64,000 nucleotides of DNA, taken from Pelagomonas calceolata. Lineage: Eukaryota. The number at the start of each line of letters is the position of its first letter. Within the stretch, counting starts at the first letter, position 1. The notes beneath the pieces were generated by a model. It saw only the letters and a list, made by a program, of their open reading frames with translations. It searched no databases and was not told the origin of the DNA. This document shows, one piece after another, positions 1 to 64,000 of this stretch. The position numbers and the translations under genes are program-made. The stretch is from positions 310,001 to 374,000 of the forward strand of contig CAKKNE010000001.1 in NCBI GenBank assembly GCA_918797485.1, in the 5' to 3' direction.

Positions 1-416
1 CGAGTGCTTTTTGCAGCGCGTCGCCGTCAATGGTCGCACAATTCTGTCTACGTAAAGCCACCTTGAGGCCGCGCAATTTCGCGGGTGTCACATTCTGGCG
101 CCTGAGCTCCGCAACGCCGCGAGCGCACTGCACTACATGTAGTGAGGCCTCCATGTGAGCTAGGACTGCTGCGGTGCCGCCTGATACCGCTCTTTTTGTG
201 AAAATTTCGACCTGTAGAAGGTGTCTTGAGTGTCTTGCATCCACCAGCTTAGCTCTATCGTCTGTTGCGACCGAGAGCCAAAATGAGTTCGGAGAGCAAA
301 AAAAAAACCCGTGCCGCAGAAATTCTGGAAGTCAAGTCCTGGCCAGCACGCCGCCGCCGCGGCAAGAAGAGACTAGAACGAATGTCTGTTACACGAGCCC
401 CACCACCAGGAACTCT

Positions 417-1154
417 CTAGGCGACCGGCGCCGCCTCGGCCACGGCCTCGGCCACGTCCGCGACCGCCGCCGCAGCGCCGCCCGCCGGCGCCAGCAGCAA
501 CCCGCCGAGCGCGTTGTCCACGGCGTTCAGGAACGGGATCTGGTAGATCATGCTGTACGCCGAGAAGATAATGAGGCCGAGCATCGCCAAACGGCCGTTC
601 CAGAGCTCCGCCGCGGGGGTTAATCCGGTGTCGAAGGCCGGCACCAGACCGGCGGGCTCCTCGTCGGGCTCCCCCGGTTCGAGGAGGAGCGTGTCCTGGA
701 ACGGGAGCGGGCAGAACGCGGCACACAGCGACACCACCAAAAAGTGGATGTTCGCGACGAGGATGCACGCGCGCTCGTTCGTGATCGTGATGCCGCCGCC
801 CTTGCCGCCGGAGATGATGGCGAGCGTGCCCCACTGCTTGAAATCTAAGAGCTTCTCGGGGTCGGGGATGAGGCCGTGGGCCTTGCAGTAGCCCGTCGCG
901 ATGATGAAGGCCCAGCCGAACATGGCGTGGCGCCCGTTCCACCGTTCCGCCTTGACGGACACGCCCCAGCCATAGCTGTTAAATTCGGGGAACTGCTCCT
1001 GGAACATTTCCGTGCCCTGCTCCATGAAGCCGCCCGGCGACGATTTTAATGTGGAGTCCGTGTACTTCTCGACGACCTTCGAGACCTTCGAGACCGGCGC
1101 CACCAGGGCGGAGGCCCCGGCCACGAGGGCCAACGCCGCGACGGTCCGCGCCAT
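417..1154 (-). CDS. RedCAP: Red-lineage chlorophyll a/b-binding-like protein (RedCAP, LHC-like family)
   Basis: Two LHC motifs (AERWNGRHAMFG, AELWNGRLAMLG); the intervening WGTLA..SG...ITNERA resembles diatom RedCAP as I recall it; N-terminal signal peptide. Confidence 0.85.
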   Translation of the reverse strand: MARTVAALALVAGASALVAPVSKVSKVVEKYTDSTLKSSPGGFMEQGTEMFQEQFPEFNSYGWGVSVKAERWNGRHAMFGWAFIIATGYCKAHGLIPDPEKLLDFKQWGTLAIISGGKGGGITITNERACILVANIHFLVVSLCAAFCPLPFQDTLLLEPGEPDEEPAGLVPAFDTGLTPAAELWNGRLAMLGLIIFSAYSMIYQIPFLNAVDNALGGLLLAPAGGAAAAVADVAEAVAEAAPVA

Positions 1155-1925
1155 CGTGACGACCTGCGTTTCGTTCGTAGGGGGTGAGTGGGGTGCCGGC
1201 GGCGGCGCGCGTCGACGTCGCGCGACTGGGGTGTGTGGAGGCCTCTCGCCATGGCGACCGGAGGCGGCCGCCCTCGTGGCTCACCCAAGGACGGTCTAGA
1301 CAGCCTGGCAGCGTCCAGGCGCGTCAGACTGGGGCCGAGGCCACGCCGACTGGCGTCAAGGTGGCGCGCCGCGCAGGGCGGCCGGCCTCCGCTGGCGCGC
1401 TCTGTCCGAGGTCGTACCGTTCATGCGAACGGAGGCCCTTCGGCCGAGACGAAGTGAGCAGTGCGTCCATGGCGAGCGGCGCCGTCACGGAGGCCCGACA
1501 GCTGCGCGCCGCACGGCTAGGATGGCCCGCAATAGGCCATCCAGCCATGAGCAGATGAGCAGGCGGTCCTCTGTTTGCCGCCGCCGTCACGCAACGCAAA
1601 AGCTACGAGCCGTAGATGATCCATAAGAGAGTTCGAAAACGGGCTGCGAATGAATAATGCACGGTCAGGCACCGAGTAAATAGGGCGGTCTCACCTCCTT
1701 GACGGCGCACCCAAATCGAGCCTCCGCGGCCGACCCCCCTATTTCCCGCTCAAAGCTCGCCGGGCGGCCCCAGAGCCGTCCCCTGTACGCCTACAAACCA
1801 CGGCGGCGGCGCGTTGGCCAGCCATCGGCCGGCGCGCGGCGGCGCGGTGCAAAAACTAGACACAAAGGTGGCCCACCGCGCGCCCACACCACAGAAGCAT
1901 ACCTCAAACTACCATTACCCGAAAA

Positions 1926-2913
1926 CTAACGCGCCTCGTCGCAAGGCGGCGGCCCGACCGGCGGCCGCGGCGGCCCGGGCGCCGCGAAGTTCCGCCGTCT
2001 AGGAGGCGGCGGCACGCCGCCCCGCTTCGGCTCGTCCTGCTGATAATCAGAAAACCGCGCCGCCGGTAGAGCGTTCACGAAGTCGCGCAGCTGGCCTAAT
2101 TTAGCTACAAGCGCGGCCCGATCCGAAGACAAATCTCGGATGTCGCTCTGGCACAGCCTCAGTTCCGCCTCCAAGAGCTCGTTGCGACCCTGCAACGCCG
2201 CGCCCTTAATCTTTCATCAGCTAACAATTTTTGGTGAGATTGGACCTCGTTCGTTCTCGGCGTCGCGCGGACGTCTGCGACTTGGCTATCCGTAAAGCAA
2301 GAGGCAGCTTCCGGTTCTTCTTCTTCAGCAAGTCGTTCTCCGTCTCCAGCCTTTTCAGTTCTTTGGCCTGGCGCTTCGCGACGCGCAGCAGTGGCGTCGG
2401 TTTTGCTGTTGTAGACGAGCGTCGCGCCAGTTCCAATTGCACATTCCTACGTTGCAGCCGCGCGTTGCGCTTCTTGAGCTTCTCCAATTGGCGTTCGTAG
2501 TCATCTACCAGAGCTTGGCCCGACGAGGCGACCGAGAGCTTCCTCACTAAACTCCTCAGTCTGACCGTTTCTGCTCGTTCCGTCGCGAGCGCGACCTGGA
2601 AGTGCGCCCTCGCTTCCTCCGCCTCCAGCCTCACACTGTCAACACCAGCAGCGGTCCGCCGGTGCGCGTCCTGCTCCTGGGCTAATGCTCGTCGCAGCGC
2701 TTCCCTTGCTAAACTTTCTCGATCGTGGTCGCCGGAATCAAAAATGGCTGCGTCGACGACGCCCGGCCCGGGCGCCGGCGCCGCGTCGTCGGCGTCGATG
2801 TCCTGCAAGAGATCCTCGAGCTCGCCGCGCAGTTGCCGCACCTCCTGGCGCGCCGACTTTGGGGGCGGCGACCTCGCCGCAGGCGTGCCGGCGGCGGCTT
2901 TCTTCGCGGGCAT
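1926..2913 (-). CDS. Hypothetical coiled-coil protein (3' structure uncertain; intron or frameshift near 2200-2270)
   Basis: ORFs 2221..2913 and 1926..2195 are both heptad-rich and on the same strand. Confidence 0.5.
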
Positions 2914-3740
2914 CGCTTTGGCGTATGGATAGCTCGCGCTTTCCGCTGCGAACGCGTCGAAGGGCTGCAGTGTGTTATTGTTACAGCCTATGCGCGCGGC
3001 CTCTCTGAGATGCCTTGCTCAAATGAGTGCCCCTCCACCCCGGCCTTGCAAACTTTGCGAGACTGCAGGGAGGCGCGCTACGCCGCCTCCTGGCCGAGTT
3101 TCGGGTCCGCGCGCAGAAAACCCGTGCAGTTCGTCGAGATCTCAAGCGCAGCGGACCGATTTTGAGCCACATTGCTGCCCATTTGCTTCAAAAACACACT
3201 GCGGCAGCCATGCTACCCATGCGCGACTTCCGGCGGCGCCGACGGCGGCGCTTCGCAGCGCTGGGGCAGCCCCTCATATTCTTCTGGCTTGCGGCCCTGC
3301 TCGTACAAGCGGCGGCGCAGCCCCACGCGCGGGAACACCACGCGCAGCACATCATGAACCAGGCGCGCGCGCACCAGAAGGCGTGCGGATGCGGCGTCTC
3401 ATCGCAGTCGCGGCGAGCGCGGCCGGCCGAGAGACGCGCCGTCGAGCAGCGAAGGGCGTCGCATCGATGGCGTGCGGGGGTGGACAACGTCGCAGAATGG
3501 CGTCGCGTCGCCGGCGCGGGGCCCACACACGAGCGTAACAACGCAGGCGCACGAAGCAGCAGCGCGAGTGGCAGCGCCGCAAGCACGAGGAGGGCAAGAA
3601 AGCGACGAAAGCGGACAACCTAAAAGCGCAGCGCCAGGCGCGCAAGGACCTCCTCAAGCGCAAGCGCGACCTAGCTAAAAGAAAGAAAGAACGGGACCGT
3701 CGAAAACGATCGGTCTCGAGCGCCTACGGCGAGTTATAAT

Positions 3741-4730
3741 TTAGGTCTTAATAAACGCCATCGTGCTGCGCGGCTCGACTTCTGTCTTCGCGTGTTGTGT
3801 CGTGTCGCCGAGCAGGCCCAGCGGCGCGTCGAGCAGCGACGACTGGGACCGCCGTCGGTCGTCCAAACTGCCGCGGCTCATGCGCGAGTTTCGGAGTGAG
3901 AGGCGCCGTTCATACTCTGCATTCTCTCGCTCGATCGCCTGGATGCGCCTCCGGTTCCCGTCGATCCATTTTTTCATCCTCAAGTCCCATTCATCTCTAG
4001 GCTGCGAATATTTTGCTCTAGCCTCGGCGGCGCGCTGCTGCGCTCGAGAAGATGGCCTAGAGCCTCCCCTAGACGATCCGCGCGATCCTGGTCTAGATCC
4101 TGGTCTCGACGAGCCGGGTCTACTTCCAGCGGATCCCGGCCTCGACCCCGGCTCCTCGAAAGTAGCCCTTGACGAAAAGTAGTCCTCCATCTTTTGGAGC
4201 GTGTCCTTGTCCTTCTTTAAGTTTGTAGAAGGGTCGCCGAAGCGCGACGCGTTCTTCAACGCCAGTACGTCTACTTTTTCGTCCTCTTCCGCGAAGTCCT
4301 CATACACGGTATTGTCCTCCTGGTCCTGCTTCGATATTCTCAGAGTTGATCGTCTACGTCTAGCACACCGCGCCGAGCACGTTGAAGCGCTGGTCTAGTT
4401 CATCCAATACATCTTCGAACTCCTGCTCTTGGATAGACTGCCTTTCAAAGGGCAGCCAGCTCGCCTTCCGTCGTCCGGTAAACGCGGTTCGAGTTGCACA
4501 GGGACGTCCGGGCACAGCCGCGTCTCCGACGGGTACTCTCTCCTTCTAGAGTGGTCCCGGAACGGCCTATGTAAAGGATCCAGCGCGTGCCGATCTAGGT
4601 CCTGCCGGTGGAACTCGCCGATGGCTGAGTAAGTATTAGGGTAGCCCTGGAGCTTGATGGAGGGGTCCAGGGCGCTGCGCGTGTGGCCGTGGGCCCAGTT
4701 GGCGCGCGTGCTGCCCCGCGTGCTGTACAT
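3741..4730 (-). CDS. Hypothetical protein with SRPGS repeats (split ORF)
   Basis: ORFs 4395..4730 and 3741..4307 look coding; the junction is unresolved. Confidence 0.45.
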
Positions 4731-4949
4731 CCCTTAGCGTTGCGACCGATTGGCTCCTTGGCGTTGTGGGGCTGCCCCTTGCGTGCTCGGCCGCGGGCGG
4801 TGCGGCGCCCTCGGTGGCGCTGCCCCCGTGTCCTTAGGCTTCGCGGCGGCGGCGTGCGCGCCCCGTCGTGTGTCGTGGTGGCGTCTATTTGCCGTGGCGC
4901 CGCGGCGCCTCCGTCGGAGAGCTGGCACCCGCACGCTAGGTCTAGGCTC

Positions 4950-5747
4950 TTACGACGGATCGTCTGGCGGCTTCGACTGCCGCCGCGCCGCCGCGAGACG
5001 TTGGGACTGGTCCCGGCGGAAGTCGCGCTGCCGGCCGCGCGCCGCCTCGACGGCCTCGCGGCGCTGCCGCAGGCGCGCCGACACGTGCGTCGGGCCGCGC
5101 ACCTCTCGATCACGGAGCACCGCGGACCGACGCTCGAGCGCGCACCGCGCGGCGCGCGCCTCCCGCAGCGCGGGGCCGTACGCCGTCCGCGTCCGCGTCC
5201 GGTAGCGCCTATCACTCAAGTCCGTGAGCGACGGCCGTCCATCCAGCGTCGCCAGGTCGAAGTCGATGGCCGTCAGCTGGTCACCAGAGATGACGGTGTT
5301 TTTGGCCTTGAGGTCGTAGTGGACGACGTGCGCCGCCTCCAGTAACGCTTCCGCACACGTCGCGAAGCGCGTCAGGTCCTCGTTTGATAATGAGCATTGC
5401 GCCGTCGACGGGCTCTCCAACAAGTTCGTCCCGTCGTACGACTGCACGAAGCTTAGATTGTTGTCGTGCCGCCGCAACAACCGCGGAAAGTACCTCCCGG
5501 TACATTGGCTGGCGTTGCGCGGTTCGTTTAAGCGTTCCAAGATGGCCACTTCCAGCGCATACGCCTCGGGCGGTCTCAGTCCGCTATCATGATTCCAGCG
5601 GCAGCCTCTCCTTTTCAAGGGGTCGCGGAAGCCCTTGTGCACCGTTTTTACGTTGTTTTCTACGACTACTTTCGTCCAGTAGCAGCCGTTCGCCTCCGCA
5701 GATATCGGGCCCAGCGCGAGCACGCCCACAGACAGCAGCCTCATCAT
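4950..5747 (-). CDS. Protein kinase-like domain protein with a signal-peptide-like N-terminus
   Basis: HYDLKAKN catalytic-loop-like motif, IDFDLA DFG-like motif, hydrophobic MMRLLSVGVLALG start. Confidence 0.6.
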   Translation of the reverse strand: MMRLLSVGVLALGPISAEANGCYWTKVVVENNVKTVHKGFRDPLKRRGCRWNHDSGLRPPEAYALEVAILERLNEPRNASQCTGRYFPRLLRRHDNNLSFVQSYDGTNLLESPSTAQCSLSNEDLTRFATCAEALLEAAHVVHYDLKAKNTVISGDQLTAIDFDLATLDGRPSLTDLSDRRYRTRTRTAYGPALREARAARCALERRSAVLRDREVRGPTHVSARLRQRREAVEAARGRQRDFRRDQSQRLAAARRQSKPPDDPS

Positions 5748-6281
5748 ACGCCTCGTGTCACTCAATGTCTCGCATGACGACACTCAGAGAGCAGCCCCAT
5801 AGCAGCCTCATATATGTACGGCTAGCACACAACGGCACGCATCGATGGCAGCAACGGCTCGTCGGGGCTGCCCTCGACCGGCATTGCCTTGCGGTCCGTG
5901 CTTTTGCGGCGCCGCGCCGAGAGGCAGCTCTCTCTCCGGATTGCTCAGTTTTGCTCCGGCCGCCACGAGGATGCTCCGTTGACAACTCTCGGGCGCGCCG
6001 AAGAATGCTATGGCGAGCCGCGCGACGACTCTTCCCGTTCGACGAGGATCGCAGCCCCGCACTTTGCACCAAAAAGCACCGTGACAGCATCGGTCGGATC
6101 GCACTCTATACGCCGCTGCGGCCCAAGGAAGGTACGTGAACAATTCGCGGTGCGCGCCTCAATACGCGGGCTGCCGCGCGCGCTGCCCCAAGGCAGACAA
6201 AAATTGCTTCCCAGAGAGTTGCATACGCATACGCGCCGCACGCGCGACGACCGCACAGCTGCGACCCATAGGTGAGCGACG

Positions 6282-6617
6282 ATGATCTCCGACGCCATGG
6301 ACGCGCTCCAGTTCGCGGCGGACGCATTGATGCAAAACGAGGCCGGCCACCGTAGACTCGAAAAGAGCAGCACGCGCATGAAGCTCATGCTCTTCGCCAT
6401 CGTCATGTGCCTCGTGATCGCGCTCTTCGCGTTGTGCTGGTTCCACCTCGTGAACAGTGATGCGGGCGAGTCGACGCACAAGCGCGCCGTGGGCGGCCGG
6501 GGCGGCCCGAAACGGCGGCCGCGCTCGAAGTCGGCGGATGGTGAGGACGTCGAGGCGCCCGCTGAGGAGTCTGACATCGTCGAGAAAGAGGAGGAGGGCG
6601 GCTGCCGCATCGCTTAG
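6282..6617 (+). CDS. Small single-pass membrane protein, hypothetical
   Basis: ATG ORF with one hydrophobic segment and an acidic tail. Confidence 0.45.
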   Translation: MISDAMDALQFAADALMQNEAGHRRLEKSSTRMKLMLFAIVMCLVIALFALCWFHLVNSDAGESTHKRAVGGRGGPKRRPRSKSADGEDVEAPAEESDIVEKEEEGGCRIA

Positions 6618-6769
6618 TTGTGTGCCTTCGTGCCTTTGCTGTTTGCCTCGACTAGTCCTAGCACCGTAACACTAGCGCTACTGGTTGCCTGCCTACGGTC
6701 GAGGCTGCAGCGCCGAACGACATCGCCGCAGCACGCCATCGACGAGACCATTATAGAAACACAACTAAC

Positions 6770-8574
6770 TTAGCGGACCCATACAGACCCAACACCCAGT
6801 CGATCGAGGGCCCCCTGGATCACGGACGACGCGCGCACGCCCATCGTGTAGGCCGGCTCGTCGTCGCGGATCTCCAGCCTTTGCTTCATGCGCCGGTTCC
6901 CGTTCAAGACTCCGCGAGAAGCCAATTCGTTCGCCGCCTCGTATCCAGAAACAAGAGCTCGTTCCTGGCACAAGCCCTTCGCGCCGTGCTCTCGAGACCC
7001 CATGCGCACCCAGTCCCCCGCGCAGCAGACGTTCTTCACCGAAGTAGCGAGGGGCGGCCGCTTCGAGAACGAGCCAGGCGAGAACCACGACACGGCGCCC
7101 TGGTAGCGCTTGACGCAGCTATCGACGACTTTGGCGTCCTTGAACCCAGCATAGGCCTCTGAGAGTAACTTCATCTCGAGCTCGACGATCGCTTGATCAG
7201 AAAGAGGCGCGATCGCACCCGAATTGTAAAAGTCCGCACTCAACACGGAACCCTGCACGTCATCATCACCCCACAACTCCTCCAAATTATCTTTCTGGAG
7301 CTGGTCCAACATAAAGAAGGTCCCGCCCGCGCCTGTGTGGAAATCAAAATTTTACGGCGCGTTTCGCGTCGACCTCCACGCCATCGACGCGACACCTCGA
7401 TGGCGTGGCGACAGCTCGACGGAACCAGAACGGCCGCGTCGTCGCCGAGAAATGACTTGGTCGATTTCCACACAGGTCTAGCACCGCGTAGCTCCGGAAA
7501 CTTGGCAAAAACGCCTACTGGTGTATCTGTCTTGACAGTACGATCGAGCCAGAGTCGCACGGCGACCACATCAATAGCGTTCAATGAGGCCGACGCTGCT
7601 AGGTCCGGCGCTGCCTTCGACAGCTCCGTAGAAGAAGCTAGGACGCGCTTCATGCCCCCTGCACCTAAAGCGAGCACGACGGCGTCGCAGGCCACCGAAC
7701 CCTCGCTCGTTTTTACGGACGTCACTTGCTCATTTTCGTACGTGAGTTGCGTGACGAACGTTCTCGGTTTTATTTTTACACCCATCTCTACTAATCGATC
7801 AGCTAGCGGCTTCAGCAAAGTCGTTTGGACCGTCCCACGAGCGAGCCATCGGACATCAAAGGACGTCTGGTGCGCCAAGGCGTAGAAGTACAACAGCTCC
7901 ATCGTGACGGCTGCCGACAGTTCTTCGGGCGGCTTGAACAACCCCACCAACAAAGTAGGCCTGAGAAAATCATCGACGAGTCGCTTCGTGACGCCGACGC
8001 GCCGAAAGAGCTCGTACGCCGTCATCCGATCATAAAGGTCAAAAATTTCCGGCGTTCTGTTGAAGTCGAGCATCGCCGCCAATAGTCCCGCGATCGACGC
8101 TCTATCTCTCAGAGGCAACCTCTTGAAGCGGTCGAACGACGCGAAGACCTGTCCGAGTGGGGAAGGTAGTTCCCTACTACCACTAAACACAGGAGCGGTG
8201 CATTCGAGACCATCGGGCGAGAAGAAACTGCTCTCCGTGAAGTCCGTGTACGCTCCCTCAATACCGAGCTCGTCTCCTAATTGATTGATGTTCGGGTAGT
8301 CCTTCCAGAAGCCCCTCATGCCGGGCTCGAACGGCTTGCCGCTGTCCGTCGTCATGCCGCTCGTCGGGTCGCCCGCATCAATCAAAGTGACGTCGCAGTT
8401 ATTTTCTGCCGCAGCCAATGCGGCGCCGAAGCCGCCCCAGCCGCCTCCCACAACTACGACCTTCGGCCTTGTCTCGGCTTCGGTGGTGGTGGCCATGCGG
8501 ACGACGGTGCGGCGCGGCGCCAGGCGCAGCGCGGTGGCTGTCGTCGCCAGGAGCAGTATTTGGTGTTTTGGCAT
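6770..8574 (-). CDS. FAD-dependent amine oxidase / carotenoid desaturase (PDS/ZDS)-like protein; exons 8574-7485 and 7332-6770
   Basis: GGGWGG Rossmann motif, AGDWV and QERALVSGYEAAN; removing intron 7484..7333 gives in-frame FPELRGAGGTFFMLDQLQ. Confidence 0.85.
7333..7484 (-). mobile_element. Introner copy 1 (152-nt GT-AG intron; element 7333-7475)
   Basis: TIRs ctgtgtggaaatc / gatttccacacag and core acgccatcgacgcg; TSD degenerate; splicing restores the frame. Confidence 0.85.
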
Positions 8575-9113
8575 CGTAATGCGATTCGTGTCCTGTCCTC
8601 TGTGAGAGCTGTGCCCACCTAGGTGTTATTGCTGCTCTGTAGCTGTCTATTTCGCTGCTGTTGCTGCAGCTATTCGTTCGCGAGTAGCCGTAGTATCGTT
8701 TCGCGATGAATGCTTGCAAGGCGCGTCGATATAGCGGCCGCAATCGTGGTCCAAATCCAGGCTGAGTGGATGCTTGATGCTTGTCGTCGAGGCGAGCTCG
8801 AGAGGTGCTTAGCATGCGTCTCCTAGTCAATGTAGGCCCCCTGAGATAGATAAAAGGCGCAACGCAGGACGAATTAATTACGCAATCAAATCAGGTTTTT
8901 TGGCAAGCAATTTGCTCTGAGCCAAAAAGAGGCATTACAGGCAACAGGAGCAGTTTTTACACATCTGGCAGCCATATCACGGCCTGCTGCAACTGCTGCC
9001 TAAATTTCAAGCGTTTTGGAGCCTGCTAAGACCCAAAACCGCACAGACTCAAAAAAGTTGCTGCATAAAACGCGCCGCGTACGCCATCGTTGGGCTAGCG
9101 CCACAGCACAGCC

Positions 9114-10022
9114 ATGAAGCGCCTCTTCCGTCGCAAGAAAAAAGAAACGCCCCGCAAATCCAAGCCAGCGAGCATCTATTACTCGCCCGCCGCGGCGAGC
9201 ACGCCTACGGCGCTGCGCAGCGAGGAAGTTGCCGTTCCGCAGACGCCACAGGAAAGGGCGCTGGCCGACTTCGCCGCGGAGACGCCTCTCCAAACGCCAC
9301 CGACGCTGCGGACGCCCGTGCGCATGCCCAACGGCGGCACTAACCTCGATGGGGCGGACCTGCGCGACACGCTCGCGCGCGCCACCATCGACCCCGAGGC
9401 CAAGCGCCGCCTCGAAGCGTTGCTAGACCGCCTCGAGGCCGCGGAGCGCGCCGCGATGCAGACGCCCGTGAGGCGCCAGGTCTCCTGGGACCCCGCGACC
9501 GTCGAACGACCGCCGGTCGTCAGGGACGAGTCCTGGCGCAGCTTACAGAGGACGCCGTCGACGCCGACTACGCCTTCCAAACATTTGCTGTTAGCCTTCG
9601 GCCTCGACGACGCCGCGAATTCGCCGACCGCTAAACGGCGGCGGCGCGGCTACCTCTTCGCCGCGGGCGCCGTCGCGTTTGCTTGTGTGTTCGCCGGCGC
9701 GGCGCCGGCGCTGTCGCGCGAGTCGCGGCGCCGCGCCGCGCTGCGCCGGCCGCCCGAGCCCGTCGCGCCCTGTGTGGAAATCAAATTTCGGGCGCCCCAC
9801 GCCATCGACGCATACCGGTTGATGTCCACACAGGTCGCGCCCCTGGCCAAAGACACCGTGGCGGTCATTCGAGCGGCATGTCTGACGAAGAAACGGCCGC
9901 TCGCGCGGGTCGGTTGTGCGGCGCGGCTGACAATCGCTAGATTGCGAAAGCACATCGTCAAGCTCGTCGTCCTGGTTGTCATGGGCTTCTCGCCGCTGCC
10001 GTTCCTGCTGACATTTGTCTGA
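9114..10022 (+). CDS. Hypothetical membrane protein, interrupted by an in-frame introner
   Basis: 302-aa ATG ORF with hydrophobic segments; duplicated VAP...VAP around the insert. Confidence 0.6.
   Translation: MKRLFRRKKKETPRKSKPASIYYSPAAASTPTALRSEEVAVPQTPQERALADFAAETPLQTPPTLRTPVRMPNGGTNLDGADLRDTLARATIDPEAKRRLEALLDRLEAAERAAMQTPVRRQVSWDPATVERPPVVRDESWRSLQRTPSTPTTPSKHLLLAFGLDDAANSPTAKRRRRGYLFAAGAVAFACVFAGAAPALSRESRRRAALRRPPEPVAPCVEIKFRAPHAIDAYRLMSTQVAPLAKDTVAVIRAACLTKKRPLARVGCAARLTIARLRKHIVKLVVLVVMGFSPLPFLLTFV
9762..9833 (+). mobile_element. Introner copy 2 (72-nt GT-AG intron; element 9770-9833)
   Basis: Perfect 8-bp TSD gtcgcgcc at 9762-9769 and 9834-9841; TIRs present. Confidence 0.92.
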
Positions 10023-10094
10023 CGAAGCGCTATTTTATTCGGCGCCCGACGCCGTCGACGCTAGGCCTAACCTTAATAATTAAACAAGATCCCG

Positions 10095-12502
10095 TTATTG
10101 CTTCGCCCTAAGAGCCTCCAGTTCCGCCTTCGCGGCATAAAATGCTCGGACGTCCTCGTTGTCGTCCTCTTCTTTGGGCTGCGACGACTGCGTGGGCGAC
10201 ACCGCGGACTGCGCGGGCGAGGCCGGCGGCGTCGCCCACGCGTTCGTCGGTTGTTTGTTGTGCCCCCTCCTTAAAACGTGGGCGTACCACTCGTCGTACT
10301 CCTTCTGCAATTTTTTCCGACCTGACTCCAACATTTTTTGCACATGCTCGATCTCAGTTTTTAAGCGTCTCAATGATTCAAAGTTCTGCTTGTAGACCTC
10401 CTTCTCCTGGGCGATGGCGTCGATCTTCCGCTGCTCCTCCGGGTCGGCCTTTTGGAGGTCGTCCTCATTGACCACTCCCTCTATTGCTCTTTCTCTACGA
10501 ATAGCCTCTATAGATTGCTTCAAATACGCAATGGCCTTCCGCGTGGCGTTGACCTTCTCGCCACACGCTTTGGCCTCACAGTATTTTTCTTTCAGGACGC
10601 GTTTGTTGTCCTCGAGGACGTGGGCTATTCTACATTTCTCGCGGAAATACAACCAAGCTCGTTTCGGATCGTCTCGCACCTCCGCATCGTCCACATAGAT
10701 GGAGACACCTGCCACCTCATCGGGCAACCGATGCTTCATCCTCGCGCGGTCTTCAGCTAACTGCTCCCGCGGGTCCAGCCGTCGGACAGGTTCAGCTTTC
10801 TTCTCTGACGAAGGTGGCGAGAACTCCTTCGCCTCGCTCGCGATGGAGGGCGTCGGCGCGGTCCCGCCGCCGCGCGCCTGGCGGACCATGTTCACCAAAA
10901 TGGCGATCTCGTTGTCGCGTTCTTTCAGAGTAGCTTTCAACTGCTCGTCCGTCGAGCCGCCGGTGCCTTGCGAAGCTAAAGCTTGGAGGACCATGTTCTT
11001 GAGCAGCGCGAAGCAGTCCCGGATGCGCGTTAACGTCAAGGGCGCGACGCGCAACGTCTCGTCCGGGTCCCGCGACTTCACGTAGACCTCACACGCACTA
11101 TGCAACTCAGCTCTTTCCGCATCGGTCAGCTCGTCGCCCTCGCCCGCTTCGCCCTTCAAGTAGCCGATCTCCGCTCGTAATGTCGAAACTTCGCTCTTCA
11201 ACCGTGCTATCGTGACGGAAGGATCCGTCTCTTCATTAAGGACAGCGTCGTTCTTCACCAGGGCCACCCGCTGCGCGAAGCGACACGTAGAGATCGACTC
11301 CTCGGTCTGGGGCTTCTCCGCGGAGCACGTCGCGATCATAACTGTTCTGCAGTTGCCTCCTAATGAATCTCTGAGAACGGAAGTCATCATACTGTTTCTA
11401 TAAGGAATGTGGTCCCGAGCTTTTTTGTTCTTCTCATTCAAAGCTACAATGACCATCTCGAGATAAAACAATGAGGTGTTGATGTACTTTGCCTCGTTGA
11501 GCGTGATGCCGTCGCTCTTCGTCTTGTGGACGCGCTCGGACCCCGCCAGGTCCACGAGATGTAATTTCGATCGGCGGACCTTGTCGGAGCCGCCCGCGCC
11601 CCGACATTCCAAAAATACGGTAAATAAACAATGGCTTCGGGACGACGCCTGGTTCATCGCGGTTTCACTGATGGCCCGGTTCGTGTCTCCCAAGAATAAC
11701 AAATTGAGGGCCTCCTCTTCACTGGTGGCGCGGTGCATGGAGAGGTTCCTGCGTGGACACGGTCTCGAAGACGCCATCGACGCGACAGCGTACTCTCCGA
11801 CGCGGTCCGAAACAGCTCAAAATCGAAAACGGGACCACCCACCGCCATCATTCCTGGAGACGAGTCGCGTCGATGGCGTAAGGCTCAATATCCACGCTGC
11901 GTCGCGGACCTCAGATGGAAGTTGCCGTGCTCGTCCTCCATCATGCGCACCCGCGGCAAATCTTGCAATGCTTTCGCTCCGGAAGATTCATTTAACAAAT
12001 CGAAGCCCTGCTCATTATATATTTCCATATACGACACATGGGCGGACCAGCTACAATCCGACCGTTCCCGAAAGGCCTGGAAGATCATACTGAGAGCTCT
12101 TGGTATTATACCTCTATCCTCATATCTTTCGGAACCACCAGTAATCGTGAAGGTCTTGCCCGAACCGGTCTGGCCATACGCAAACACGGTAGAGTTGTAG
12201 CCATCCAATGCGTTCTGGACGACGTGCTTCCCGACGCGGTCGAACACCTGCGCCTGCGAGATGTCCATGGGCAAGACCTGATCAAATTTAAAAGCCCACT
12301 GCGTCTTCGTGTTGTTGATGTACTCGCCGTCCTTGGTCACCGCGTCTGGGGGAATGTCCCACCTCAGACTTTGGCCCTTGCCCTCGTTGTCGCCCACGTC
12401 ATAAAACTTCGACGGGTGCTTCGTCGGGCGCATCCTTAAAAACACGGTGATGCCCTCCGATTTACGTTTCGGAGCGGCGTCATCCTTCGCCTCGGCCGGC
12501 AT
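10095..12502 (-). CDS. Kinesin-9 family motor (KIF6/KIF9-like); exons 12502-11910 and 11748-10095
   Basis: AYGQTGSGKT, NQASSRSH, LVDLAGSER, HIPYRNS motifs; spliced junction reads NFHLRNLSMHR; coiled-coil tail. Confidence 0.92.
11749..11909 (-). mobile_element. Degenerate introner-related intron, subfamily C (161 nt, GT-AG)
   Basis: Ends ctgcgtgga.../...tccacgctg, inverted pair of core motifs, body aligns with the intron at 60303-60443; splicing restores the kinesin frame. Confidence 0.75.
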
Positions 12503-12862
12503 CTTGCGTATGGGTGTCTGCTGCTACACGCTGCCCAGGGCCGCTCCGTCCGTGGGCAGTGGTCCCGAGCGCAGAGTCGTTGCGAGGCCTCGTGCGCGAA
12601 GGCCTATCGCGTGCCTGGCGGCTGCTGCGTGCGCGACGAGCAGCCCCAAAGCGGCCAGCCGGTGCGGCAGCTTTTAAGATGGCAGCACATCTGGGGGTCC
12701 TTCGCGGGCGACCGCGCGCGCGTCGCGCGGTGCGGCGATGGGAAAACGGTCGAATCAACGCCTGCTTTTTTAAATCGTCAAATTCGGGTTCGCGGTGGCC
12801 TGGCTGGCCTCCATGTAAAAAGGGAGCTTGTATCGACGCCATCGGGCTGCCCGAGGCTGTAA

Positions 12863-14041
12863 ATGATCCTCACGCAGTGCGCCGTCTGCGCCACCGAGCT
12901 TGGGCTAACCTTGGGCAAGAAATGCGGCCGCTGCAGCACGCGCTACTGCGGGCCTGAATGCCAGGTGCAGCACTGGAAGGAGGGCGGGCACGACCAGCTC
13001 TGCAAATTGATTAAAAAAGCTGGCGGCGCCGAACAGTATAATGCCAACACAAAGTACACGGAGGCAGTATCGGTCGCGGCGGAGGCGTGCGCGGAGGACA
13101 CGAAGGGCCAGACGTGCTACATCTGCACGCAGGCCCTCCATTGGAAGACGAAGGAGGGTCTCGTGCGCATGTGTGCGTGCCGCGGGACGGCGGGTTTCGC
13201 GCACGTGTCGTGCCTGGCGGAGCAGGCGAAGATTTTGGTCGCGGAAGTCGAGGAGAGCAATTTGGATCACGAGGCGAAGACTGAAAGGTGGACGCGGTGG
13301 TACACGTGCAGTCTGTGCGAGCAAGACTACCACGGCGTCGTGGCGTGCGCGCTCGGGTGGGCGTGCTGGAAGACATACTTGGGGCGGCCGGAGGAGGATG
13401 TGGTTCGGGTACTGGCGTTGAGGCAGCTTGGGAACGGTTTGCACGGTGGAGATCACGACAAGGACGCGTTGTCCGTAAGGATGGCCGAGTTGGCTATGCT
13501 GCGGCGCCTTGGCGCACCAGAAGCCAATATACTCGCCGCGCAGAGCAATCTTGCGCTCTCATATCGACAGCTTGGACGATTTGAAGAGGCCCTGCGTATG
13601 CAGCAAAAGGTATACTCTGGATCCCTGAGGCTCGAGGGCGAAGAATGTCCAAAGACCCTCGTAACAGCCCTGAACTACGCGTCGTCCCTTGTCCATCTAG
13701 GAGGCTTCGAAGAAGCCAGGACGCTGCTACGCAAAGAGATGCCCGTGGCGCGACGCATTCTCGGCGAGAGTAATGAGCTCACGCTCCAGATGAGGTGGAA
13801 TTACGCGAGGGCGCTCTACCTGAACGCCGGCGCCACGCTCGACGAACTCCGCGAGGCCGAGACTACGCTCAAGGAGACAGCACGGACCGCGCGGCGCGTT
13901 CTCGGTGCCGCAAACCCGGCTGTAGTGGGTATTGAGCACGACTTGCGAATTGCGCGAGACAGGCTCGCCGCTCGCGAAGGCGGCCGCGACGTGAGCTCCG
14001 TTTGCGACATGGTGGCCGCGATGACGCCCGGGGGACCGTAG
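12863..14041 (+). CDS. MYND zinc finger - RINGv - TPR repeat protein, copy A
   Basis: CAVC..CGRC...YC...CQ..HW....H...C (MYND); CYIC..CACRG....AHVSCL..C..C (C4HC3 RING-variant); TPR-like repeats (NLALSYRQLGRFEEAL). Confidence 0.88.
   Translation: MILTQCAVCATELGLTLGKKCGRCSTRYCGPECQVQHWKEGGHDQLCKLIKKAGGAEQYNANTKYTEAVSVAAEACAEDTKGQTCYICTQALHWKTKEGLVRMCACRGTAGFAHVSCLAEQAKILVAEVEESNLDHEAKTERWTRWYTCSLCEQDYHGVVACALGWACWKTYLGRPEEDVVRVLALRQLGNGLHGGDHDKDALSVRMAELAMLRRLGAPEANILAAQSNLALSYRQLGRFEEALRMQQKVYSGSLRLEGEECPKTLVTALNYASSLVHLGGFEEARTLLRKEMPVARRILGESNELTLQMRWNYARALYLNAGATLDELREAETTLKETARTARRVLGAANPAVVGIEHDLRIARDRLAAREGGRDVSSVCDMVAAMTPGGP
12989..13236 (+). repeat. 248-bp inverted repeat, arm 1 (partner 15276-15523)
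   Basis: Base-by-base identical, by eye, to the reverse complement of 15276-15523. Confidence 0.9.
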
Positions 14042-14432
14042 GCGAATCATTGGGGCGCGCCGCAGTCTAAACGCCACGGTACGCCATCGACGAGGCGCGG
14101 GCTCGTACGCCGCGCGAGGAGACATACTAAGATAAAGTTTTATATGGACACCGCGGGACGCTTCTCGCGGCGGCGCGGCGGGCCCGGGGGAGGAGGCCGC
14201 CGCGACCAAATAGGCATATGTGCACGACGTTCGCGATTGGGGTGGGGGGGGATAAGATAATGGGTCCGGTCCGTCGTGGTCCCGGGCCGCGGAGGCGGTC
14301 GGCTCGAGCTTTCTGGCGCGCGAGCCGCCGACTTGAGGCCTCAGTCAGGCTACGCGTTGTTTTTTCTTCGGCGACCGCTCGTAGGGCTCGGCCGCGAAGA
14401 CGTCCGTCAGGAGGCGGAACAGGTGGCGGCGG

Positions 14433-14489
14433 CGGCGGAGTGGTCCTGGCACCGCGACGCGGACGAGGACCCGTTCGCGACTGAGTAAA
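14433..14489 (+). repeat. Direct repeat, left copy (partner 15761-15803)
   Basis: cggcggagtggtcctg[14-nt insert]acgaggacccgttcgcgactgagtaaa. Confidence 0.85.
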
Positions 14490-14524
14490 GTATAGTGGAT
14501 TCTCTTAGAATGCGGGCGCGGACC

Positions 14525-15649
14525 TCAGGAGTCAGTGGACGATGCGAGCTTTCGCCGTGCGTGCGCGAGGTCTCTCTTGACGCCCGCGGCTACGGGATTC
14601 GAGGGCCCGTAGACCCGCTGCGCCGTCGAGGATAGCTCCTCAAGAAGAGTCGTAGCCTCGAGCACATCTTCTCGGGAAGCGCCAGTGTCGCAAAGAGAAA
14701 GGGCGTAATTCCAGCGAAGCTTGAAAAGTGTGTCATCTGCTGGACCGAGCGCGCGTCGTGCCTTGGGGAGCTGCTCTCGTAAAAATGACCTCGCCTCAGT
14801 GTGACGGTGTGTGTCGAGTAACGACTTGGAAAGGTTTAGCACGTCGATGTATAAGTCACCAGGATTTGCTACGTTAAGCCGCTTCGACGTGGCATAACAC
14901 TCGCGGCGTAATGCTAGGGCCTCCTCGTCACGCCCGAGTTCTTCTAAGCATACCGCAATGTTACATCTCGTGGCCAGCAATTCTTGCTCTGATAAGCCCA
15001 AGCGCATTTGAGTGGAAAACTGTGTCTGTTGGATTTGAAGCCGCTCCTCGTGACGCCCCGCATCCCCAAGTCCATGCGCAAGAACTCCTATCGCACAAGT
15101 CCGGATCGTATTCGAGTCCTCTGGCCGGCTCACGTAGGTCTTCCAGCACGCCCACCCGAGCGCACACAACACGACGCCGTGGTACTCTTGCTCGCACAGG
15201 CCGCACGCGGTCCACCGGGCCCACCTCGAATCCCTGATTTCGTAGTCCAGATTCCTCTCCTCTGCATCATCCACTAAAATCTTCGCCTGCTCCGCCAGGC
15301 ACGACACGTGCGCGAAACCCGCCGTCCCGCGGCACGCACACATGCGCACGAGACCCTCCTTCGTCTTCCAATGGAGGGCCTGCGTGCAGATGTAGCACGT
15401 CTGGCCCTTCGTGTCCTCCGCGCACGCCTCCGCCGCGACCGATACTGCCTCCGTGTACTTTGTGTTGGCATTATACTGTTCGGCGCCGCCAGCTTTTTTA
15501 ATCAATTTGCAGAGCTGGTCGTGGCCGCCCTCTTTCCAGTGCTGCTCCTGGCACGCAGGCCCGCAGTAGCGTGTGCTACAGCGGCCGCATTTCTTCCCCA
15601 AGGCTAGGCCCAGCGGGGCGGCGCAGGCGGCGCAGTGTGTGAGGATCAT
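14525..15649 (-). CDS. MYND zinc finger - RINGv - TPR repeat protein, copy B
   Basis: Same architecture as 12863..14041, with a diverged TPR C-terminus. Confidence 0.88.
   Translation of the reverse strand: MILTHCAACAAPLGLALGKKCGRCSTRYCGPACQEQHWKEGGHDQLCKLIKKAGGAEQYNANTKYTEAVSVAAEACAEDTKGQTCYICTQALHWKTKEGLVRMCACRGTAGFAHVSCLAEQAKILVDDAEERNLDYEIRDSRWARWTACGLCEQEYHGVVLCALGWACWKTYVSRPEDSNTIRTCAIGVLAHGLGDAGRHEERLQIQQTQFSTQMRLGLSEQELLATRCNIAVCLEELGRDEEALALRRECYATSKRLNVANPGDLYIDVLNLSKSLLDTHRHTEARSFLREQLPKARRALGPADDTLFKLRWNYALSLCDTGASREDVLEATTLLEELSSTAQRVYGPSNPVAAGVKRDLAHARRKLASSTDS
15276..15523 (-). repeat. 248-bp inverted repeat, arm 2
   Basis: Reverse complement of 12989-13236. Confidence 0.9.
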
Positions 15650-15760
15650 TTATACCGGCTTTGGAGACTTCTTGAGCTTGCGTGGAGACGGTATGAGGCT
15701 ACGGGCGTAGACGCCGATCGCGAGGCACCTTGACTTGCTAGTGTGTCTGACGCTAGCGAA

Positions 15761-15803
15761 CGGCGGAGTGGTCCTGACGAGGACCCGTTCGCGACTGAGT
15801 AAA
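15761..15803 (+). repeat. Direct repeat, right copy
   Basis: cggcggagtggtcctgacgaggacccgttcgcgactgagtaaa. Confidence 0.85.
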
Positions 15804-15825
15804 ATCCACACCACAACAATCATAC

Positions 15826-17873
15826 TTAAAACAACGAGGACCCTATCGCGCGCGCCATAGAACTCCGTCTCCGGATCTTCGGAGGCCGCTGCTCCCAAGT
15901 CCTAACGAGATCCTCCGGCGGATTCGCGGGCAGCTGGACGTCGGCGGCGCCATCCGCAAGGAGGCTATCGAGGTACCGAATCATGCGCAACGCGCGGCTA
16001 TCGCATCGCAGGTGCCGCGGCAGAACCCGAGACACGAGCGAGAGGCCCTCCATTGTCGTCGCGCGCGAGAGCGCCACGTACACCTGGCCGTCGTCGAAGG
16101 TCTTCGCAGGGTCGAACCTTACCTGTTTCAATCCCATGCCCTGAGATTTGTGGACGGACAGCGCCCAGGCGAGCCGTAGGGGCATCTGCCTCCGCCTCGC
16201 GACGCCGATACCCGCAACCTCCCGCTCGAACAACGTCGCCGTGACAATGACCTCTGATTGCCCCTCGAAGCGACAGACCGGCACGCGAGCGCCCTCAACC
16301 AGCCGATCCACGAGCCACGCCGCCGCGCAGCGGTCTCGACGCTTCACGTGGCTCTTCGCCGCCATGTAGTCATCGCGCGTGAACGGGGCCACGTCCACAT
16401 TCTGACTCATTGACGCCCCGGGCCGCCGCCACAGAGCGTCCTGTGCGGCTTTCGCGTTGCCGCCGCGGAGGGCCGTAGCTACCGTCCTCCAGACCTCGCA
16501 ATCTTCCGCGAGAGTCTCCGCGTCGGATATGGCGCGCGCAAACAGCTCGTCCGGCGTCGCCCAGCGGACGACCTCGCCTTGGGCGCCGTTGAAGAGCGAT
16601 GCTTTGGGGTCGACGTTGGCGAGCATTAGCACGCGGCACCCGACCTTGAGCTGTACCTCATCAATCGCCAGGAAGTCTTTGAAACAGTCGGATACGATAT
16701 CGACGGCGTTCGCTCGCGAAATTTTGTCAGCCTCTTGAAACAGGCAAACGGCGTCGGTCGCGGCCCAGGTCTCGGCAGTGCCCTCCAGCGCTCTGAACTT
16801 CCTGTCGTTCAGCGCATCGGCCTCGCGGTTGCGTGGAAATAACGTCAGGCCCGGACCCGCCGGTCGTAGGCAGTTCTCGTTGAGCTCCTCGCGATCAGAA
16901 GCGTCGCCGACGCGGATTCTGTCGAGAATTCCGCTGAAGACGCGGTCCGCCTGGCGGTAGCACTCCGTCAGCTTCACGTAGTGGAATCTCGCGTCCCAGA
17001 AACATCGCGCCTCGAAGCAGCGACCGCGGGCGCAGAAGAGGGGGCCCAGCTGATTTGTCACGTCCGCGGGATTATCGGCGTCGAACTCGACGCCCTGATC
17101 CGGCTCGTAACTATTCTCGATCGGCGGCAGCTGGAGGAGGTCGCCGCACGCGATCAGCTGGATCCCGCCAAAGGGCCTACTGTCGCCCCGCATCTTGCGC
17201 ACCTCCGCAGCGAGCCGATCCAAGAACTCGCCCGACAGCATCGACAGCTCGTCGATGATCAGATGTTCGAGCTCTCTCCAGAGCAGGGGAGCCTTCTCGT
17301 CGGGCGACAAACCGGGAACGTCCACGCGCTTCTCCCAGATGCGCCCGAAATCCCGCAGCTGCCCGGGCACGCCGACGCCCGCCGCGCGATGAATCGTCGT
17401 GCCGTCGACGTTCGCCGCAGCGATGCCCGTCGGCGCGACGACGGCGACGCGCCGATTAAACTTGTCTCCGTATTGTTTTCGGAACGGCCGATGATGAGGC
17501 GGGTGGTGAATGACTTGCCGGTCCCCGCGGACCCGGTATAGAACACGTTCTTTTTGTCTTCTAGGACCAAGCGGAGCACGCTTCGTTGCGCCGTGTTTGC
17601 AAACAGCAGGTTGCCGGTCTCAAAAGCGGATCCAGACGACGAATGTCGTGCCCTCTTCTGTGGCCGCGGCTGCGGAGGCGGTGGCGCCGATCGCGAGACC
17701 GGCGGCGGCACGGGCGGTGCAGGTGGCGGCGGCGGCGGCGCTACTGGTGGTGCACTTGCAGGCGCGGCGGGTGCCTCGTCGTCGGAGTTATCGATGTCTT
17801 CTCCTTCCTGCTGCTGAGGCACAGCATCAAGTTGGTCCTGGGAGTTCTCAATGGGATCATCAGTCAGTTCCAT
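15826..17873 (-). CDS. PIF1: PIF1-family DNA helicase (one frameshift near 17485)
   Basis: GSAGTGKS, then APTGIAAANVDGTTIH in a shifted frame, IIDELSM, PFGGIQLIACGDLLQLPP, QMPLRLAWALSVHKSQG, GQVYVALSRA. Confidence 0.88.
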
Positions 17874-17926
17874 CGTGGGATCACGCGATGCTGCGCCGGG
17901 ACGCTCAACAGGCCAAGTGGGCAGCC

Positions 17927-19164
17927 TCAGCCACGCCGGCGCGCGAGAGGCGGCACTGAGATTGGTCTTTGACGGGTTTTCGCGGACAAAATGGCCCAGC
18001 GCGCGCCACGCCATCGACGCGAAACGTTAAAAGTCAAACTCACAAAGGCCGTTACCGCAGCCCCCGCCAATCGTTCCAAACGTCGTCCGCCACGCCGCCG
18101 GCGACAGGAGCCCGCCGAAGACCGAAAAGACGACCGCCGCCAAACCACCAGCTTTGGCCAAAGCGCCGGGACCCCTCTTTCGGGAACTGGCGAGGTCGGG
18201 TCGTTGTGGCCCTCGGGACCCGGGGCGACGTGCAAGCCCACTAGCGCGGCGAACGGCACGGCCGCCGCGACGGCGCCGCCCGTCAGAATAATGCGCGAGA
18301 ACTCCCGCTGCAAGAGGATCCGGTGGTCCCGCCTCGTTAAAACCGCAGCGACCAGGCCCGCCGGCACCGCGGCCGACACCGCCAGCGCCGAAGGAGACAA
18401 GTTCGCCCGCAACGAGCGGTAGGCCCGCGTCGACAGGATGTGCACGAGCGTCGACCAGGGGTTGATCTTGGCCGCGGCCTCGACGAACGCGGCGGCGTCG
18501 GGCGTGAGGTCACTCGTTTCAGAAACGGGGGCGCGACCGGGACCTCGTCGTCATCATCCGATTCCTCCCAGACTAAAGCGTCGTGCAAGGGCCGGATCGC
18601 TCGCAGCAGCCCGGGTCGCGTCGCCCACCTTCGTATGGTAGGTCCGAGCTTGTGCAGGATTTCCTCGCGCTCGTGAGAGTCCAAGCGCAGCATCTGGATG
18701 GCGTGAATAAACACGCCGATCCAGTGCTGGAAGTCGACGAGCATGGCTACTTCTGAAGCAGCATCTAAGACAGAAGTGGTCAGGAGCCACCGTTTCAACG
18801 GTGTGGGCAACAACGCGATGGGGCCGCCTTCATTGGCCACATGTACTGAGAAGGCCTTCAGAGCTAGTGTAAAGCCTACCAGGATGTAGCAGATCGGCCG
18901 GCACCATGGCGTCGCGGCGAAGACCCGTAGCAACTCGAAGACGCCCGCGCCGCCGATCAAGCACGCGGTGATGGTCAGGGGCCACAGGGCCTGCTTGTGC
19001 TTATGGGCGTAGCGCTGGAGGGGCTTGTCTTGGCGCATCGTCCCGTTACGCTGCCGCGGCGTCCCGTTACGCTGCGACGGCGTCGACGAGGACGGTGCTG
19101 CTTGGTGTCTGCTAGCACGTCGGCGGCGTCTCGCGGGCGTCGTATGGTTGGCTGAGCCGTTCAT
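17927..19164 (-). CDS. Hypothetical multi-pass membrane protein (frameshift near 18510)
   Basis: Two overlapping same-strand ORFs with hydrophobic segments. Confidence 0.5.
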
Positions 19165-19258
19165 AAAGAGCTTTTAGCCAGAAACCCAGCCGTGCGGTTT
19201 CCGCAGCCCTGTTTAGCGCGAAACAACGCTAAAAAAGCCAGCCAAAAAACAGGCGCAT

Positions 19259-19279
19259 CTAGCGTCGGTAAGGCACTAG
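19259..19279 (+). promoter_or_regulatory. CTAG-bounded intergenic motif
   Basis: ctagcgtcggtaaggcactag, upstream of the gene starting at 19164 (-). Confidence 0.55.
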
Positions 19280-19444
19280 CATCCGTCGCCGAGACGTAAC
19301 AATAATCCTCGAGACGGCTCTGCTTGGAGGGAACTGTGCAGTGAAAGGAAATCGCGACGGCGCGGGTCCTAGCACTATAACAGGAAATCCGCGTAGGCGG
19401 ACGACGCTTTAGAAAAAAGAAAAATACACCACAAAAACAATTAG

Positions 19445-19996
19445 TCAGTCGTCGACGAGCAGCACCTCAACCACAGCACCACAAACGCTCGCGTCGAGCA
19501 CCCTCCTTTTTTCATCCGCCTTGAGCATCGCGTCGACCGCTAAATAAACGGCCCTTTTGGCGTCCGGCAGTCGCTCCAGCTCCCGGTCGCACGCGTCGTC
19601 GCGCAGACGAGTGCGCACCCCATAAATTTGATTCGTGTGCGGCTGGTCGTCAATATCAATCACAACATCAAAACGCGCGGTCAACGACTCGGGCGGCGGA
19701 CCTTCCACAAGTTTCCTCCGCGTAGACGTCCCGGGCGGCCGCGACGACGCCGCGACGCGCACGACGGTTAGGGTCGCGTCCAGCGGCACGCCGTGCTGGA
19801 GCAATGAGAGCGTCTCGCCGACCAGGTCGTCTTTTTTTTCGTCTGGCCCCTTGCGCACGCGCCACTCGTCCGCGTCAAAGATCTTGAAGGACCCGCAGGC
19901 GTTCGCTAGAGCATCTCTAAACTCGTGCAGCGTCCAAGTTAAATCTACTTCCTCTAACTCGTAGGTGGAGCCCTCTAGAGTTGCGGATAGGGGCAT
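19445..19996 (-). CDS. Hypothetical protein, possible ubiquitin-like N-terminus
   Basis: Pattern ELEEVDLTWTLHEFRDALA...TLSLLQHGV..DATLTVV. Confidence 0.5.
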   Translation of the reverse strand: MPLSATLEGSTYELEEVDLTWTLHEFRDALANACGSFKIFDADEWRVRKGPDEKKDDLVGETLSLLQHGVPLDATLTVVRVAASSRPPGTSTRRKLVEGPPPESLTARFDVVIDIDDQPHTNQIYGVRTRLRDDACDRELERLPDAKRAVYLAVDAMLKADEKRRVLDASVCGAVVEVLLVDD

Positions 19997-20133
19997 GGTG
20001 CTGCTTAGCGGTGCCGCGCTCGCTTGTGCAGCGGCAGACGTGTCGGTAGGTGATCACTGCGTCTCGCGTTAAAACGCTGCGCTGCGTGCACGGCCAATCA
20101 AGCTCCAATACAGTCTCGAGCTCGAGCGCGCAC

Positions 20134-20155
20134 CTAGCGTGCCGTAACACACTAG
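20134..20155 (+). promoter_or_regulatory. CTAG-bounded intergenic motif
   Basis: ctagcgtgccgtaacacactag, between divergent genes. Confidence 0.55.
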
Positions 20156-20210
20156 CAAACAGCCGGCATCCGGCGCAACGCCAGCCTGCAAAAGCACCGT
20201 AGGGCAGCCC

Positions 20211-20684
20211 ATGGCCGAGGACCCCATCCACGACGTCCCCGTCGGCCTCCAGCCCGTCCTCCAGGACCTGAGCGAGACGCCGCGCGTCGACCCCTTAAAG
20301 CGCCTCATCGAACGCTACCCGCCCAAGCCGCCGCCGCCGCGAACGAAGGGCAAGGTCGACGCGAAGAAGTTGATATCGCAGCTCCCGGCCGAGACGCTGC
20401 TGTGGCTCCAGGGCCCGCATCGGGAGGTGAATTTTAGGGTGCCGCCGCCGACGAACGAATCGACCGAGGCCCGCGAAGCTAGAATAGCCTGCACGCGGGC
20501 CTGGACCCGGTCGCTGGGGGCCAATCCCGACGACAAGCCCATCTATACCAAACATAGACTGATTCCTACGGAATTTGTGAACCCCTATGCTCCCAAGAAA
20601 GCCGAAGCACCGGCGGCTGCCGAGCCCGCCGCCGAGCCTGACGCCGGCGAAGCGGCCGAAGCGGAGGGCGCCGGCGAGGAGTGA
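20211..20684 (+). CDS. Hypothetical protein
   Basis: ATG ORF with strong GC3 bias. Confidence 0.6.
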   Translation: MAEDPIHDVPVGLQPVLQDLSETPRVDPLKRLIERYPPKPPPPRTKGKVDAKKLISQLPAETLLWLQGPHREVNFRVPPPTNESTEAREARIACTRAWTRSLGANPDDKPIYTKHRLIPTEFVNPYAPKKAEAPAAAEPAAEPDAGEAAEAEGAGEE

Positions 20685-20697
20685 GCGGCCTCGCAAG

Positions 20698-21162
20698 ATG
20701 CTCTGCGTCCTCACGAACGCCTGGACGAGTTCATCTACGGAGGCGTTCCAGGACATGGTCCGGGAGCCGTACTCATCGAAGAACCCCCTCCTGAACCGGA
20801 AGAACGCGACGTACAAGCCCTTCATCGACCGCGCGGAAAAGAGCGGCGTCGAGCTCTTCTTCACGGAGTGCTCGTCTGTTGTGGAGTCTTCCCACGACGC
20901 CAAACCCGAACGGGACCTCGCCAAGGTGCAACGGGACCTGGCGAGCGACGCCTGGTCGGACATCATATGGTGTGGCAAGACGCCGATACAATGCGCGCGG
21001 GACCTCGGGCTTCTTGAGGAAGGGGGTTCTGGTGTCGCGCTGGCGGGCGTGCCGCTCAACGCGCCCCAGCGCACAAACGGGCGGACGCACTGGCCCGTCG
21101 CGGCCGCGGGCTCGAGTATTCCTCGCAAGGACGCCTACGACGCCGTGTTTAACATTCAGTAG
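20698..21162 (+). CDS. Hypothetical protein (or second part of the upstream gene)
   Basis: Coding-like ORF starting 13 nt after the upstream stop. Confidence 0.45.
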   Translation: MLCVLTNAWTSSSTEAFQDMVREPYSSKNPLLNRKNATYKPFIDRAEKSGVELFFTECSSVVESSHDAKPERDLAKVQRDLASDAWSDIIWCGKTPIQCARDLGLLEEGGSGVALAGVPLNAPQRTNGRTHWPVAAAGSSIPRKDAYDAVFNIQ

Positions 21163-21165
21163 TTA

Positions 21166-22004
21166 CTATTCGGCGCTCGTGCGGAGGTGCGTCCCCGCCT
21201 TTTCGCTCCGGATCGGCGCGCAGACCGCCTTGTGGAGTTTCCAGTCGCGGCGCTGGCATATAACAGAGCAATATTTTGCGACTTTGCAGACCCCACAGCG
21301 CAGCGTCGCGTCCTTGCTGCAAGTTGATGAGGAGCAGACACCTAACACGCGCGGCGCCGGCGGCGGCCGCGGCGCCTCGTCGGGCGTCGCGCGGCGGTAG
21401 ATGCCTGGCTTCGTTCGTCGACGTCGTCGCCGCCGAGCGGATTCAGCGTGACCAAGTCGTCGTTCGCTTCTGGTTGCATCGTCGTGAAGTCGAACGAGAC
21501 GCCGCCGTCGTCCCTTTCGGAAACGCGCATGGCGGGCAGCGCGCCGGCGTGGTCGACCGGCGACGGGGGCGACCCCTGCTCCGCATCATCAATCTTGTCC
21601 CACTTGTCGTAGTTCGTCAGCGGCGCGGGCGCCGGTGCGGGTGCCTCAGCTGCCTCTGTCGTAGTTTCAATGAGCTGAGGCGGCGCCGACGATGACGACG
21701 ACGATGCCGGCGCGGCCGCGCTCGCGACGGGCGCCGGCGCCGGCGCCGGTGGCGCCGAGGCACGCGGCGCGGCCGCCGCGAGCGCCGCGCGGCGCGGCCG
21801 CCGCGGCACGGGCAATTTCGCGTCCGCGACCTCCGGCAGCTTTGGGTCATAATCAGGATCCTCGTCGGCCGTGTCGACGCTCTGGAAGTCGTCGTCCGTG
21901 TAGTCCTCGGGGTCCACGAAGTCGTCCTCGTAGCCGTCGTCGTCGCTGTCGTCGGCGTCGTCGTCGTTATGGGCCGTGGGTAGCGCGGCCGCGAGCGCCG
22001 CCAT
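21166..22004 (-). CDS. Acidic/Pro-rich protein with C-terminal MYND finger (frameshifted)
   Basis: C-terminal CSSSTC...CGVCKVAKYCSVICQRRDWKLHKAVC. Confidence 0.6.
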
Positions 22005-22337
22005 GGCTGGCACCGGGGTCTCGATCGTCTGGCTCTGTGGCAGCTAGCGTTCGATCGTCCGGGTCCGCCGCCGAAGCCAGGCGGAGGACTCCAAGGAAAC
22101 GACCGCTAGCCCGTCAGCAGCGATTTAAAGTCGATTTGAGCGCGCGAGACGTCGACGCTCGAAAAGTCTAGTGTGTCGCTACACTAGCCATACCTGGAAC
22201 AGGCGGCGCAGCGCACCACCGACGAGCACCTGGGGCTGCCCCACGGCACCAAAAAGCTCGCCAACGTAGCTTACGCACCGATTCCGGGACGACTGCGGGC
22301 CGTGCTGGGAGCAACCAGCAGCAGGGGCTGCCATGCG

Positions 22338-24090
22338 ATGATGCGACCCCTCGCCTGGCTGCTCCCATGGGCAGCACAAGCCGTCGACTGGTGCCCCGAC
22401 GCCCTCTTCACAAAACCGCCGCCGCCGCTGTCGCTGCCCGTGTTTTTGTCCGCGCCCGGCGACGCCACGCAGCGCGAAGTCGCGTTCCAAGTCTCAATAG
22501 GCGGCTCGGTCGTCGACGCGGCCACGGCCTTCTCCGTGAAGCACGCTATTGGTGAAGACGCGCGCGACGCCTTGGTCGAGGCCGCGCACGCGCGCGAAGC
22601 TAGAGGCGCGCCCGTGGCCCGAGCCGTTGTGATTACGAGCGAGCACGCGGACTGGGCTTTACAAAGGCCGGGGACGCTGCTGGTGCTTGTCGGAAAGGAG
22701 ATGGACTGTGCACGGGCGGCTCACCAAAACGCGTCGGGCCTCGCGGTCGCTCGTACGGAAGACGAGGCGCTTCGAGAAGCCTCACTCATCGAAGGGAGCG
22801 TGGTCGTCGTCGCTACTCAATCTGCACCACAATTGAGTTTGAATGAGGTCCTCGCCGAGCACGAGCGCATCCGGCACGCGCGGGGCGGCGACGGTTCGTT
22901 TGGTGTGGCCATTCCCGACATCTCTGGAGATAGCGTCCTGGCCTTTCCATCAAGCTTATCGGGAGACGAGACCGCTAAGTTTTACCGCGCATGGTGGGCC
23001 GTCGCGCACCTATTCGACGACGTTCAGGAAGAGGACCCGCCGGAAACGCCGCTCAGCTGTGCTGAAACATGTCCCGACATAGCCGTCGTCGTCTACCACC
23101 AGGGCGAGGATGATACGTCTACAAGAGGCACGTTTTTTGAAATCTCGCGAGCTGTGGTAAGGGGGTTAAGGGCGCTGGGCCTACGAGCACGTTTGACGCA
23201 TTGCGTCGACGCCTCGCAGGGCTGCGCCTTTCGTGACCACGAGAGGCGCATCCACCTCGCGACGCACAACCTGCAGGTGTTCCTCGACCTGGCGACGATG
23301 GCGCCACTGATGCTGAAGAGGGGGGACTTCCTGCCCCGCTTTTCAATGGACGTGGCCTTCAACTTCGAGTACGTGCCTAACGTAATAAATGCGACGGAAG
23401 TGGCGGAGGCTTCATCCCAAAAAACGGACCACGTCCAGAACGCTCATGGGTCCTTCGCCACGGCCGTTGCCCTAGCTACCCTAAAAAAGGCGGCGCGCGT
23501 CTGGGACTACTCGCTCGCGAACGTCGAACCCCTCTCGACGTTAACGCGTGTGGAACACGTGCCGCTGGGCTGGTCGACGGCCTGGCGGCCCCATCGTGAC
23601 CTATCGAGGTTGATCCAAGACAAGGACATCCCTATTTTATTTTATGGTACGTTGACATCCAGAAGGAAGCGCACCCTCCAAATGTTGCGGAGCAACGACC
23701 TGCCCATCTTCCATGCCAACGCCCAAACCGACGGCACTTTTGCGCCGGCCTTGGATGCCTTGATCCTGAGCGCCGCCATCGTCTTGGACTTAAAGGCCTT
23801 CGACTCGACAAAAACGCGCGAGTGGAAGATGCCTAGGTTGGCTAAATTACTTGCGGCGGGCGCCTTCGTCGTGAGCGAGGGCGCGTGTGGTGTGGAGCAC
23901 CAGTGTGCGGCGTATGCGGAGGGCGTCGTCTTCACGGACGACCTGGTGGAGACGTTACAATATTATATGGAGCGGCCCGTGGAACGGGCGCGCGTCGCCG
24001 CGCGCGGGAAGGCGTTGTTCGAGGCGCGGACTTTTGGAAGGGTGCTCCGGGGGCCCGTGGAACGGTGGCTTAACAATGTGACTCTGTATT
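22338..24090 (+). CDS. Glycosyltransferase-like protein with signal peptide (3' end uncertain; ORF stays open to 24725)
   Basis: DIPILFYGTLTSRR...AAIVLDL...RLAKLLAAGAFVVSE is a GT-B C-terminal-like pattern. Confidence 0.6.
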
Positions 24091-25364
24091 TAAGGTGCCC
24101 GGTAGGCGTAGGCCGACACCTCGACGCTGCCGAGGGCGGTCCGGTGTCTGTACAAAAAGTCCTCGGGCCCCGCCGCCCGCCGCTCGGGTTCTACGCTAAA
24201 CCAGGACTTCTCGACGAGCGGCCGCGGCGCGCCGAGCGAGAACTCCGGGCGCGCGCCGAGGTCGACGACGCAGCCCCCGAGGAGCGAGTCGGCCATGTAC
24301 GTATTGCGCGAGTAGAACAGCAATTTGACCGTCGTCGCGCCGCGAGCCTCGAAGGTGAGCTCCTCGTTCCAGCAGGGCGACGTCGTCCGCCGCCGGCACG
24401 CCGTCTCGCGCGTCTGATCTCCATAAACCGCCCGCACGTAGGGGTGCGTCGCGCCGACGGCCTCAAACCCATAGCCGCCCCCAAACAGCCGCCGCGCGCG
24501 GTGCACCTTGACCACGAGTTTGTTCTTGCTCTCGTCCGGCGCGCGCGAGACTTCGACGTCGACTTGTTCGGAATCGATGGTCTCCTCGAAGCAGCTCGGC
24601 AGGAGGCAGCCCGCGGGCTCGTCGTCGACGACGACCACTCTGACCGGAGTTTCGCGCTGCTTCTTCGCCGAGAGCCGCTGCCGTCGCGGCCTGTGTGGAA
24701 ATCAAAATTTTACGGCACGTTCTGAATCGTCGCGTCGTCCTTCACGCCATCGACGCGACGCCTGATCGATGGCGTGGCGATGTCGGTTCCTCACCGCTCG
24801 ACGGAGCCAGCGCGGCCACGTCATTGCCGAGAATGACGTAGTGAGCACCTGACGCACTGGTTGATTTCCACACAGGCCGCGGCTTGCGCGTCTGCTCGAG
24901 CCGGTCGCGCGCCGCGGCGGCGGCTTGCACCTGGGGCCGCGCGGCCTCGGGCGCGACGAGGCCCGGCGGCGACGTCGGCGGCGTCGGCGTCGCAGGTGGC
25001 GCGAACGTCGCGTCCTCGAAGACGGCCGCCAGGAACGGCGTCGCCGCGGCCTCCTCGCGCTTCCGCCGCTCCAGCGCCCGCTCGGTCGCCTTGAGCTGCT
25101 CGCGCAGCAGCAGCGAGCTTCGGCGTCGTCGTCGTCGTCGTCCTCTTTTTCCGCTTCCGGCGGCGCGCCCTCTTCGTCCGGCGGCGGCCGCGGCGCGCGC
25201 GCGCAGCAGACGCGTTCCGCGGCCGGCCGCGCGGCGGCGCTGTCGAAGCCCAGCAGCGTGTTTGCGAGGGGCGACCCGCTGCGGGTGGGCTTCGCCTCCT
25301 CGGTGACGACGTGCGTCTCGACGGCGGGGCGGTTCGTCGCGGGGGCGAGGGGCGGGCGCTCCAT
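24090..25364 (-). CDS. C2 domain-containing protein (one introner; frameshifts in the GC-rich 5' part)
   Basis: LVVKVHRARRL...HPYVRA...PCWNEELTF...DSLLG C2 pattern; splice gives TRKPRRQRLSAKKQ. Confidence 0.65.
24691..24883 (-). mobile_element. Introner copy 4 (193-nt GC-AG intron; element 24691-24875)
   Basis: TSD gtcgcggc (24683-24690) / gccgcggc (24876-24883); perfect 13-bp TIRs; body aligns with copy 1. Confidence 0.9.
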
Positions 25365-25648
25365 TTCCTTGTCGTCGGGACCGCCCGGGGCAGTGTCTTT
25401 TTGTTGTTGGGCCTCGGTGGGGCTGCTACCACACACAGCTCGAAGGTGCGTCCTGCGGCTGCCGCGGTGATGGCGTATGGGGGCAGGCGGGTCGAACGTG
25501 CGCTTGCGTCCCAGGAGAGCCACGCCGGGCGCGAGATCCGCCTTTGACAAAACACGGCCCCTTGCGCGTTCGGGTTCGGGTTTTGTGCCCGGAGGTACAG
25601 AGATAGGTACAGGTTAAAAAGAGCACATTATAAACACAGCCTGAGGAC

Positions 25649-28057
25649 TCATTTCTTCATGACGTTCCGCTGGAGCCACTCCAGCGCGCCCGCCTGCCAC
25701 CCGACCGGCATGCCGAACACGGATCCGGGCGCGGCGTCCTCGATCCGCGTCGCGAGGCGCACGCCCTGGTCGATGGCGCGCTTGGCGTCCAACTCGCCGG
25801 CGTGCTCGGCACCGCCGATGGCATACACTGGAAATTTTGGATCATTCCGGAGCTCGCGGAACAAGTCGTCGACGGACGTCTGGCCCGCGCAGAGCACGAC
25901 GTCCGTCACGTCGAGGACGCGCTCCGCGCCGGCCACTTCGATGCGGAAACCGTCGGCCTCGACTCGTTTATACGTCACGCCGCGCAGGAAGTCGACGCCG
26001 CGCTGGCGCAGCGCCTTGCGGTGAATCCAGCCCGTCGTCTTGCCCAATCCGGCGCCGAGCGGCGTCGCCTTGCGCTGGAGCAAGTACACAGTCCGCGGCG
26101 GCGCCACATTCGATGGCTCAGCTAAACCCGAGCCGCGCGGCGCGGTGTCGACGCCTGTGTGGAGATCAAATTGTCGCGGTGCTTCGAATGAGCGTACCCA
26201 ACACATTGGTTGCTTTCTACACAGGTCGACGCCCCACTCGCCGTAGAAGTCGTCGCCCGAGCGGTGCGTGAGGAACTCGGACACGTCGAATCCAATCCCG
26301 CCCGCGCCGACGACGGCGACGCGCGGGCCGACTTTTGTCGCGCCCGAGAGCACGTCGGCGTACGAGTGGACGCGGACGTTCGCCGACGACGCGAGGCCCT
26401 CGACGACCCGCGGCCGCACGCCCGTCGACACCACTACCCTATCAAAGTCTTTCACGGTCGACGCATCCACATACGTATTCAACCGCACATCCACAGAATG
26501 CACGTCGAGCATCGTGCGAAAGTAGCGCAGCGTCTCCCAGAACTCCTCTTTGCCCGGCACCGCCGCGGCCAGCAGGAACTGGCCGCCCACCCGTTCCGAT
26601 TGCTCGAACAGCGTCACGCGGTGGCCCCGTTCACCGAGAGCGCACGCCGCGCTCAAGCCCGCCGGCCCGGCGCCGACGACGGCAACCTTCAGAGGCGTCG
26701 CCGTCCTCGTCAACTCGAGCGACGTCTCGTGGCCGGCGCGCGGGTTGACCTGTGTGGATATCGAATTTCGGGCGCCCCACGCCATCGACGCGACGTCATC
26801 CTCGTAATTGCGTCTGCTCGACGGCGTTCACTGTTTGATTTCCACGCAGGGCTTCACCAGGCACGACACGGGCATCATCTTGAAGGTATGATCTAAACAA
26901 GCCTGGTTGCAGGCAATGCACGTATTGATCTCATCCTCCCTTCCATGAAAGGCCTTCTCGATAATGCTAGAGTCGGCGAGGAAGGGCCGCGCCATGGAAA
27001 CGACGTCCGCACCTTGCTCCAGCACGTCTTCGCACGTTTCGGCGCTGTTGATGCGGTTCGTGGCGCACATGAGCGGTGCTTGCCCGTACTTTGATAACAA
27101 AGCTTCTCGCACATTAGTAGTCGCAAACGCGAACGCACCTCTAGGAACACAAGTGGCGATCGTCGGCACCCTAGCTTCGTGCCAGCCGATGCCCGTGTTG
27201 AGGATGTCCACACCACAAGCATCCAACAAATGAGCTAGCTCGACGACCTCGCCGAAGGCCATGCCGTTTTCAACTAATTCCAGCATGGACAGCCGGAAGA
27301 CCACCGCAAAGTCCGGGCCCGCGGCTTTTCTTACGGCTTGTACCACGTCTAGAGCTAAACGACTCCGGTTCTCGAAGGACCCGCCATACGCATCTCCCCG
27401 TTGATTCGTGCGCTCGGCCAGGAACTCGTTTATCAGATAACCCTCCGAGCCCATGATCTCCACACCGTCGTAGCCGCAGCTCCTCGCTAGCGCTGCCGTG
27501 CGCGCAAAGTCGTCTATAGTAGATTGTACGTCTTTTTCTGACAAAGCCCGCGGCGTGACCACGTTAATTGGTGCCTTCTTCTTGGACGGAGCGACGGCGA
27601 AGGGGTGGTAGGCGTACCGTCCCGCGTGTAGTATTTGCAAGGCGATCTTACCGTTGTTCTCGTGGACCGCATCAGTAACGACTTTGTGCTCCTCGGCCTC
27701 GGCTACAGTCGACATCTTGCCCGCGAGCGGCAGCACCCAGCCTTCCCTATTGGGAGCCACGCCTCCGGTAACAATGAGTCCAGCACCGCCTTTCGCGCGT
27801 TCCGCGTAGAACGCGGCCATTTCTTTGAGGCCTCTGTGCTCTTCCAAGCCGGTGTGCATCGAGCCCATCAAAGACCGGTTCCTGATTTCAAGGCCGCACG
27901 GCAAGGTGAGGGGACTGAACAAGCGCGGGTACGTGGCGTGCGGCTGCTCCGCGGTCGAGGAGCAGAAGGGCGCGTCGTCGTCGTCGCTGCGCGGCAGGGC
28001 GGAGAGCGGCCTCGCCGTTGCGCGCCGGCCGCCGACGGCGGCGAGGCGGCGGAGCAT
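25649..28057 (-). CDS. fadH: 2,4-dienoyl-CoA reductase, FadH-type (OYE barrel + 4Fe-4S + FAD); exons 28057-26858, 26749-26233 and 26154-25649
   Basis: MGSMHTGLE, EIMGSEGYLINEF, CIACNQACLDH, SCLVNPRAG after splicing, GAGPAG, LGKTTGWIHR, ELDAKRAI; Arg-rich transit peptide. Confidence 0.93.
26155..26232 (-). mobile_element. Introner copy 5 (78-nt GC-AG intron; element 26155-26224)
   Basis: Perfect TSD gtcgacgc at 26147-26154 and 26225-26232; TIRs with a few mismatches. Confidence 0.88.
26750..26857 (-). mobile_element. Introner copy 6 (108-nt GT-AG intron; element 26750-26849)
   Basis: TSD gggttgac/ggcttcac (6/8); removal restores the conserved CLVNPRAG. Confidence 0.9.
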
Positions 28058-28242
28058 TGTCGACTATCGACAAATTCTGGGGCTAAAAGTGAGGCCTCCG
28101 CGTTTTTGGCGTGCAGTTTCGCTGTCCCGGGCACTCGGATGCAGCGATGCTTCTACAAAGCGCGCGTCAGCACGCTGAACAAACGGCTGTGGCGAGCAGC
28201 AATCTGACCAAGGTCTTACCAAAAAAATAATTGCAAGACGAG

Positions 28243-28262
28243 CTAGCGGTGTAAGCCACTAG
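28243..28262 (+). promoter_or_regulatory. CTAG-bounded intergenic motif
   Basis: ctagcggtgtaagccactag, between divergent fadH and homoserine dehydrogenase. Confidence 0.6.
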
Positions 28263-28416
28263 CAAAGGAGACAACAGAGCCTTCGTACCGCACAAATCGG
28301 TTGCCGACGCCTCCTCGAGCGGCTGGAACGATGCGCGTCCCCGATTGCATCGCCGCCACTCACACTGCAGGCTGGGCAAGGTGACGCGCCGGAGAAGTGC
28401 TTCACAGGCAAGCTAC

Positions 28417-29565
28417 ATGCACAGGTTATTGTGCGCATTGCTCCTGACCACTGCTGCAGCGGTTGACACGGACAAGACCTGTGCATCAGACGATTGCATG
28501 GCTGCAAAACAAGTGCCAGTCGCACTCCTCGGCGTCGGCGGCGTCGGCCGCGCGTTAGTGGAGGCGCTGGTCGGCGCGCGGACGCACCATAAAGATGTGT
28601 ACGGTCTGCGCTTCGACGTGAAAGTGCTAGCGGACTCGTCGGGCTACCTCGCTGGCGACCTCGACGACGCGCAGCTGCAAAGCGCCGCGGCCGCGAAAGC
28701 CGATGGAAAGAAGTTGCCAGGGGCCACCAAAGGCGACGTTGATAAAGCCGTCGCGTCGTTGGGTGAAGGTGCTTTGGTCGTGGACGTCACGGCCTCAGGA
28801 TCAACGACACCTCTACTCATCGAAGCCTTGAAACGGGGCCAGAAGGTCGTGAGCGCTAATAAAAAGCCGTTTTCTTCGGACCAAGCTGCTTACGATGCAT
28901 TAGTTGGCCATCCGATCCGGCACAACAACGTGCGACACGAAAGTACGGTGGGCGCCGGTCTACCCGCAATCGCCGCTCTCAATCGACTGTCCATGGCCGA
29001 CGACAAGGTCAGAAAGATCGCCGGAACGTTCTCGGGAACGCTGGGCTTCGTCATGAGCGGGCTCGAGGCCGGGCGGCCCTTCTCCGAAGTTGTGCTGGAG
29101 GCGAAGGCCAAAGGCTACACGGAGCCGGATCCTAGAGATGATCTAGGTGGTGTAGATGTGGCGCGGAAAGCATTAATCTTGGCGCGGGGGCTGGGCTGGC
29201 GGCTCGAGTTGAGTGACGTGAACGTCGAGCCATTGTACCCTCCAGAGATGGCCTCATTAACGGTCGACGACTTCATGGCGAAGCTGCCGTCGCTTGATGA
29301 AGATTTCGCGAAACGAGCGAAGGAGGCCAAAGCGCGGGGCGAGGCGTTGCGCTACGCGGCGACGGTCGAAGACGGGCGACTGACCGTCGGTCTGGTGTCG
29401 GTGTCAACAAGTTCACCGCTAGGATCACTATCGGGCACGGACAACCTCGTGGAGTACTACACGACGTGGTACGACCCGTCTCCGCTGGTCGTGCGCGGCG
29501 CGGGCGCGGGCGCGGGCGCGACGGCTGCAGGGGCATTGGCGGACATGGTCGAGCTGTCCGTTTAA
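28417..29565 (+). CDS. Homoserine dehydrogenase (monofunctional) with N-terminal signal peptide
   Basis: [61 protein letters not shown]. Confidence 0.92.
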
Positions 29566-29572
29566 CTTAGGT

Positions 29573-31840
29573 TTAATAGGAAGGAAACCCTGCCCTCCTC
29601 CGGTCCGCCTCGGAGCGCTCGTCGCGCCGCCGCACGGGGTACCGCAAGTCGATGACCTCGGCCGTCGCGTCGCCCTCAGCTAGCAAGCGCGCCGTCGCCG
29701 ACGCCGGCCGGCCCGTCATCCGCCCCGAAAAGGCGCCCTCGCCCCGTCTCTTCGAATTGCGCAGCGGGCCCGCCGACGCCGGCCGGACGCGTCCTACGGA
29801 AGGCTTCGCGCGCGCGCCCATGGGTGGCCTGCTTTTATATGTTTTCGGACGCTCTTCAAACTGCACCGATTCTCTTTTTGTCGGAGAGCCCGGTCTTTGA
29901 CAAGAAATACAGACCTCGACGCCGTCTTTTAGCACGTAGGCGCTCTTGCGCACGCCCAGCGCGCCGGAACAGATGGCCTTCCGTCGTCGCGTCAGCGCCG
30001 GGTCGCCCGCGAGCGCAGCGGCGATTTCCCTCAACTCCTCCCTTAATTTCAGAACGGCCGTCCCGTCGGCCTTCGTGTGGATGCGGTCCCAGACATCACC
30101 TAAGTCCGTGGGCGCGGCCGCCGGCGCCTCGGCGAACTTCAGAGTCGTATCACTTGTTGTAGGAGGAACGTTGGCCAGTCGAGCGACGGCCTCGGCTGCT
30201 CTTCTAGCAGAAGCCGCCGCTGCCTCTAATTTAGAATCGCGCTCTTGATCCGCGGCGCTGCGCTGGGCGTAGCGCTTGTCGTTGATTGAGGTCATACGAT
30301 TCAAGTCTTCGTTCACCTTCACTAAACCGTTCTCTAATTTCTCTTGCGCCCGCGTGAAGACCTCGACCTCCACATGAAAGTCATCTAACAGCTTCTGCTG
30401 GCGGCAGGCGAACTCCGCGAAGCGCCGGTCAATATCTTTGTCAAACTCCGCGAGCGCCCCGCGCCCGTTGCCGTAGGCCAGGGCCGCGGGCGGGGCCGCG
30501 ACCTCCACCGTCTCTGTCTTCGTGGTGGGCTTGCCGTCGACCAGTGCGGCCATGAGCGCGCTCTGGGCCGCTCTACGCTCCACGAGGGCGTCGTCTTCGT
30601 CACTTGGTCCAGTACCGCCCAAGCCGACGACGCCTTTCCGTAGTATATCAGCACTTAACTTCGCGTCGTCCTTCACGACATTCTCGAGCGCCGCGAGGCG
30701 CTTCGCCAGCGCGTCCTGTTCGATGACACCGTCCCTCAATCTATGATAGACGGCCTTGTCGTGCAGGGGGATGGGGCGGTCCGGCGGCTTCATGGCTCGA
30801 ATCGTGCAGAACATCTTGGCTTGCGTCCGGGCGTACTTGGCGCGCGCGCCAGCGCGCTGGGCGCGGCCAGCGGCTTCTTGGGCTTCGGCGGCCTCGCGTT
30901 CCGCCCGCTCGCGCGCCGCGGCCTCCTTCTCTGCCCGCGCGCGTGCCGCTTGATCCGCTGCTTCTTGCTCCGCCCGCGCACGCGCCGCCGCATCTTCGTC
31001 CGCGGCCTCTTGCTCCGCCAGCTCGCGGTCCGCTTGGTCCGCCGCCTCCTTCTCGGCTCGCTCCTGCTCCGCCGCCTCTTGGTCCGCGGCCTCTTTGTCA
31101 GCTCGCTCCTGCTCCGCAGCATCCCTTGCTGCAGCCTCTTGCTCCGCCCGCTCCCGTTCCGCCGCCTCGCGCGCCTCCCGTTCGGCCCGTATCTCGGCCT
31201 CGAGGCGCGCGGCCTCGGCCTCGCGTTCCGCCCGTTCCCGCTCAACCCGCTCCCGGTCCGCCTCGGCCTCGGCGCGCAGCTGCTCCGCAATTTCATCTCG
31301 CATGCTCTCGAGCTGCGCCTGGGCCTCGCCCGAGAGCCGTTCGACGCCCGTAATCATGGCCTCGAGCTCCCGGACGGTCTCGCTCAAAATACGCACGTCC
31401 TCCCTCGAAGCGAATTTTTGTTCGTTCGCCGCGCGCTCGTCCTCGAGCCCCGCGACCGATGCAGACGCCGCCGTGCCGTCCCGCGCCGTCTTGAGGAGCC
31501 GCGCGGCCACGAGCATGCCCCGTACTTCTTTGACGTCGGCCTGGAAGCCGCCGAAGACGGCGCCACGAGCCGCGAGGTCGGCTCGTATCGAATCCATCTC
31601 TTGTCTCATCGCCGCGAGCTCGGCTTCTCTCTCGGCCAGCGCCTCGCGCATGGAAGTCATGGCTACCGCGTCCGCTTCCTTTTGTTTTTGGAGATCCTGC
31701 AGTGCTTTGTCTTGCGCCTCGGCTTTGGCGGTGGCGGCGGCGCCGCCCTGCTCGGACCGCGATTCTAAAGCAGACACTCTGGCCAAGAGGGCCTCGAACC
31801 ACGCGGTCAGGTCCGGAACCAGCGGCGGCAGCTCCTCCAT
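29573..31840 (-). CDS. Large coiled-coil protein with EQEAA-type repeats
   Basis: Long ORF, E/A/R-rich repeats. Confidence 0.65.
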   Translation of the reverse strand: MEELPPLVPDLTAWFEALLARVSALESRSEQGGAAATAKAEAQDKALQDLQKQKEADAVAMTSMREALAEREAELAAMRQEMDSIRADLAARGAVFGGFQADVKEVRGMLVAARLLKTARDGTAASASVAGLEDERAANEQKFASREDVRILSETVRELEAMITGVERLSGEAQAQLESMRDEIAEQLRAEAEADRERVERERAEREAEAARLEAEIRAEREAREAAERERAEQEAAARDAAEQERADKEAADQEAAEQERAEKEAADQADRELAEQEAADEDAAARARAEQEAADQAARARAEKEAAARERAEREAAEAQEAAGRAQRAGARAKYARTQAKMFCTIRAMKPPDRPIPLHDKAVYHRLRDGVIEQDALAKRLAALENVVKDDAKLSADILRKGVVGLGGTGPSDEDDALVERRAAQSALMAALVDGKPTTKTETVEVAAPPAALAYGNGRGALAEFDKDIDRRFAEFACRQQKLLDDFHVEVEVFTRAQEKLENGLVKVNEDLNRMTSINDKRYAQRSAADQERDSKLEAAAASARRAAEAVARLANVPPTTSDTTLKFAEAPAAAPTDLGDVWDRIHTKADGTAVLKLREELREIAAALAGDPALTRRRKAICSGALGVRKSAYVLKDGVEVCISCQRPGSPTKRESVQFEERPKTYKSRPPMGARAKPSVGRVRPASAGPLRNSKRRGEGAFSGRMTGRPASATARLLAEGDATAEVIDLRYPVRRRDERSEADRRRAGFPSY

Positions 31841-32081
31841 GTTTTTGCTGAGGCTGCCGATGCTCTGGGAGCTGGTGTCCCTGCTCAGGGCTGAGGCTTG
31901 AGTGCTCTCTGGGAGCTGGTGTCCCCGAGGCTTGAGGCTGCCCCGAGGCTGCCCCGAAGCTGGGGGGCGGCGCTTCCGGTGCTCCTGGCTGCCTGTCAAT
32001 GTCCTGGTGCGGCGCTCCCGGTGCTCCCGCACACGCGCTGCGAGACGCTCTCCCAACGCGAACCCGCACGCTATGGAATAC

Positions 32082-32627
32082 TTACGCGGACTCTTCTAGA
32101 TCCTCAATAGGACTCGCCTCGACCCATTTGTCGGACCCGTCGTCCCGGGTCAGGGACATCGTCAGCTTGTGGAGACGCAGCATGCGGCGCGCGAAATCGT
32201 CGCCCCCAGGAATTGCCTCCCCCGCCTCGGCCTTTGCGTCGAAGAATTCCAGGTAGCTCGCCGTCACTTCGTAGAACGTCTTGGACCACCCGGGGTTGTT
32301 AACCTTGGTGCGGTGACGGACGAAGTCGGCTTCCTGCGTGCGAATCTCACACATCACCGCCTTGCAATCCGCTTCGCCTCGCTGGCCGAGAGGCAGCATT
32401 CGCGCGAAGGTGGCTCCAACAAGGAACCAAATCAGCTCGGCACACGCGGTCGCCGCCTCATGGTCCAAGTCGTACCTCGAGGACATGTGGGTTAAGCCGT
32501 GCCGGGCACCTCTATCTTCTGCACCCCACCTATTCAAGAGCAAATCAAGCGTTGCGTAGGTATTGTCCAGAGCAGTGTGTCTGCTGTCTTCTCTGGGGGG
32601 CAAGCCAGGCTCTGTAGTACGAACGTC
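32082..32627 (-). CDS. Orphan coding-like segment (5' structure unresolved)
   Basis: Globular-looking translation with GC3 bias, ending at TAA 32082. Confidence 0.4.
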   Translation of the reverse strand, partial: DVRTTEPGLPPREDSRHTALDNTYATLDLLLNRWGAEDRGARHGLTHMSSRYDLDHEAATACAELIWFLVGATFARMLPLGQRGEADCKAVMCEIRTQEADFVRHRTKVNNPGWSKTFYEVTASYLEFFDAKAEAGEAIPGGDDFARRMLRLHKLTMSLTRDDGSDKWVEASPIEDLEESA

Positions 32628-32635
32628 GCTTGGTC

Positions 32636-32806
32636 CCGTGCGGAAATCAAATCTTCTCGCATGCGGTTGCTTCATGGACTCCACGCCATCGACGCGACGT
32701 CTGCTCGACGGCGTGGCGGTGTGGGTCTTACGCCCCTCGATTCAGCCATCGTTGTCGCCTAGAAGTGAGCCCGACTCACTCGACTCACCGCTTGATCTCC
32801 ACACAG
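32636..32806. mobile_element. Introner-family copy 7 with mutated left TIR; host strand uncertain
   Basis: ccgtgcggaaatcaa...gatctccacacag; TSD gcttggtc/gcggggtc (6/8); core motif present. Confidence 0.8.
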
Positions 32807-33230
32807 GCGGGGTCGGTCATCGCCTCGGGGCTGGTCGTGACGGCGGTCGACGCGGCGGCCGCGGCGATGAACGTCGACTCGCACTGGGGTTTCGTGCTGG
32901 TCGCCGCGGCAGTCGCCTCGGGCTTGACGGCCCTCATCGTCTTTGCTCTCGAGCGGCTTGTGCCGTCCTGCGCCGCGCCGCGCCTGCCGGTGGCCGAGCC
33001 GGTGTACTCGGCGGACGCGGTCTACGACCAGGTACGCGAGTCGACCGTACTCGCTGTGGACCACGCGAAGCACGCGGTGGGCATGGCCTGAGGGATTTTC
33101 GGCGCGATCTGTCTTAGCGGGCGGTGGGAAGCGCCTCGTTCTCTGACTGTAAGCGCGGATGGGTGCAATTTTGCGCCAAAATCCGCTAGTTCCCGGGACC
33201 AGACGAGGTGTGGACATCGCAACGACAACG

Positions 33231-35256
33231 ATGGAGAGCCCCGACCTCACACAGACGCAGGCCGACGCCTGCGCCGCGCACAAGTGCAGCAACGGCGAAG
33301 AGAACAATGTGCCGCCACCATCCGTCCAGCGCGCGGGCAATGGACAGCCCAGACAGCCCCTCGCGGCCCTCGGCGCCGCGCGCGACGCGCCGGAGCGCGA
33401 GCCGCAGCGCGAGTTCATTCCGCTGTCGGACGGCGAGCGCGCGGAGCTTCTCGCGTATCTCGCGGAGGAGGCGGCGGCGCAGCCGCCCGCCCCAAAAGTA
33501 GCTCAAGACCCCTCGGCTCGTAAGAGACGAGCGGACGCCTCGCGGCGGCCAGAGGTCATGAAGCGGTGGACGTCGACGCCCACGCCGCTGCGGCGCTGGA
33601 CGACGCGTACGCACCGCGGGATCGGGTTTGTATGGCGGGTACTGGAGCGACCTACCCGAAGCACGAGTGGGACTGGGTGTACCTCAAGCACGAGGACCAG
33701 CGCAAGCGCACCATCGAGATCCTGGAGGGCCTCGGCTACCTCAACGTCGCCGACGACGTCGTCAACAAGGTCAGCCGGTTGTACTTCGACAACCGCGAAA
33801 CGTTAAGTCCTCTCGAGTGTTGCAACGACATGAGGGAGGCGGCGCTCACCAAAGCATCGTGGAACCGCCTCATCAACAAGATCCTCAACTACATGATGAC
33901 CTACGACCCCAACCGGGCGGGCCCCGAGCCGGCGCACGGGCCGATCCTGCGGCAGATGTGGGCGGAGCTCCAGAAGGTCGGCATCACGGTCAATGGTGAT
34001 GTGGAGGGCAAGTTGGCGGGCCTGGGCGTCAAGGGCGCCTACAGCTCCTGCCACATGAGCGGTGACACGGCCGAGCTGTCGAAGGCGTCGTCGCTCTTCC
34101 ACAAGCTGTGGATCGTAGCGGCGACGAGGGACAAATTGGACCCGATCATCAAGCAGACCATCGACTGCTCGTTCGGCAACGCCACGGCGAACTCGGGCGA
34201 GATCGAATCGCTGCGCACGGACAAGCACGGGAGCTTCCACGGCGCCGCGAACGACGTCGCGCCCCTCTGCAAGCGCTACGTCAACCCGCAGCACGCGCGC
34301 GCCGCGAACGAGATGTTCCTCGGCCGCGGGGCGGTGCCGCGCGGCACGAAGCTGTTAATAGGCAACTTCGGCAAGGACGTGATCGCCCACGCGATTGAAC
34401 GCGGCTGCTTCGGGAAGTATGCACGTTGTCCGAGTCGTAGACACTTCAACTTGCGGCGCGACGGCGTCGGCCTCCGCGCCATCGACGCGGCGTGGTCCTC
34501 CAGAACTCACGTCGAGAGAACGCCCCTTCGCGACGACCTCACGGTTGGTCCGCGCAGTTCCGATGCATCGACGTCGGCGGCCTCGACTTTCGGAGGCTGC
34601 CGCTCTCGGAGATCTGCTACACTGGGGACAAGGGACGCGGCCGGCTCCGAGACGACTTCGACGAAGTCGATAGATTGTTAGAAGAGAAGTATCCTGGGGT
34701 CCACAAGGTGCACGACTTTTTGAGACAGAACGGGCTGCGGGACGCGCTGCGCGGGAACAAGCCTACGAGGACGCGCGGGGCGAGGCAGATCGTCACCCCG
34801 ACGTGTACGTTGTTCCAGGGCCTCGCCACCGGACACACGCTTGTGATCAAGTCCTTCAGAGCCCTGACCGTCTCCGCCGGAATGGTCTACGGGAATCCGG
34901 AGTCGCTGGATTTGTTGCAGGGCTGGGACGACGACTGGGCGGAGAAGGCGGCTTTAGAAACGTCCATCGATTGTAAGATATCGGACCTCGAGATGGCGAC
35001 CGTCGACGCGTCCGACTTAGCGAAGGTGGGGGGCGCGCGGCCGTGGGAGTCCATCACGGTGCCCAAGCGCCGCATCACCGAGAACCAGCACGGCGAGCCG
35101 GTCCTCAAGAAGCTGCGCGACGAGGGCAAGAAGCCGGCGACGTGCTTCGCCTGCGGCAACAAGTTCCTGTATGGGGGCGGCCTGACGGCGGGCTTCCGGT
35201 GCGCGCGCGGCACGAAGCCGGGCTGCGGGAGCCGCGGCCAGACGAAGCTTGACTGA
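33231..35256 (+). CDS. Orphan protein with C-terminal Cys cluster; probable intron 34421-34557
   Basis: Strong GC3 bias across ORFs 33566.. and ..35256; a phase-0 GC-AG splice joins them; CFAC...C...C at the C-terminus. Confidence 0.55.
34421..34557 (+). mobile_element. Highly degenerate introner-like intron
   Basis: Core gccatcgacgcg and end ggttggtccgcgcag; donor ambiguous. Confidence 0.45.
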
Positions 35257-35373
35257 TATACGAGTAAGTGCTCTCTCTCTCAAATGCGCCGTGATGGGTA
35301 TTTCGACCGCCTCGCCGGCCGGGTCACCTACATGACGCCGGAACCCCTGGGGTAGTAGACTAGACAAATAGGT

Positions 35374-36180
35374 TTACTTCTTCGCCGGCCGGGCCCCGAA
35401 GATCGTCGAGCCGACGCGGACGTGCGTCGCGCCGAGGCCTAGGGCCTGCTCGAAGTCGTGGCTCATGCCCATGGACAGGGCCAGCGTATCGGCAGAAACG
35501 CCGAGCTCGGCCGCGGCCGCGTCTCGACAGGAGCGCAGCACGTTGAAGTCCGGCGACGCGTCGCCCTCCGCTCCACTGTACTTCCCGATGCACATGAGCC
35601 CAATTAAATTCAAGTGCGGCTTCGCGTGGATGGCTTTTGCAAGTTCCGGCGCCGCGTCCGGCGCGCAGCCGCCCTTGGTCTCTTCGCCCGACGTGTTCAC
35701 CTGGAGGAAGCACATCAAAGGCTCCACATTACCAAGCTCGCCCCAGACCCGATCTAGAGAATTGGCGATCTTCGCGCGCTCGACCGTGTGCACGCATGCT
35801 AACTGGGGCACCTGGCACAATTGCCTTACTTTGTTCGACTGGAGGCTCCCGATGAAGTGCCACCGCAAGCCCTCGACGTCCTTCGCCGCCTCGGCCTTCT
35901 CGGCGAGCTCCTGCACGTAATTTTCCCCGAAGTCGCGCTGGCCCGCGTCGAAGGCCGCCTTCACATGCGAGAGCGGCTTAAGTTTGGAGACGGCGATGAG
36001 CGTCGCGGTTTCTGATATTTTGTTTACGCGCTCGCGCACGGCCTGGACATTCGCCTGGACCGTGGCTGCTTCGTCGGCGTCGACCCAGGTAGCCATCGTC
36101 CGTGCGAGGCGCGGCCGGGCACGGCTCGCGTACAGTGCCGACGCGCTGGACACGCACCAGGCGCGCGTCGCCAGGCGCAT
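35374..36180 (-). CDS. PLPBP: Pyridoxal phosphate homeostasis protein (YggS/PROSC family)
   Basis: LIAVSK, FGENYVQE, WHFIGSLQSNK, QVNTSGEETKGG, LSMGMSHDF, VRVGSTIFGAR. Confidence 0.95.
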   Translation of the reverse strand: MRLATRAWCVSSASALYASRARPRLARTMATWVDADEAATVQANVQAVRERVNKISETATLIAVSKLKPLSHVKAAFDAGQRDFGENYVQELAEKAEAAKDVEGLRWHFIGSLQSNKVRQLCQVPQLACVHTVERAKIANSLDRVWGELGNVEPLMCFLQVNTSGEETKGGCAPDAAPELAKAIHAKPHLNLIGLMCIGKYSGAEGDASPDFNVLRSCRDAAAAELGVSADTLALSMGMSHDFEQALGLGATHVRVGSTIFGARPAKK

Positions 36181-36204
36181 ATGCGCCTGACTGCTTGTGT
36201 GTAT

Positions 36205-36320
36205 GCAGTACGCACGGCTCCCGTGCGACAGCAGGCTGCAGTATGCACGGCTCTCGTGCGCCAGCAGGCAGTACGGCACTCGTGCGACAGCGGGCAGTAC
36301 ACACGGCTCTTGCGACCGCA
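36205..36320. repeat. Degenerate tandem repeat, about 4 x 26-33 bp, upstream of PLPBP
   Basis: Unit gcagtac(g/a)cacggct(c)cgtgcgacagcag. Confidence 0.75.
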
Positions 36321-36346
36321 CGCCAGCTCGGCTTGCTCTCAGAGTG

Positions 36347-36368
36347 CTAGTGTCTTACAAGCCGCTAG
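36347..36368 (-). promoter_or_regulatory. CTAG-bounded intergenic motif
   Basis: Reverse complement is ctagcggcttgtaagacactag, upstream of PLPBP. Confidence 0.65.
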
Positions 36369-36430
36369 CAGCGATCCGAAACGCGCGCGTTCCGCACCCT
36401 GTATCTAGAGGGAAGTAACTAAACATAAAC

Positions 36431-38848
36431 TTACTGGGGCACGAGCTTCTTGGCCCGCCCGTCCAGGCACAGCGGCCGCCGCGACCGCGCCGGCGGCCCG
36501 CCCCGGCAGTCGCGGCTACGATCCGATAGCTTCACGGAGCGAGGCGTCCACTTGGGCTTGGCGCGCGCCGGGGGAGCGTTTGACGGTGGCGGCAATGGTA
36601 CGGTGCCCCGCGTCTCGGACAGTGGTCCACCGCCGGTCCGGAAGCCCTCGCTCGGCACCGCGACTCGCTTCGAGAAGGCGCGGAACTCGCCCAGCGTGAC
36701 GAGGCCCGAGCGGTCTTCGTCTATCACGTCAAAGAGAAAAGCGAGGTCCTCATCAGACACGGTGGCCGTCCGCTTCTTGACGGCCTCGATCAAATCAGCT
36801 CGGTCCATCGCGCCGCTCTCCGGGTCGAGGACGCGGAAGAGCCGCGCGTACGAGACGCCCTGGCCCCTGGTCGCGTCGTCGAATCCAGGCGATCCGCCCC
36901 GGCTCGCGACGACCTCCCCGAGGCGGCCCAGGATGGCTTCCGCCCTGGCTCTATCGCGCGCGTTGACCCGCGACGCGCGCGGCTCCGGCGCCGGCGGTTC
37001 CGGTCGCGCGACCTGCACGTCAAACAGCCGGCCCCGTATTTTCTTCGCAAATCGAGCGAAGTCCTCCAGCGCCACGACGCCCGTGCCGTCCTCGTCGATG
37101 GCCCGGTAGAGCAGCCGCAGGTCCGCGTCGGCCACGCCTTTCAAGTTGTCGAGGAACGCGCGGCGACAGGCCCGCACCAGCTCGCCGGCGTCCAAGGACT
37201 CCTCGCCGAAGACGCAGAGCTTCCGGAAGACGCGGCCGTAGGCGATGTCCCGCTTCGCGACGCCGAAGCCGCCCGCGCGATCCGCACTGTCCATGTCGAC
37301 GCGCCGCGCGATGTGCTCGAAGAGCGCCGCGGCGCGCGCCAGGTCCTCGGGCGCGAGCGGCGGCCGCCGCGGCGGGGCGGACACCTCGAGGGCGATGTGC
37401 GTCCGTCCCACGTCGCGCGGCGCGCGCTGTGCAGGCTTCTGCACCTCGCGCTGCCGCTCCGCGTGGCGCGCCGCAACCCCAAAAGCCAAACCGCGGGCGT
37501 ACGTCGCGAATTCAGCGCGCTCGACGAAGCCCGTGCCGTCCGTGTCGCAGGCGTCGAAGAGCGCGTCGGTAGCGAAGCGCGCCGGTGAAGACGGGAGTAA
37601 ACGGACGATCTGGTGCCTCAATTCATTCCGGTCGAGGCGGCCGCGCCCGTGCACGTCGAGCTTGCGGAACATGCGCGCGTAGTTGACCTTCTCGTGCTGC
37701 TCCGACTCGCGCTGGATCGTCGACGCCAGCGCGTAGAAGAGCGCCTCGGCGGCGGCGCGCGCCATGCGGTCCGTCTTGTCGGACGTTGGCCGCGGCGCTA
37801 CCACGACCTCCGTCGGCCTCGGCCGCGCCGGCACGGTCTCGGCGAAGGTCTTCCTGGGGAGCGGCCGCCGGGGCGGCGGCGGTGATATCGTTAAGTCGAC
37901 GCGCCGCGCGAAGTGCGCAAAGTCCTGGAGCGTGACGACGCCGCGCTGCTCCAGGTCGCAGCACTCGTAGAGGCACGTGACATCAGAATCAGACACGTCG
38001 CTTCCAAGGAGCTCCCGCACGCGCCGGCTTAATTCATCCCGGTCCACCACACCGAACTTCGCGATCTTGTGCCAGAGCCGCGCGGGCGTCAGCTGGTTCG
38101 GCGGCGCGCCGAGGCGCGAGACGAGGCGGTCCCGCGTTTCATGTGGAAACGTGAAGCGTAGCTGCGCGTCTGTGGTGGAGACGGTGCGGTGCAGGGCTTG
38201 CAACAGCTCGATGGCCTTCTTTCGCGTCGCCGGGTGCGCCGCGCGCTCGCTTTGTTGGATGGAGAGGGTCCGGATTCTTCGTCGCACCGCGGGCGCCGAC
38301 TTCGGCCGTTTCACGATTCTGTCGAGCTTGGGCTTCGGTTTCGGGAAGTCGGCCGGCAGCTCGGCGGCCCGCGCGAACTGGGCGAACTCCTTGAGGGTCA
38401 CGACCTCATTACTATCGTCGCTGTCGAGGGCGTCGAACAACAGATCTATATGCCGGTCCTTGGGCGCCGGTCTCAGTAAAGACCGGAGCCGCGATTTGAG
38501 GTTGTGGCGCTGGATGCCGCCGTGGCCGCACACGTCGAGTTGCTTGAAGATCATGCCGTAGTTCGGCGACCCCTCGCCCTGATGCAGCGGCGACGACGCG
38601 CCGCGACGAAGTCGCCGGGCGCGGCCCACGTACTTTGATCGGCGTCGTCGACGTCCTGCTCGGCTTGCTGCTGTATTCTCTTGGGCGGGCTCCGCGCGCG
38701 CGGCGGCGTCGACGGCACGGCGTCGTCGTAGACCCCATACACGTGCTTGATGCGCTCCAGTCTCTCGTCGTCCGGCGGCCGGCGCGGCGGGCGCTGCGCG
38801 GGCGGGCGGCCGGGGTGCGGTCGGGATGCGGACCGGCGCGCGGCGCAT
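36431..38848 (-). CDS. Multi-EF-hand repeat protein (5' frameshift likely)
   Basis: Five repeats such as LFDACDTDGTGFVERAEF, IDEDGTGVVALEDF and IDEDRSGLVTLGEF. Confidence 0.8.
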   Translation of the reverse strand: MRRAPVRIPTAPRPPARAAPAAPAAGRRETGAHQARVWGLRRRRAVDAAARAEPAQENTAASRAGRRRRRSKYVGRARRLRRGASSPLHQGEGSPNYGMIFKQLDVCGHGGIQRHNLKSRLRSLLRPAPKDRHIDLLFDALDSDDSNEVVTLKEFAQFARAAELPADFPKPKPKLDRIVKRPKSAPAVRRRIRTLSIQQSERAAHPATRKKAIELLQALHRTVSTTDAQLRFTFPHETRDRLVSRLGAPPNQLTPARLWHKIAKFGVVDRDELSRRVRELLGSDVSDSDVTCLYECCDLEQRGVVTLQDFAHFARRVDLTISPPPPRRPLPRKTFAETVPARPRPTEVVVAPRPTSDKTDRMARAAAEALFYALASTIQRESEQHEKVNYARMFRKLDVHGRGRLDRNELRHQIVRLLPSSPARFATDALFDACDTDGTGFVERAEFATYARGLAFGVAARHAERQREVQKPAQRAPRDVGRTHIALEVSAPPRRPPLAPEDLARAAALFEHIARRVDMDSADRAGGFGVAKRDIAYGRVFRKLCVFGEESLDAGELVRACRRAFLDNLKGVADADLRLLYRAIDEDGTGVVALEDFARFAKKIRGRLFDVQVARPEPPAPEPRASRVNARDRARAEAILGRLGEVVASRGGSPGFDDATRGQGVSYARLFRVLDPESGAMDRADLIEAVKKRTATVSDEDLAFLFDVIDEDRSGLVTLGEFRAFSKRVAVPSEGFRTGGGPLSETRGTVPLPPPSNAPPARAKPKWTPRSVKLSDRSRDCRGGPPARSRRPLCLDGRAKKLVPQ

Positions 38849-39194
38849 CGTGCGTCGCTGGGGCAGCCTTAGCGCTGCAATGCGTCTGCGCTCTCGCGCT
38901 GTGCAAAGCGCTGCGCTGTGGGCTCTCGCGGTCGAAGCCAGCTAAAGCGTCTGCGAGGCGTCTACTCCTCGGGCGCCCCGCGTCGGCGAGGCATCCGTTG
39001 ATCCGCCGGCGGAAAAACCCGTTTTTTCACTGCAAAAACACAGGGGGCAGCCACACGAGGAGGGCAGCGCGCAAAAGAGCGCCGATAGATACCGGTCTGG
39101 AGACTATTTGGGGGTTAAAAGCTGCCGGCGCGCAGCCTGCGGCGGGAGGCCACTGAATTCAAAGCCTTCCTGCCAAAACAGAAGCCAAGTAATA

Positions 39195-41574
39195 ATGGAC
39201 TCCATCCTGCAGAACCTCTCCCACAAAGCAGAGCCATGCGCACAGAAGGATAGTACCGTGGCGCCGCCGCCGCCGCCGCAGCGCAAGCTGACGATCCGCC
39301 TCCCGGTTGGGTCGCATAATTCGTGTGAAGCCGCCGCCTCGACCGCGCCCCAGAAGGACGTGGACGCCATCCTGAGGAACCTGGCCGGCTACCGGCCGCC
39401 GCCGCCCGGCCCGCAGCTCTTTGGGCCGCCGCCCAAGGCCCGCGCCAAGCCCACGCTTCAGCGGACGACGCCGCGCGCGCCCGACGCGGGCCCGCTGCCG
39501 TCGATCCTCGAGCTGCTCGAGCAGCACGTCGCCGCCCGCCCGACGAGCGAGGCGCCGCCGACGGCCGAGGAGACCCTCGCGGCGCTGGGCGCGCCCGGCG
39601 ACGATGAGGCGCCGCCGACCGCGCCGCCGACGGCCGAGGAGGCCATGGAGGCGCTGGGCGCGCCCGGCGACGATGAGGCGCCGCCGACCGCGCCGCCGAC
39701 GACCGAGGAGGCTATGGAGGCGCTAGGCGTGCCCCGCTACGTCCGAGACGCTCTGCGGGCGCCGCCGACGGCCGAGGAGGCTACGGAGGACGTCCGAGAC
39801 GCCCCGGCGCCGCCGCCGCCCGCGCGGAAGAAGCGGCGGCTGAGCGGCTTCGGCAGCACCCCGAAGTTCCCCGCGAAGCTCTTCGAGATGGTCTCGCACC
39901 ATTCAAATGTTATTACTTGGGAAAACGGCCGCCTCGTCGTCCGCGACCAGGCGCGGCTCTGCGCCGAGCTCATGCCGCGGTACTTCACGGTCAAGACCGG
40001 GACGGCGACCTTCCCGTCCTTCGCGCGCCAGCTCAACTACTACGGGTTTTCAAGAGCGAAGACGGGCGCGGACCTCGCCTACGTGCACCCGGGCGTGGCG
40101 AAGGTCGAGGACCTCGCGACGCTGGCCCGCAAGGACGAGCCGGCGCGGAAGAAGCCCAAGGCGTCGGAGGCCGTCGAGGTCGTTTCTCTGGAGGAGCACC
40201 GCCGCGTCGTCGCGGAGCGCGATATGTTAAGGGAGGAGGTGTCAAAGCTGCGCAAGGCCCTGGCGCAGGCCGAGGCCGCGCTGCCAATCCACACGGCCGA
40301 GGCCGTCCGCCAGGGCGACCGGCCCGATCCACGCCTCTACTTAGCCGACTCAGCAACCAGTAAAGATGTCTGCGCCTTTTGTGGGAAGCATCATGGCACG
40401 CCGAACGCCGACGGCACGCTCGAGGGTGATTTGCTGTTCCCGCCCTTCCGCGGGAACGATGGGAAGCCGGTCTGGGTCCACGCGCAGTGCGCGTTGTTTA
40501 GTGCCGAGGTCCACGGCGAGCGCGAGGGCGACCTGTACAACGTGTTGGCTGCGGTCAAGCGGGGCCGGTCGTTGAAATGCGCCGCGTGCGGCGAGCGCGG
40601 CGCGACGGTGGGCTGCGGCGAGAAGCGCTGCTCGAAGTCCTTCCATTTGAGATGTGCTGCGGCCCACGGGCTGTTGCAGGGCGAGACGACGTTCCACTGC
40701 CGGAAGCACGCGAGTTGGCCGGACGCCGTGCAGTGCGACCGCTGTTTTAAATGGAGAGCCTGGGACTGTGTGGAAATCAAATTTCGGGCGTCTTACGCCA
40801 TCGACGCGACGTGCTTTCCGTAGCTATCAACGCGACTTTGTCCCCGTGGCCGCGTCGGCTCGATGATGTGGAGGTTCAGGATAACCTAACTCACTGTTGG
40901 TTTCCACACAGGCCTGGAAGACCGTAGATAAAACGACGGGGCGGCCCGCTCCTTTGCCTGAGGGCGACTGGTTCTGCGAGCTGAACGAAGATACGACTTG
41001 TAATAGTTGTGAAGTGAAGGCATCAATTACGTCGCCCGAGGCCGTCGAGCCCGACCGACGGGGCGACGCGGTCGCCATTGAGGGTCAAAAGTGCGCGTTC
41101 TGCCTGTCTCCGTCGTTATCCTTACTTGAATCCAAGGCGCCGGGCGGTTTGTGCACGAGGCCACTGAAAGACGGTCCCAAAAGTGTCTTCCACCACGCGG
41201 CCTGCCTGGCGCTCGCGCCGGAGGTCGTGCGGTCGGGCGGCCACGTCTTCCGCGGGCTGAGCGCGTTGCGGCGCGGGCGCCTGCTCAAGTGCTTCTCCTG
41301 CGGGAAGCGCGGCGCCACGGTGGGTTGTGGCGTGAAGGAGTGCCCGCGGAGCTTCCACGCGCCCTGTGCGTTATTCAGATCTGGAGGCTGCGTCGACGAG
41401 GGCAACGGCGAGTCGTCGAACGTCTTCTACTGCAGCGCGCATCGTAACAAAGGGACGGACCGGTGGGTGTCGTGCAGCCACTGTAGCGCGTGGCGGCGCT
41501 GGAAGGGCCCCGTCGACGCGACGGGCGGCGAGCGTTGCTGGCGCCCGACGCGCAGCCAACCTGTGCGGAATTAG
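39195..41574 (+). CDS. HSF DNA-binding domain + extended PHD + CW zinc finger + second ePHD/CW protein; exons 39195-40757 and 40912-41574
   Basis: FPAKLFEMV..VITW..FPSFARQLNYYGF (HSF); WVHAQCALFSAEV..C..CGERGATVGC...C.KSFHLRCA (ePHD, twice); VQCDRCFKWR..WFCELN..C (CW). Confidence 0.85.
39545..39790 (+). repeat. Coding tandem repeat (EAPPTAPPTAEEAMEALGAPGDD, about 66-bp unit)
   Basis: Visible in both DNA and protein. Confidence 0.8.
40758..40911 (+). mobile_element. Introner copy 9 (154-nt GC-AG intron; element 40766-40911)
   Basis: TSD gcctggga/gcctggaa (7/8); removal restores the CW finger KWRAWKT. Confidence 0.92.
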
Positions 41575-41758
41575 GATCGGCCTGCGACGCGCCCCGGACG
41601 AGCCCAGGGCGGCGAGGTCGAGCTCACTCTCGAGGAGGGCGTCGCCGCCGCGGCGCCGGCCGTCGCGCACCCGCTCCTCGGCGCGACGCGGCGGGCGCCG
41701 CTCGGCGCTAGCGTGCCATCTGTGTTTGAACTATCTGTACGTGCGACTTTTTTTTTCG

Positions 41759-41780
41759 CTAGCGGTCTGTAAGACACTAG
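41759..41780 (+). promoter_or_regulatory. CTAG-bounded intergenic motif
   Basis: ctagcggtctgtaagacactag, upstream of the pseudouridine synthase. Confidence 0.65.
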
Positions 41781-41954
41781 AAAAGCATTCGTTTGCAGCT
41801 CTGGCTCAATTGCGCGGCTATGAGCTTCAAACAAGCAAATCAGAGGCGTGCTTAATCTCTGCGCTTCGGTACCTGCGCTGGAAACTGCGCCAGAACAGGT
41901 CGTACCTACAGGTGCACACGCTGCACACTGCGGTACAGGCTGCGCACAGCCGCC

Positions 41955-43049
41955 ATGCGTGCGATTTATGCATTCATCGCAGTGCAACTCCGCATCGGTG
42001 CAGCCCTCAGCAATGCTGCAGAGGCGAGATTCAAAGCGTGGGCTAGACCGCGCACCGATGCGGTGCACACCGTCACACATGTCCCAGATTCGGACGAGGC
42101 GCGGCTGCGGCGCTACGCAACCGCCGCGTTCGCCGACGACCTCGTGACCACTAACGCGGCCAATCTCGCGTGCAGGGCTGCCCGACTCCTATGCAACGGC
42201 GAGAAGTCGTCGGGCGCACGGATCGTCAAAACGGGAGACGTGCTGACGCTCGCAAGGCCGCCGGAGCGGCGGACGCTCCTACCTGACGACGAAGAGAAAC
42301 GCGACGCCTGGATCTCGAAGCGGGAACGGCTCCTCGCCGCGCTCCGCGACGAAACTCGGCACGCGCCACCGTTGCAGGTGCTCTACGAGGACGACGCGAT
42401 GGCCGTCGTTTTGAAACCAGCAGGAGTCCACGCGATGAGCTGGCGGAATACGCTGAAGCGACGACAGCTCTGCCTCGACGACGTCTTGCCGCTTGTCTTG
42501 GAACCCTCGCGGGCCGCCGACGCGCTCCCGGCGCCCCTGCCCCGGCACCGTCTTGACGCGCGCGTCGCCGGACCCGTGGCTTGCGCGAAGACGCGGTCCG
42601 CGCACGTCGCGCTGGGCCGCGCCTTCGAGCAGAACGAAGTCGACAAGGAGTACGGCGCGCTCGTCGTCGGCGCGGTGGCGTCGGGGACCGTCGATGCTCC
42701 CATCGACGGCCTCGCCTCGACCACGGTCGTGACGGCGCGCGGTCAAACGCCCTGCGCCGTCGACGGCGTGCTCACGGACGTCGCGCTCAAGCCCGTCACG
42801 GGTCGGCGGCACCAGCTGCGGCGCCACTGCGGCGAGACGCTCGGCGCGCCTATCCTCGGCGACGACTTATATGGGGGCCCGCGCAAGAGCATCGGCCTCT
42901 TCCTCTACTGCCGCCGCCTCGCTCTTGCACACCCGCTCGCGCCCGGACGGCTAGTCTCGTGCGAGATCGACGAGCCGCGGCGCTTCGGGCGGCATCGCGT
43001 CAAGGCCCAGAAGGGCTGGGACTGGGCGCGCGACCACGGCGAATTGTAA
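41955..43049 (+). CDS. RluA/RluD-family RNA pseudouridine synthase, probably organelle-targeted
   Basis: VLYEDD..AVVLKPAG, HRLD, TGRRHQLRRH, PILGDDLYG. Confidence 0.9.
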   Translation: MRAIYAFIAVQLRIGAALSNAAEARFKAWARPRTDAVHTVTHVPDSDEARLRRYATAAFADDLVTTNAANLACRAARLLCNGEKSSGARIVKTGDVLTLARPPERRTLLPDDEEKRDAWISKRERLLAALRDETRHAPPLQVLYEDDAMAVVLKPAGVHAMSWRNTLKRRQLCLDDVLPLVLEPSRAADALPAPLPRHRLDARVAGPVACAKTRSAHVALGRAFEQNEVDKEYGALVVGAVASGTVDAPIDGLASTTVVTARGQTPCAVDGVLTDVALKPVTGRRHQLRRHCGETLGAPILGDDLYGGPRKSIGLFLYCRRLALAHPLAPGRLVSCEIDEPRRFGRHRVKAQKGWDWARDHGEL

Positions 43050-43077
43050 ATGTTGCTTGTTGTTGTTAGACGTAAGC

Positions 43078-43626
43078 CTATGGTTGCGCCGCCGCCTGCG
43101 CCGCGACGCTCTTGAGGCGGGAGCCCTGCTCGGGCGACAGCTGGAGGTCCGCGATGTCGGCGTCGTCGAGGTACTGGACGTCGCCCGGCGCCTTGGCGCC
43201 GAGCTCGGCCAGCTGCTCCTCGATCTCGGGCACCTCGGCGTCCGCGAGCACCTTCCGCAGTTGCGACGACGGCCGCGGCGTGCCCCGCGGCGACAGGATG
43301 CGCGCCTTGACGGCGTGGTGCGGCAGCGCGAGTTCCGCGAGCCACAAAAAGACGACGAAGGCCAGGGCGACGCCGTACGCAGTGCAGCCGCCCGCGCCTA
43401 ATGCGAGCACCGCGCCGCCCGCGGCGATGCACTGGGCAGCCTCATACCCATCCAAGTGCTCCAACAACATGGTGGCGTCTCTACGGCAGCCGGGGCAGCC
43501 CTGGATCGGCCGCCTTCGCACAAGGCCGAGGCGTACGCCGTCGGTGTGCTCGTCCCGCGACCGATGCGCCCGTATTGCGAGCCGCAGATTGCGAGACGGG
43601 CGCTCTGCTGGAGGAGGCGCTGCCAT
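43078..43626 (-). CDS. Membrane protein with a SAM-like C-terminus
   Basis: Hydrophobic segment followed by LAELGA...DVQYLDDADIADLQL. Confidence 0.45.
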   Translation of the reverse strand: MAAPPPAERPSRNLRLAIRAHRSRDEHTDGVRLGLVRRRPIQGCPGCRRDATMLLEHLDGYEAAQCIAAGGAVLALGAGGCTAYGVALAFVVFLWLAELALPHHAVKARILSPRGTPRPSSQLRKVLADAEVPEIEEQLAELGAKAPGDVQYLDDADIADLQLSPEQGSRLKSVAAQAAAQP

Positions 43627-43716
43627 CTCCCTACTCGGCCCGCCGGAGACGTCGCCACAGCTGTCGCCGCCGCCCGCGAGTCGTGCATACTCCTCCCTGG
43701 CTGGATACGAGACAAG

Positions 43717-44795
43717 TTACGCGCCCGACGTCAGGGCCTCGAGCAGGTACGCGCGGTGCGCGGCGCGCCCGGCCAGCTCCGCGCGCCGCGGCGGTCTCGA
43801 CGAGTGCGCCTCGAGCTGGCCGAGGGCCTGGACGACGGGCAGCTCCGCGGCGTTTTGATCAATTGCCTCCTCCGCCGGCGCGTCCCCGGCAACGTCGTCG
43901 TCGCCGCCCAGGTCGCCGTACATGTCGTCGTCGCCTCCCCCCAAATCGCCGTACATGTCGTCGTCGCCGTCGTCGGCCGCTTCACCAACATCAGCGGCGG
44001 CCCCGTCGTCGTCCGCGGCCAGGAGCTCGTCTTCCTCCACCTCCGCGGCGCCGCGCCCGCGACACCTCGGCGAAGAGCGCGTTATCACTCAAAAGAGCGC
44101 GCGTGATGGGCGCTTGCAGGCGCTTTTTCCGCTCGCGGTCTCGCCTCAACACCTCGGGTCGACGGGCTCGGGCCCGGCTCGGGCTCCGGTGGCGCGGGCT
44201 CCGGCTCCGGCGCCTCGACGGCCGGCGGTTGCGCCGGCGGTGGAACTGGCGGCACTACCGGGGCCGGCCGGCCCTCGGGCGGGAAGGCCGGCGCGATCGC
44301 CGGCGGCGCCGCGCCCGGCGGCAGCGCCGCGAGCACCTGCGGCGCCGGCGCCGGCGGCGCCCACGGCATCCCTTGGGGCGGCGCGCCGTAGGGGGGCGCG
44401 CCGAAGGGCGGCGCCGGGAAGGCGCCGAAGGGCGGCGGGCCGCCCATACCCCCGGGCACCATGCCGAAGGGCGGCGGCGCGCCGCCCCAGGGCGGCACGG
44501 CCTGCCCAAAGGGCGGCGGCGCCTGGCCGAAGGGCGGCGGCGCGCCGGGCGGCGCGCCCGCGAACGGCGCCGGCGCCGGCGGCGCGCCCGCGCCGGCCGG
44601 CGCCGCGCCGCCCTGCGTCATCCAGGCCGGCATCGTCGCGCCGCGGCCGCGGCCCACGGGCGCCGCCGGCATGGGCGGGGCCTCGTCCTTCTTTTTGGGG
44701 GACTCGGAGCGTCTCCTTCGAGACGACCGCTTGCGGTCGCGGTCCCTATCTTTGCTCTTGCTGCGGCTGCGGCGGCGGCGCGAGCGGGACGGCAT
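43717..44795 (-). CDS. RS-rich / Pro-rich low-complexity protein (frameshift near 44100)
   Basis: RS N-terminus, GRGRGATMPAWMT, PPPFG repeats, DDDMYGDLG repeats. Confidence 0.6.
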
Positions 44796-45008
44796 CGTTG
44801 CTTGCGCAGTTATGCGTCTTACACGCGCGCGCAGTTGTGTCTGCACAGCGAGTGGCGGCAAGTGTAGTTTTCTGGCAGCGATGCACGCAGTTATGCGTCG
44901 CGGCGAAGCTGTGTGTCGGGAGCGGAGCGCTGTTCGCACCAAGCAGCGTAAGCACTGGTGTCTGCTGATGCGCGTAGAGCCGCGCGCGCGGCTGTCTTTG
45001 CATAAAGA

Positions 45009-45037
45009 CTAGCGGCTGTAAGACACTAGGACACTAG
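45009..45037 (+). promoter_or_regulatory. CTAG-bounded intergenic motif with duplicated gacactag
   Basis: ctagcggctgtaagacactaggacactag, between divergent genes. Confidence 0.65.
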
Positions 45038-45398
45038 AATGCAACTGTCGTGGAGCATACAAGGACTGTTGCAGCCACGCCCCGTCGACGCCGCGCTCTA
45101 AATAAAGATGCTAGTGGGACTATCTAGAGGGACAACCGCTGACCAGACAAAGCTATTTAGCGCCCGACGTCCAGCTCAGGCCCCGAGAACCTGCCCGACC
45201 GGTCTCAAAGGTACCGCACCGCGCCGTCGCCCCACTCTCCCATAATCCGGCAGCGACGAGGCTCGCAGCGGCTGCCGAAACTAGCAGTTCCAAGGTTCAG
45301 CAGAGAAGCAGCTGCCGCCCCGACGCCCGGACCATAGAAGAGCTGCTACCCCGACTCCCGGAGCAAGTGTTGCCCGCACGAGCCACAACGACTGTACA

Positions 45399-46336
45399 AT
45401 GAGCGCCACGGCCACCGCGACGGCGCCGCGCGCCGACCACCCGGATACCATAAGAAGGCGCAAGCGCAGCCCGAGCCCGAACGGCGTCGAGGACACTTTG
45501 AACAAGAAGCTCCAGAAGCACAACTGGTTCAAGGACATCGACCACCTGGAGCTCAACCCCCTGTTTCTGCTGGAGCTGCCCGGGGTTATTTTGCTATCGA
45601 TCTACTACCGGCAGCACTTTAGCTGGAGCGTGATGCCCCACATGTTTGGCATTTATATGCTCAAGGAGATCATTGGCATGTCGGCGTGCTTACATAGATA
45701 CTTCGCTCATAGAGGATTTACGTGTAGTCGATTCGTCCAATTCTTACTCTACTTGGGAGGATCATTAGCGTCCCAAGGCTCCCCCATCTGGTGGGCCTCG
45801 ATGCACCGGCGGCACCACGCGGCCTGCGACACGGACGACGACCCGCACTCGCCCGTCGTCAAGGGCTTTTTCATGGCGTGGATAGGCTGGGTCTACGTCC
45901 CCGGGAACGAGGGCGCGCTCGGCGCCGGGACGGACCGACGACTCGTACGGGACTTACTCGCGTTTCCGGAGCTCGCGATCATGGAGAACCTGCATTTCGG
46001 CGTCGTACTGGCCGCGCACTACGCGTTCTATCGGTACGGAGGCATCCAGTGGGCCCTCTTCGTGAGCGCGTGGTCGAGCATCATCTGCCAGCTCGCCACG
46101 CTGTATTTCAACGCCGCGTTCCACACCCGGACCATGAGGAGGACAGGTTCCCCGGGGCCTGCCAGGCTCGCGACATTCCGTTAGATCCATTATCAAACTT
46201 GATGGGCGAGGCGTACCACCGGTGGCACCACCAGCACCCGAAGGCGTTCCAAAGGCCGGGCCTGGACCTGCCCTACTACCTCTTCATCCTACCTATGCTC
46301 AAGCTGGGCGTGTTCCACGGCAAGAACCGGCTCTGA
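45399..46336 (+). CDS. Delta-9-type membrane fatty acid desaturase (frameshift near 46127)
   Basis: His boxes HRYFAH, HRRHH..DTDDDPHSP, and GEAYHRWHH in the shifted frame. Confidence 0.88.
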
Positions 46337-46396
46337 AGAACCTTCGCTCGCTTTCGCGTCGCTCCTCGAACCCTGTATAAATCACATATCTTAAAC

Positions 46397-47587
46397 TCAC
46401 GTCGACAGGTCCGTGTCCGAGTCGTCCGCCGCGGGCGCGGGCGCCGCGGCCGAGAGGTCCGTGTCCGAGCCATCCGTGTCGGCGCCGGACCCGGGCCGGC
46501 AGACGAAGACGTCCTCGGCCTTCTTCCCGGCCTCCTCGAGGTCCGTGTCCGAATCGTCCGCGGGCGCCGCGGGCGCCTCGTCCTCGTCGGAGGACGTGTC
46601 CAGGATGCATTTCTTCTTTTTTTTCGGCGCGGGCGCGGGCGCCGGCGCCGGTTCGGCCTTCACCTTCGGCGCCGGCGGGGGCACGGGCGCGGGCGCCGGC
46701 ACGGGCGCCGGCGCCGCGTCCTCGTCCTCGTCCTCGTCCTCGTGCCAGGGCCCGACCTTCACGTGGCCGCTAAGCACGCGGCCCTCGGCGCCGGTCCGCG
46801 CGTTCCGCGCAAACCACCACGACTCGTTCGTCGGCCAGACCTCGAGGTTGTCGCCCGCGGCCAGGGCGAGCTGGTTGGCCGAGAGCGGCTCCCAGGCGTA
46901 CCGCGCCGTCGCGCGCTCCGCGCCCGGGCGCCCCGAGGGCTTCGCGGGCGCCTTCGGCCTCGGCGCCGGCGCCGGCGCCGGCTCAGGCTTGACCTTGGGC
47001 GCGGGCGCGGGCGGCGCCGCGGGCTTCGGCGCCGCGGGCTTCGCCGGGGATTTGCGCTTCGCCGGCGCCTTCTTCGCGGGCTTCGGCGGGGAGGCCGCCT
47101 TGCGCTTCTTCGCCGCGGGCTTGCGAGCCTCCTCATAATCAGAGGCTTCGTCGTCTTCGGACGACTCGGGCGCCGGCGCGGCGGCGTCGTAGTCGTCGTC
47201 GTCCTCATCGGATGGGACTGGGACCGGCCGCTTCTTCGCCTTCGGCTTCGCCGTCGGCTTCGGAGCTGGCGCCGGAGGCCGCAGGACGCTCTCCGTGACG
47301 AGCGACTCGACGACCTGCCGGATGTCGAGGTCCTCAACGTCGCCATCTAATTCCCCCACCAAAAACCGCACCTTAAATAACGGCGCGGGCTTGCCGTCCT
47401 CGTCCTCGTAGCAGTCCTCGACGGTGGGCGGCAGCCAGCAGTAGATCGTGCCGACGGACTGCGCCGTCGCCGACGTGCTGCGCACGACCTCGCGGCCGAC
47501 GAAGGCGTGGCCCTCGTCGGTCCAGCCCTCTTCTTTTTCCGCGCGGCTCATCTGCCAGAGCGCGCCGCTCTTTGTTGTGAGGGCCAT
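46397..47587 (-). CDS. SH3-domain protein with Pro/Lys-rich linkers
   Basis: ATARYAWEPLSANQLALAAGDNLEV....SWWFAR....EGRVLSGHV. Confidence 0.75.
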   Translation of the reverse strand: MALTTKSGALWQMSRAEKEEGWTDEGHAFVGREVVRSTSATAQSVGTIYCWLPPTVEDCYEDEDGKPAPLFKVRFLVGELDGDVEDLDIRQVVESLVTESVLRPPAPAPKPTAKPKAKKRPVPVPSDEDDDDYDAAAPAPESSEDDEASDYEEARKPAAKKRKAASPPKPAKKAPAKRKSPAKPAAPKPAAPPAPAPKVKPEPAPAPAPRPKAPAKPSGRPGAERATARYAWEPLSANQLALAAGDNLEVWPTNESWWFARNARTGAEGRVLSGHVKVGPWHEDEDEDEDAAPAPVPAPAPVPPPAPKVKAEPAPAPAPAPKKKKKCILDTSSDEDEAPAAPADDSDTDLEEAGKKAEDVFVCRPGSGADTDGSDTDLSAAAPAPAADDSDTDLST

Positions 47588-47941
47588 CGCTGTGCGCTGA
47601 GCTGGGGTGATTTTGCTCTCACTGAGTCTCAGGTGGCTGCAGGGTTGTGCTCTATGCCGCGGCGTTGACAGCGGAGCTGTCGCAGGCGCGTTTGCGAGCA
47701 GCGAACCGACCAAAGCACAGCGTTATCGTCACGCGCGCGCGTAGGCCACCTAAACCCGTTTAAAAATCAAAAAGCTTCCGGTAACTCGCGGGTTTACATC
47801 GCGCGCCATCTGCGCGCAAGCGGCTAATATCGACACCTGGCACCTCATTGCTAGCGCAAGAAGGCCTGACAGCACGCACGCAGCGGCCACCGCGAAGAAA
47901 CGCGCCACAGATTGCCCAGAGACGCGCCAAGCACAAGCACC

Positions 47942-48655
47942 ATGGCCGAGCTCGACGCCATCCTCGGCAATGATGAAGGCGGCATGGACATGGACATGGG
48001 CGGCACTAATCAAGGCGCGCCGCGGCGGAACCCGGCGTACGAGCAGCTCTTAACCGCGTGGCGGTCGGAGCAGGCCTGCCCGGAAGTGCTGCCCTGGCGC
48101 GGCGATTTAGTAGATGCTTTATTAGATGCGGCGGAGCAGCAGGAGGCCATGGTCAAGGCGACGGTCGAGCAAGGGGGCGACGTCGACGAGTGCTTGTTTT
48201 CGGCGCCGTTGTACGAGAGCGAGCTCGCGCGGTGCCGTTTTGTGGTTGGTTCGTACGTGCGCTGTCGACTACGTAAATTAGAAAGACAGTGCGGGTACAT
48301 CATCGCGGACGACGACGCCTACGGTCGTCTCTCAGACGCCGAAAAGACGCACGCCGTCAAGTACTTGGATTTGATCGAAAAGCACCACCGCGCGTCGTTA
48401 CTCGAAGATCTACCGGAACCCTTCCGCGACGAGCGCAAGGACGGCGACGAGGCCTGCCCCGAGGTGTTGGCCAAAGCTATTTCCAAAGCTCCGGCGTTGG
48501 ACCGCTTCGTCTTCATCAAGGCGAACAAGGACCTGGGGGACGTGCAGATCGATAGTAGTGGCGAGACGGCGTTCATCTCGAAGGGCGACACGCACGCGCT
48601 GCGCTACGGGCCCGTGCGGGATTATGTGCTGGACGGGAGCCTGAGCCTCGTCTAA
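47942..48655 (+). CDS. SLD5: GINS complex subunit 4
   Basis: AWRSEQACPEVLPW, ELARCRFVVGSYVRCRLRKLE, P.LDRFVF, HALRYGPVRDYV..G..SLV. Confidence 0.88.
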   Translation: MAELDAILGNDEGGMDMDMGGTNQGAPRRNPAYEQLLTAWRSEQACPEVLPWRGDLVDALLDAAEQQEAMVKATVEQGGDVDECLFSAPLYESELARCRFVVGSYVRCRLRKLERQCGYIIADDDAYGRLSDAEKTHAVKYLDLIEKHHRASLLEDLPEPFRDERKDGDEACPEVLAKAISKAPALDRFVFIKANKDLGDVQIDSSGETAFISKGDTHALRYGPVRDYVLDGSLSLV

Positions 48656-48852
48656 GTATCTTATGGTTCTCCCCCGGGCTGGTCGACGCGACGCCCTGGA
48701 GCCGGCCGCTTGCGGTACCTCCTCAAACTGGTTACGTCCCGAACTGACGCATCACCTACCCGACCGGTCAAAACCGCGCGCGCGGCTGGTACGCCACGGT
48801 GACGCACTCGGGGTCCCGTGCGAGAGGGGCTAGCCCAATAAGCAACATTCAG

Positions 48853-50213
48853 CTAAAGAATCCTTACTGCCGGTGCCATTTCGACCTCCGCCCGCAACAC
48901 GACCGCGTCGTCCTTCACAAATCCTAAAGCCTCGACCTGCGTCAGGACGACGTGCGCTAGCGCCGCCGTGCCCGCTGATGTCGAGATCTTCTTCACCAAG
49001 TCGGCCTTGGCGCCGAAGACGCGTTTCCCCTCGTGGCGGCGCGTTAGGTGCGCGCCGCCGTCCTGATGTAATAATGACAGTTCTAAGGCAGCCACCTTGG
49101 CCGTGGAATCGGGCGACGGCGCCGCGTAGTGCACGTATAAAGATACAAATCCGGGCCGCTCCTTCTTGATACCGCCCTTGTAGAGGTCGAGGGACCAGGG
49201 CGCGGGCCCGGGCGGTCTATAACGAGCGCCTTGCCGGAAGCCGGCCGGCAACGAGGACCAGCGTTCGACCCTCCAAGTGACGACATGCACGTCCCGCCCA
49301 TCGGACGTCTTTCTAAGTGAAGCGCCCGACTTGAACGTCTTGGGCGACTCGGAGCTATACCCGTAGTCGCGCCAGGTAGCCGCGCGACTCGCCTTCCGCC
49401 GGTGTTAAGCCGGCCGCATCTAATCTACCTTGCCGTTCTCGCTCCGTCCAGAGCGCCTTGTGCGCGCCGCAGGGGCACTCGAGGCGTCATTTTCGAAACC
49501 TTTCTCTAAACCAGTCCGTGAACGCGGGCCCACCGACGCTCGTGAAGCCGCCCTCCCGCTCGATGTACGACGCCATGGCCGCGTCGTCGGCGGCCAACGC
49601 TCTCGCCTTTAATTGTTGCCACGACGGCGCGCGCCGGCCGGCGCCGCAGCGCCCTTCGATGAGAGTCGTCCCGCGCCCTTCTAGGTGCCGGGGGCGGCTG
49701 TGTACGTCGAGGCTGCGCACTGACAGCTCGTCTTGGAGGTGGAGGCTGTTGCGCCAGACGGGCCGCCGCGTCTCGGGACAAGTCCCGGATGCGAGGCGCA
49801 TCATCACCACGCGCAGAACGACGACCTCTTTCCCTATGTTTGCCCGCCCGCTTCTCGGCCTCCCGCCGCTCCGCATACGTCATTTTCTTCTTCGCAGGTT
49901 CCTTCTCCCTCGCCTCCTTCATGGCCAACCAAGAACTTCGGGCGGACGTGTCCCGCGTCGACGGTCGTGATGCCCTTGCTGATGATGAATAATCTTTGGA
50001 GTCACTTCTTTCGCGAGACTTCGACCGAAAGAACGACGCCGCGCGCGCCACGCGAGACTTCGACCGCGCCGGTCTTTCTGAAGACCCGAGCGTCTCGTCG
50101 ACCATGGCGGCAAAAGCAGCATCGTCCAGGGAATCCTTGCGCTTCTTCTCCTTCGATCTATGTAAAGCTAAGTCGAACGAGAACTTGCGGCGGGGGCTGA
50201 GCGCGCGGAGCAT
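48853..50213 (-). CDS. MATH/TRAF-domain protein (frameshifted 5' part)
   Basis: VTWRVERWS..WSLDLYKGG..FVSLYV..GFVKDDAVVLRAEV. Confidence 0.6.
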
Positions 50214-50472
50214 GGTGCCGTCGATTTCGTGTGACGCTGCGGCGGCGGCGTGTCTCACAGGTGGTCTCCGCCAGCCGTCCGCGCGTCGGCGGTGTTTAAT
50301 TGGTTCTCTGAAAGCACCGGGTGCAAGTGAGAGCCCTTTGTTGCGGTGCTCGGTGGCAGCGCTGCGTGGTCTGGCGTTTTATGGCTTCTCGGGGCCTCGC
50401 ACCGGGCACGATTTGGAGCTCAGCGGTGGATGCTGGAGGTCAATTCCCGCCGATTTTCGAGCACCGCTCAAG

Positions 50473-50494
50473 CTAGCGGTATGTAAGACACTAG
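50473..50494 (+). promoter_or_regulatory. CTAG-bounded intergenic motif
   Basis: ctagcggtatgtaagacactag, between divergent genes. Confidence 0.65.
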
Positions 50495-50646
50495 GCACAG
50501 GTTTTTCCGGCCGCATCCGTCGCGTAAAGCCTCTAGGCTCGTCGCAGTGGCCGTGCAAGCGACGCAGAGAAACCTGCTGCGACTTCGTTGCTGGGGCAGC
50601 GCCCACGAGCATCCATACGCGGCGGGGCAGCACCCCCACTCAAAGC

Positions 50647-51267
50647 ATGCCGCCGAGGCGACAGCGGCAGCGCAAGGCAGCCACGCCCGCGGCCACAAAC
50701 GGGGCGCCGCCGCGGCCGGCCGCGCCCAGCAGCGAGGACGAATTACTGCGACGGGCCATGGAGGAGTCGCGCCGGACCGCCGCCGCCGCGCCGCTCTCGG
50801 AGGACGCCGAGCTGCAGCGCGCCCTCGCCATGTCGGCGCAATCTTACACGGCGGAGCAGAGCCAGCGCAAGGCCTACGAGCGCTACGCGGCGCCGGCGGG
50901 CGCGGTGCGGGCACCGCGACACGCCGCGCCGCCGCAGCCGCCGGCCAGCGCCGACCTGGCACCCCTCCACGCGCTGCGGCAACGGGCCGAGCAGGCCGTG
51001 TCCGAACGACGGCAGCGCGAGGCCAAGCTCGCCGAGTTGGCAAGACGGCCGCCGGCCATCCAAGCCGCGCCCGACGTCGCGCGGCTCATGGACGAGCTTG
51101 GTCTGTCGCACTTCCTGCCGCTACTCCTCGCCGAGGAGGCCGCGGACATGGAAACGTTGATATGTCTGGAAGCAGGAGACCTGAAGGATCTGCTCCTGCC
51201 GCTCGGGGCGCGGACGAAGCTTTTGTATGCGCTCAAGCACCCGGACTGGCGGCCCAGGTATAAGTAA
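50647..51267 (+). CDS. Protein with two UIMs and a C-terminal SAM domain
   Basis: SEDELLRRAMEES and SEDAELQRALAMS; LMDELGLSHFLPLL...DLKDLLLPLGARTKL. Confidence 0.75.
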   Translation: MPPRRQRQRKAATPAATNGAPPRPAAPSSEDELLRRAMEESRRTAAAAPLSEDAELQRALAMSAQSYTAEQSQRKAYERYAAPAGAVRAPRHAAPPQPPASADLAPLHALRQRAEQAVSERRQREAKLAELARRPPAIQAAPDVARLMDELGLSHFLPLLLAEEAADMETLICLEAGDLKDLLLPLGARTKLLYALKHPDWRPRYK

Positions 51268-51300
51268 CAACAGATTAGCTTAGATACAGGACGGCGACGC

Positions 51301-52544
51301 CTAGAACGCCGCGAGCGACGACTGCGACGCCGTCCGTAATGGCGGCGCGGCGAAGCGCTCGCGCAGCCACCGCACATAAGGCCGCTCGACGTGGACCTCG
51401 TACAGCGCCGCCAGCATATACAGCGTCAACGCGAAGGCCACGAAATTCTCCGCGTGATCGCTCGTGGGCAGGCCGAGGCCGTAGAAGACGGCGTGGACGG
51501 GCCACTGGAAGAGGTAGACCTCGAAGGAGCACTTGCCGATTGATGACAAAGCGGGATGGGCAAAGAGTTTTGATGCTTTCGAGGCTGCGGCCGTGTCGCG
51601 CGCCGCCGCCCACAGAAATACGGCGAAGAGCGGCGCTAGCCCGTGGTCGTACAGGACCTCGCCGTGCTCGCGGTAGTCCAAGTGCGGGTTCGGGACGAGG
51701 AGCACGGCGAGCGTTATGATGAAGACGGCGCCGTCCGCGAGCCAAGCCGTGTTTTCTCTTGACGAGCGAGCCGCGAGCTCGGCACTGACGCAACCCAACA
51801 GAAAATCCGCCAACTGCGCCGGCGGCCAGAGGTAGAGCGCCGTGTGGGCGGAATTGTTGAAGTAGGCGCCCGCTCTCAAGCCACCGGAGACGAATAGCAA
51901 CGCTATCAAAGACGGTACGATTGCGAGGACGACCGCCACGACCATCAAATGCCGTCGCTCGTAGAGGAACGGGTCGTAGAGCACCGGATAGAGGAGCCAC
52001 GACGGCGCAAGGGCCGCGACCGTCCAGGACTGGCCGTCGGGGCACCACCGGTTCGGGGACCGCCACCTGTGTGGAAATCAAGTCGCGTCGATGGCGTGGG
52101 GCGCCCGACATTTGATTTCCACACAGAACGCCACGGTTCTACGAGAAACGCACAAAGCGTCAGGTGCATCGCGTCCAGGTCGCCGTTCCCACCCAGATAC
52201 AATAGGATAGCGGACACGCCCATGGCCAGCCACACCGCCAGGAGCACGCGGCCGAAGCGCCGCCCGTACCAGCGCTTGGCGTCAGGCCAACGATTCGCCG
52301 ATTGCGAGAATTTACCGCGCGCCGCCCAGTGCGTCACAAAACCGCTCAGCACGATGAAGTAGTCCACGGCGCAGTTGCTCCGCCAGAGGCTCTTTACCAA
52401 CGGGCCGTCGCTCGAGTGCGGTAAGAAGTGCTGGCACACGATCCAGAGCGACGCTAACCCGCGCGAGCCGTCAACAAAAGGTAGGCGCTTGCGCGGCGGC
52501 TGGGTCTCGGCGGTGGGTTGTTGCGGGATGGCGTCGTAGGCCAT
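51301..52544 (-). CDS. Acyltransferase-3 (OafA-like) membrane protein; exons 52544-52135 and 52066-51301
   Basis: DGSRGLA...H, AVDYFIVLSGFV, RRFGR, SWT, IGKCSFEVYLFQWPV, VERP. Confidence 0.88.
52067..52134 (-). mobile_element. Introner copy 10 (68-nt GT-AG intron; element 52067-52126)
   Basis: TSD accgccac/aacgccac (7/8); perfect 15-bp TIRs; removal restores VEPWRSPNRWCPDGQSWT. Confidence 0.92.
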
Positions 52545-52971
52545 CTTGTTATTTGAGAGTTGTGCGGTGCACGGCGCCGACCGCAGCGAGGCGGCGGAGA
52601 GCTGGCAAGTGAGAGCTGCAGTGGTGCTGACGCTTGCGCGGCTCGGCACGTGGAAAGCGATGGTGGCAATGGCCTGTGCACTGGCGAGACTACGATGCCC
52701 GGCGTAGAGCGTCCGACGACCACTTGTGGCCGAGTTTGAGCTGTCTAAAGCCGCGCCCAATGCGAAGGCTAGTATATCTATAGACGCTAGCAACGCCATC
52801 GGCGCAAAAGCAAGCAAACTCGACTGTGCGCAGGCAAGCGCCGCGTTCAGACGCGCCACCGGTCCTTCCAGACCGCTAACCGACGTTGCACGCGTCGCCG
52901 CCGCCGCCGCGCACCGCTGTGCCCCGCTTGACTCGAGCGAGGCAGCGCCAGCCGCCGCGGCACCGCAGACC

Positions 52972-53616
52972 ATGTTCCGCCAGCGCTCGTCCGGCGAGAT
53001 TCCCATGCACCACTACGGCGGGCGACCAGCTAGGGCCTCCTTCCGCACGCCGCGTTTACCAAGTTGCGCGACGGGCGGGTCGTGGGCGTGGCTCGTCATT
53101 TCACTGGCGGTGATTGTGTGGGGCATCCGCTTCCTCAGCCAGCCGACGGATCTGAGACATTTGAAGTGCCCCAGGGATCGCGAGGATTTGTGTGAGCTCG
53201 TAGTCCTCACGGAGGATGAAGATCGAGTGGTCCACACGTTCCCGGGCAAGGATTTACTCAGGGCCGAGGCTATCAGGGTAAGGAGGGGCCGGGCGGTGAA
53301 CCCGAAGAACATGCGGCGGAAGCAGGTGCGGAAGTTGGGCTACTCGTTTCAATTAGTGGTGCGCCTGGACGACGACGGGCGCGAAGCGAGACACGTCATG
53401 TCCTACGGGTCCGTCGGTAGGAGCGACTCAAAATCACGTGTCTCCGAGATCCAGGAGTACGTCACGAATAGTGATGTGAGCGGCCTGGACGTCTACGAGT
53501 CGTCGGGCGTGTCCGCGGTCGGCATCCTGCTGGTCATCTACGGCGCCTTCTCGCTCATCTTCTGCCTCATCCTGGGCCAGTTCTCGGAGCCGCCGCCGCC
53601 GCGGAAGCGGCGCTAG
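52972..53616 (+). CDS. Hypothetical two-TM protein
   Basis: ATG ORF with two hydrophobic segments. Confidence 0.65.
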   Translation: MFRQRSSGEIPMHHYGGRPARASFRTPRLPSCATGGSWAWLVISLAVIVWGIRFLSQPTDLRHLKCPRDREDLCELVVLTEDEDRVVHTFPGKDLLRAEAIRVRRGRAVNPKNMRRKQVRKLGYSFQLVVRLDDDGREARHVMSYGSVGRSDSKSRVSEIQEYVTNSDVSGLDVYESSGVSAVGILLVIYGAFSLIFCLILGQFSEPPPPRKRR

Positions 53617-53622
53617 TTGTGT

Positions 53623-54063
53623 TTAACTTGATAACTTTAACGCCGACGCGACGTGCGCCGGCCCGCCTCCATTATAAGCGTCGTAGCCGGCGTCGCGTAG
53701 AAGTCCGGCCGCCTTGCCGCCGCGGCCGCCCGAGCCGCAGTGCGTGACGACCGGCCGATCGCGGGGCAGGGCGAGGCCCGCCGCGGCGACGGCCGCGAGG
53801 AACTCCTCCTGCGTCGTCGGCCGCTCGCTCTGCCTGGCACCGTCGATATTGAGGGGGACGTGCACGGCGCCCGGGACCGACGCCGGCGGGCCGCCCTTGC
53901 CGGCCGCGACCTCCGCGGGGTCGCGGACGTCGAGAATCACAGGATCGTCCAAGCCCGCGAGGACCACGGCGTCCGCGACGTTCGAGGCGAAGCGGACCGT
54001 GAGCAGGCGCCGCGTGCCGCGCGGCTGCGCCGCGAGGGCGGCGAGGGCGCGGACGATACGCAT
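53623..54063 (-). CDS. Single-domain rhodanese / sulfurtransferase
   Basis: VILDVRDPAE, PGAVHVP, active loop CGSGGR. Confidence 0.85.
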   Translation of the reverse strand: MRIVRALAALAAQPRGTRRLLTVRFASNVADAVVLAGLDDPVILDVRDPAEVAAGKGGPPASVPGAVHVPLNIDGARQSERPTTQEEFLAAVAAAGLALPRDRPVVTHCGSGGRGGKAAGLLRDAGYDAYNGGGPAHVASALKLSS

Positions 54064-54210
54064 TGAGATGGGGTGCAGCCCCTTGTCTGTCGTGTTGATG
54101 TGCCACAAGCGCTTCCGCGGCGTCGAGGCGTGCACAGTATGTCCGATTTTGTAGCAATGCTAGCGCTGGCGGCAAGGGAGGCAAATTGAGGCTGCCCACA
54201 CAGCAAAAAC

Positions 54211-54265
54211 AACACGGAGAGCAGAAGCAGATGCAAAACACGGAGAGCAGAAGCAGATGCAAAAC
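54211..54265. repeat. Perfect 26-bp tandem duplication
   Basis: aacacggagagcagaagcagatgcaa x2. Confidence 0.85.
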
Positions 54266-54546
54266 GCCTCACCCATCCTAGAAAAACATCACCTCTCGGC
54301 GCTTGCTCGCGACAAATGCCCGCATTGGCACGACGAGAAAGCGAATCGCATCTCTGAACCTGACTGAGAGCGCCGCGCTCCAGCCAAACTCACGGGCCGC
54401 GACGTTTGCTGCGCGCGGCCTTTGTGAGCGCACACGCACTAGGCTTTCGCTGCGCGCGGGGCAGCCCGCGACCTTTGTGAGCGCACACGCTCCCTTGGTG
54501 AGGGGCAGCCCGCAACCTTGCCAGGGCCCAAGCGGAGAGCGTCACG

Positions 54547-55235
54547 ATGCCCGCCGGCGCCGCCGAGGACTTCGTGGCGAAGTGCCGGGAGCACAAGCTG
54601 GACTTCGTGGTCTTCGTGCGGCACGCGTCCTCGGCGCCGCTGCACGCGGGCGCCGCGAAGCGCGCGGAGAAGCCGCACGACTGGAAGATCGCGACCAGAT
54701 GCGCGTGCTCACGCAGAAGGGCAAGGACCAGTGCGCGGCCGCGGCCTGGTTCCGCGAGCTGGACGTGCGGGCGGCGCTCACGTCGCCGGCGCGCGCAGCG
54801 CCCGAGACGGCCATGCGCATGACGGACCGGACCGAGACCGAGGAGCAGAAGGTGGGCTCTATATATTTACGCATGGTCGCCGGCGTGCACCCGGCGGGCA
54901 TGAGCGAAACCTGCGAGGCGCTCTTCGAGACCATGGGCTACGGGCCGCGCGCGCCTTCTTCTTCGAGGCGGCGGGCGGCGAGGACGCCTTCCAGGCGTAC
55001 GGCGACGCCGTCTGCGCCGAGCTCGCCGCCGCCGCGGTGCCCGCCGGCGACGGCGGCGGCCTCGCCGTCTTCGGCCACGCCGTCTTCCTGAACGCGATCG
55101 CTTATAAAGTAGCGCAAGCAGCGGGGGCGCGTCCGACGACGCGCGAAGGCGGCGCTGCTCGACATGGACCTGGGGGAGACGCAGGGCATCCGCGTGTCGA
55201 TGAGCGGGGACGTGGCGAAGTACCCGCTCGCGTGA
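54547..55235 (+). CDS. Histidine phosphatase (PGAM-like) family protein, several frameshifts
   Basis: FVRHA, then RVLTQKGKDQC..LTSP, then AVFGHAVFLN, each in a different frame. Confidence 0.6.
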
Positions 55236-55420
55236 GTCTATTAACAGTATGGTTTATTGATACGCGGTCTCCGTCCGTTGCGCGTCAACGGCGTCCGGGG
55301 GTGGCGTCGATTGGTCGTCGTCGGACTCGTACACGTGACTGTTTGCGTTGCGTAGGCGTCGCGCGAGGACAGCTTTCTGTTGGGGCAGCCCGGAAGGCGT
55401 CGAGCAGGCATTGCCGATTG

Positions 55421-55442
55421 CTAGTGCCTTACAGCCCGCTAG
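55421..55442 (-). promoter_or_regulatory. CTAG-bounded intergenic motif
   Basis: Reverse complement is ctagcgggctgtaaggcactag, upstream of the MFS gene. Confidence 0.6.
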
Positions 55443-55676
55443 CCACGCGGGATTAACTTGCAATCAACTTGCGGCTGCGGGCTTGGAATTGCCGTAGAGC
55501 TGGTTGTTGACGTACGCAAGTACACCTAGCACGTAATCGACCGCGTGGAGCAGAAATCCGCAGTCCAGGTGCCTGAACAGCCAAAAACCAAGCTTGCACT
55601 GCAGTGTGAGGTGGTGACTGCGCACGAAGACAGCGCGAAACAGCAGACCATGTGCAAACCCCCAAAAACAACAGAA

Positions 55677-56918
55677 ATGGACGCCGACGCCGCCGCCGAG
55701 CACTGGGCGAAACGCGCACTGTCAATTGGACTGCTGCGGTCGGTCAGCGGCATGGTTTTGACACCTGTGGTACCGGGCATCCTCAAAAGCGCGCTGGGCG
55801 GCGACCAAGCCAGAGTCGCCATGTACCAGGCCGACTGGATTTTCTACGGGAGCGCGATCCAGTTAATCATAGGGCCGGTCTGCGGCGCTATTGGTGATGG
55901 TAAACTGGGAAGGAAGCCCATCCTCGTCGCGTGTGCGTTGCTGCAAGCCTTGGGGGCGTGTGCCGTCCTCGCGGCCCACGAAGGATTGCTCGGGCCCTTG
56001 CAGCTCTGGTCCGCGTGGTTATTGAGGCAAGTGGCCACAGTGGCCGCGATGACCACCACCAGTGCATCAATATCAGATGCGTACGCCCACGACCGGACGA
56101 AAATCGCCAAGACCGCGGCGCGCTTGGGCGGCATGCAGATGGGCGTCGGCATGCTGTTGGGGCCTGCTTTAGGCGCCACAATAGCGTCAAAATACGGCCC
56201 GCGCGGCACGGGCGTCGTCGCCATCCTCGGGGGCGTGCTGGCGTTGCTCGGTCAATTGGTGTTGGTGCCCGAGGCCGGCGCCGGAACACGTACGAAGACG
56301 GAGGTCAAGAACCCGTTCGTCGCGCCGCTACGACTCTTCAGCGAAGGCGCGCCGTTGCGGTATCTCGCCTGCGCGTCATTATGCCAAGCGCTGTGTCGCG
56401 GCGAGTCGGCGGTCTACTCGCCGTTCATGGTCGATATTTGGGGGGCCGGGCCGAAGGGACTCGCTCTCACGATGACCGTGGTTGGAGCGACGTTCGCGGC
56501 GTCCCAGGCTCTACTTGTAGGACCCCTGGTCAAGAAATTTGGCGCGGCCGGCGCTCTGAGACTGGGCTACGCGTGTAGCACCCTACAAAGGGTCATATGG
56601 TCGTACTACACGCATCCCGGGGTCATGCTTGTAGGATTGGCCCTGGGCTCGCCGGGCTTCGGCGCCGATTCGATCATCCAGCAGCTCGCGCTGGATTATC
56701 ACCCTTCCTCGACACCACCGCGCGGCGAGCTCGCGGCGTCGTTCTCGTCCTTAGGCACGCTGGGTGTGTTGGCGTCCTCGAAAGTCTTAGGTGGGCTCTT
56801 CGCCTGGGGGGCGCCGCTCGGCTGGCCCGGCGCGCCTTTTGCGGTCGGGGCGGCGGCGTCTTTTTGTGCTTTTTCTTGCGCTTCCCTTGGAGCGCGGGCG
56901 AAGGCGAAGACTGCATGA
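55677..56918 (+). CDS. MFS transporter (TetA/MFSD14-like)
   Basis: GAIGDGKLGRKPIL motif A, GMLLGPALG motif C, about 12 hydrophobic segments. Confidence 0.85.
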   Translation: MDADAAAEHWAKRALSIGLLRSVSGMVLTPVVPGILKSALGGDQARVAMYQADWIFYGSAIQLIIGPVCGAIGDGKLGRKPILVACALLQALGACAVLAAHEGLLGPLQLWSAWLLRQVATVAAMTTTSASISDAYAHDRTKIAKTAARLGGMQMGVGMLLGPALGATIASKYGPRGTGVVAILGGVLALLGQLVLVPEAGAGTRTKTEVKNPFVAPLRLFSEGAPLRYLACASLCQALCRGESAVYSPFMVDIWGAGPKGLALTMTVVGATFAASQALLVGPLVKKFGAAGALRLGYACSTLQRVIWSYYTHPGVMLVGLALGSPGFGADSIIQQLALDYHPSSTPPRGELAASFSSLGTLGVLASSKVLGGLFAWGAPLGWPGAPFAVGAAASFCAFSCASLGARAKAKTA

Positions 56919-57103
56919 TTTTGTGTGTCGACCGAAGTAAGTTTCTTTCGCATTACTTCATGACGCGCCGACGGCGTGCTGCTGGGCGTAGAGCCCCCCC
57001 GCGCCATGGGCGCGGCACCTCCTTGCGCCGTCGCCCCGAGTGTTACGAAGCGTCGAAGGAGACAAGGAACGAGAACCTAAAGTTAAACCCCGAAGACAAC
57101 GAC

Positions 57104-58201
57104 CTAGATGAAGCAGTAAAGCAGGTACTCGAGGTAGAAGTTGTCCCAGATGGACTTGTAGTAGCCCTTGACCGCGTCCGGATCTTCTGCACCTACCTGT
57201 CGATAGCGGCGGTAGTTCCGCAGCAAGAAGCCCGCCAGCAGCGCGTGGCCGCCGACCATCGGTAACCGCTTGAAAGGACCGAAGAGCCCTTGGGCAATTG
57301 CTGTTCCGTAGTTCACCAACAACGCGAACGTCGCCCCCGCGGCCACCCGCCCGACCCCGAATTTTGTGGCCAATGTCGGCACACCCGTCGCCAAATCCCC
57401 GGCAATATCCGGCAAGTCCTTCGTCACGGCGATCACGCCCGCAAACGCCGTCATAAATCGCGCCATAAACGCCACGCCAGGACTCCACTTAAAAGGCACT
57501 TTGAGCGCCTCCAGCACGGCGTAGTAGACCCCGAAGTTCAACAGAAAGCCCCGACAGCACGCAATAGCTAAACCGGCGAAAATGGGACCTCGGCTCTTGA
57601 GTCTAAAAGGCGGAACGGAGTAGGCCGTTCCGATGAACGTTCCGAATAAGTATAAAGATACGATGAGCGGCGGATACAAAGCGAAGACTACGGATGGCCC
57701 TATTAAAGCACAAGCCGTCAGTATAAGTTTTGCTCTTTTGGGTGACAATTCACCGGCCGCAATAGGTAAAAAGGGCTTGTTTATTTGATCGACGTCGACA
57801 TCATATAATTGGTTAATACCGACAATGAAGGCGTTGCCACACAACAACGCGATCAAACCGGCTAAGGCCCTCGGGACGAGGCCCCAGGACCAGCACTTTT
57901 GTAAACCGCCCGCGTCCCCGATGGCTTTCACGACGCCCGCAAACGCGGCGAGCATCGTCCCTCGGATCGTGTGTGGTCGCGTGAACTTGTAGAAGGCGCC
58001 CAGGAAGGTGTCGCCACTGATTGAATTTTCGTCGAGGGCTCGGGGCTTGGCGGCGGCTGGCGGCTCCGGCGCCGAGATGCTCGCGAGGTAGTCGTTCGTC
58101 GCGCGCAGCGGTGACTGGCGTATTCGTCGCATAGGTGTGCGCAGCGGCACACGTAGCGCGAGCGCGGACGTGACAACAAGTGCGATGTGCACACGTGCCA
58201 T
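57104..58201 (-). CDS. HST: Homogentisate solanesyltransferase (UbiA family)
   Basis: KFTRPHTIRGT, NQLYDVDVDQINKPFLPIAAGELS, KDLPDIAGD, IWDNFYLEY; targeting peptide. Confidence 0.88.
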   Translation of the reverse strand: MARVHIALVVTSALALRVPLRTPMRRIRQSPLRATNDYLASISAPEPPAAAKPRALDENSISGDTFLGAFYKFTRPHTIRGTMLAAFAGVVKAIGDAGGLQKCWSWGLVPRALAGLIALLCGNAFIVGINQLYDVDVDQINKPFLPIAAGELSPKRAKLILTACALIGPSVVFALYPPLIVSLYLFGTFIGTAYSVPPFRLKSRGPIFAGLAIACCRGFLLNFGVYYAVLEALKVPFKWSPGVAFMARFMTAFAGVIAVTKDLPDIAGDLATGVPTLATKFGVGRVAAGATFALLVNYGTAIAQGLFGPFKRLPMVGGHALLAGFLLRNYRRYRQVGAEDPDAVKGYYKSIWDNFYLEYLLYCFI

Positions 58202-58602
58202 GATCAGCGGCGTTGATGCACGCTGTTGCTTGCGCGCCGAGCCACGTGAGTTATTCCTGATGCACTGCAGTTATGCGATGCCTCGGTGTTGCAGCTGTGA
58301 GGTTTTATGGCTGTCCACCGCATGCAATGAGCACAAAGTCAGAGGCTTTTTGTTGCTGGGTCGGACGTCCTCTCCCGCCCGTTGCGATCTCGTCTTCGTC
58401 CCGACGACCCCTGAGCGTCCGTGCAACGGATGCGTCCTGGCAATCCTAGTGCCTCTATCTAAAGCTCGGTATCGCCATCATTGCAGCTCTTTAGCGTCCT
58501 ATTGCAGACGTTTCAGCACCTTTGCAGCAGAAGTCATTTGCCCACGGTCCACACGGGACTGCCAGGCACCAGCCAAAAAAGCACCAGCGCACGCCTACCA
58601 CC

Positions 58603-59176
58603 ATGGCCGCCATGGCAGCAACCATGCCCCCTGGTACAAATGCAGCGCCCGCGAATCCTTCGAAATGCATGATTGTCGAACCGACGCTGCCCGCTTCCGC
58701 CGGGCGACACGTTCGGGCAAGGCAGCGCCCCGCTCGACGATAACCCGAGACGCGCGCGACCGACGTGCGTACGCAACGCAGGCGAGCCCGAGGACGAGGC
58801 CGCCGTGAAAGCCGAGGCCATGGCCATCGTCGCCCAGGCCAAGAAGGACATTAAGTTAAGGGAGGAGGCCCGCGGCGAGATGAAGAAGGCGTCGACGAAG
58901 GACGACATCCAGGCCCTCATCAACAAGCGACTCGCCCAGTCCTTCGCCGACCGGCCGAAGGCGCCGGAGAAGCCGAAGGAGGCGCCTCCCGCGAAGAAGG
59001 AGGCGCCGAAGGAGGCGCCCCCGGACCCCGAGGCGACGAAAAAAGAGGCGGCCGCGATCGTCGCCGCCGCGAACAAGGACTACAAGCAGCGGCTGGCGGA
59101 CCGCGAGAAGGCGAAGACGGCGACGGCCGAGGACTTGCAGGCCATGATCAACGCGAAGCTCAATATCTCCAAATGA
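58603..59176 (+). CDS. Small protein with an internal duplication (probable intron near 58705-58781)
   Basis: Two copies of EA.AIVA.A.KD.K.R...T..D.QA.IN..L. Confidence 0.55.
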
Positions 59177-59284
59177 AGCTTGTCTTTCCGTGTTGATCCG
59201 TGTAAATTTCCAAAGAAACCATTGCGATATGAATTATTACAGCCTTGGGGGGGATAGTGGGGCGGGGCGCTCCGCTAGCTACGT

Positions 59285-61333
59285 CTAGGGGCTCCAGTCC
59301 TTGCAGTACTCGTTCTTGAGCGGCTCCGGCGAGGGCCCGACCAACATGGCCGTCGTGCAGCCCACGACGACGAGCGTCATGACCCAGCCGCCGCAGGCCC
59401 GCAGGAATAATTCCTTGTTGACGCCCTGGCAGCCCTCAAATAAACCGACGGCGACGGTCGCGCCGATCTGGCAGTGCGTTGTGGAGAGGGGCCAGCCCTG
59501 GCCCGTGCCGTAGATCACCACTAAAGCAGCACCCAGTTCGATACAAGACCCTCTAGAAGGCGTAATGGCGATCAATTTCACGCCCATGGCGTTCATGATC
59601 TTGTAGCCGTAGGTAGCCAAACCGACCACAATACCCACGCCACCCAAAGCCAAAATCCAGAGCATGGTCCCCGGGTCCATCTCGGCCTGCTTCACGACTT
59701 TCCCCTTCTTGTACGCCACGTACGCGGCCGCGAAGGGGCCCATCGCGTTGGCCACGTCGTTCGCCCCGTGCGAGAAGGAATCCACAATAGCCGTGAAGAT
59801 CTGGACGTACCTGAAGAACTGCTCGGCCCGCGGGTCGTGGCGCGTGACGTTGTCGTGAATCGCGGCCACCTTCGCGTCCGTATCTAGGTCTTTATGGGTA
59901 TCTCTGTCGAGCTGGCCCGTGATGTACGACATGCCCGACTTCTTCTTCTCCTCCTTCTGCGCGGGCTCCGCGTCCCGCGTGTTCTCCTCGTCGGCGGCTT
60001 CCTTCCGGACGCCCGCGGCGGCCCGTTCCGCGAGCGCGCGGTTCGCGCCGACGACGTCGCCGCTGTCGATCCTCTTTGAGAGGGTCGGCACCATGGCGCC
60101 GGCGACGACGCCGGCGGCGATGGACGGATATAAACCAACTAAAAGAGCGGGCCACAAATTGCCGGCCTTGGCCTCCCTCGTGAGTCGGCAGGTTCTAAAT
60201 CTTTCACATTGCCCCTTCGTGCCCTTCAGGATCCAATACGACACATTAATCCACACGACGACCAACACAATAAGAGGGAAGAAGATCTTGCACCGGAAGT
60301 ACCTGCGCGGAGCATCGTGGGTCGACTCGGTCCGAACGGCCTCAAACTCGAAAAAGAAACCACCCACGACCTCGTCTGATGGACACGAGTCGCGTCGATG
60401 GCGTGAAGGCACCGCCGCACCGCGGGACGCCGAGATCGTACGCGCGTCGCCCCTCATAACCGCGAACTTCACAATTCCATACAGTATGGCCGCACAAATA
60501 CCAGAAGCGATCGGCGAGAGGAACCAACTCGCGACGATCTCGGCGACGCCGTCGAGCCAGGGGAAATTTTCAAACGCCATGTTCGTCGTGCCGTTGCCAT
60601 AGTCGTTTCTCGTGTAGTTCCAGATGACGCATCTCGAACCTCGCGTCATGAGGGCCATGCCGATGACGCCGCCGACGCAACTATGAGTTGTTGATACTGG
60701 TAATTCAAAATAGGAAGCTAGGATGAGCCAGATCGCGACAGAAATAATGACGCAGGTCATGCCGTAGATCATCAGGCCGGGATTGTCCTCGAAGCAGCCC
60801 GCGTCCGCAATACCTTTGCGGATCGTCTTGGCTACATTACTACCCATGAGGACAGCTCCGGCGAACTCGAAGACCGCCGCGAGCATGACCGCTTGGCGGA
60901 CGGTAATCGCTTTGGAGCCAACGGACGTGGCGTAGGCGTTCGCGACATCATTGGCACCAATGCCAAAGGCCGCGAAGAACGCACAAATACCGGCAGCAAC
61001 GATGTAAAAGGTCCAGTCGTCTTCGTTGAACTCCGAGCCTGCGTCGATCGCGGTTGTTTCGTGTGCGTGTCGCGTGTCGCGTGCGTGTGGATCGGGCGCG
61101 CCGCGGCGACGCTGCCCCCTCTCTTTTCACGCGGTCGCCGCGGCCCACCGACGACACGGGCGCGAGTCGTGGGCGGGAGGCGGGGGCGCGCGGTGACGTC
61201 TCCATGGGGATGGAGCAGCCCTTTGTGTTGCGGGACGCGGCGCCGCGCGCGTCGCCGCGATCTCGCTGAGCGTCATCATGATGAGCAGGATGCCAAGACC
61301 GCGCGCCATCGAGGCGCCTAGGCTGCGCGCCAT
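59285..61333 (-). CDS. PiT/PHO4-family (SLC20) phosphate transporter; introns at 60443-60303 and one ending at 61039
   Basis: GIGANDVANAYAT, PVSTTH, SHGANDVANA, PLSTTHC. Confidence 0.92.
60303..60443 (-). mobile_element. Degenerate introner-related intron, subfamily C (141 nt, GC-AG, in frame)
   Basis: Aligns with 11795-11885; removal gives MRGDAYFRCKIFFP. Confidence 0.75.
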
Positions 61334-61716
61334 GGTTGTTGCTTTTGAAAGTATGCACTGTCGCCCTCGCCGTCACAGCTCCGAGATGCGGGCCCGAATC
61401 TGCTCGGGGCGACGCCTCGTTTCTGTGTTTCCGGCGGGTGTGTTTGTGTCGGCGACGGCTCGTAGGTGCTGCGGCGGCTCCAATTGAGGGCTGCCCCTCC
61501 TGCTGCCCGCGTGGCTCCCTTCGCCACGCCCGCCGCGGTTTCTCGGGAGATTCGTGCTCGTGAGGCCACCGCGACGTGAGCTGTACCTCCGCCCACACGA
61601 CTTTTGAAACCCGTTTTAGACTTTGCCATTTCTCAGCTCACAGCCAGACCTGCGCGCGCTCAAACCGCGGGTACTGCTTTGCAAGGCGCACCGCGGGCTC
61701 TTCATACAACGCATCG

Positions 61717-63024
61717 ATGCGTTTCGCAACGCTCAGCACGCTCACGGTCGCCACGGCCCTCTCCATGCCTCCAGCAAGGCGGCGCCAATCACCAAGACTC
61801 CGCGCCGAACCCGTCGCGCGCGGCGGCAGCAGCACCAACGGCGGCGGCGTCGCCTTCGCCGCGTCGGCCATGTTACTGGTCAGCGCGCACCGCACGGTAT
61901 TTAGTGCCGCGATGCCGGAGCTCCAGGCGTCGCTCGGCTTCGACGCCCGGACCGTCGGCGCGCTTCAAGCTGCCTATTTAGCGGGTTATGGGTTGACGAA
62001 CGCCGCGGGCGGCGCTGCTGCGGATAGAGTGGGCGGCGCCAAAGTGCTCGCTCTTTGTTTAGTAGTGTGGTCCTCTTTAGTAGCGTTGACGCCCGCCGCC
62101 GCGTCGCTGGGCGTGGCGGCGTTGGCCCTGTGCCGGTTCGGCTTCGGCGTCGCCTCGGGCCCGGCGTTGCCCGCCTCTCTGGCCGTCGTGAGTTCCCAGC
62201 CGGACGCCGACTCACGAGCAAAGGGCATCGCGACCGTCCTGTGCGGCTTCAACGTGGGCTCGGCCGCCGGGTTACTCTCCGCCGCGGCTCTATTAACGTT
62301 GCTCGGCTGGCGGACGCTGTCGGTCGTGGCCGGTGGTTTAGGCGCTGTCGTGGCTCTATACGCGCTGACGCAGACCACAGAACAAACCACAACCATACAA
62401 ACGACAAAAAAACCAATAAAATTCACAAAAAGCTTCCCATTCCAACTTGCAGCTTTAACCCACGTCCACAACTGCATCAACTGGAGCTTCTTCGTGATGC
62501 AGGCGTGGCTGCCCACTTACTTTGCAACAGAGCTCGGGCTCGACATGAAATCATCAGCGTTGTTCTCGGCGCTACCTTTCGCGACGATGGCCCTCGGGTC
62601 GTTAGTGTCCGGCCAAGCATCGGCCGCTCTGTTACGGCGGATGGCTCCGTTCGAGGTGCGCAAGCGGATGGTCGCGCTGTCGTCGATCGTGCCCGCGTGC
62701 GCGTTACTCGCGCTGTCCTACGTCAAGAGCCCAGCGACGGCTCTTGTACTGTTAGTGACCGCTCTCGGGGCCCACTCCTTTTCCTCGGCTGGTTTGCACG
62801 CCCATGTGACCGACGTCGCTCCGACCGCTTCAGGGCGGATCCTTGGGTTTACCAATACCGTGGGCGTGTTGGTGGGCATTGTCGCGAACGTGGCCACGGG
62901 ACGGGTCCTGGACGCGACGGGCTCCTTCAAAGCGGTGTTTGCGCTCACGGCGGCGATTTATTTATCGGAAGTGATCGCGTTCTTCGGGTTCGTGCGGGCC
63001 GGGCCGCTCGTGGCGGAGGACTAG
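61717..63024 (+). CDS. MFS anion/phosphate transporter (PHT4/SLC17-like), probably plastid-targeted
   Basis: GGAAADRVGG, NWSFFVMQAWLPTYF, EVRK, DVAP..SGRILGFTNTVG. Confidence 0.85.
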   Translation: MRFATLSTLTVATALSMPPARRRQSPRLRAEPVARGGSSTNGGGVAFAASAMLLVSAHRTVFSAAMPELQASLGFDARTVGALQAAYLAGYGLTNAAGGAAADRVGGAKVLALCLVVWSSLVALTPAAASLGVAALALCRFGFGVASGPALPASLAVVSSQPDADSRAKGIATVLCGFNVGSAAGLLSAAALLTLLGWRTLSVVAGGLGAVVALYALTQTTEQTTTIQTTKKPIKFTKSFPFQLAALTHVHNCINWSFFVMQAWLPTYFATELGLDMKSSALFSALPFATMALGSLVSGQASAALLRRMAPFEVRKRMVALSSIVPACALLALSYVKSPATALVLLVTALGAHSFSSAGLHAHVTDVAPTASGRILGFTNTVGVLVGIVANVATGRVLDATGSFKAVFALTAAIYLSEVIAFFGFVRAGPLVAED

Positions 63025-63127
63025 TAAGTTTTCTATCTGTTACTACAAGCGCTCTGGCTGTTCCCCCATACGCCATCGACGCGCAGTGCCAGCAATGCCA
63101 GTGGCACACGTTACACACAGTCTCCTC

Positions 63128-63952
63128 TTACGGCCTAAGCGGCTCCGTCGAGTTGTAGTGCTCGCCGAGCGCGTAGTAGTCCCGGTGGTAGGTCACGACG
63201 AGCTCCTCACCTTCACCGTCCCCCATGCGCAGCGGCGCGCTATCCCGAGAATAGACGACGATCGGCCTATTCAGAGCCCGCGCGAGCGCCAGGACCTCGG
63301 GCTGGCCGCCCCACTCGGCGCTGCTCCTTACCTTAGCGCAGTGGTCTCCGAAGCTCGCATCCTCAATAAACGGCGCGAAGTCACTTTCGTGGGACTCCAT
63401 GAAAGAAGCGCAAGTCTCCCTTATTGATGTATAGGTCGACCCGCTCTGGTCCGCGACGGCGCGGTACAAGCAGTGGCCGTCGGCGGCCACGTCCTTTATT
63501 TTACGATTGATTTCCACGAGTTTTTTGGAAATGGCCTCGCATTCTTTTTTTCTCTCGGAATTCCGTCGGACCTCCTCGGCCTCGATGGCGTCCGCTTGGG
63601 CCTTGGCGCTGTCAGTCTTGGCCCTCGCTTCTCTCTTAGACTTCTTCTTCGCCGCTTTCGCAAGTTTCTTCGCCCTCTGCCTCTCCTCCTCCTCGCGCCG
63701 CTTCGCGGCCGCGTCTTCCACCACAACCGGTTCTTCCACTGTGGCCGCGTCGTCGCCGCCCTCAAGGTCCTCCAACTCCTCGTGGTGCCTATACCGCAAA
63801 TCGGACTCCTCCTGCTGCAGCGCGAACTCGATCTGCTTGAGTTTTTTTTTCGAGGCTCCTTGCCGCTGCGTTTCTGCTCGCTCTCTGAATTCTCTCCACT
63901 CCTCCTCGTGTTTTGCTTCGAGTTCTGCTAGTGCTTCGGCCTGGGCGGCCAT
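63128..63952 (-). CDS. OTU-domain deubiquitinase (OTUD6B-like); may start further upstream
   Basis: DGHCLYRAV, WGGQPE, YHRDYYALGEHYNS. Confidence 0.9.
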   Translation of the reverse strand: MAAQAEALAELEAKHEEEWREFRERAETQRQGASKKKLKQIEFALQQEESDLRYRHHEELEDLEGGDDAATVEEPVVVEDAAAKRREEEERQRAKKLAKAAKKKSKREARAKTDSAKAQADAIEAEEVRRNSERKKECEAISKKLVEINRKIKDVAADGHCLYRAVADQSGSTYTSIRETCASFMESHESDFAPFIEDASFGDHCAKVRSSAEWGGQPEVLALARALNRPIVVYSRDSAPLRMGDGEGEELVVTYHRDYYALGEHYNSTEPLRP

Positions 63953-64000
63953 TTGTTTTGTTTTGCGCACCGCGACGACGTCTCTGAGAGCGACGCTCTC

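What the first reader, a model, noticed from the sequence alone, without database searches (positions are those of the whole stretch)
7333..60443. Family of intron-making MITEs (introners): about 11 copies in 64 kb
Seen: elements at 7333, 9770, 24691, 26155, 26750, 32636, 40766 and 52067 share TIRs CTGTGTGGAAATC...GATTTCCACACAG. Flanking 8-bp TSDs are perfect at 9762/9834 and 26147/26225, 6-7/8 in five others, and degenerate at 7333. Further degenerate relatives lie at 11749, 34421 and 60303. Removing the element plus one TSD restores conserved protein motifs (FadH CLVNPRAG, CW finger, AT3, desaturase-like). The donor (GT/GC) comes from the TSD and the acceptor AG from the TIR. Established: this mechanism is described for introner elements in the pelagophyte Aureococcus. 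Inference: most introns in this window come from one transposon lineage. Whether this exact family is already catalogued cannot be judged here.
Basis: partly seen in the sequence, partly recalled or inferred. Interest (0 to 1): 0.85.

Follow-up and report, generated by a model that had tools for sequence, protein, structure and literature searches.

The report
Transposon-made introns in Pelagomonas alga
Short repeats, likely copies of one old transposon lineage, sit inside genes of the ocean alga Pelagomonas calceolata and are cut out of the RNA as introns; this is already reported for the species, and the one possibly new detail is a symmetric insertion-site bias that would help supply the splice signal.

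Summary
All eight TIR pairs and the stated 8-bp TSD matches are in the sequence; controls give 0 pairs. RNA junctions appear at 6 of the 8 named sites inside the stretches laid. Protein evidence supports 9770, 40766, 52067 and 60303. The 32636 copy likely lies in a rearranged locus, and its splicing is not shown. The host is Pelagomonas calceolata. In 120 metagenome copies, flanks match at 8 bp only. One relative's insertion site is empty in this window. The mechanism (TSD gives the GT/GC donor, TIR gives AG, either orientation) is the known introner mechanism. P. calceolata introners are already catalogued: 956 putative elements and 11 families, including a 340-copy hAT-labelled family. I could not compare consensus sequences. 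Added here: target sites carry A at position 7 twice as often as expected (25 of 82 vs 12.5), like the hAT nTnnnnAn preference. No transposase was found. Earlier scan notes cover similar introners in other organisms, not this family. Real, well supported, already known.

The parts
7333..7484 (-). Intron, GT-AG, 152 nt = element 7333-7475 + 9 nt; TSD decayed; host is an FAD/amine-oxidoreductase gene
   Evidence: Junction in 109 reads (48 starts) of X21 and in contigs of X1 and X6; Pfam
9762..9833 (+). Element 9770-9833 plus perfect TSD; predicted GT-AG intron of 72 nt, in frame and without a stop, in a gene of no Pfam family
   Evidence: No junction row listed (low depth, 5 rows hidden). 84 of 101 homologs span the site without the 24 aa; 8 of 101 read into an element there
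11749..11909 (-). Old degenerate relative; GT-AG intron of 161 nt in a KIF9-type kinesin gene
   Evidence: 44 reads (29 starts) and contigs of X1, X6, X10; kinesin Pfam model splits at position 164; profile E 0.0006
24691..24883 (-). Intron, GC-AG, 193 nt = element 24691-24875 + one TSD (7/8), in a C2-domain gene
   Evidence: 13 reads (9 starts) and an X6 contig; Pfam
26155..26232 (-). Intron, GC-AG, 78 nt = element 26155-26224 + one perfect TSD, in the FadH-like gene
   Evidence: 57 reads (33 starts) and contigs of X6, X10, X15
26750..26857 (-). Intron, GT-AG, 108 nt = element 26750-26849 + one TSD (6/8), in the FadH-like gene
   Evidence: 41 reads (26 starts) and contigs of X6, X10, X15
32636..32806 (+). 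Element with a damaged left TIR at a likely rearranged junction. It precedes the 3' part of a plus-strand hydrophobic protein gene (32807-33091); its left flank belongs to an unrelated minus-strand ORF. Splicing not shown
   Evidence: No junction row listed (177 hidden). Relatives join a different upstream exon to this 3' part, and one reads into the element; minus ORF homologs
34421..34557 (+). Old degenerate relative; GC-AG intron of 137 nt
   Evidence: 75 reads (35 starts) and an X6 contig; profile E 0.003
40758..40911 (+). Element 40766-40911 plus TSD (7/8); predicted GC-AG intron of 154 nt that splits a CW zinc finger
52067..52134 (-). Element 52067-52126 (reverse orientation) plus TSD (7/8); predicted GT-AG intron of 68 nt in an acyltransferase-3 gene
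   Evidence: Acyl_transf_3 model positions 2-99 and 121-319 lie in different frames on either side; open frame after removal
60303..60443 (-). Old degenerate relative; GC-AG intron of 141 nt, in frame, in a PHO4 phosphate transporter gene
   Evidence: MMETSP transcript protein P0001 matches the window ORF from its residue 33 on, apart from this 47-aa gap; profile E 0.004
9978..9985 (+). Empty 8-bp target site starting with GT; two related proteins read into a family element here
   Evidence: P0184 and P0207 continue into element sequence at this point, 83 of 101 homologs do not, 16 do not reach it
3383..3546 (+).
   Evidence: 149 reads; profile E 0.001 over 40 nt; TSD register 3/8

Best explanation
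These repeats are introner elements of Pelagomonas calceolata: short TIR-bounded copies with 8-bp target duplications, likely inserted by a hAT-like transposase acting in trans, and six of them are shown by RNA to be spliced out. Shown: both ends carry the same TIR, so either strand ends in CAG, and the donor is the GT or GC at the start of the upstream TSD copy. Removing the element plus one TSD restores the pre-insertion mRNA length. Inferred: the elements are old and non-autonomous; full length is about 200 nt in two subtypes, and shorter copies are internal deletions. The intron-side TSD copy and the 5' TIR decay after insertion, which explains 7333, 11749, 34421 and 60303. Also inferred: surviving insertions are those with a donor on the sense strand, probably helped by a symmetric target preference.
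For: TIR pairs and TSDs against controls. RNA junctions at 6 of 8 laid sites, each in raw reads plus contigs of 1-3 other runs. Protein continuity at 9770, 40766, 52067 and 60303. In 120 metagenome copies, mean flank identity is 0.77 at 8 bp and 0.21-0.32 at the other lengths from 3 to 12. 68 of 68 copies with TSD at least 7/8 have GT/GC in register on at least one strand, against about 31% of background 8-mers. Both orientations occur, 19:26. A site occupied in two relatives is empty in the window. Host identity. Published P. calceolata introners have the same splice geometry.
Against: No junction was listed for 9770 or 32636, though tables were truncated. The 32636 copy is probably not a working intron here. 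No autonomous element was found. The only long TIR pair among the metagenome loci (L038, 1313 nt) reads as an inverted duplication of a host gene with an element in each arm. The stored part of the species' annotation table lists one Tc1-like transposase and no hAT domain; that file was cut. The three degenerate copies are tied to the family only by weak scores. PolyA RNA holds much unspliced element sequence from other loci, so not every copy is removed.
Confidence: 0.92

Rival explanations
1. MITEs jumped into introns that already existed, and the splice sites are older than the elements.
For: In the three degenerate copies and at 7333 the TSD register is poor (1-4 of 8), so element and intron ends cannot be matched exactly there.
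Against: At 24691, 26155 and 26750 the skipped length equals element + 8 exactly, and the acceptor is the last two bases of the TIR. In 68 of 68 well-preserved metagenome copies the GT/GC sits exactly at the TSD start. A relative's insertion site is uninterrupted coding sequence in the window.
Confidence: 0.04
2. The introns spread by RNA reverse splicing or intron transposition, and the flanking repeats are chance matches in GC-rich DNA.
For: No transposase was found. The introns fold into long hairpins closed by the TIRs (no shuffle control).
Against: There is a sharp 8-bp duplication that differs from site to site, and elements occur in both orientations relative to the donor strand. Neither is expected from reverse splicing, and both are expected from staggered DNA cuts (established transposon biology; hAT example).
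Confidence: 0.03
3. Insertion was sequence-neutral, and the symmetric bias in the TSDs comes from selection or codon/word composition. This rivals only the target-preference step.
For: GT enrichment at positions 1-2 (59 of 82, against 691 of 2322 in background) is also what selection for strong donors would give. The genome is rich in CGAC-type words. All copies examined are survivors, mostly in genes.
Against: Positions 7-8 are outside the donor. They are still enriched against a background matched for phase and donor: A at 7 in 25 of 82 vs 12.5 expected (p about 5e-5), RC at 7-8 in 25 vs 13.5 (p 0.0015).
Confidence: 0.45

Closest known systems
P. calceolata putative introner elements (Guerin et al. 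2022, PMC9481584; main-text passages and Supplementary Note 3 read)
   Same: Same species. The paper reports 956 putative IEs with GT and GC donors, an AG acceptor, conserved TIRs and an intron length peak near 210 bp; element plus TSD is 211 nt for the longest copies seen here.
   Different: The text I saw gives no TSD length, orientation data, subtypes or target bias. Fig. S3 (logo) is a picture and Table S3 was not seen, so the TIR letters could not be compared.
P. calceolata introner family 'fam2' (Gozashti et al. 2025, PMC12130899; passages and 11 supplement table rows read)
   Same: 340 copies, TE length 202 bp, 13-bp TIR, donors gt:281 and gc:42, 'co-opt 5' carry 3'', final class TIR DNA / hAT. 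Here the longest copies are 203 nt, the TIR is 13-15 bp, and the splice geometry is the same.
   Different: TSD columns are NA for fam2. The consensus is not in the 14 supplement files searched, so identity with fam2 (or fam1, 3, 39) is likely but untested. The 60-150 nt deletion derivatives may be split among other families there.
Aureococcus anophagefferens introner elements (Huff et al. 2016; paper not held; seen only as described in Roy et al. bioRxiv 10.1101/2020.10.14.339549, passages, and recalled)
   Same: [quoted passage not shown]
   Different: Different genus. The copies here are divergent (median 84-90% between full-length copies) with many decayed TSDs. Sequence homology to Aureococcus elements was not tested.
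hAT transposons such as Hermes (PMC10368747; passages read)
   Same: 8-bp TSD, short TIRs, repeated subterminal motifs, and a 5'-nTnnnnAn-3' target preference similar to the bias found here.
   Different: No transposase is in hand. The TIR starts CTG, whereas the usual hAT start is recalled as YAR (from memory, no call).

Membership tests
Introner (TIR/TSD type, Aureococcus-like) | Related sequences form whole introns at unrelated gene positions | tested here: met
   RNA junctions at 6 sites in 5 genes; shared profile hits
Introner (TIR/TSD type, Aureococcus-like) | Terminal inverted repeats | tested here: met
   12-15 of the first 16 nt are complementary in all 8 elements; not intact in the 3 degenerate copies
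Introner (TIR/TSD type, Aureococcus-like) | Site-specific target duplication of fixed length | tested here: met
   0.77 at 8 bp vs 0.21-0.32 at other lengths in 120 copies; 38 perfect, 33 at 7/8
Introner (TIR/TSD type, Aureococcus-like) | One splice site carried (3' AG in TIR), one co-opted from the TSD (5' GT/GC), with no change in mRNA length | tested here: met
   Skipped length equals element + 8 at 24691, 26155, 26750; +9 at 7333
Introner (TIR/TSD type, Aureococcus-like) | Introns made in either orientation | tested here: met
   19 vs 26 of 47 single-donor copies, 2 unassigned; both arrangements occur in the window
Introner (TIR/TSD type, Aureococcus-like) | Presence/absence of the intron between close relatives | tested here: met
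   Element read at the 9986 site in 2 of 85 homologs that reach it; the site is empty in the window DNA. Gain versus precise loss is not polarised, and the DNA behind those proteins was not fetched
Introner (TIR/TSD type, Aureococcus-like) | Insertion into nucleosome linkers | not testable with these tools
   No nucleosome data
P. calceolata fam2 (Gozashti 2025) | Sequence identity to the family consensus | not testable with these tools
   TIR and core motifs have 0 occurrences in 14 supplement files; only length, TIR size and splice class agree
hAT superfamily | 8-bp TSD | tested here: met
hAT superfamily | Symmetric nTnnnnAn target preference (Hermes) | tested here: inconclusive
   A at 7 enriched twofold; T at 2 is confounded with donor selection; no unselected copies were tested
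hAT superfamily | TIR start like other hAT elements (YAR..., recalled) | tested here: inconclusive
   TIR starts CTGTG; the reference consensus is recalled and comes from no call
hAT superfamily | Autonomous copy with the same TIRs encoding a hAT transposase | not testable with these tools
   No genome held; none seen in 120 short metagenome loci; no hAT domain in the stored, cut annotation table. Filed as hAT-like, not as a hAT member

The most novel reading that the evidence does not exclude
The element is pre-adapted to make introns at both steps. Its TIR supplies a CAG acceptor on either strand, and its transposase's own palindromic target preference (roughly GY-NNNN-RC, hAT-like nTnnnnAn) supplies the GT/GC donor on either strand. 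Intron gain then follows from transposase chemistry and not only from selection after near-random insertion. The family is also polymorphic among wild Pelagomonas populations, which makes the bias and the gain rate measurable in ocean metagenomes.
Probability: 0.4. Interest if true: 0.55.

Novelty: already known. Interest (0 to 1): 0.3.

Why it matters
Introners are the best-documented route to mass intron gain, and this is a clean RNA-verified case in one of the most abundant open-ocean algae. The phenomenon is already published for this species. What could still matter is the target-site bias: if intrinsic, it would explain why some TIR families become introners and others do not. The mix of intact, decayed and polymorphic copies also shows how a new intron loses its transposon signature.

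Tried and rejected
(1) Own genome: none held, so there was no genome-wide census or transposase search. (2) Viral-contig scan for the 16-nt TIR: 13 matches, none with the internal motif or a TIR pair, treated as chance. (3) L038, the only long TIR-to-TIR span (1313 nt): its flanks are reverse complements and it reads as an inverted host-gene duplication, so I rejected it as an autonomous element. Unpaired ends in L028, L117 and L128 showed no right TIR; only L028 was translated, and it was read by eye and not scanned against Pfam. (4) The first palindrome test (p 4e-6) used the wrong null, which did not fix the sense strand. It is replaced by the phase- and donor-matched test. (5) '81 of 82 stop-free after removal' takes the best of three frames in GC-rich DNA without a control and is not used as evidence. 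(6) 32636 as a minus-strand intron: rejected because the acceptor AG is mutated and no GT/GC donor is in register. (7) The site-B count failed through a pattern slip and was redone. (8) Paper searches for a target-preference statement found 0 papers. These cover only the held library and not Huff 2016, so they do not show that it is unpublished. (9) RNA folds had no shuffle control. (10) Metatranscriptome X15 matches at low share were not used for habitat or strain claims.
Full report
1. Observation. The window is 64.0% GC. The elements are 143, 64, 185, 70, 100, 171, 146 and 60 nt long. Their 8-bp flanks match at 2, 8, 7, 8, 6, 6, 7 and 7 positions. Thirty order-4 Markov sequences gave 0 TIR pairs and a mean of 0.07 exact internal motifs, against 12 in the window.

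2. Host. The PHO4 ORF at 59288-61126 finds an MMETSP transcript protein, P0001. Its 90% cluster contains CAH0375691.1 of Pelagomonas calceolata. The next named hits are other pelagophytes at 54-57%. The species' non-centromeric GC is given as 63%. RNA contigs of the same organism lie on the window over 2 kb with no other letters. No whole genome is held.

3. Splicing. Two stretches were laid, 15700-35600 and 1-12800, together 32.7 of 64 kb and 8 of the 11 named sites. Junctions were listed at 6 of the 8. They are 7333-7484 (109 reads), 11749-11909 (44), 24691-24883 (13), 26155-26232 (57), 26750-26857 (41) and 34421-34557 (75), each also in contigs of 1-3 other runs. For 24691, 26155 and 26750 the skipped length is the element plus exactly 8 nt. 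At 7333 it is plus 9, which fits an indel in the intron-side TSD copy (inference). No row was listed for 9770 (depth about 17 per direction, 5 rows hidden) or 32636 (177 rows hidden).

4. Sites without an RNA junction. For 9770, 84 of 101 homologs span the site without the 24 inserted residues; 17 do not span it in frame, and 8 of the 101 read into an element there. For 60303, P0001 matches the window ORF from its residue 33 on, except for a 47-aa gap. For 52067, Acyl_transf_3 positions 2-99 and 121-319 fall in different frames on either side. For 40766, zf-CW positions 2-12 and 11-33 do the same, with weak E-values. For 32636, the right flank is the GC3-rich 3' part of a plus-strand gene. Relatives join a different upstream exon to it, and one reads into the element. 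The window's left flank is an unrelated minus-strand ORF. This copy is likely a relic at a rearrangement.

5. Share of introns. Nine intron-like junctions were listed. Six belong to the family. One (3383-3546) scores weakly (E 0.001). Two (1164-1672 and 6132-6271) show no similarity. A further likely intron near 61037-61258, inferred from a protein alignment only, also shows none. 'Most introns' is supported for the laid half of the window, with truncated tables.

6. Family anatomy elsewhere. The pattern favours intact copies. There were 121 TIR pairs: 120 of 59-203 nt and one of 1313 nt. Among the 120 with flanks, mean flank identity was 0.77 at 8 bp and 0.21-0.32 at the other lengths from 3 to 12; 38 were perfect and 33 matched 7 of 8. 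After removing duplicates (116), all 68 copies with at least 7/8 had GT or GC at the TSD start on at least one strand, against about 31% of background 8-mers. Orientation relative to the donor strand was 19:26. Copies of at least 185 nt fall into two subtypes with median identity 0.90 (12 copies) and 0.84 (13 copies) over aligned columns, which is a lenient measure. The family is therefore old. Locus L117 joins the TIR to the internal sequence seen at 11749 and 60303, which links those degenerate copies to the lineage (read by eye).

7. Polymorphism. P0184 and P0207 run through the 9770 site uninterrupted and then read into a reverse-oriented family element at window position 9986. In the window that site is a single 8-mer starting with GT. 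83 other homologs are uninterrupted there and 16 do not reach it. Whether each protein comes from DNA or RNA is unknown, but the site is empty in the window's own DNA.

8. Target bias. Of 114 distinct sites, 82 had a TSD of at least 6/8 and a GT/GC end; 32 were dropped. The background was GT/GC-starting 8-mers of the same flanks, matched for phase and donor. Against it, the exon copy had A at position 7 in 25 (12.5 expected, p about 5e-5), R at 7 in 57 (42.1) and RC at 7-8 in 25 (13.5, p 0.0015). Positions 4 and 5 were not enriched. Ten tests were run per copy. Hermes, a hAT element, prefers 8-bp nTnnnnAn targets (PMC10368747, passages). An intrinsic symmetric preference would put GT/GC on either strand. 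This step is inferred: all copies are survivors, and composition or selection is not excluded. My first version of the test used a wrong null and is withdrawn.

9. Mechanism. Shown: symmetric TIRs that end in CAG on both strands, an 8-bp duplication, a donor at the TSD start, and exact removal. Inferred: mobilisation in trans by a hAT-like DDE transposase, selection for copies with a sense-strand donor, and later decay of the intron-side TSD and the 5' TIR. Not found: the transposase.

10. Comparison with what is known. Guerin et al. 2022 (PMC9481584; passages and Supplementary Note 3 read; Fig. S3 is a picture, Table S3 and file 5 not seen) report 956 putative introners in P. calceolata with GT/GC donors, AG and TIRs. 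Gozashti et al. 2025 (PMC12130899; passages and supplement rows) list 11 families for the species. Their fam2 has 340 copies, 202 bp, a 13-bp TIR, 'co-opt 5' carry 3'' and a hAT label; no consensus letters were found in its supplements. Gozashti et al. 2022 (PMC9860276; passages and supplement rows) list introners in two Pelagomonas MAGs; the four family rows seen, all from one MAG, give TSD and TIR as '?'. Huff et al. 2016 was not held. Its Aureococcus pattern is taken from Roy et al. (bioRxiv 10.1101/2020.10.14.339549, passages) and from recall, and it may already discuss target-site logos. The review PMC11282704 (passages) does not name the species. Searches for a published target-preference link gave 0 papers in the held library. 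Earlier notes of this scan hold nothing by sequence, and by words only introners of other organisms.

11. Verdict. It is a known kind in a species where it is already reported, probably the catalogued fam2 and its deletion derivatives. Interest 0.3. The target-bias reading has probability about 0.4 and would deserve about 0.55.

Noticed in passing
window 24691-24875: PolyA RNA holds a large amount of unspliced element sequence from other loci, on both strands: depth about 1,500 and 2,600 at 24765, and about 2,000 reads continuing into foreign sequence at 24876. Some copies are retained in abundant transcripts or UTRs.
   Followed up: no
window 12863-14041 (+) and 14525-15649 (-): Inverted pair of paralogous MYND/TPR genes; 413 nt at 93%.
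   Followed up: no
window 2201, 2267, 4378, 4469, 18174 and others: Single-base indels seen in nearly all RNA reads and in contigs of other runs, likely assembly errors in the window. Sites 11490, 12274 and 34841 show about half-and-half alleles.
   Followed up: no
window 32085-33091: A minus-strand ORF abuts the 3' fragment of a plus-strand hydrophobic protein gene at the 32636 element. Environmental homologs of both parts have many different N-termini, which suggests a rearrangement-prone locus.
   Followed up: partly
window 60441-60443: The PHO4 intron uses a GC donor 2 nt out of TSD register. Environmental read-through proteins (P0079, P0086, P0088) continue in another frame, consistent with alleles that lack those 2 nt and have a GT donor in register, which would be donor sliding.
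   Followed up: partly
window 9770-9833: Environmental proteins read into an element at this same site but with different internal sequence (P0200-P0203, P0205, P0208), which suggests internal deletions continue after insertion.
   Followed up: partly
window 18009 and 63071: Isolated exact copies of the 13-nt internal motif without TIRs; possible remnants.
   Followed up: no
window 1164-1672: 509-nt intron in the 5' region of a light-harvesting (chlorophyll a/b-binding family) gene. It is spliced in X21 but read through in X6 and X10 contigs and is unrelated to the family.
   Followed up: no
L038:153-1465: Head-to-head inverted duplication of a gene start, with a family element in each arm.
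   Followed up: partly
window 39552-39789: 69-nt coding tandem repeat, 3.4 copies, in an HSF/PHD/CW-domain gene.
   Followed up: no

Follow-up and report, generated by a model that had tools for sequence, protein, structure and literature searches.

Inversion in bacterial shufflons of the R64 type joins the 5′ part of a gene to another 3′ part in frame. In TRIM5-type restriction factors, and in the F-box and MATH-BTB families of nematodes, a conserved module of the ubiquitin system is combined with a positively selected binding module, and the genes are numerically expanded. Pelagomonas calceolata is a very common and culturable ocean alga, and to our knowledge almost nothing is established about virus recognition by the abundant picoeukaryotes of the open ocean. 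In the Saccharomyces flip/flop region, inverted paralogs are homogenised by recombination and the interval between them can in principle invert without a dedicated recombinase, as described in the passages of PMC9731477 that we draw on. The portions of PMC3341825 used here describe the NB-ARC-TPR and ROCO-LRR candidate receptors of the stramenopile alga Ectocarpus, with diversifying selection on the TPRs, high birth and death and shuffling; the NB-ARC-TPR genes number 24 and have one exon per repeat. For the TPR domains of fungal NLRs, the corresponding portions of PMC4986451 report repeats of the kinesin-light-chain type, variability at the binding face and exchange among members.

The sequence analysed here (the window) is a 64,000-nt stretch of the P. 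calceolata genome (GCA_918797485.1, contig CAKKNE010000001.1, positions 310,001 to 374,000), and it holds two tail-to-tail, intronless genes of MYND-RING-CH-TPR type, A and B, that share an identical inverted core. The resemblance to TRIM5-type factors and the nematode families is one of logic only, with other domains and another lineage. Compared with what these parts of PMC3341825 give for Ectocarpus, the genes here are intronless, likely number 100-200, lack NB-ARC and carry MYND and RING-CH at the N-terminus. Compared with the fungal TPRs in the same parts of PMC4986451, there is no nucleotide-binding domain, the repeats within a gene are not near-identical and the repeat number is apparently fixed. 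Our main reading, to which we assign a probability of roughly 0.78, is that the identity of the core is a recent one-way conversion patch from A into a newly inserted B, and that both genes belong to a large dispersed family with hypervariable TPR faces, likely immune-type sensors. The 248-nt patch is by itself ordinary; the family is not.

Gene A, gene B and the insert

Gene A (12863..14041, plus strand) encodes 392 amino acids. On the same strand lie its MYND finger (aa 6-47, PF01753; 12878..13003), its C4HC3 RING-CH finger (C85, C88, C104, C106, H114, C117, C149 and C152; 13115..13318), in which a variable loop precedes the last two ligands and Gln stands at the Trp position of Doa10, and its TPR array (aa 173-372; 13379..13978), built of 42-residue repeats of the kinesin-light-chain type whose fold matches include Podospora 4y6c/4y6w. 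Gene B (14525..15649, minus strand) encodes 374 amino acids. The MYND-RING-TPR architecture that the initial annotation assigned to the pair was confirmed by Pfam, which assigns zf-MYND, RINGv and TPR_12/TPR_10 to each gene; the RINGv score is 23.6 bits for B and 20.1 bits for A, below the cut-off of 21.6. A Pfam scan to E 1 found no NB-ARC or NACHT domain in A or B, and the 392 residues of A are filled by MYND, RING and TPR.

Two synteny anchors enclose the pair, a kinesin KIF6/9 gene to the left (10095..12502, minus) and the open frame of a PIF1-like helicase to the right (15826..17619, minus). Among the four wild syntenic contigs (L004, L017, L019 and L021), metagenome assemblies of diverged lineages (flanks 70-93% identical) in which chimeras at repeats are possible, all have a positional ortholog of A and none has B: the site is empty in L004, L017 and L019, and L021 has a larger deletion. 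Amino-acid identity to these contigs is 86-99.6% for the kinesin and, in three of them, 86-93% for PIF1 (58% in L017); at A it is 91-97% over the N-terminus and 53.5-59.5% over the TPRs. The 5′ end of A is 97% identical to that of L004.

Gene B lies in an insert of 1271 nt (14490..15760, minus) that consists of the gene with flanks of 111 nt on its upstream and 35 nt on its downstream side. The insert is flanked by direct repeats that resemble a target site, 57 nt on the left (14433..14489, plus) and 43 nt on the right (15761..15803, plus), the latter being 14 nt shorter on its inner side; the two show no substitution over the 43 aligned nt, and L004, L017 and L019 have this sequence once. To the left of the insert are the 3′-end remnants of a cyclin-like gene (14345..14408, minus; longer in L004, with Cyclin_C at E 5e-4, below cut-off) and of a DJ-1/PfpI gene (14411..14489, plus; PF01965 at E 1e-6 in L004). 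We rejected the idea that the repeat is a duplicated PIF1 intron acceptor, as wild contigs show it to be the end of the DJ-1/PfpI remnant. We also rejected a transposable element (flanking repeats of at least 18 nt occur at four of 57 genes, B, L063, L065 and L018, two of which are known tandem copies), shared upstream motifs as element ends (the same motifs precede other genes of the window) and a Helitron link (a Pfam scan of the PIF1 frames gave no Rep/HUH family).

Gene B is a mosaic of four segments, all on the minus strand. Segment 1 (aa 1-42; 15524..15649) is of the type of the wild protein P0139 at 7/7 sites where P0139 differs from A. Segment 2 (15276..15523), the likely conversion patch, is A-type at 8/8 sites where A and P0139 differ. 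Segment 3 (about aa 125-191; 15077..15275), comprising the RING loop and linker, is again P0139-type, and this type runs through aa 189. Segment 4 (about aa 192-374; 14528..15076) is a TPR array of P0121/P0138 type, unlike P0139, and belongs to a rare, divergent subtype. The A-type set of core residues is confined to A, B and a second genomic copy of B, P0124, among 181 comparable proteins. All four combinations of linker and TPR are present among the wild relatives of B. Relatives of the B TPR were absent from 285 pattern matches in metagenome contigs, so that the B alleles of wild populations are represented by protein sequences alone.

The family, its selection and a viral copy

We estimate, rather than count directly, that P. 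calceolata likely has 100-200 dispersed genes of this family. The 80 wild loci that we compared are the best 80 of more than 575 matches to A, and are therefore skewed to its clade. A literature search outside subscription journals found no paper pairing Pelagomonas with MYND or tetratricopeptide, and none of the papers listed dealt with the present family; the main text of the genome paper does not contain 'zinc finger', and its supplementary table labels domains gene by gene. In the RNA-like runs X6-X14, 0.48-0.69 of the words were present.

The pattern of a conserved effector joined to a variable sensor, which the initial annotation had read from the pair, extends to the family. By pairwise counting rather than a codon model, and with recombination left in, dN/dS among 78 genes is 0.15 for MYND and 0.12 for the core, rising to 0.35 in the linker and 0.65-0.68 in the TPRs; these counts show strong purifying selection on MYND and RING and a surplus of amino-acid change at TPR sites. 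The top 40 TPR sites picked in one half of 77 genes had a dN of 1.18 in the other half, against a four-fold-site distance of 0.37, and over 20 splits the cross-validated ratio of dN to four-fold distance was 2.98-3.35, about three times neutral. First helices of TPR pairs line the groove, in keeping with the fungal TPR account in the parts of PMC4986451 used here. With a cut-off of pN>0.5, set after the data were seen, hypervariable TPR sites make up 28/85 first-helix and 7/77 second-helix positions (Fisher p 2e-4), an excess that indicates diversifying selection on the binding face. Between genes, N-terminal distance does not track TPR distance (rho -0.05, against 0.28-0.52 in odd/even-codon controls). 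Mosaics were also found beyond A and B, both in three other gene pairs and in the linker/TPR combinations above.

The eight C4HC3 zinc ligands are near-invariant across 77 genes. Their order is that of the Doa10/MARCH RING-CH ligases, and Doa10 is the top solved-structure match of the finger, a weak one at E 0.045; the family differs from these ligases in the 31 hypervariable residues between ligands 6 and 7 and in the fusion to MYND and TPR. The Trp four residues past the sixth RING-CH ligand is an E2 contact. At this position, where Doa10 has Trp, Gln121 is near-invariant in the family, and the RING region is poorly folded in the predicted structure (pLDDT <50 over aa 79-116); together these may put the predicted ligase activity in doubt. 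The initial suggestion of a possibly immune-like E3 family that pairs a conserved N-terminus with variable TPRs is supported, with E3 activity itself a prediction. Judged by sequence pattern, the family likely consists of immune-type sensors, in which the TPR groove would bind foreign proteins, likely of viral origin, and ubiquitin machinery would be recruited by the RING-CH finger.

One intact family copy occurs in a giant-virus bin and is nested within the host family in a quickly computed tree with 68 rows, in which P0148 (82% to the viral copy, on a 138.7-kb contig) was labelled viral by inference. This copy and a fused RING fragment are spread over two related giant-virus bins. Bin G002 has a VLTF3 match at E 1e-48, and A32 was not found in it; bin G001 yielded neither capsid nor PolB families, the capsid search having had no positive control. 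The GC3 of the viral copy is 0.67, against 0.33-0.47 in eight neighbours, and host-type copies have at least 0.68. Its viral context, host-like composition and nesting in the host tree mark it as a captured host gene.

A variable-receptor signature and a finger of the ubiquitin system without an NLR switch domain, together with a viral copy, provide concrete candidates for host-virus recognition. We tentatively suggest that the family may be an undescribed intracellular immune repertoire, in which about 1% of genes would encode RING-CH ligases with TPR sensors, grooves would be diversified by selection and reshuffled by conversion acting through the conserved 5′ handle, the alleles of a locus would outpace the neighbouring DNA in turnover, proteins of giant viruses would be ubiquitinated, and one member would have been captured by a virus as a decoy or counter-ligase. 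If this is true, the locus is a snapshot of receptor birth, by insertion and then patching by a neighbour.

The most durable rival accepts the structural account and denies the antiviral role: the TPR diversity would serve recognition of mates or of self versus non-self, a selfish conflict, or a wide range of endogenous substrates. Diversifying selection leaves the selective agent unnamed, and the finger, with its invariant Gln where Doa10 has Trp, may lack ligase activity. Set against this are the intact copy and the fused RING fragment in two related giant-virus bins, and a pattern that matches the TPR sensors of fungal (PMC4986451) and brown-algal (PMC3341825) immune candidates, as far as the portions of these sources extend. 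We regard this alternative as a real possibility, if short of an even chance.

The identical core and its origin

Positions 12989-13236 are, as the initial annotation claimed, the reverse complement of 15276-15523, with 0 mismatches over 248 nt. Aligned from their ATGs (12863, plus; 15649, minus), A and B stay in register with 0 indels over 410 nt, and their arms form the longest inverted repeat of the window (413 nt at 93%). The divergence described for the rest of the genes is also present: 17 mismatches fall within the first 126 nt and 11 in the 36 nt directly past the core, and the TPR halves have a nucleotide identity of 48-50%. The identical stretch had been placed in MYND-RING genes, and the identity stands in the assembled sequence, but it is not a MYND-RING domain block: the core (aa 43-124; in A 12989..13236, plus) takes in the last part of the MYND finger, reaches to mid-RING and halts at the variable loop of the family, ahead of the ligands C149 and C152. 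The tract would end there because the variable RING loop breaks homology.

Such a tract lies well outside the family background. In 3570 pairwise comparisons among 85 family genes, the longest exact tracts had a median of 35 nt and a 99th percentile of 74 nt. Only nine pairs have a tract of at least 100 nt, of which five are genes 98-99.9% identical and three are other mosaics; the overall identity of A and B, 68%, is the lowest among the nine.

Gene A is the likely donor. Its core is native to this locus lineage, since the closest cores besides that of B include that of syntenic L021 (0.927), with syntenic L019 (0.907) within the top four. In B, P0139-type sequence stands before and after the A-type core, a donor-type patch between recipient-lineage flanks seen at protein level, and this arrangement argues for one-way conversion from A to B; the direction is read from amino acids and from one wild protein with the B 5′ end, P0139, possibly itself recombinant. 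The simple recent gene conversion that had been kept as the conservative option is supported. In the corresponding sequence of events, A is the resident, and B, which occupies an insert flanked by target-like repeats at a site empty in three wild contigs, would have come from another locus as a copy made during break repair. Non-crossover repair between the inverted paralogs, 2 kb apart, would then have overwritten the core of B. The conserved 5′ third would give recombination a general handle by which family members are reshuffled, and is not a programmed switch.

A repair polymerase might instead have switched template during the insertion, copying the donor of B, then A, then the donor again, so that insertion and patch were one event. 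Both do seem to be of recent date, with 0 differences over the 248 nt and 0 substitutions over 43 repeat nt, and the loss of 14 nt from one repeat suggests error-prone repair. We consider this improbable, as it requires two switches that preserve the frame; the observations fit it and a later conversion alike.

Slightly less probable still is a flip/flop of the yeast kind, in which ordinary homologous recombination between the cores would occasionally invert the 2039-nt interval between them (13237..15275, its left part oriented as in wild contigs) and both orientations would occur in populations. The inverted identity is in register, Saccharomyces offers a precedent in the passages of PMC9731477 cited above, and wild L046, unless an assembly chimera, joins the upstream region of L006 to the gene body of L037 within 23 nt. 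Relative to those passages, the repeat here is short (0.25 kb, or 0.25-0.41 kb, as against 4 kb in yeast), the partner is recently inserted and a single orientation is seen. Both assembled copies are unflipped. The second, P0124, on another chromosome-size contig, has the B 5′ end, the A-type core and the B TPR, and so retains its B 5′ end with its B TPR beside PIF1; the published annotation of contigs 1 and 5 gives the kinesin, two family genes and PIF1 in identical order. The wild syntenic contigs examined have no B, and no protein joining an A 5′ end to a B TPR was present among 14 matches and further B relatives, most of them without a 5′ end. A crossover, moreover, can use such identity and not create it. 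The in-frame exchange of TPR tails that had been envisaged is geometrically sound, but only promoters and seven MYND residues would be exchanged. A and B are complete, each with its own ATG and upstream region, and a flip would therefore make no new TPR.

We think it very unlikely that reads of A overwrote the core of B in the assembly. The region is duplicated and polishing imperfect, with apparent frameshift errors farther along P0124, and all four runs X1-X4 differ from the window at 12725-12744; no contig spanning either core was found among the contigs of these runs. Yet P0124, separately assembled and error-bearing, has identical A-type residues at 8/8 sites, and a true B core would be about 10-15% off A, a divergence that read mapping should normally resolve. 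In X3 a 136-nt look-alike contig over the B core has half the locus depth (14.5 vs 27-34), which is paralog-like, if a weak measure. The junctions of the B TPR with the interval and of the B 5′ end with PIF1 are on 0-difference contigs of runs X1-X4, and one X3 contig matches 13492-15162 with 0 differences. An opposite-strand joint, 13237-15206, was rejected as a flip junction, as it omits 69 nt and its depth is at paralog level.

Least credible of all is the programmed, shufflon-like cassette that the initial annotation proposed for swapping TPR tails, for which the geometry permits in-frame swaps: B is lineage-specific, its A-type patch lies between B-lineage flanks, the second copy is unflipped, a Pfam scan (E 1e-5) of 84 of the 125 listed ORFs of at least 170 aa in the window detected neither recombinase nor integrase families, there is no silent 3′ cassette, both genes being complete ORFs, the shared sequence is 248 nt of coding identity, against the short sites of R64-type shufflons, and the two comparable neighbour pairs have exact tracts of just 29 and 48 nt. 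Nor is a paired inverted arrangement the rule of the family: with 1.5 kb of downstream sequence available at 26 of the 80 wild loci, a tail-to-tail partner occurs at 1/80 and a head-to-tail partner at 3/80.

The identical core of genes A and B

Genes A (12863..14041, forward strand, 392 aa) and B (14525..15649, reverse strand, 374 aa) are intronless, lie tail-to-tail and both encode MYND, RINGv and TPR_10/12 domains (Pfam). When the two are aligned in register from their ATGs, the opening 126 nt hold 17 mismatches and the 36 nt just past the core hold 11, whereas 12989-13236 and 15523-15276 match throughout, confirming the identical inverted 248-nt core described in the initial annotation. In a comparison of 85 family genes (3570 pairs), the median length of the longest exact tract is 35 nt and the 99th percentile 74 nt; nine pairs exceed 100 nt, and A/B has the lowest overall identity of these (68%). 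The core covers aa 43-124, ending within the RING at the start of the family's variable loop.

We put the probability that this core is a conversion patch at roughly 0.8. At the protein level, B can be compared with P0139, the only wild protein to carry B's 5' end. Of the sites that differ between P0139 and A, B agrees with P0139 at all 7 in aa 5-35 and with A at all 8 in aa 49-86; past the core it is P0139-type again up to aa 189, then resembles the homologs P0121/P0138. This A-type patch between P0139-type flanks supports recent gene conversion, previously offered as the more conservative explanation. Judged by sequence, A is the likely donor, because B carries the A-type patch, the A-type core residue set occurs in just three of 181 comparable proteins (A, B and P0124, a second genomic copy of B), and A's core is nearest to A's own syntenic orthologs. 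The TPR of B is a rare subtype (14 matches among 2485 candidates), and among its wild relatives each of two linker types (RING loop to TPR) occurs with each of two TPR types.

A rare inversion through general recombination, as described for the yeast flip/flop region (PMC9731477), is a possible alternative. In P0124 an A-type core lies between B's 5' end and B's TPR (apparent frameshift errors follow later in the sequence), an arrangement that counts against a flip and also against short-read overwriting; and since A and B are both complete, a flip would swap promoters and seven MYND residues without any new binding domain. The programmed, shufflon-like cassette first suggested is very improbable, with no recombinase found in the 84 of 125 listed window ORFs that were scanned, both genes complete and P0124 unflipped. 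Nor does paired inversion appear as a family feature: among 80 wild metagenome loci (the best matches to A out of more than 575) a second member occurs at four, three head-to-tail and one, partial, tail-to-tail, a count limited by the 26 loci with at least 1.5 kb of downstream sequence.

Insertion of B beside A

Four of the 80 wild loci (L004, L017, L019, L021) are syntenic with the window, and all four have an A-type gene. In L004, L017 and L019 the intergenic region runs into the PIF1 helicase frame with a single copy of a stretch that is doubled in the window; L021 has a larger deletion there. B sits in a 1271-nt insert bounded by both copies (14433-14489, 57 nt; 15761-15803, 43 nt, internally 14 nt shorter), the repeated stretch being the end of a DJ-1/PfpI remnant. 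On this comparison A is the resident gene and B the inserted one. The junctions of the interval with B's TPR and of B's 5' end with PIF1 are matched without differences by contigs of four runs from three studies, none spanning a core, so the insert is not limited to one assembly.

At 12725-12744 contigs from all four runs disagree with the window (six letters, four gaps), which probably reflects an assembly error at that point. In runs X2 and X3, though not in X1, contigs specific to the locus are covered about twice as deeply as those of paralogs, a weak hint that the segmental duplication is missing from some samples. Between A and PIF1 (window 14045-14490 and the four syntenic loci) lie remnants of cyclin-like and DJ-1/PfpI genes, and each lineage has a deletion of its own in this region. 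The window's PIF1 (15826-15900) stops early relative to L017:2350-2680, whose extra C-terminus looks BRCT-like by eye.

Divergence of the TPR region

Pairwise dN/dS, from the 78 genes left after removing 7 of the 85 (near-duplicates, partial genes or B), was low in MYND (0.15) and the core (0.12), higher in the linker (0.35) and highest in the TPR (0.65-0.68), the contrast anticipated earlier; these are pairwise counts that ignore recombination, from metagenome assemblies in which chimeras are possible. pN exceeded 0.5 at 38 of 200 TPR sites versus 1 of 124 N-terminal sites (77 genes). With the 40 most variable sites picked in one half, dN in the other half was about 3.15 times the four-fold-site distance (20 splits, 2.98-3.35). 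Variable sites fall at 28 of 85 first-helix versus 7 of 77 second-helix positions of TPR pairs, as assigned from a predicted model (mean pLDDT 79.9).

The suggested family mosaicism is borne out by the linker/TPR combinations and by uncorrelated N-terminal and TPR distances (rho -0.05; controls 0.28-0.52). Among 45 flank-sharing pairs, TPR identity was at paralog level (0.67-0.76) in 38 and about 1.0 in four, with no value in three. In the four window-syntenic contigs, amino-acid identity is 53.5-59.5% for the A TPR and 86-99.6% for the kinesin; for PIF1 it is 86-93% in three and 58% in L017.

Three individual cases may be mentioned. L014:2020-3144 and L015:3641-4765 have TPRs about 100% identical within flanks at 86-87%, through either recent gene-body transfer between lineages or a co-assembly chimera. 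L046:697-850 passes from L006-type upstream sequence to an L037-type gene and downstream flank inside a 23-nt MYND/core window, by ectopic crossover or assembly chimera. L048 and L049, from one assembly, carry near-identical family genes whose downstream flanks part after about 500 nt, which marks a recent duplication. A partial tail-to-tail partner stands 2.7 kb from the L048 gene.

Family size, viral copies and predicted function

The homologs of A that bear a species name belong to Pelagomonas calceolata and are spread over several chromosome-size contigs. Of 7998 scored candidates, 2931, chiefly from metagenome collections, reach E 1e-10 or better, and the best 120, A itself excepted, are 65-75% identical to A. 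The annotation table in supplementary file 4 of PMC9481584, in its part reaching near the start of contig 6, holds at least 126 RING-CH rows, at least 198 MYND-profile rows, and at least 95 and 80 genes with best NR matches to two proteins recurring for this family. From these counts the MYND-RING-CH-TPR family likely comprises 100-200 of 16,667 genes. The table's order of kinesin, two family genes and PIF1 on contig 1 recurs on contig 5, which fits the 393-kb duplication reported for this genome (PMC9481584). Literature searches for the Pelagomonas family found no paper describing these genes.

Giant-virus bin G002 includes, on a contig of 7.1 kb, an intact member with 65% identity to A; an 89.9-kb contig has it too, with the same neighbours (L083/L084; L084:10001-11242). 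The GC3 of this gene is host-like, 0.67 versus 0.33-0.47 in eight neighbours, and a quick tree nests it within the host-type family. The bin has VLTF3; a search of it for A32 found none. One of the eight members of its cluster is labelled as from a bacterial bin, and in the annotation table this protein is the best NR match of at least 80 P. calceolata genes (PMC9481584). Near the viral member is an ATP-dependent DNA ligase with an inserted U-box domain (L084:6642-8138). In the related bin G001 a 681-aa ORF (L085:8033-10078) has the family's RING part only, fused to unrelated sequence.

The predicted TPR fold of A matches that of kinesin-light-chain-type TPRs, Podospora repeats among them; repeats of this kind are described as variable on the concave face in fungal NLRs (PMC4986451). 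Twelve long proteins with this TPR type include four with a kinase, three with CHAT and one with NB-ARC (Pfam). The family belongs to a known kind, variable TPR sensors, and is new in having MYND-RING-CH where NLRs have their switch. The proposed immune-like E3 family with a variable sensor holds for its conserved N-terminus and variable TPR; the ligase role is putative, since the family has Gln where Doa10 has Trp in its RING-CH finger, although the eight ligands are near-invariant. From architecture, selection and viral capture, we infer that these are most likely antiviral, variable substrate sensors with a ubiquitin-system finger. TRIM and F-box expansions are comparable cases of this logic. 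The Ectocarpus NB-ARC-TPR candidate receptors (PMC3341825) are a similar case.

Elsewhere in the window, a PHD/HSF gene contains four 69-nt in-frame tandem copies (39552-39789). One family of dispersed repeats occurs in both orientations (7331-7397, 9768-9811, 24689-24763, 26750-26799, 40766-40819, 52073-52136), and resembles pelagophyte introner elements. Introners are mentioned in the P. calceolata genome paper (PMC9481584).

Follow-up and report, generated by a model that had tools for sequence, protein, structure and literature searches.

The human Staf/ZNF143 binding site (SBS) is an 18-bp sequence that is over-represented in bidirectional promoters and occurs in 938 human promoters, and a single SBS is enough for transcription in both directions, according to the available part of the report (PMC3082894). 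In mouse, the motif of Zfp335, a multi-finger protein with 177 target genes, is bipartite, with two conserved parts and a variable spacer making up 22 bp, and lies just upstream of starts (PMC4371841, as excerpted). Among stramenopiles, promoter elements have been mapped mainly in oomycetes. There, INR (YCAYTYY), FPR (MWTTTNC) and DPEP (SAASMMS) are 7 nt long, sense-oriented and located at or after the start, and an orientation-free CCAAT box lies upstream of the start at a median of 83 nt (PMC3599244).

Here we describe an element that recurs in a 64,000-nt stretch of the Pelagomonas calceolata genome (contig CAKKNE010000001.1, positions 310,001 to 374,000; hereafter the window). P. calceolata is an abundant open-ocean alga, and the literature searched yielded neither a description of this element nor any pelagophyte promoter element. 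Lineage-specific sites that open chromatin and position starts at many housekeeping promoters are familiar from yeast (Reb1/Abf1/Rap1) and Drosophila (DRE/DREF), DRE being a palindrome read by a transposase-derived dimer. We propose that the Pelagomonas element is probably an orientation-independent, start-site-proximal site of a putative general promoter factor, working like the ZNF143 sites of humans.

A recurrent palindromic element in the window

The original prediction was of a recurrent CTAGCG motif, and its pattern is matched exactly six times in the window (19259, 36347(-), 41759, 45009, 50473 and 55421(-)), compared with a mean of 0.00 and a largest count of 0 in shuffled sequence; the copies at 20134 and 28243 are one base off. 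When scored with a two-block matrix, the training set of which consisted of metagenome copies only and was independent of the window, all eight strong copies reach 32–40 bits, and resampled windows contain no matches at 25 bits or more. The weaker copy proposed at 15738(-) is also borne out, at 19 bits. At a 10-bit threshold the null gives 1.8 matches per window, and support for 22168 and 52769 therefore comes from adjoining RNA ends: the first scores 11 bits, and the second, at 10.6 bits, is a new find. The copy proposed at 6658 is dropped, since it scores below 10 bits and the codon model places it between convergent genes. The window total is thus eight strong and three weak copies, listed here with a possible degenerate site and the neighbouring RNA ends.

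15738–15756, minus strand: weaker copy, with the start of the MYND-TPR gene (15649) 89 nt downstream; an RNA contig starts 31 nt beyond the copy (15707), and on the upstream side the PIF1 contig stops at 15810.
19259–19279, plus strand: strong copy lying antisense to its downstream gene, a minus-strand ORF that begins at 19164; RNA 5' ends on the minus strand fall 41 nt (19218) and 31 nt (19228) from the copy.
20134–20155, plus strand: strong copy in the middle of a divergent promoter; a minus-strand 5' end lies 31 nt from it (20103) and plus-strand 5' ends lie 21 nt (20176) and 32 nt (20187) from it, the two strands' ends being 73 nt apart.
22168–22187, no strand assigned: weak copy, its 7-bp outer arms perfect, in the middle of a divergent promoter; 5' ends at 22130–22135 (minus) and 22209 (plus), 74 nt apart.
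28243–28262, plus strand: strong copy between divergent flavin oxidoreductase and homoserine dehydrogenase genes.
36347–36368, minus strand: strong copy; the gene downstream, with an alanine-racemase-N domain, starts at 36180, and RNA 5' ends lie 40 nt (36307) and 31 nt (36316) from the copy.
41759–41780, plus strand: strong copy with the 3' end of an HSF/PHD transcript (contig to 41715) on one side and a pseudouridine synthase gene (start 41955) on the other; no 5'-end pile among those listed.
45009–45029, plus strand: strong copy in a divergent gap, right end duplicated (to 45037); on the minus strand a 5' end lies 29 nt away (44980), and on the plus strand 5' ends lie 117–123 nt away (45146/45152).
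45111–45127, no strand assigned: possible, uncertain degenerate second site below 10 bits, with two CTAG 13 nt apart, before a desaturase transcript; 5' ends 19 and 25 nt beyond.
50473–50494, plus strand: strong copy in the middle of a divergent promoter; the 5' end on the minus strand lies 23 nt off (50450) and the contig on the plus side begins 32 nt off (50526), a separation of 76 nt.
52769–52790, minus strand: weak copy (10.6 bits), missed in the original prediction, in a divergent gap; a contig ends 14 nt away (52755).
55421–55442, minus strand: strong copy ahead of an MFS gene (start 55650), to which it is antisense; no 5'-end pile among those listed.

The consensus from the copies, (A)G-CTAGCG-GCCT-GTAAGACACTAG-C(AAGC), is an imperfect palindrome of 22 bp, the right arm AAGACACTAG and the left arm CTAGCG(G/T)C(C)T being degenerate inverses of each other. 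The spacing claimed for the strong copies is correct: 16–18 nt from CTAG to CTAG, that is, 12–14 nt between them. Spacer length differs among copies over 2–5 nt, a variation that is unusual for a rigid dimer. Outside the element, TTTT (read outward) occurs at 6–33 nt in 56 of 232 arms, as against about 12 in more distal windows. The element also contains GTAAG and ends in AG.

An apparent likeness to the D-loop or A-box of tRNAs was not borne out by ARAGORN or Rfam scans. ARAGORN found three tRNAs in 121 metagenome loci and one in the window, the latter not overlapping a copy, and Rfam gave no match in the window and 19 of the 121 loci.

Further copies and their flanks

A metagenome scan returned 123 further copies with all-different flanks, their shared sequence extending no further than about 2 nt on the upstream side of the element and about 5 nt on the downstream side; since these copies were chosen by exact match, their conservation is overstated. 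Four of the 123 lie inside coding segments as called by the codon model. Among the rows listed for proteins of these loci, one of six matched had the same sequence as a named protein of P. calceolata, and four of ten had no match in the collection. Viral contigs contain no exact match; a looser pattern hit 12 stretches with unrelated inner sequences, which we judge to be chance. Two matches in prokaryote genomes fall at the ends of short contigs in which bacterial-type genes run into an algal-type fragment, and are judged chimeric.

In three homologous, putatively orthologous promoter pairs the element keeps its position, with spacers that differ in length; in one pair (L019/L121) identity of the downstream gene is 89% at the DNA level and 85% at the protein level. 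The occurrence of three such pairs among 123 copies leads to an estimate of about 2,500 copies genome-wide (95% range 860–12,100), and window density to one of about 3,000, with a genome size that we take to be 31.7 Mb. The element is estimated to be present at a quarter to 40% of P. calceolata genes.

An estimated copy number in the thousands, a palindromic shape and CTAG at both ends could also be the mark of a transposon footprint or minimal relic (inverted ends that became joined, or an insertion flanked by duplicated CTAG targets) which has gathered in open promoters without a present role. A MITE or cut-and-paste transposon has a target-site duplication and a shared body between its terminal repeats, and the element has neither, nor shared flanks: direct repeats of 2–9 nt flank it at chance level (120–121 copies), and the flanks differ in 123 of 123 copies. 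A Helitron 3' end is CTRR followed by T, with a hairpin some bases upstream and shared internal sequence; in 121 copies the base after CTAG is C in 96, G in 17, A in 8 and never T, and the upstream flanks are unrelated. The genome does contain active-looking introner-like inverted-repeat elements (PMC9481584). However, an introner is an insert of about 200 bp that is spliced from RNA, while the element is 22 bp long and outside RNA, and the introner-like repeats of the window end in a different sequence. We thus consider a relic without function very unlikely, and argue for function because the element is kept at homologous promoters and its distance from 5' ends is fixed. It may still have arisen from a transposon and been co-opted later.

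Genomic context and orientation

The element is enriched in divergent promoters and nearly absent from convergent gaps. Fifty metagenome gene gaps hold a copy, 30 of them divergent, 19 tandem and one convergent, as compared with 16, 29 and 16 among all 61 gaps of the window (Fisher p = 5e-4 for divergent and p = 3e-4 for convergent gaps). In the other gaps of the metagenome loci it is present in only two of seven divergent and none of 25 tandem ones. The five window copies that had been placed between divergent genes are confirmed there, and 52769 makes a sixth.

The element is also orientation-independent. The neighbouring gene points away in 58 of 79 cases on its left side and 60 of 77 on its right (p = 0.58), and in tandem gaps the element is sense in 15 cases and antisense in nine (p = 0.31). 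Our analysis corrects the original prediction here, in that the strand of a copy is independent of that of the downstream gene: the gene after 19259(+) is on the minus strand, and the one after 55421(-) on the plus strand.

Occurrence in both orientations, and outside the mapped RNAs, argues against action through structure, as a DNA cruciform or RNA hairpin. As RNA, the reverse strand does fold better than the forward one, via G-U pairs (mean -9.2 versus -5.9 kcal/mol), but DNA folding is weak (-2.2 and -3.3 kcal/mol). The search pattern fixed all but one pair, which was therefore the only one testable, and it does not covary: right-arm G goes with left-arm C in one of 16 copies, and A with T in 32 of 107. 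A structural role is therefore highly improbable.

Spacing to RNA 5' ends

Stranded RNA reads, all from one sample according to the record of the raw runs, give 12 listed clusters of 5' ends, from two tables that continue for 20 and 6 more rows; these are fragment ends of polyA RNA-seq and not cap-mapped starts. Eight of the 12 lie 21–41 nt outside the edge of a copy, one lies 117 nt from a strong copy, and three (54195, 54383–54393 and 18559–18561) have no nearby element. Of nine listed clusters in element-holding gaps, eight fall within a 25-nt window (p ~7e-9 under a uniform null, the window having been picked after seeing the data). In three divergent pairs the element sits mid-way between 5' ends that are 73, 74 and 76 nt apart. 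With the start-site and shared-flank tests both favourable (none of the 123 metagenome copies showing longer shared flanks or a target-site duplication), the proposal of a general promoter element or dimeric site is supported; an element of nucleosome-free regions had been suggested as a further possibility.

The same reads bear on whether the element might instead be a terminator, roadblock or splice-donor signal. Upstream contigs end 44 nt (41759) and 54 nt (15738) before it, as a terminator might cause. However, a single convergent gap among 50 is contrary to this reading, and read depth is 1–2 in the bin of the 19259 copy against 32–82 in neighbouring bins, with no raw-read joint among those listed at this or any other element position. 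We regard such a role as extremely improbable; a bound factor could block read-through as a side effect.

The label of core-promoter element, also part of the original prediction, fits as regards proximity to starts, but the element is not universal: it is present at 17 of 39 gene starts in the window and absent from 22, and its orientation independence is unlike classical core elements. In a stronger form of the idea, the binder would belong to the basal machinery (SNAPc-like, or a replacement of the TATA platform) and place two pre-initiation complexes directly, without a separate activator step. The tightness of the offset and of the start-to-start spacing, and the annotation of a SNAP43 gene in P. 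calceolata, are consistent with this, as is the lack of enrichment of known core motifs in 235 arms. The TATA box (TATAWA, about 30 nt upstream of the start) has eight matches there versus 5.7 expected, and the oomycete INR, FPR and DPEP have 36 versus 32, 29 versus 51 and 116 versus 105, respectively. Nine of the 29 FPR-like matches are in the first 20 nt and overlap the T-tract. Against a true core element, more than half of the window gene starts do without it, the offset to the 5' end spreads over 20 nt, and the orientation bias that is usual for core elements, by the available account in PMC3599244, is not seen here. We hold this alternative to be decidedly unlikely.

Putative mode of action and significance

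Under the reading that we prefer, as the site of a general promoter factor, a putative factor bound at the element would open the promoter and fix starts some 20–40 nt to either side. It may be a protein in which two DNA-binding units, linked or dimeric, read two CTAGYG half-sites, and tolerance of spacer length suggests that the link between these units would be flexible. One element could serve both genes of a 75-bp divergent promoter, and nearby T-tracts may help to exclude nucleosomes or seat the basal machinery. A bolder version, which we think rather unlikely, is that thousands of Pelagomonas genes have exchanged TATA/INR logic for a single symmetrical core element of 22 bp. A lineage-specific factor (possibly transposase-derived or SNAPc-like) would read it and place polymerase II directly, at a set distance to either side, which would make the 75-bp stretch a complete two-gene promoter. 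Among the P. calceolata annotation entries listed (to within contig 6), there is no BED or THAP Pfam entry.

With an estimated 2,500–3,000 sites and starts about 30 nt to either side, the element offers a handle on transcription start in a compact genome. It can be used as bait for finding its putative factor and to mark gene starts for annotation in wild populations, and the region around it is a candidate 75-bp two-way promoter for genetic tools.

Comparison with known promoter elements

The element and the oomycete promoters are alike in being stramenopile and without a TATA box, and the CCAAT box, as described in the available text of PMC3599244, is likewise orientation-free. However, the element matches none of INR, FPR and DPEP, has no CCAAT and lies closer to the start than the 83-nt median given there. 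Its size, spacer tolerance and symmetry set it apart from the short core motifs known in relatives. The Reb1/Abf1/Rap1 and DRE/DREF sites are shorter and unrelated in sequence, with a fixed spacer in Abf1.

The Zfp335 motif, as far as the excerpted text of PMC4371841 describes it, is similar in its 22-bp length, bipartite build and variable spacer, but Zfp335 has only 177 targets. The SBS resembles the element as a long site enriched in two-way promoters. The element is nevertheless not an SBS, since CCCR is required at SBS positions 3–6 (PMC3082894, available part) and the Pelagomonas consensus has no CCCR core. The SBS sequence is unrelated and not palindromic, that part of the report notes no variable spacer, and the SBS protein is known. 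The SBS also differs in reach, with 938 human promoters as against an estimated quarter to 40% of genes for the Pelagomonas element.

Copies in the window and in metagenomes

The eight strong copies of the original prediction hold up, scoring 32–40 bits with a two-block matrix trained on outside (metagenome) copies only, and the CTAG pattern matches six times in the window versus none in 100 shuffles, with the copies at 20134 and 28243 one base off it. The commonest CTAG–CTAG spacing within the window is 18 nt (n = 6). On the same matrix the copy at 15738 scores 19 bits, and those at 22168 (11 bits) and 52769 (an additional copy, 10.6 bits) lie near the noise, which at 10 bits amounts to 1.8 matches per resampled window. 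The proposed copy at 6658 is rejected because it scores below 10 bits and sits within a convergent gap. The window is gene-dense, with a G+C content of about 64%, and the genes around the copies are functionally unrelated, as had been claimed. One window protein falls into a 90% cluster together with a named P. calceolata protein. PIF1, homoserine dehydrogenase, SLD5 and a phosphate transporter follow the order of the published P. calceolata gene table, in the portion available (PMC9481584).

A metagenome scan yielded at least 123 copies in at least 121 loci, one protein of these loci having an identical counterpart in P. calceolata. The consensus of the metagenome copies listed is (A)G-CTAGCG-GCCT-GTAAGACACTAG-C(AAGC), with the preceding G in 102/123, the following C in 96/121 and CAAGC in 33. 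Of these 123, 80 have a 4-nt spacer, 36 a 3-nt and 7 a 2-nt one; in looser-matching copies it reaches 5 nt. As the bases of the 4-nt spacer are G/T, C, C, T, the left arm CTAGCG(G/T)CCT is degenerately the inverse of the right arm AAGACACTAG, with GT at the centre.

Three homologous locus pairs surround listed copies, one with a downstream gene 89% identical in DNA; within pairs the position of the element is kept and spacer length differs. Because metagenome copies were picked by exact match to the pattern, these pairs say more about retained position than about how strongly the element is constrained. The three pairs found in the 123 copies listed suggest some 2,500 strict copies genome-wide (range 860–12,100), and window density, with an assumed genome size, suggests about 3,000. 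Viral contigs gave no exact pattern match. Prokaryote genomes gave two, on short contigs in genome bins (L122, L123), at whose ends an algal-type promoter and gene start are joined to bacterial-type genes; we judge both contigs to be chimeric assemblies.

If the element were a transposon relic, longer shared flanks would be expected, as the original prediction pointed out. The 12-nt flanks differ in all 123 copies listed, and among listed copies no common body and no target-site duplication of 2–9 nt were found; the base following CTAG is never T, and introner ends have a different sequence. Derivation from transposon ends, with later co-option, may still apply. Introner-like repeats and members of an expanded gene family occur in the window as follows.

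7333–7476: introner-like repeat
24690–24875: introner-like repeat, sharing 14-bp terminal inverted repeats and an inner palindrome with 7333–7476
11798–11884: introner-like repeat
60301–60441: introner-like repeat
12863–14041: MYND-finger/TPR gene
14525–15649: MYND-finger/TPR paralogue, convergent with the former and alone of the two in having the element upstream

Several metagenome loci hold copies related to these repeats, and several hold additional members of the MYND-finger/TPR family.

Gene context and orientation

A codon model, with 29 window ORFs as its training set, served to call coding segments. Genes flank 58 of the 123 copies listed on both sides (33 divergent, 24 tandem, 1 convergent) and another 40 on a single side; for 21 no gene is within reach, and the model places 4 in coding sequence. 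With a higher calling threshold and loci below 900 bp excluded, 50 gaps in the listed loci hold the element (30 divergent, 19 tandem, 1 convergent), versus 16, 29 and 16 among window gaps; the single convergent gap argues against a terminator. Genes face away from listed copies on the left in 58/79 and on the right in 60/77 codon-model calls, thus the orientation of the element is of no consequence. The median distance from listed copy to coding edge is 150–167 nt.

As to the suggestion of a "general" promoter element, a copy lies within 400 nt of 17 of the 39 window gene starts (a strong one in 12 cases), and 22 lack one. The remaining gaps in listed loci, holding the element in 2/7 divergent and 0/25 tandem cases, also count against universality, although part of these 25 may be introns.

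RNA 5′ ends

Stranded polyA reads were mapped to 36001–56000 and 15401–22600; their 5′ ends are fragment ends rather than caps, and according to the record all raw data come from a single sample. The predicted enrichment near transcription starts is apparent in these fragment ends, 8 of the 12 listed clusters lying 21–41 nt outside an element edge and 3 being without element.

RNA 5′ ends relative to the element
19218/19228, 20103, 20176/20187, 22130–22135, 22209, 36307/36316, 44980, 50450: clusters 21–41 nt from element edge
45146/45152: cluster 117–123 nt from a strong copy, 19–25 nt from a degenerate CTAG pair
15707: RNA contig end, 31 nt outside element
50526: RNA contig end, 32 nt outside
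52755: RNA contig end, 14 nt outside
22202: RNA contig end, 15 nt outside

Of the nine listed clusters in gaps that hold the element, eight fall within a 25-nt interval (p ~7e-9 under a uniform null, the interval being picked post hoc). Three divergent pairs have the element midway between 5′ ends that are separated by 73, 74 and 76 nt, and the plus-strand copy at 19259 lies upstream of a minus-strand RNA. A terminator or splice donor is also opposed by the low RNA depth across this copy and by the lack of raw-read joints at these sites among the rows listed. Action as a hairpin gains from better RNA folding of the reverse strand; against it stand the location of the element outside the RNAs, its presence in both orientations and the lack of covariation at the single testable pair.

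At 41141–41603, 49349–49642, 54795–54956 and 18529–18530, most reads differ from the window by clustered substitutions and 1-base insertions, so that some ORFs may be split by sequence errors or by allelic differences.

Neighbouring sequence features

Reading outward, TTTT occurs 6–33 nt from listed copies in 56 of 232 arms (flanks), versus 32 for AAAA and about 12 for TTTT farther away, the excess being mostly on the left arm. In 235 arms there is no enrichment of TATAWA, INR, FPR, DPEP or CCAAT. The palindrome GGGCWGCCC has 15 matches in 235 arms versus 0.95 expected, at no fixed distance.

5865, 12844, 20202, 22233, 54459, 54503, 55383, 61488: GGGCWGCCC in the window

Five otherwise unrelated loci (L020, L033, L045, L080, L112) have in common a 25–45 nt stretch upstream of the element (AGGGCTCCCGCG..TTA..AAA type), possibly a composite promoter module. 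A G+C-rich 87-nt stretch, 92% identical between loci L009 (1228–1314) and L082 (358–443), lies downstream of the element at differing distances and has no Rfam match. No known RNA was matched in Rfam by the window or by the 19 loci searched. A second short motif, AAACCCG(T/A), has 11 window matches on both strands (including 17972, 39015, 47752 and 61607) and sits upstream of genes without the CTAG element, namely PIF1, an EF-hand/HSF divergent pair, SLD5 and an MFS gene; it is reminiscent of the AACGG cell-cycle element.

Proposed mechanism

Sequence, symmetry, placement and spacing to 5′ ends are direct observations; the scheme built on them is, in our view, probable. A putative dimeric or two-domain protein would bind both CTAGYG half-sites, tolerating 15–19 nt between CTAG starts, and would open a short region, aided by flanking T-tracts, so that polymerase II would initiate some 30 nt away on each side that has a gene. 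The stronger form, in which the basal machinery would use it directly as a core element, seems to us rather improbable. SNAP43 is annotated in the P. calceolata gene table, and contigs 1–5 of supplement 4 list TFIIE, TFIIF, TAFs, BRF1 and SNAP43, with no row for TBP (PF00352) or canonical TFIIB, which may lie on contig 6 (PMC9481584); as the table portion searched lacks most of contig 6, nothing is concluded from their absence.

Comparison with known systems

The element is real and probably a lineage-specific promoter element, apparently not described before. Yeast general regulatory factors and the Drosophila DRE are analogies to it. A literature search, with most subscription journals outside its reach, found no description; the main text of the genome paper contains neither "motif" nor "promoter", and the examined portions of its readable supplements hold no promoter analysis (PMC9481584). 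Judged from the available parts of the papers cited, the element is none of the oomycete INR, FPR, DPEP and CCAAT elements (PMC3599244). It shares its shape, 22 bp with a variable spacer, with the mouse Zfp335 motif, without being a member (PMC4371841). The human ZNF143 site, which is enriched among bidirectional promoters and suffices to drive both directions of transcription, is again not the same element, and the likeness would be in the way of working (PMC3082894).
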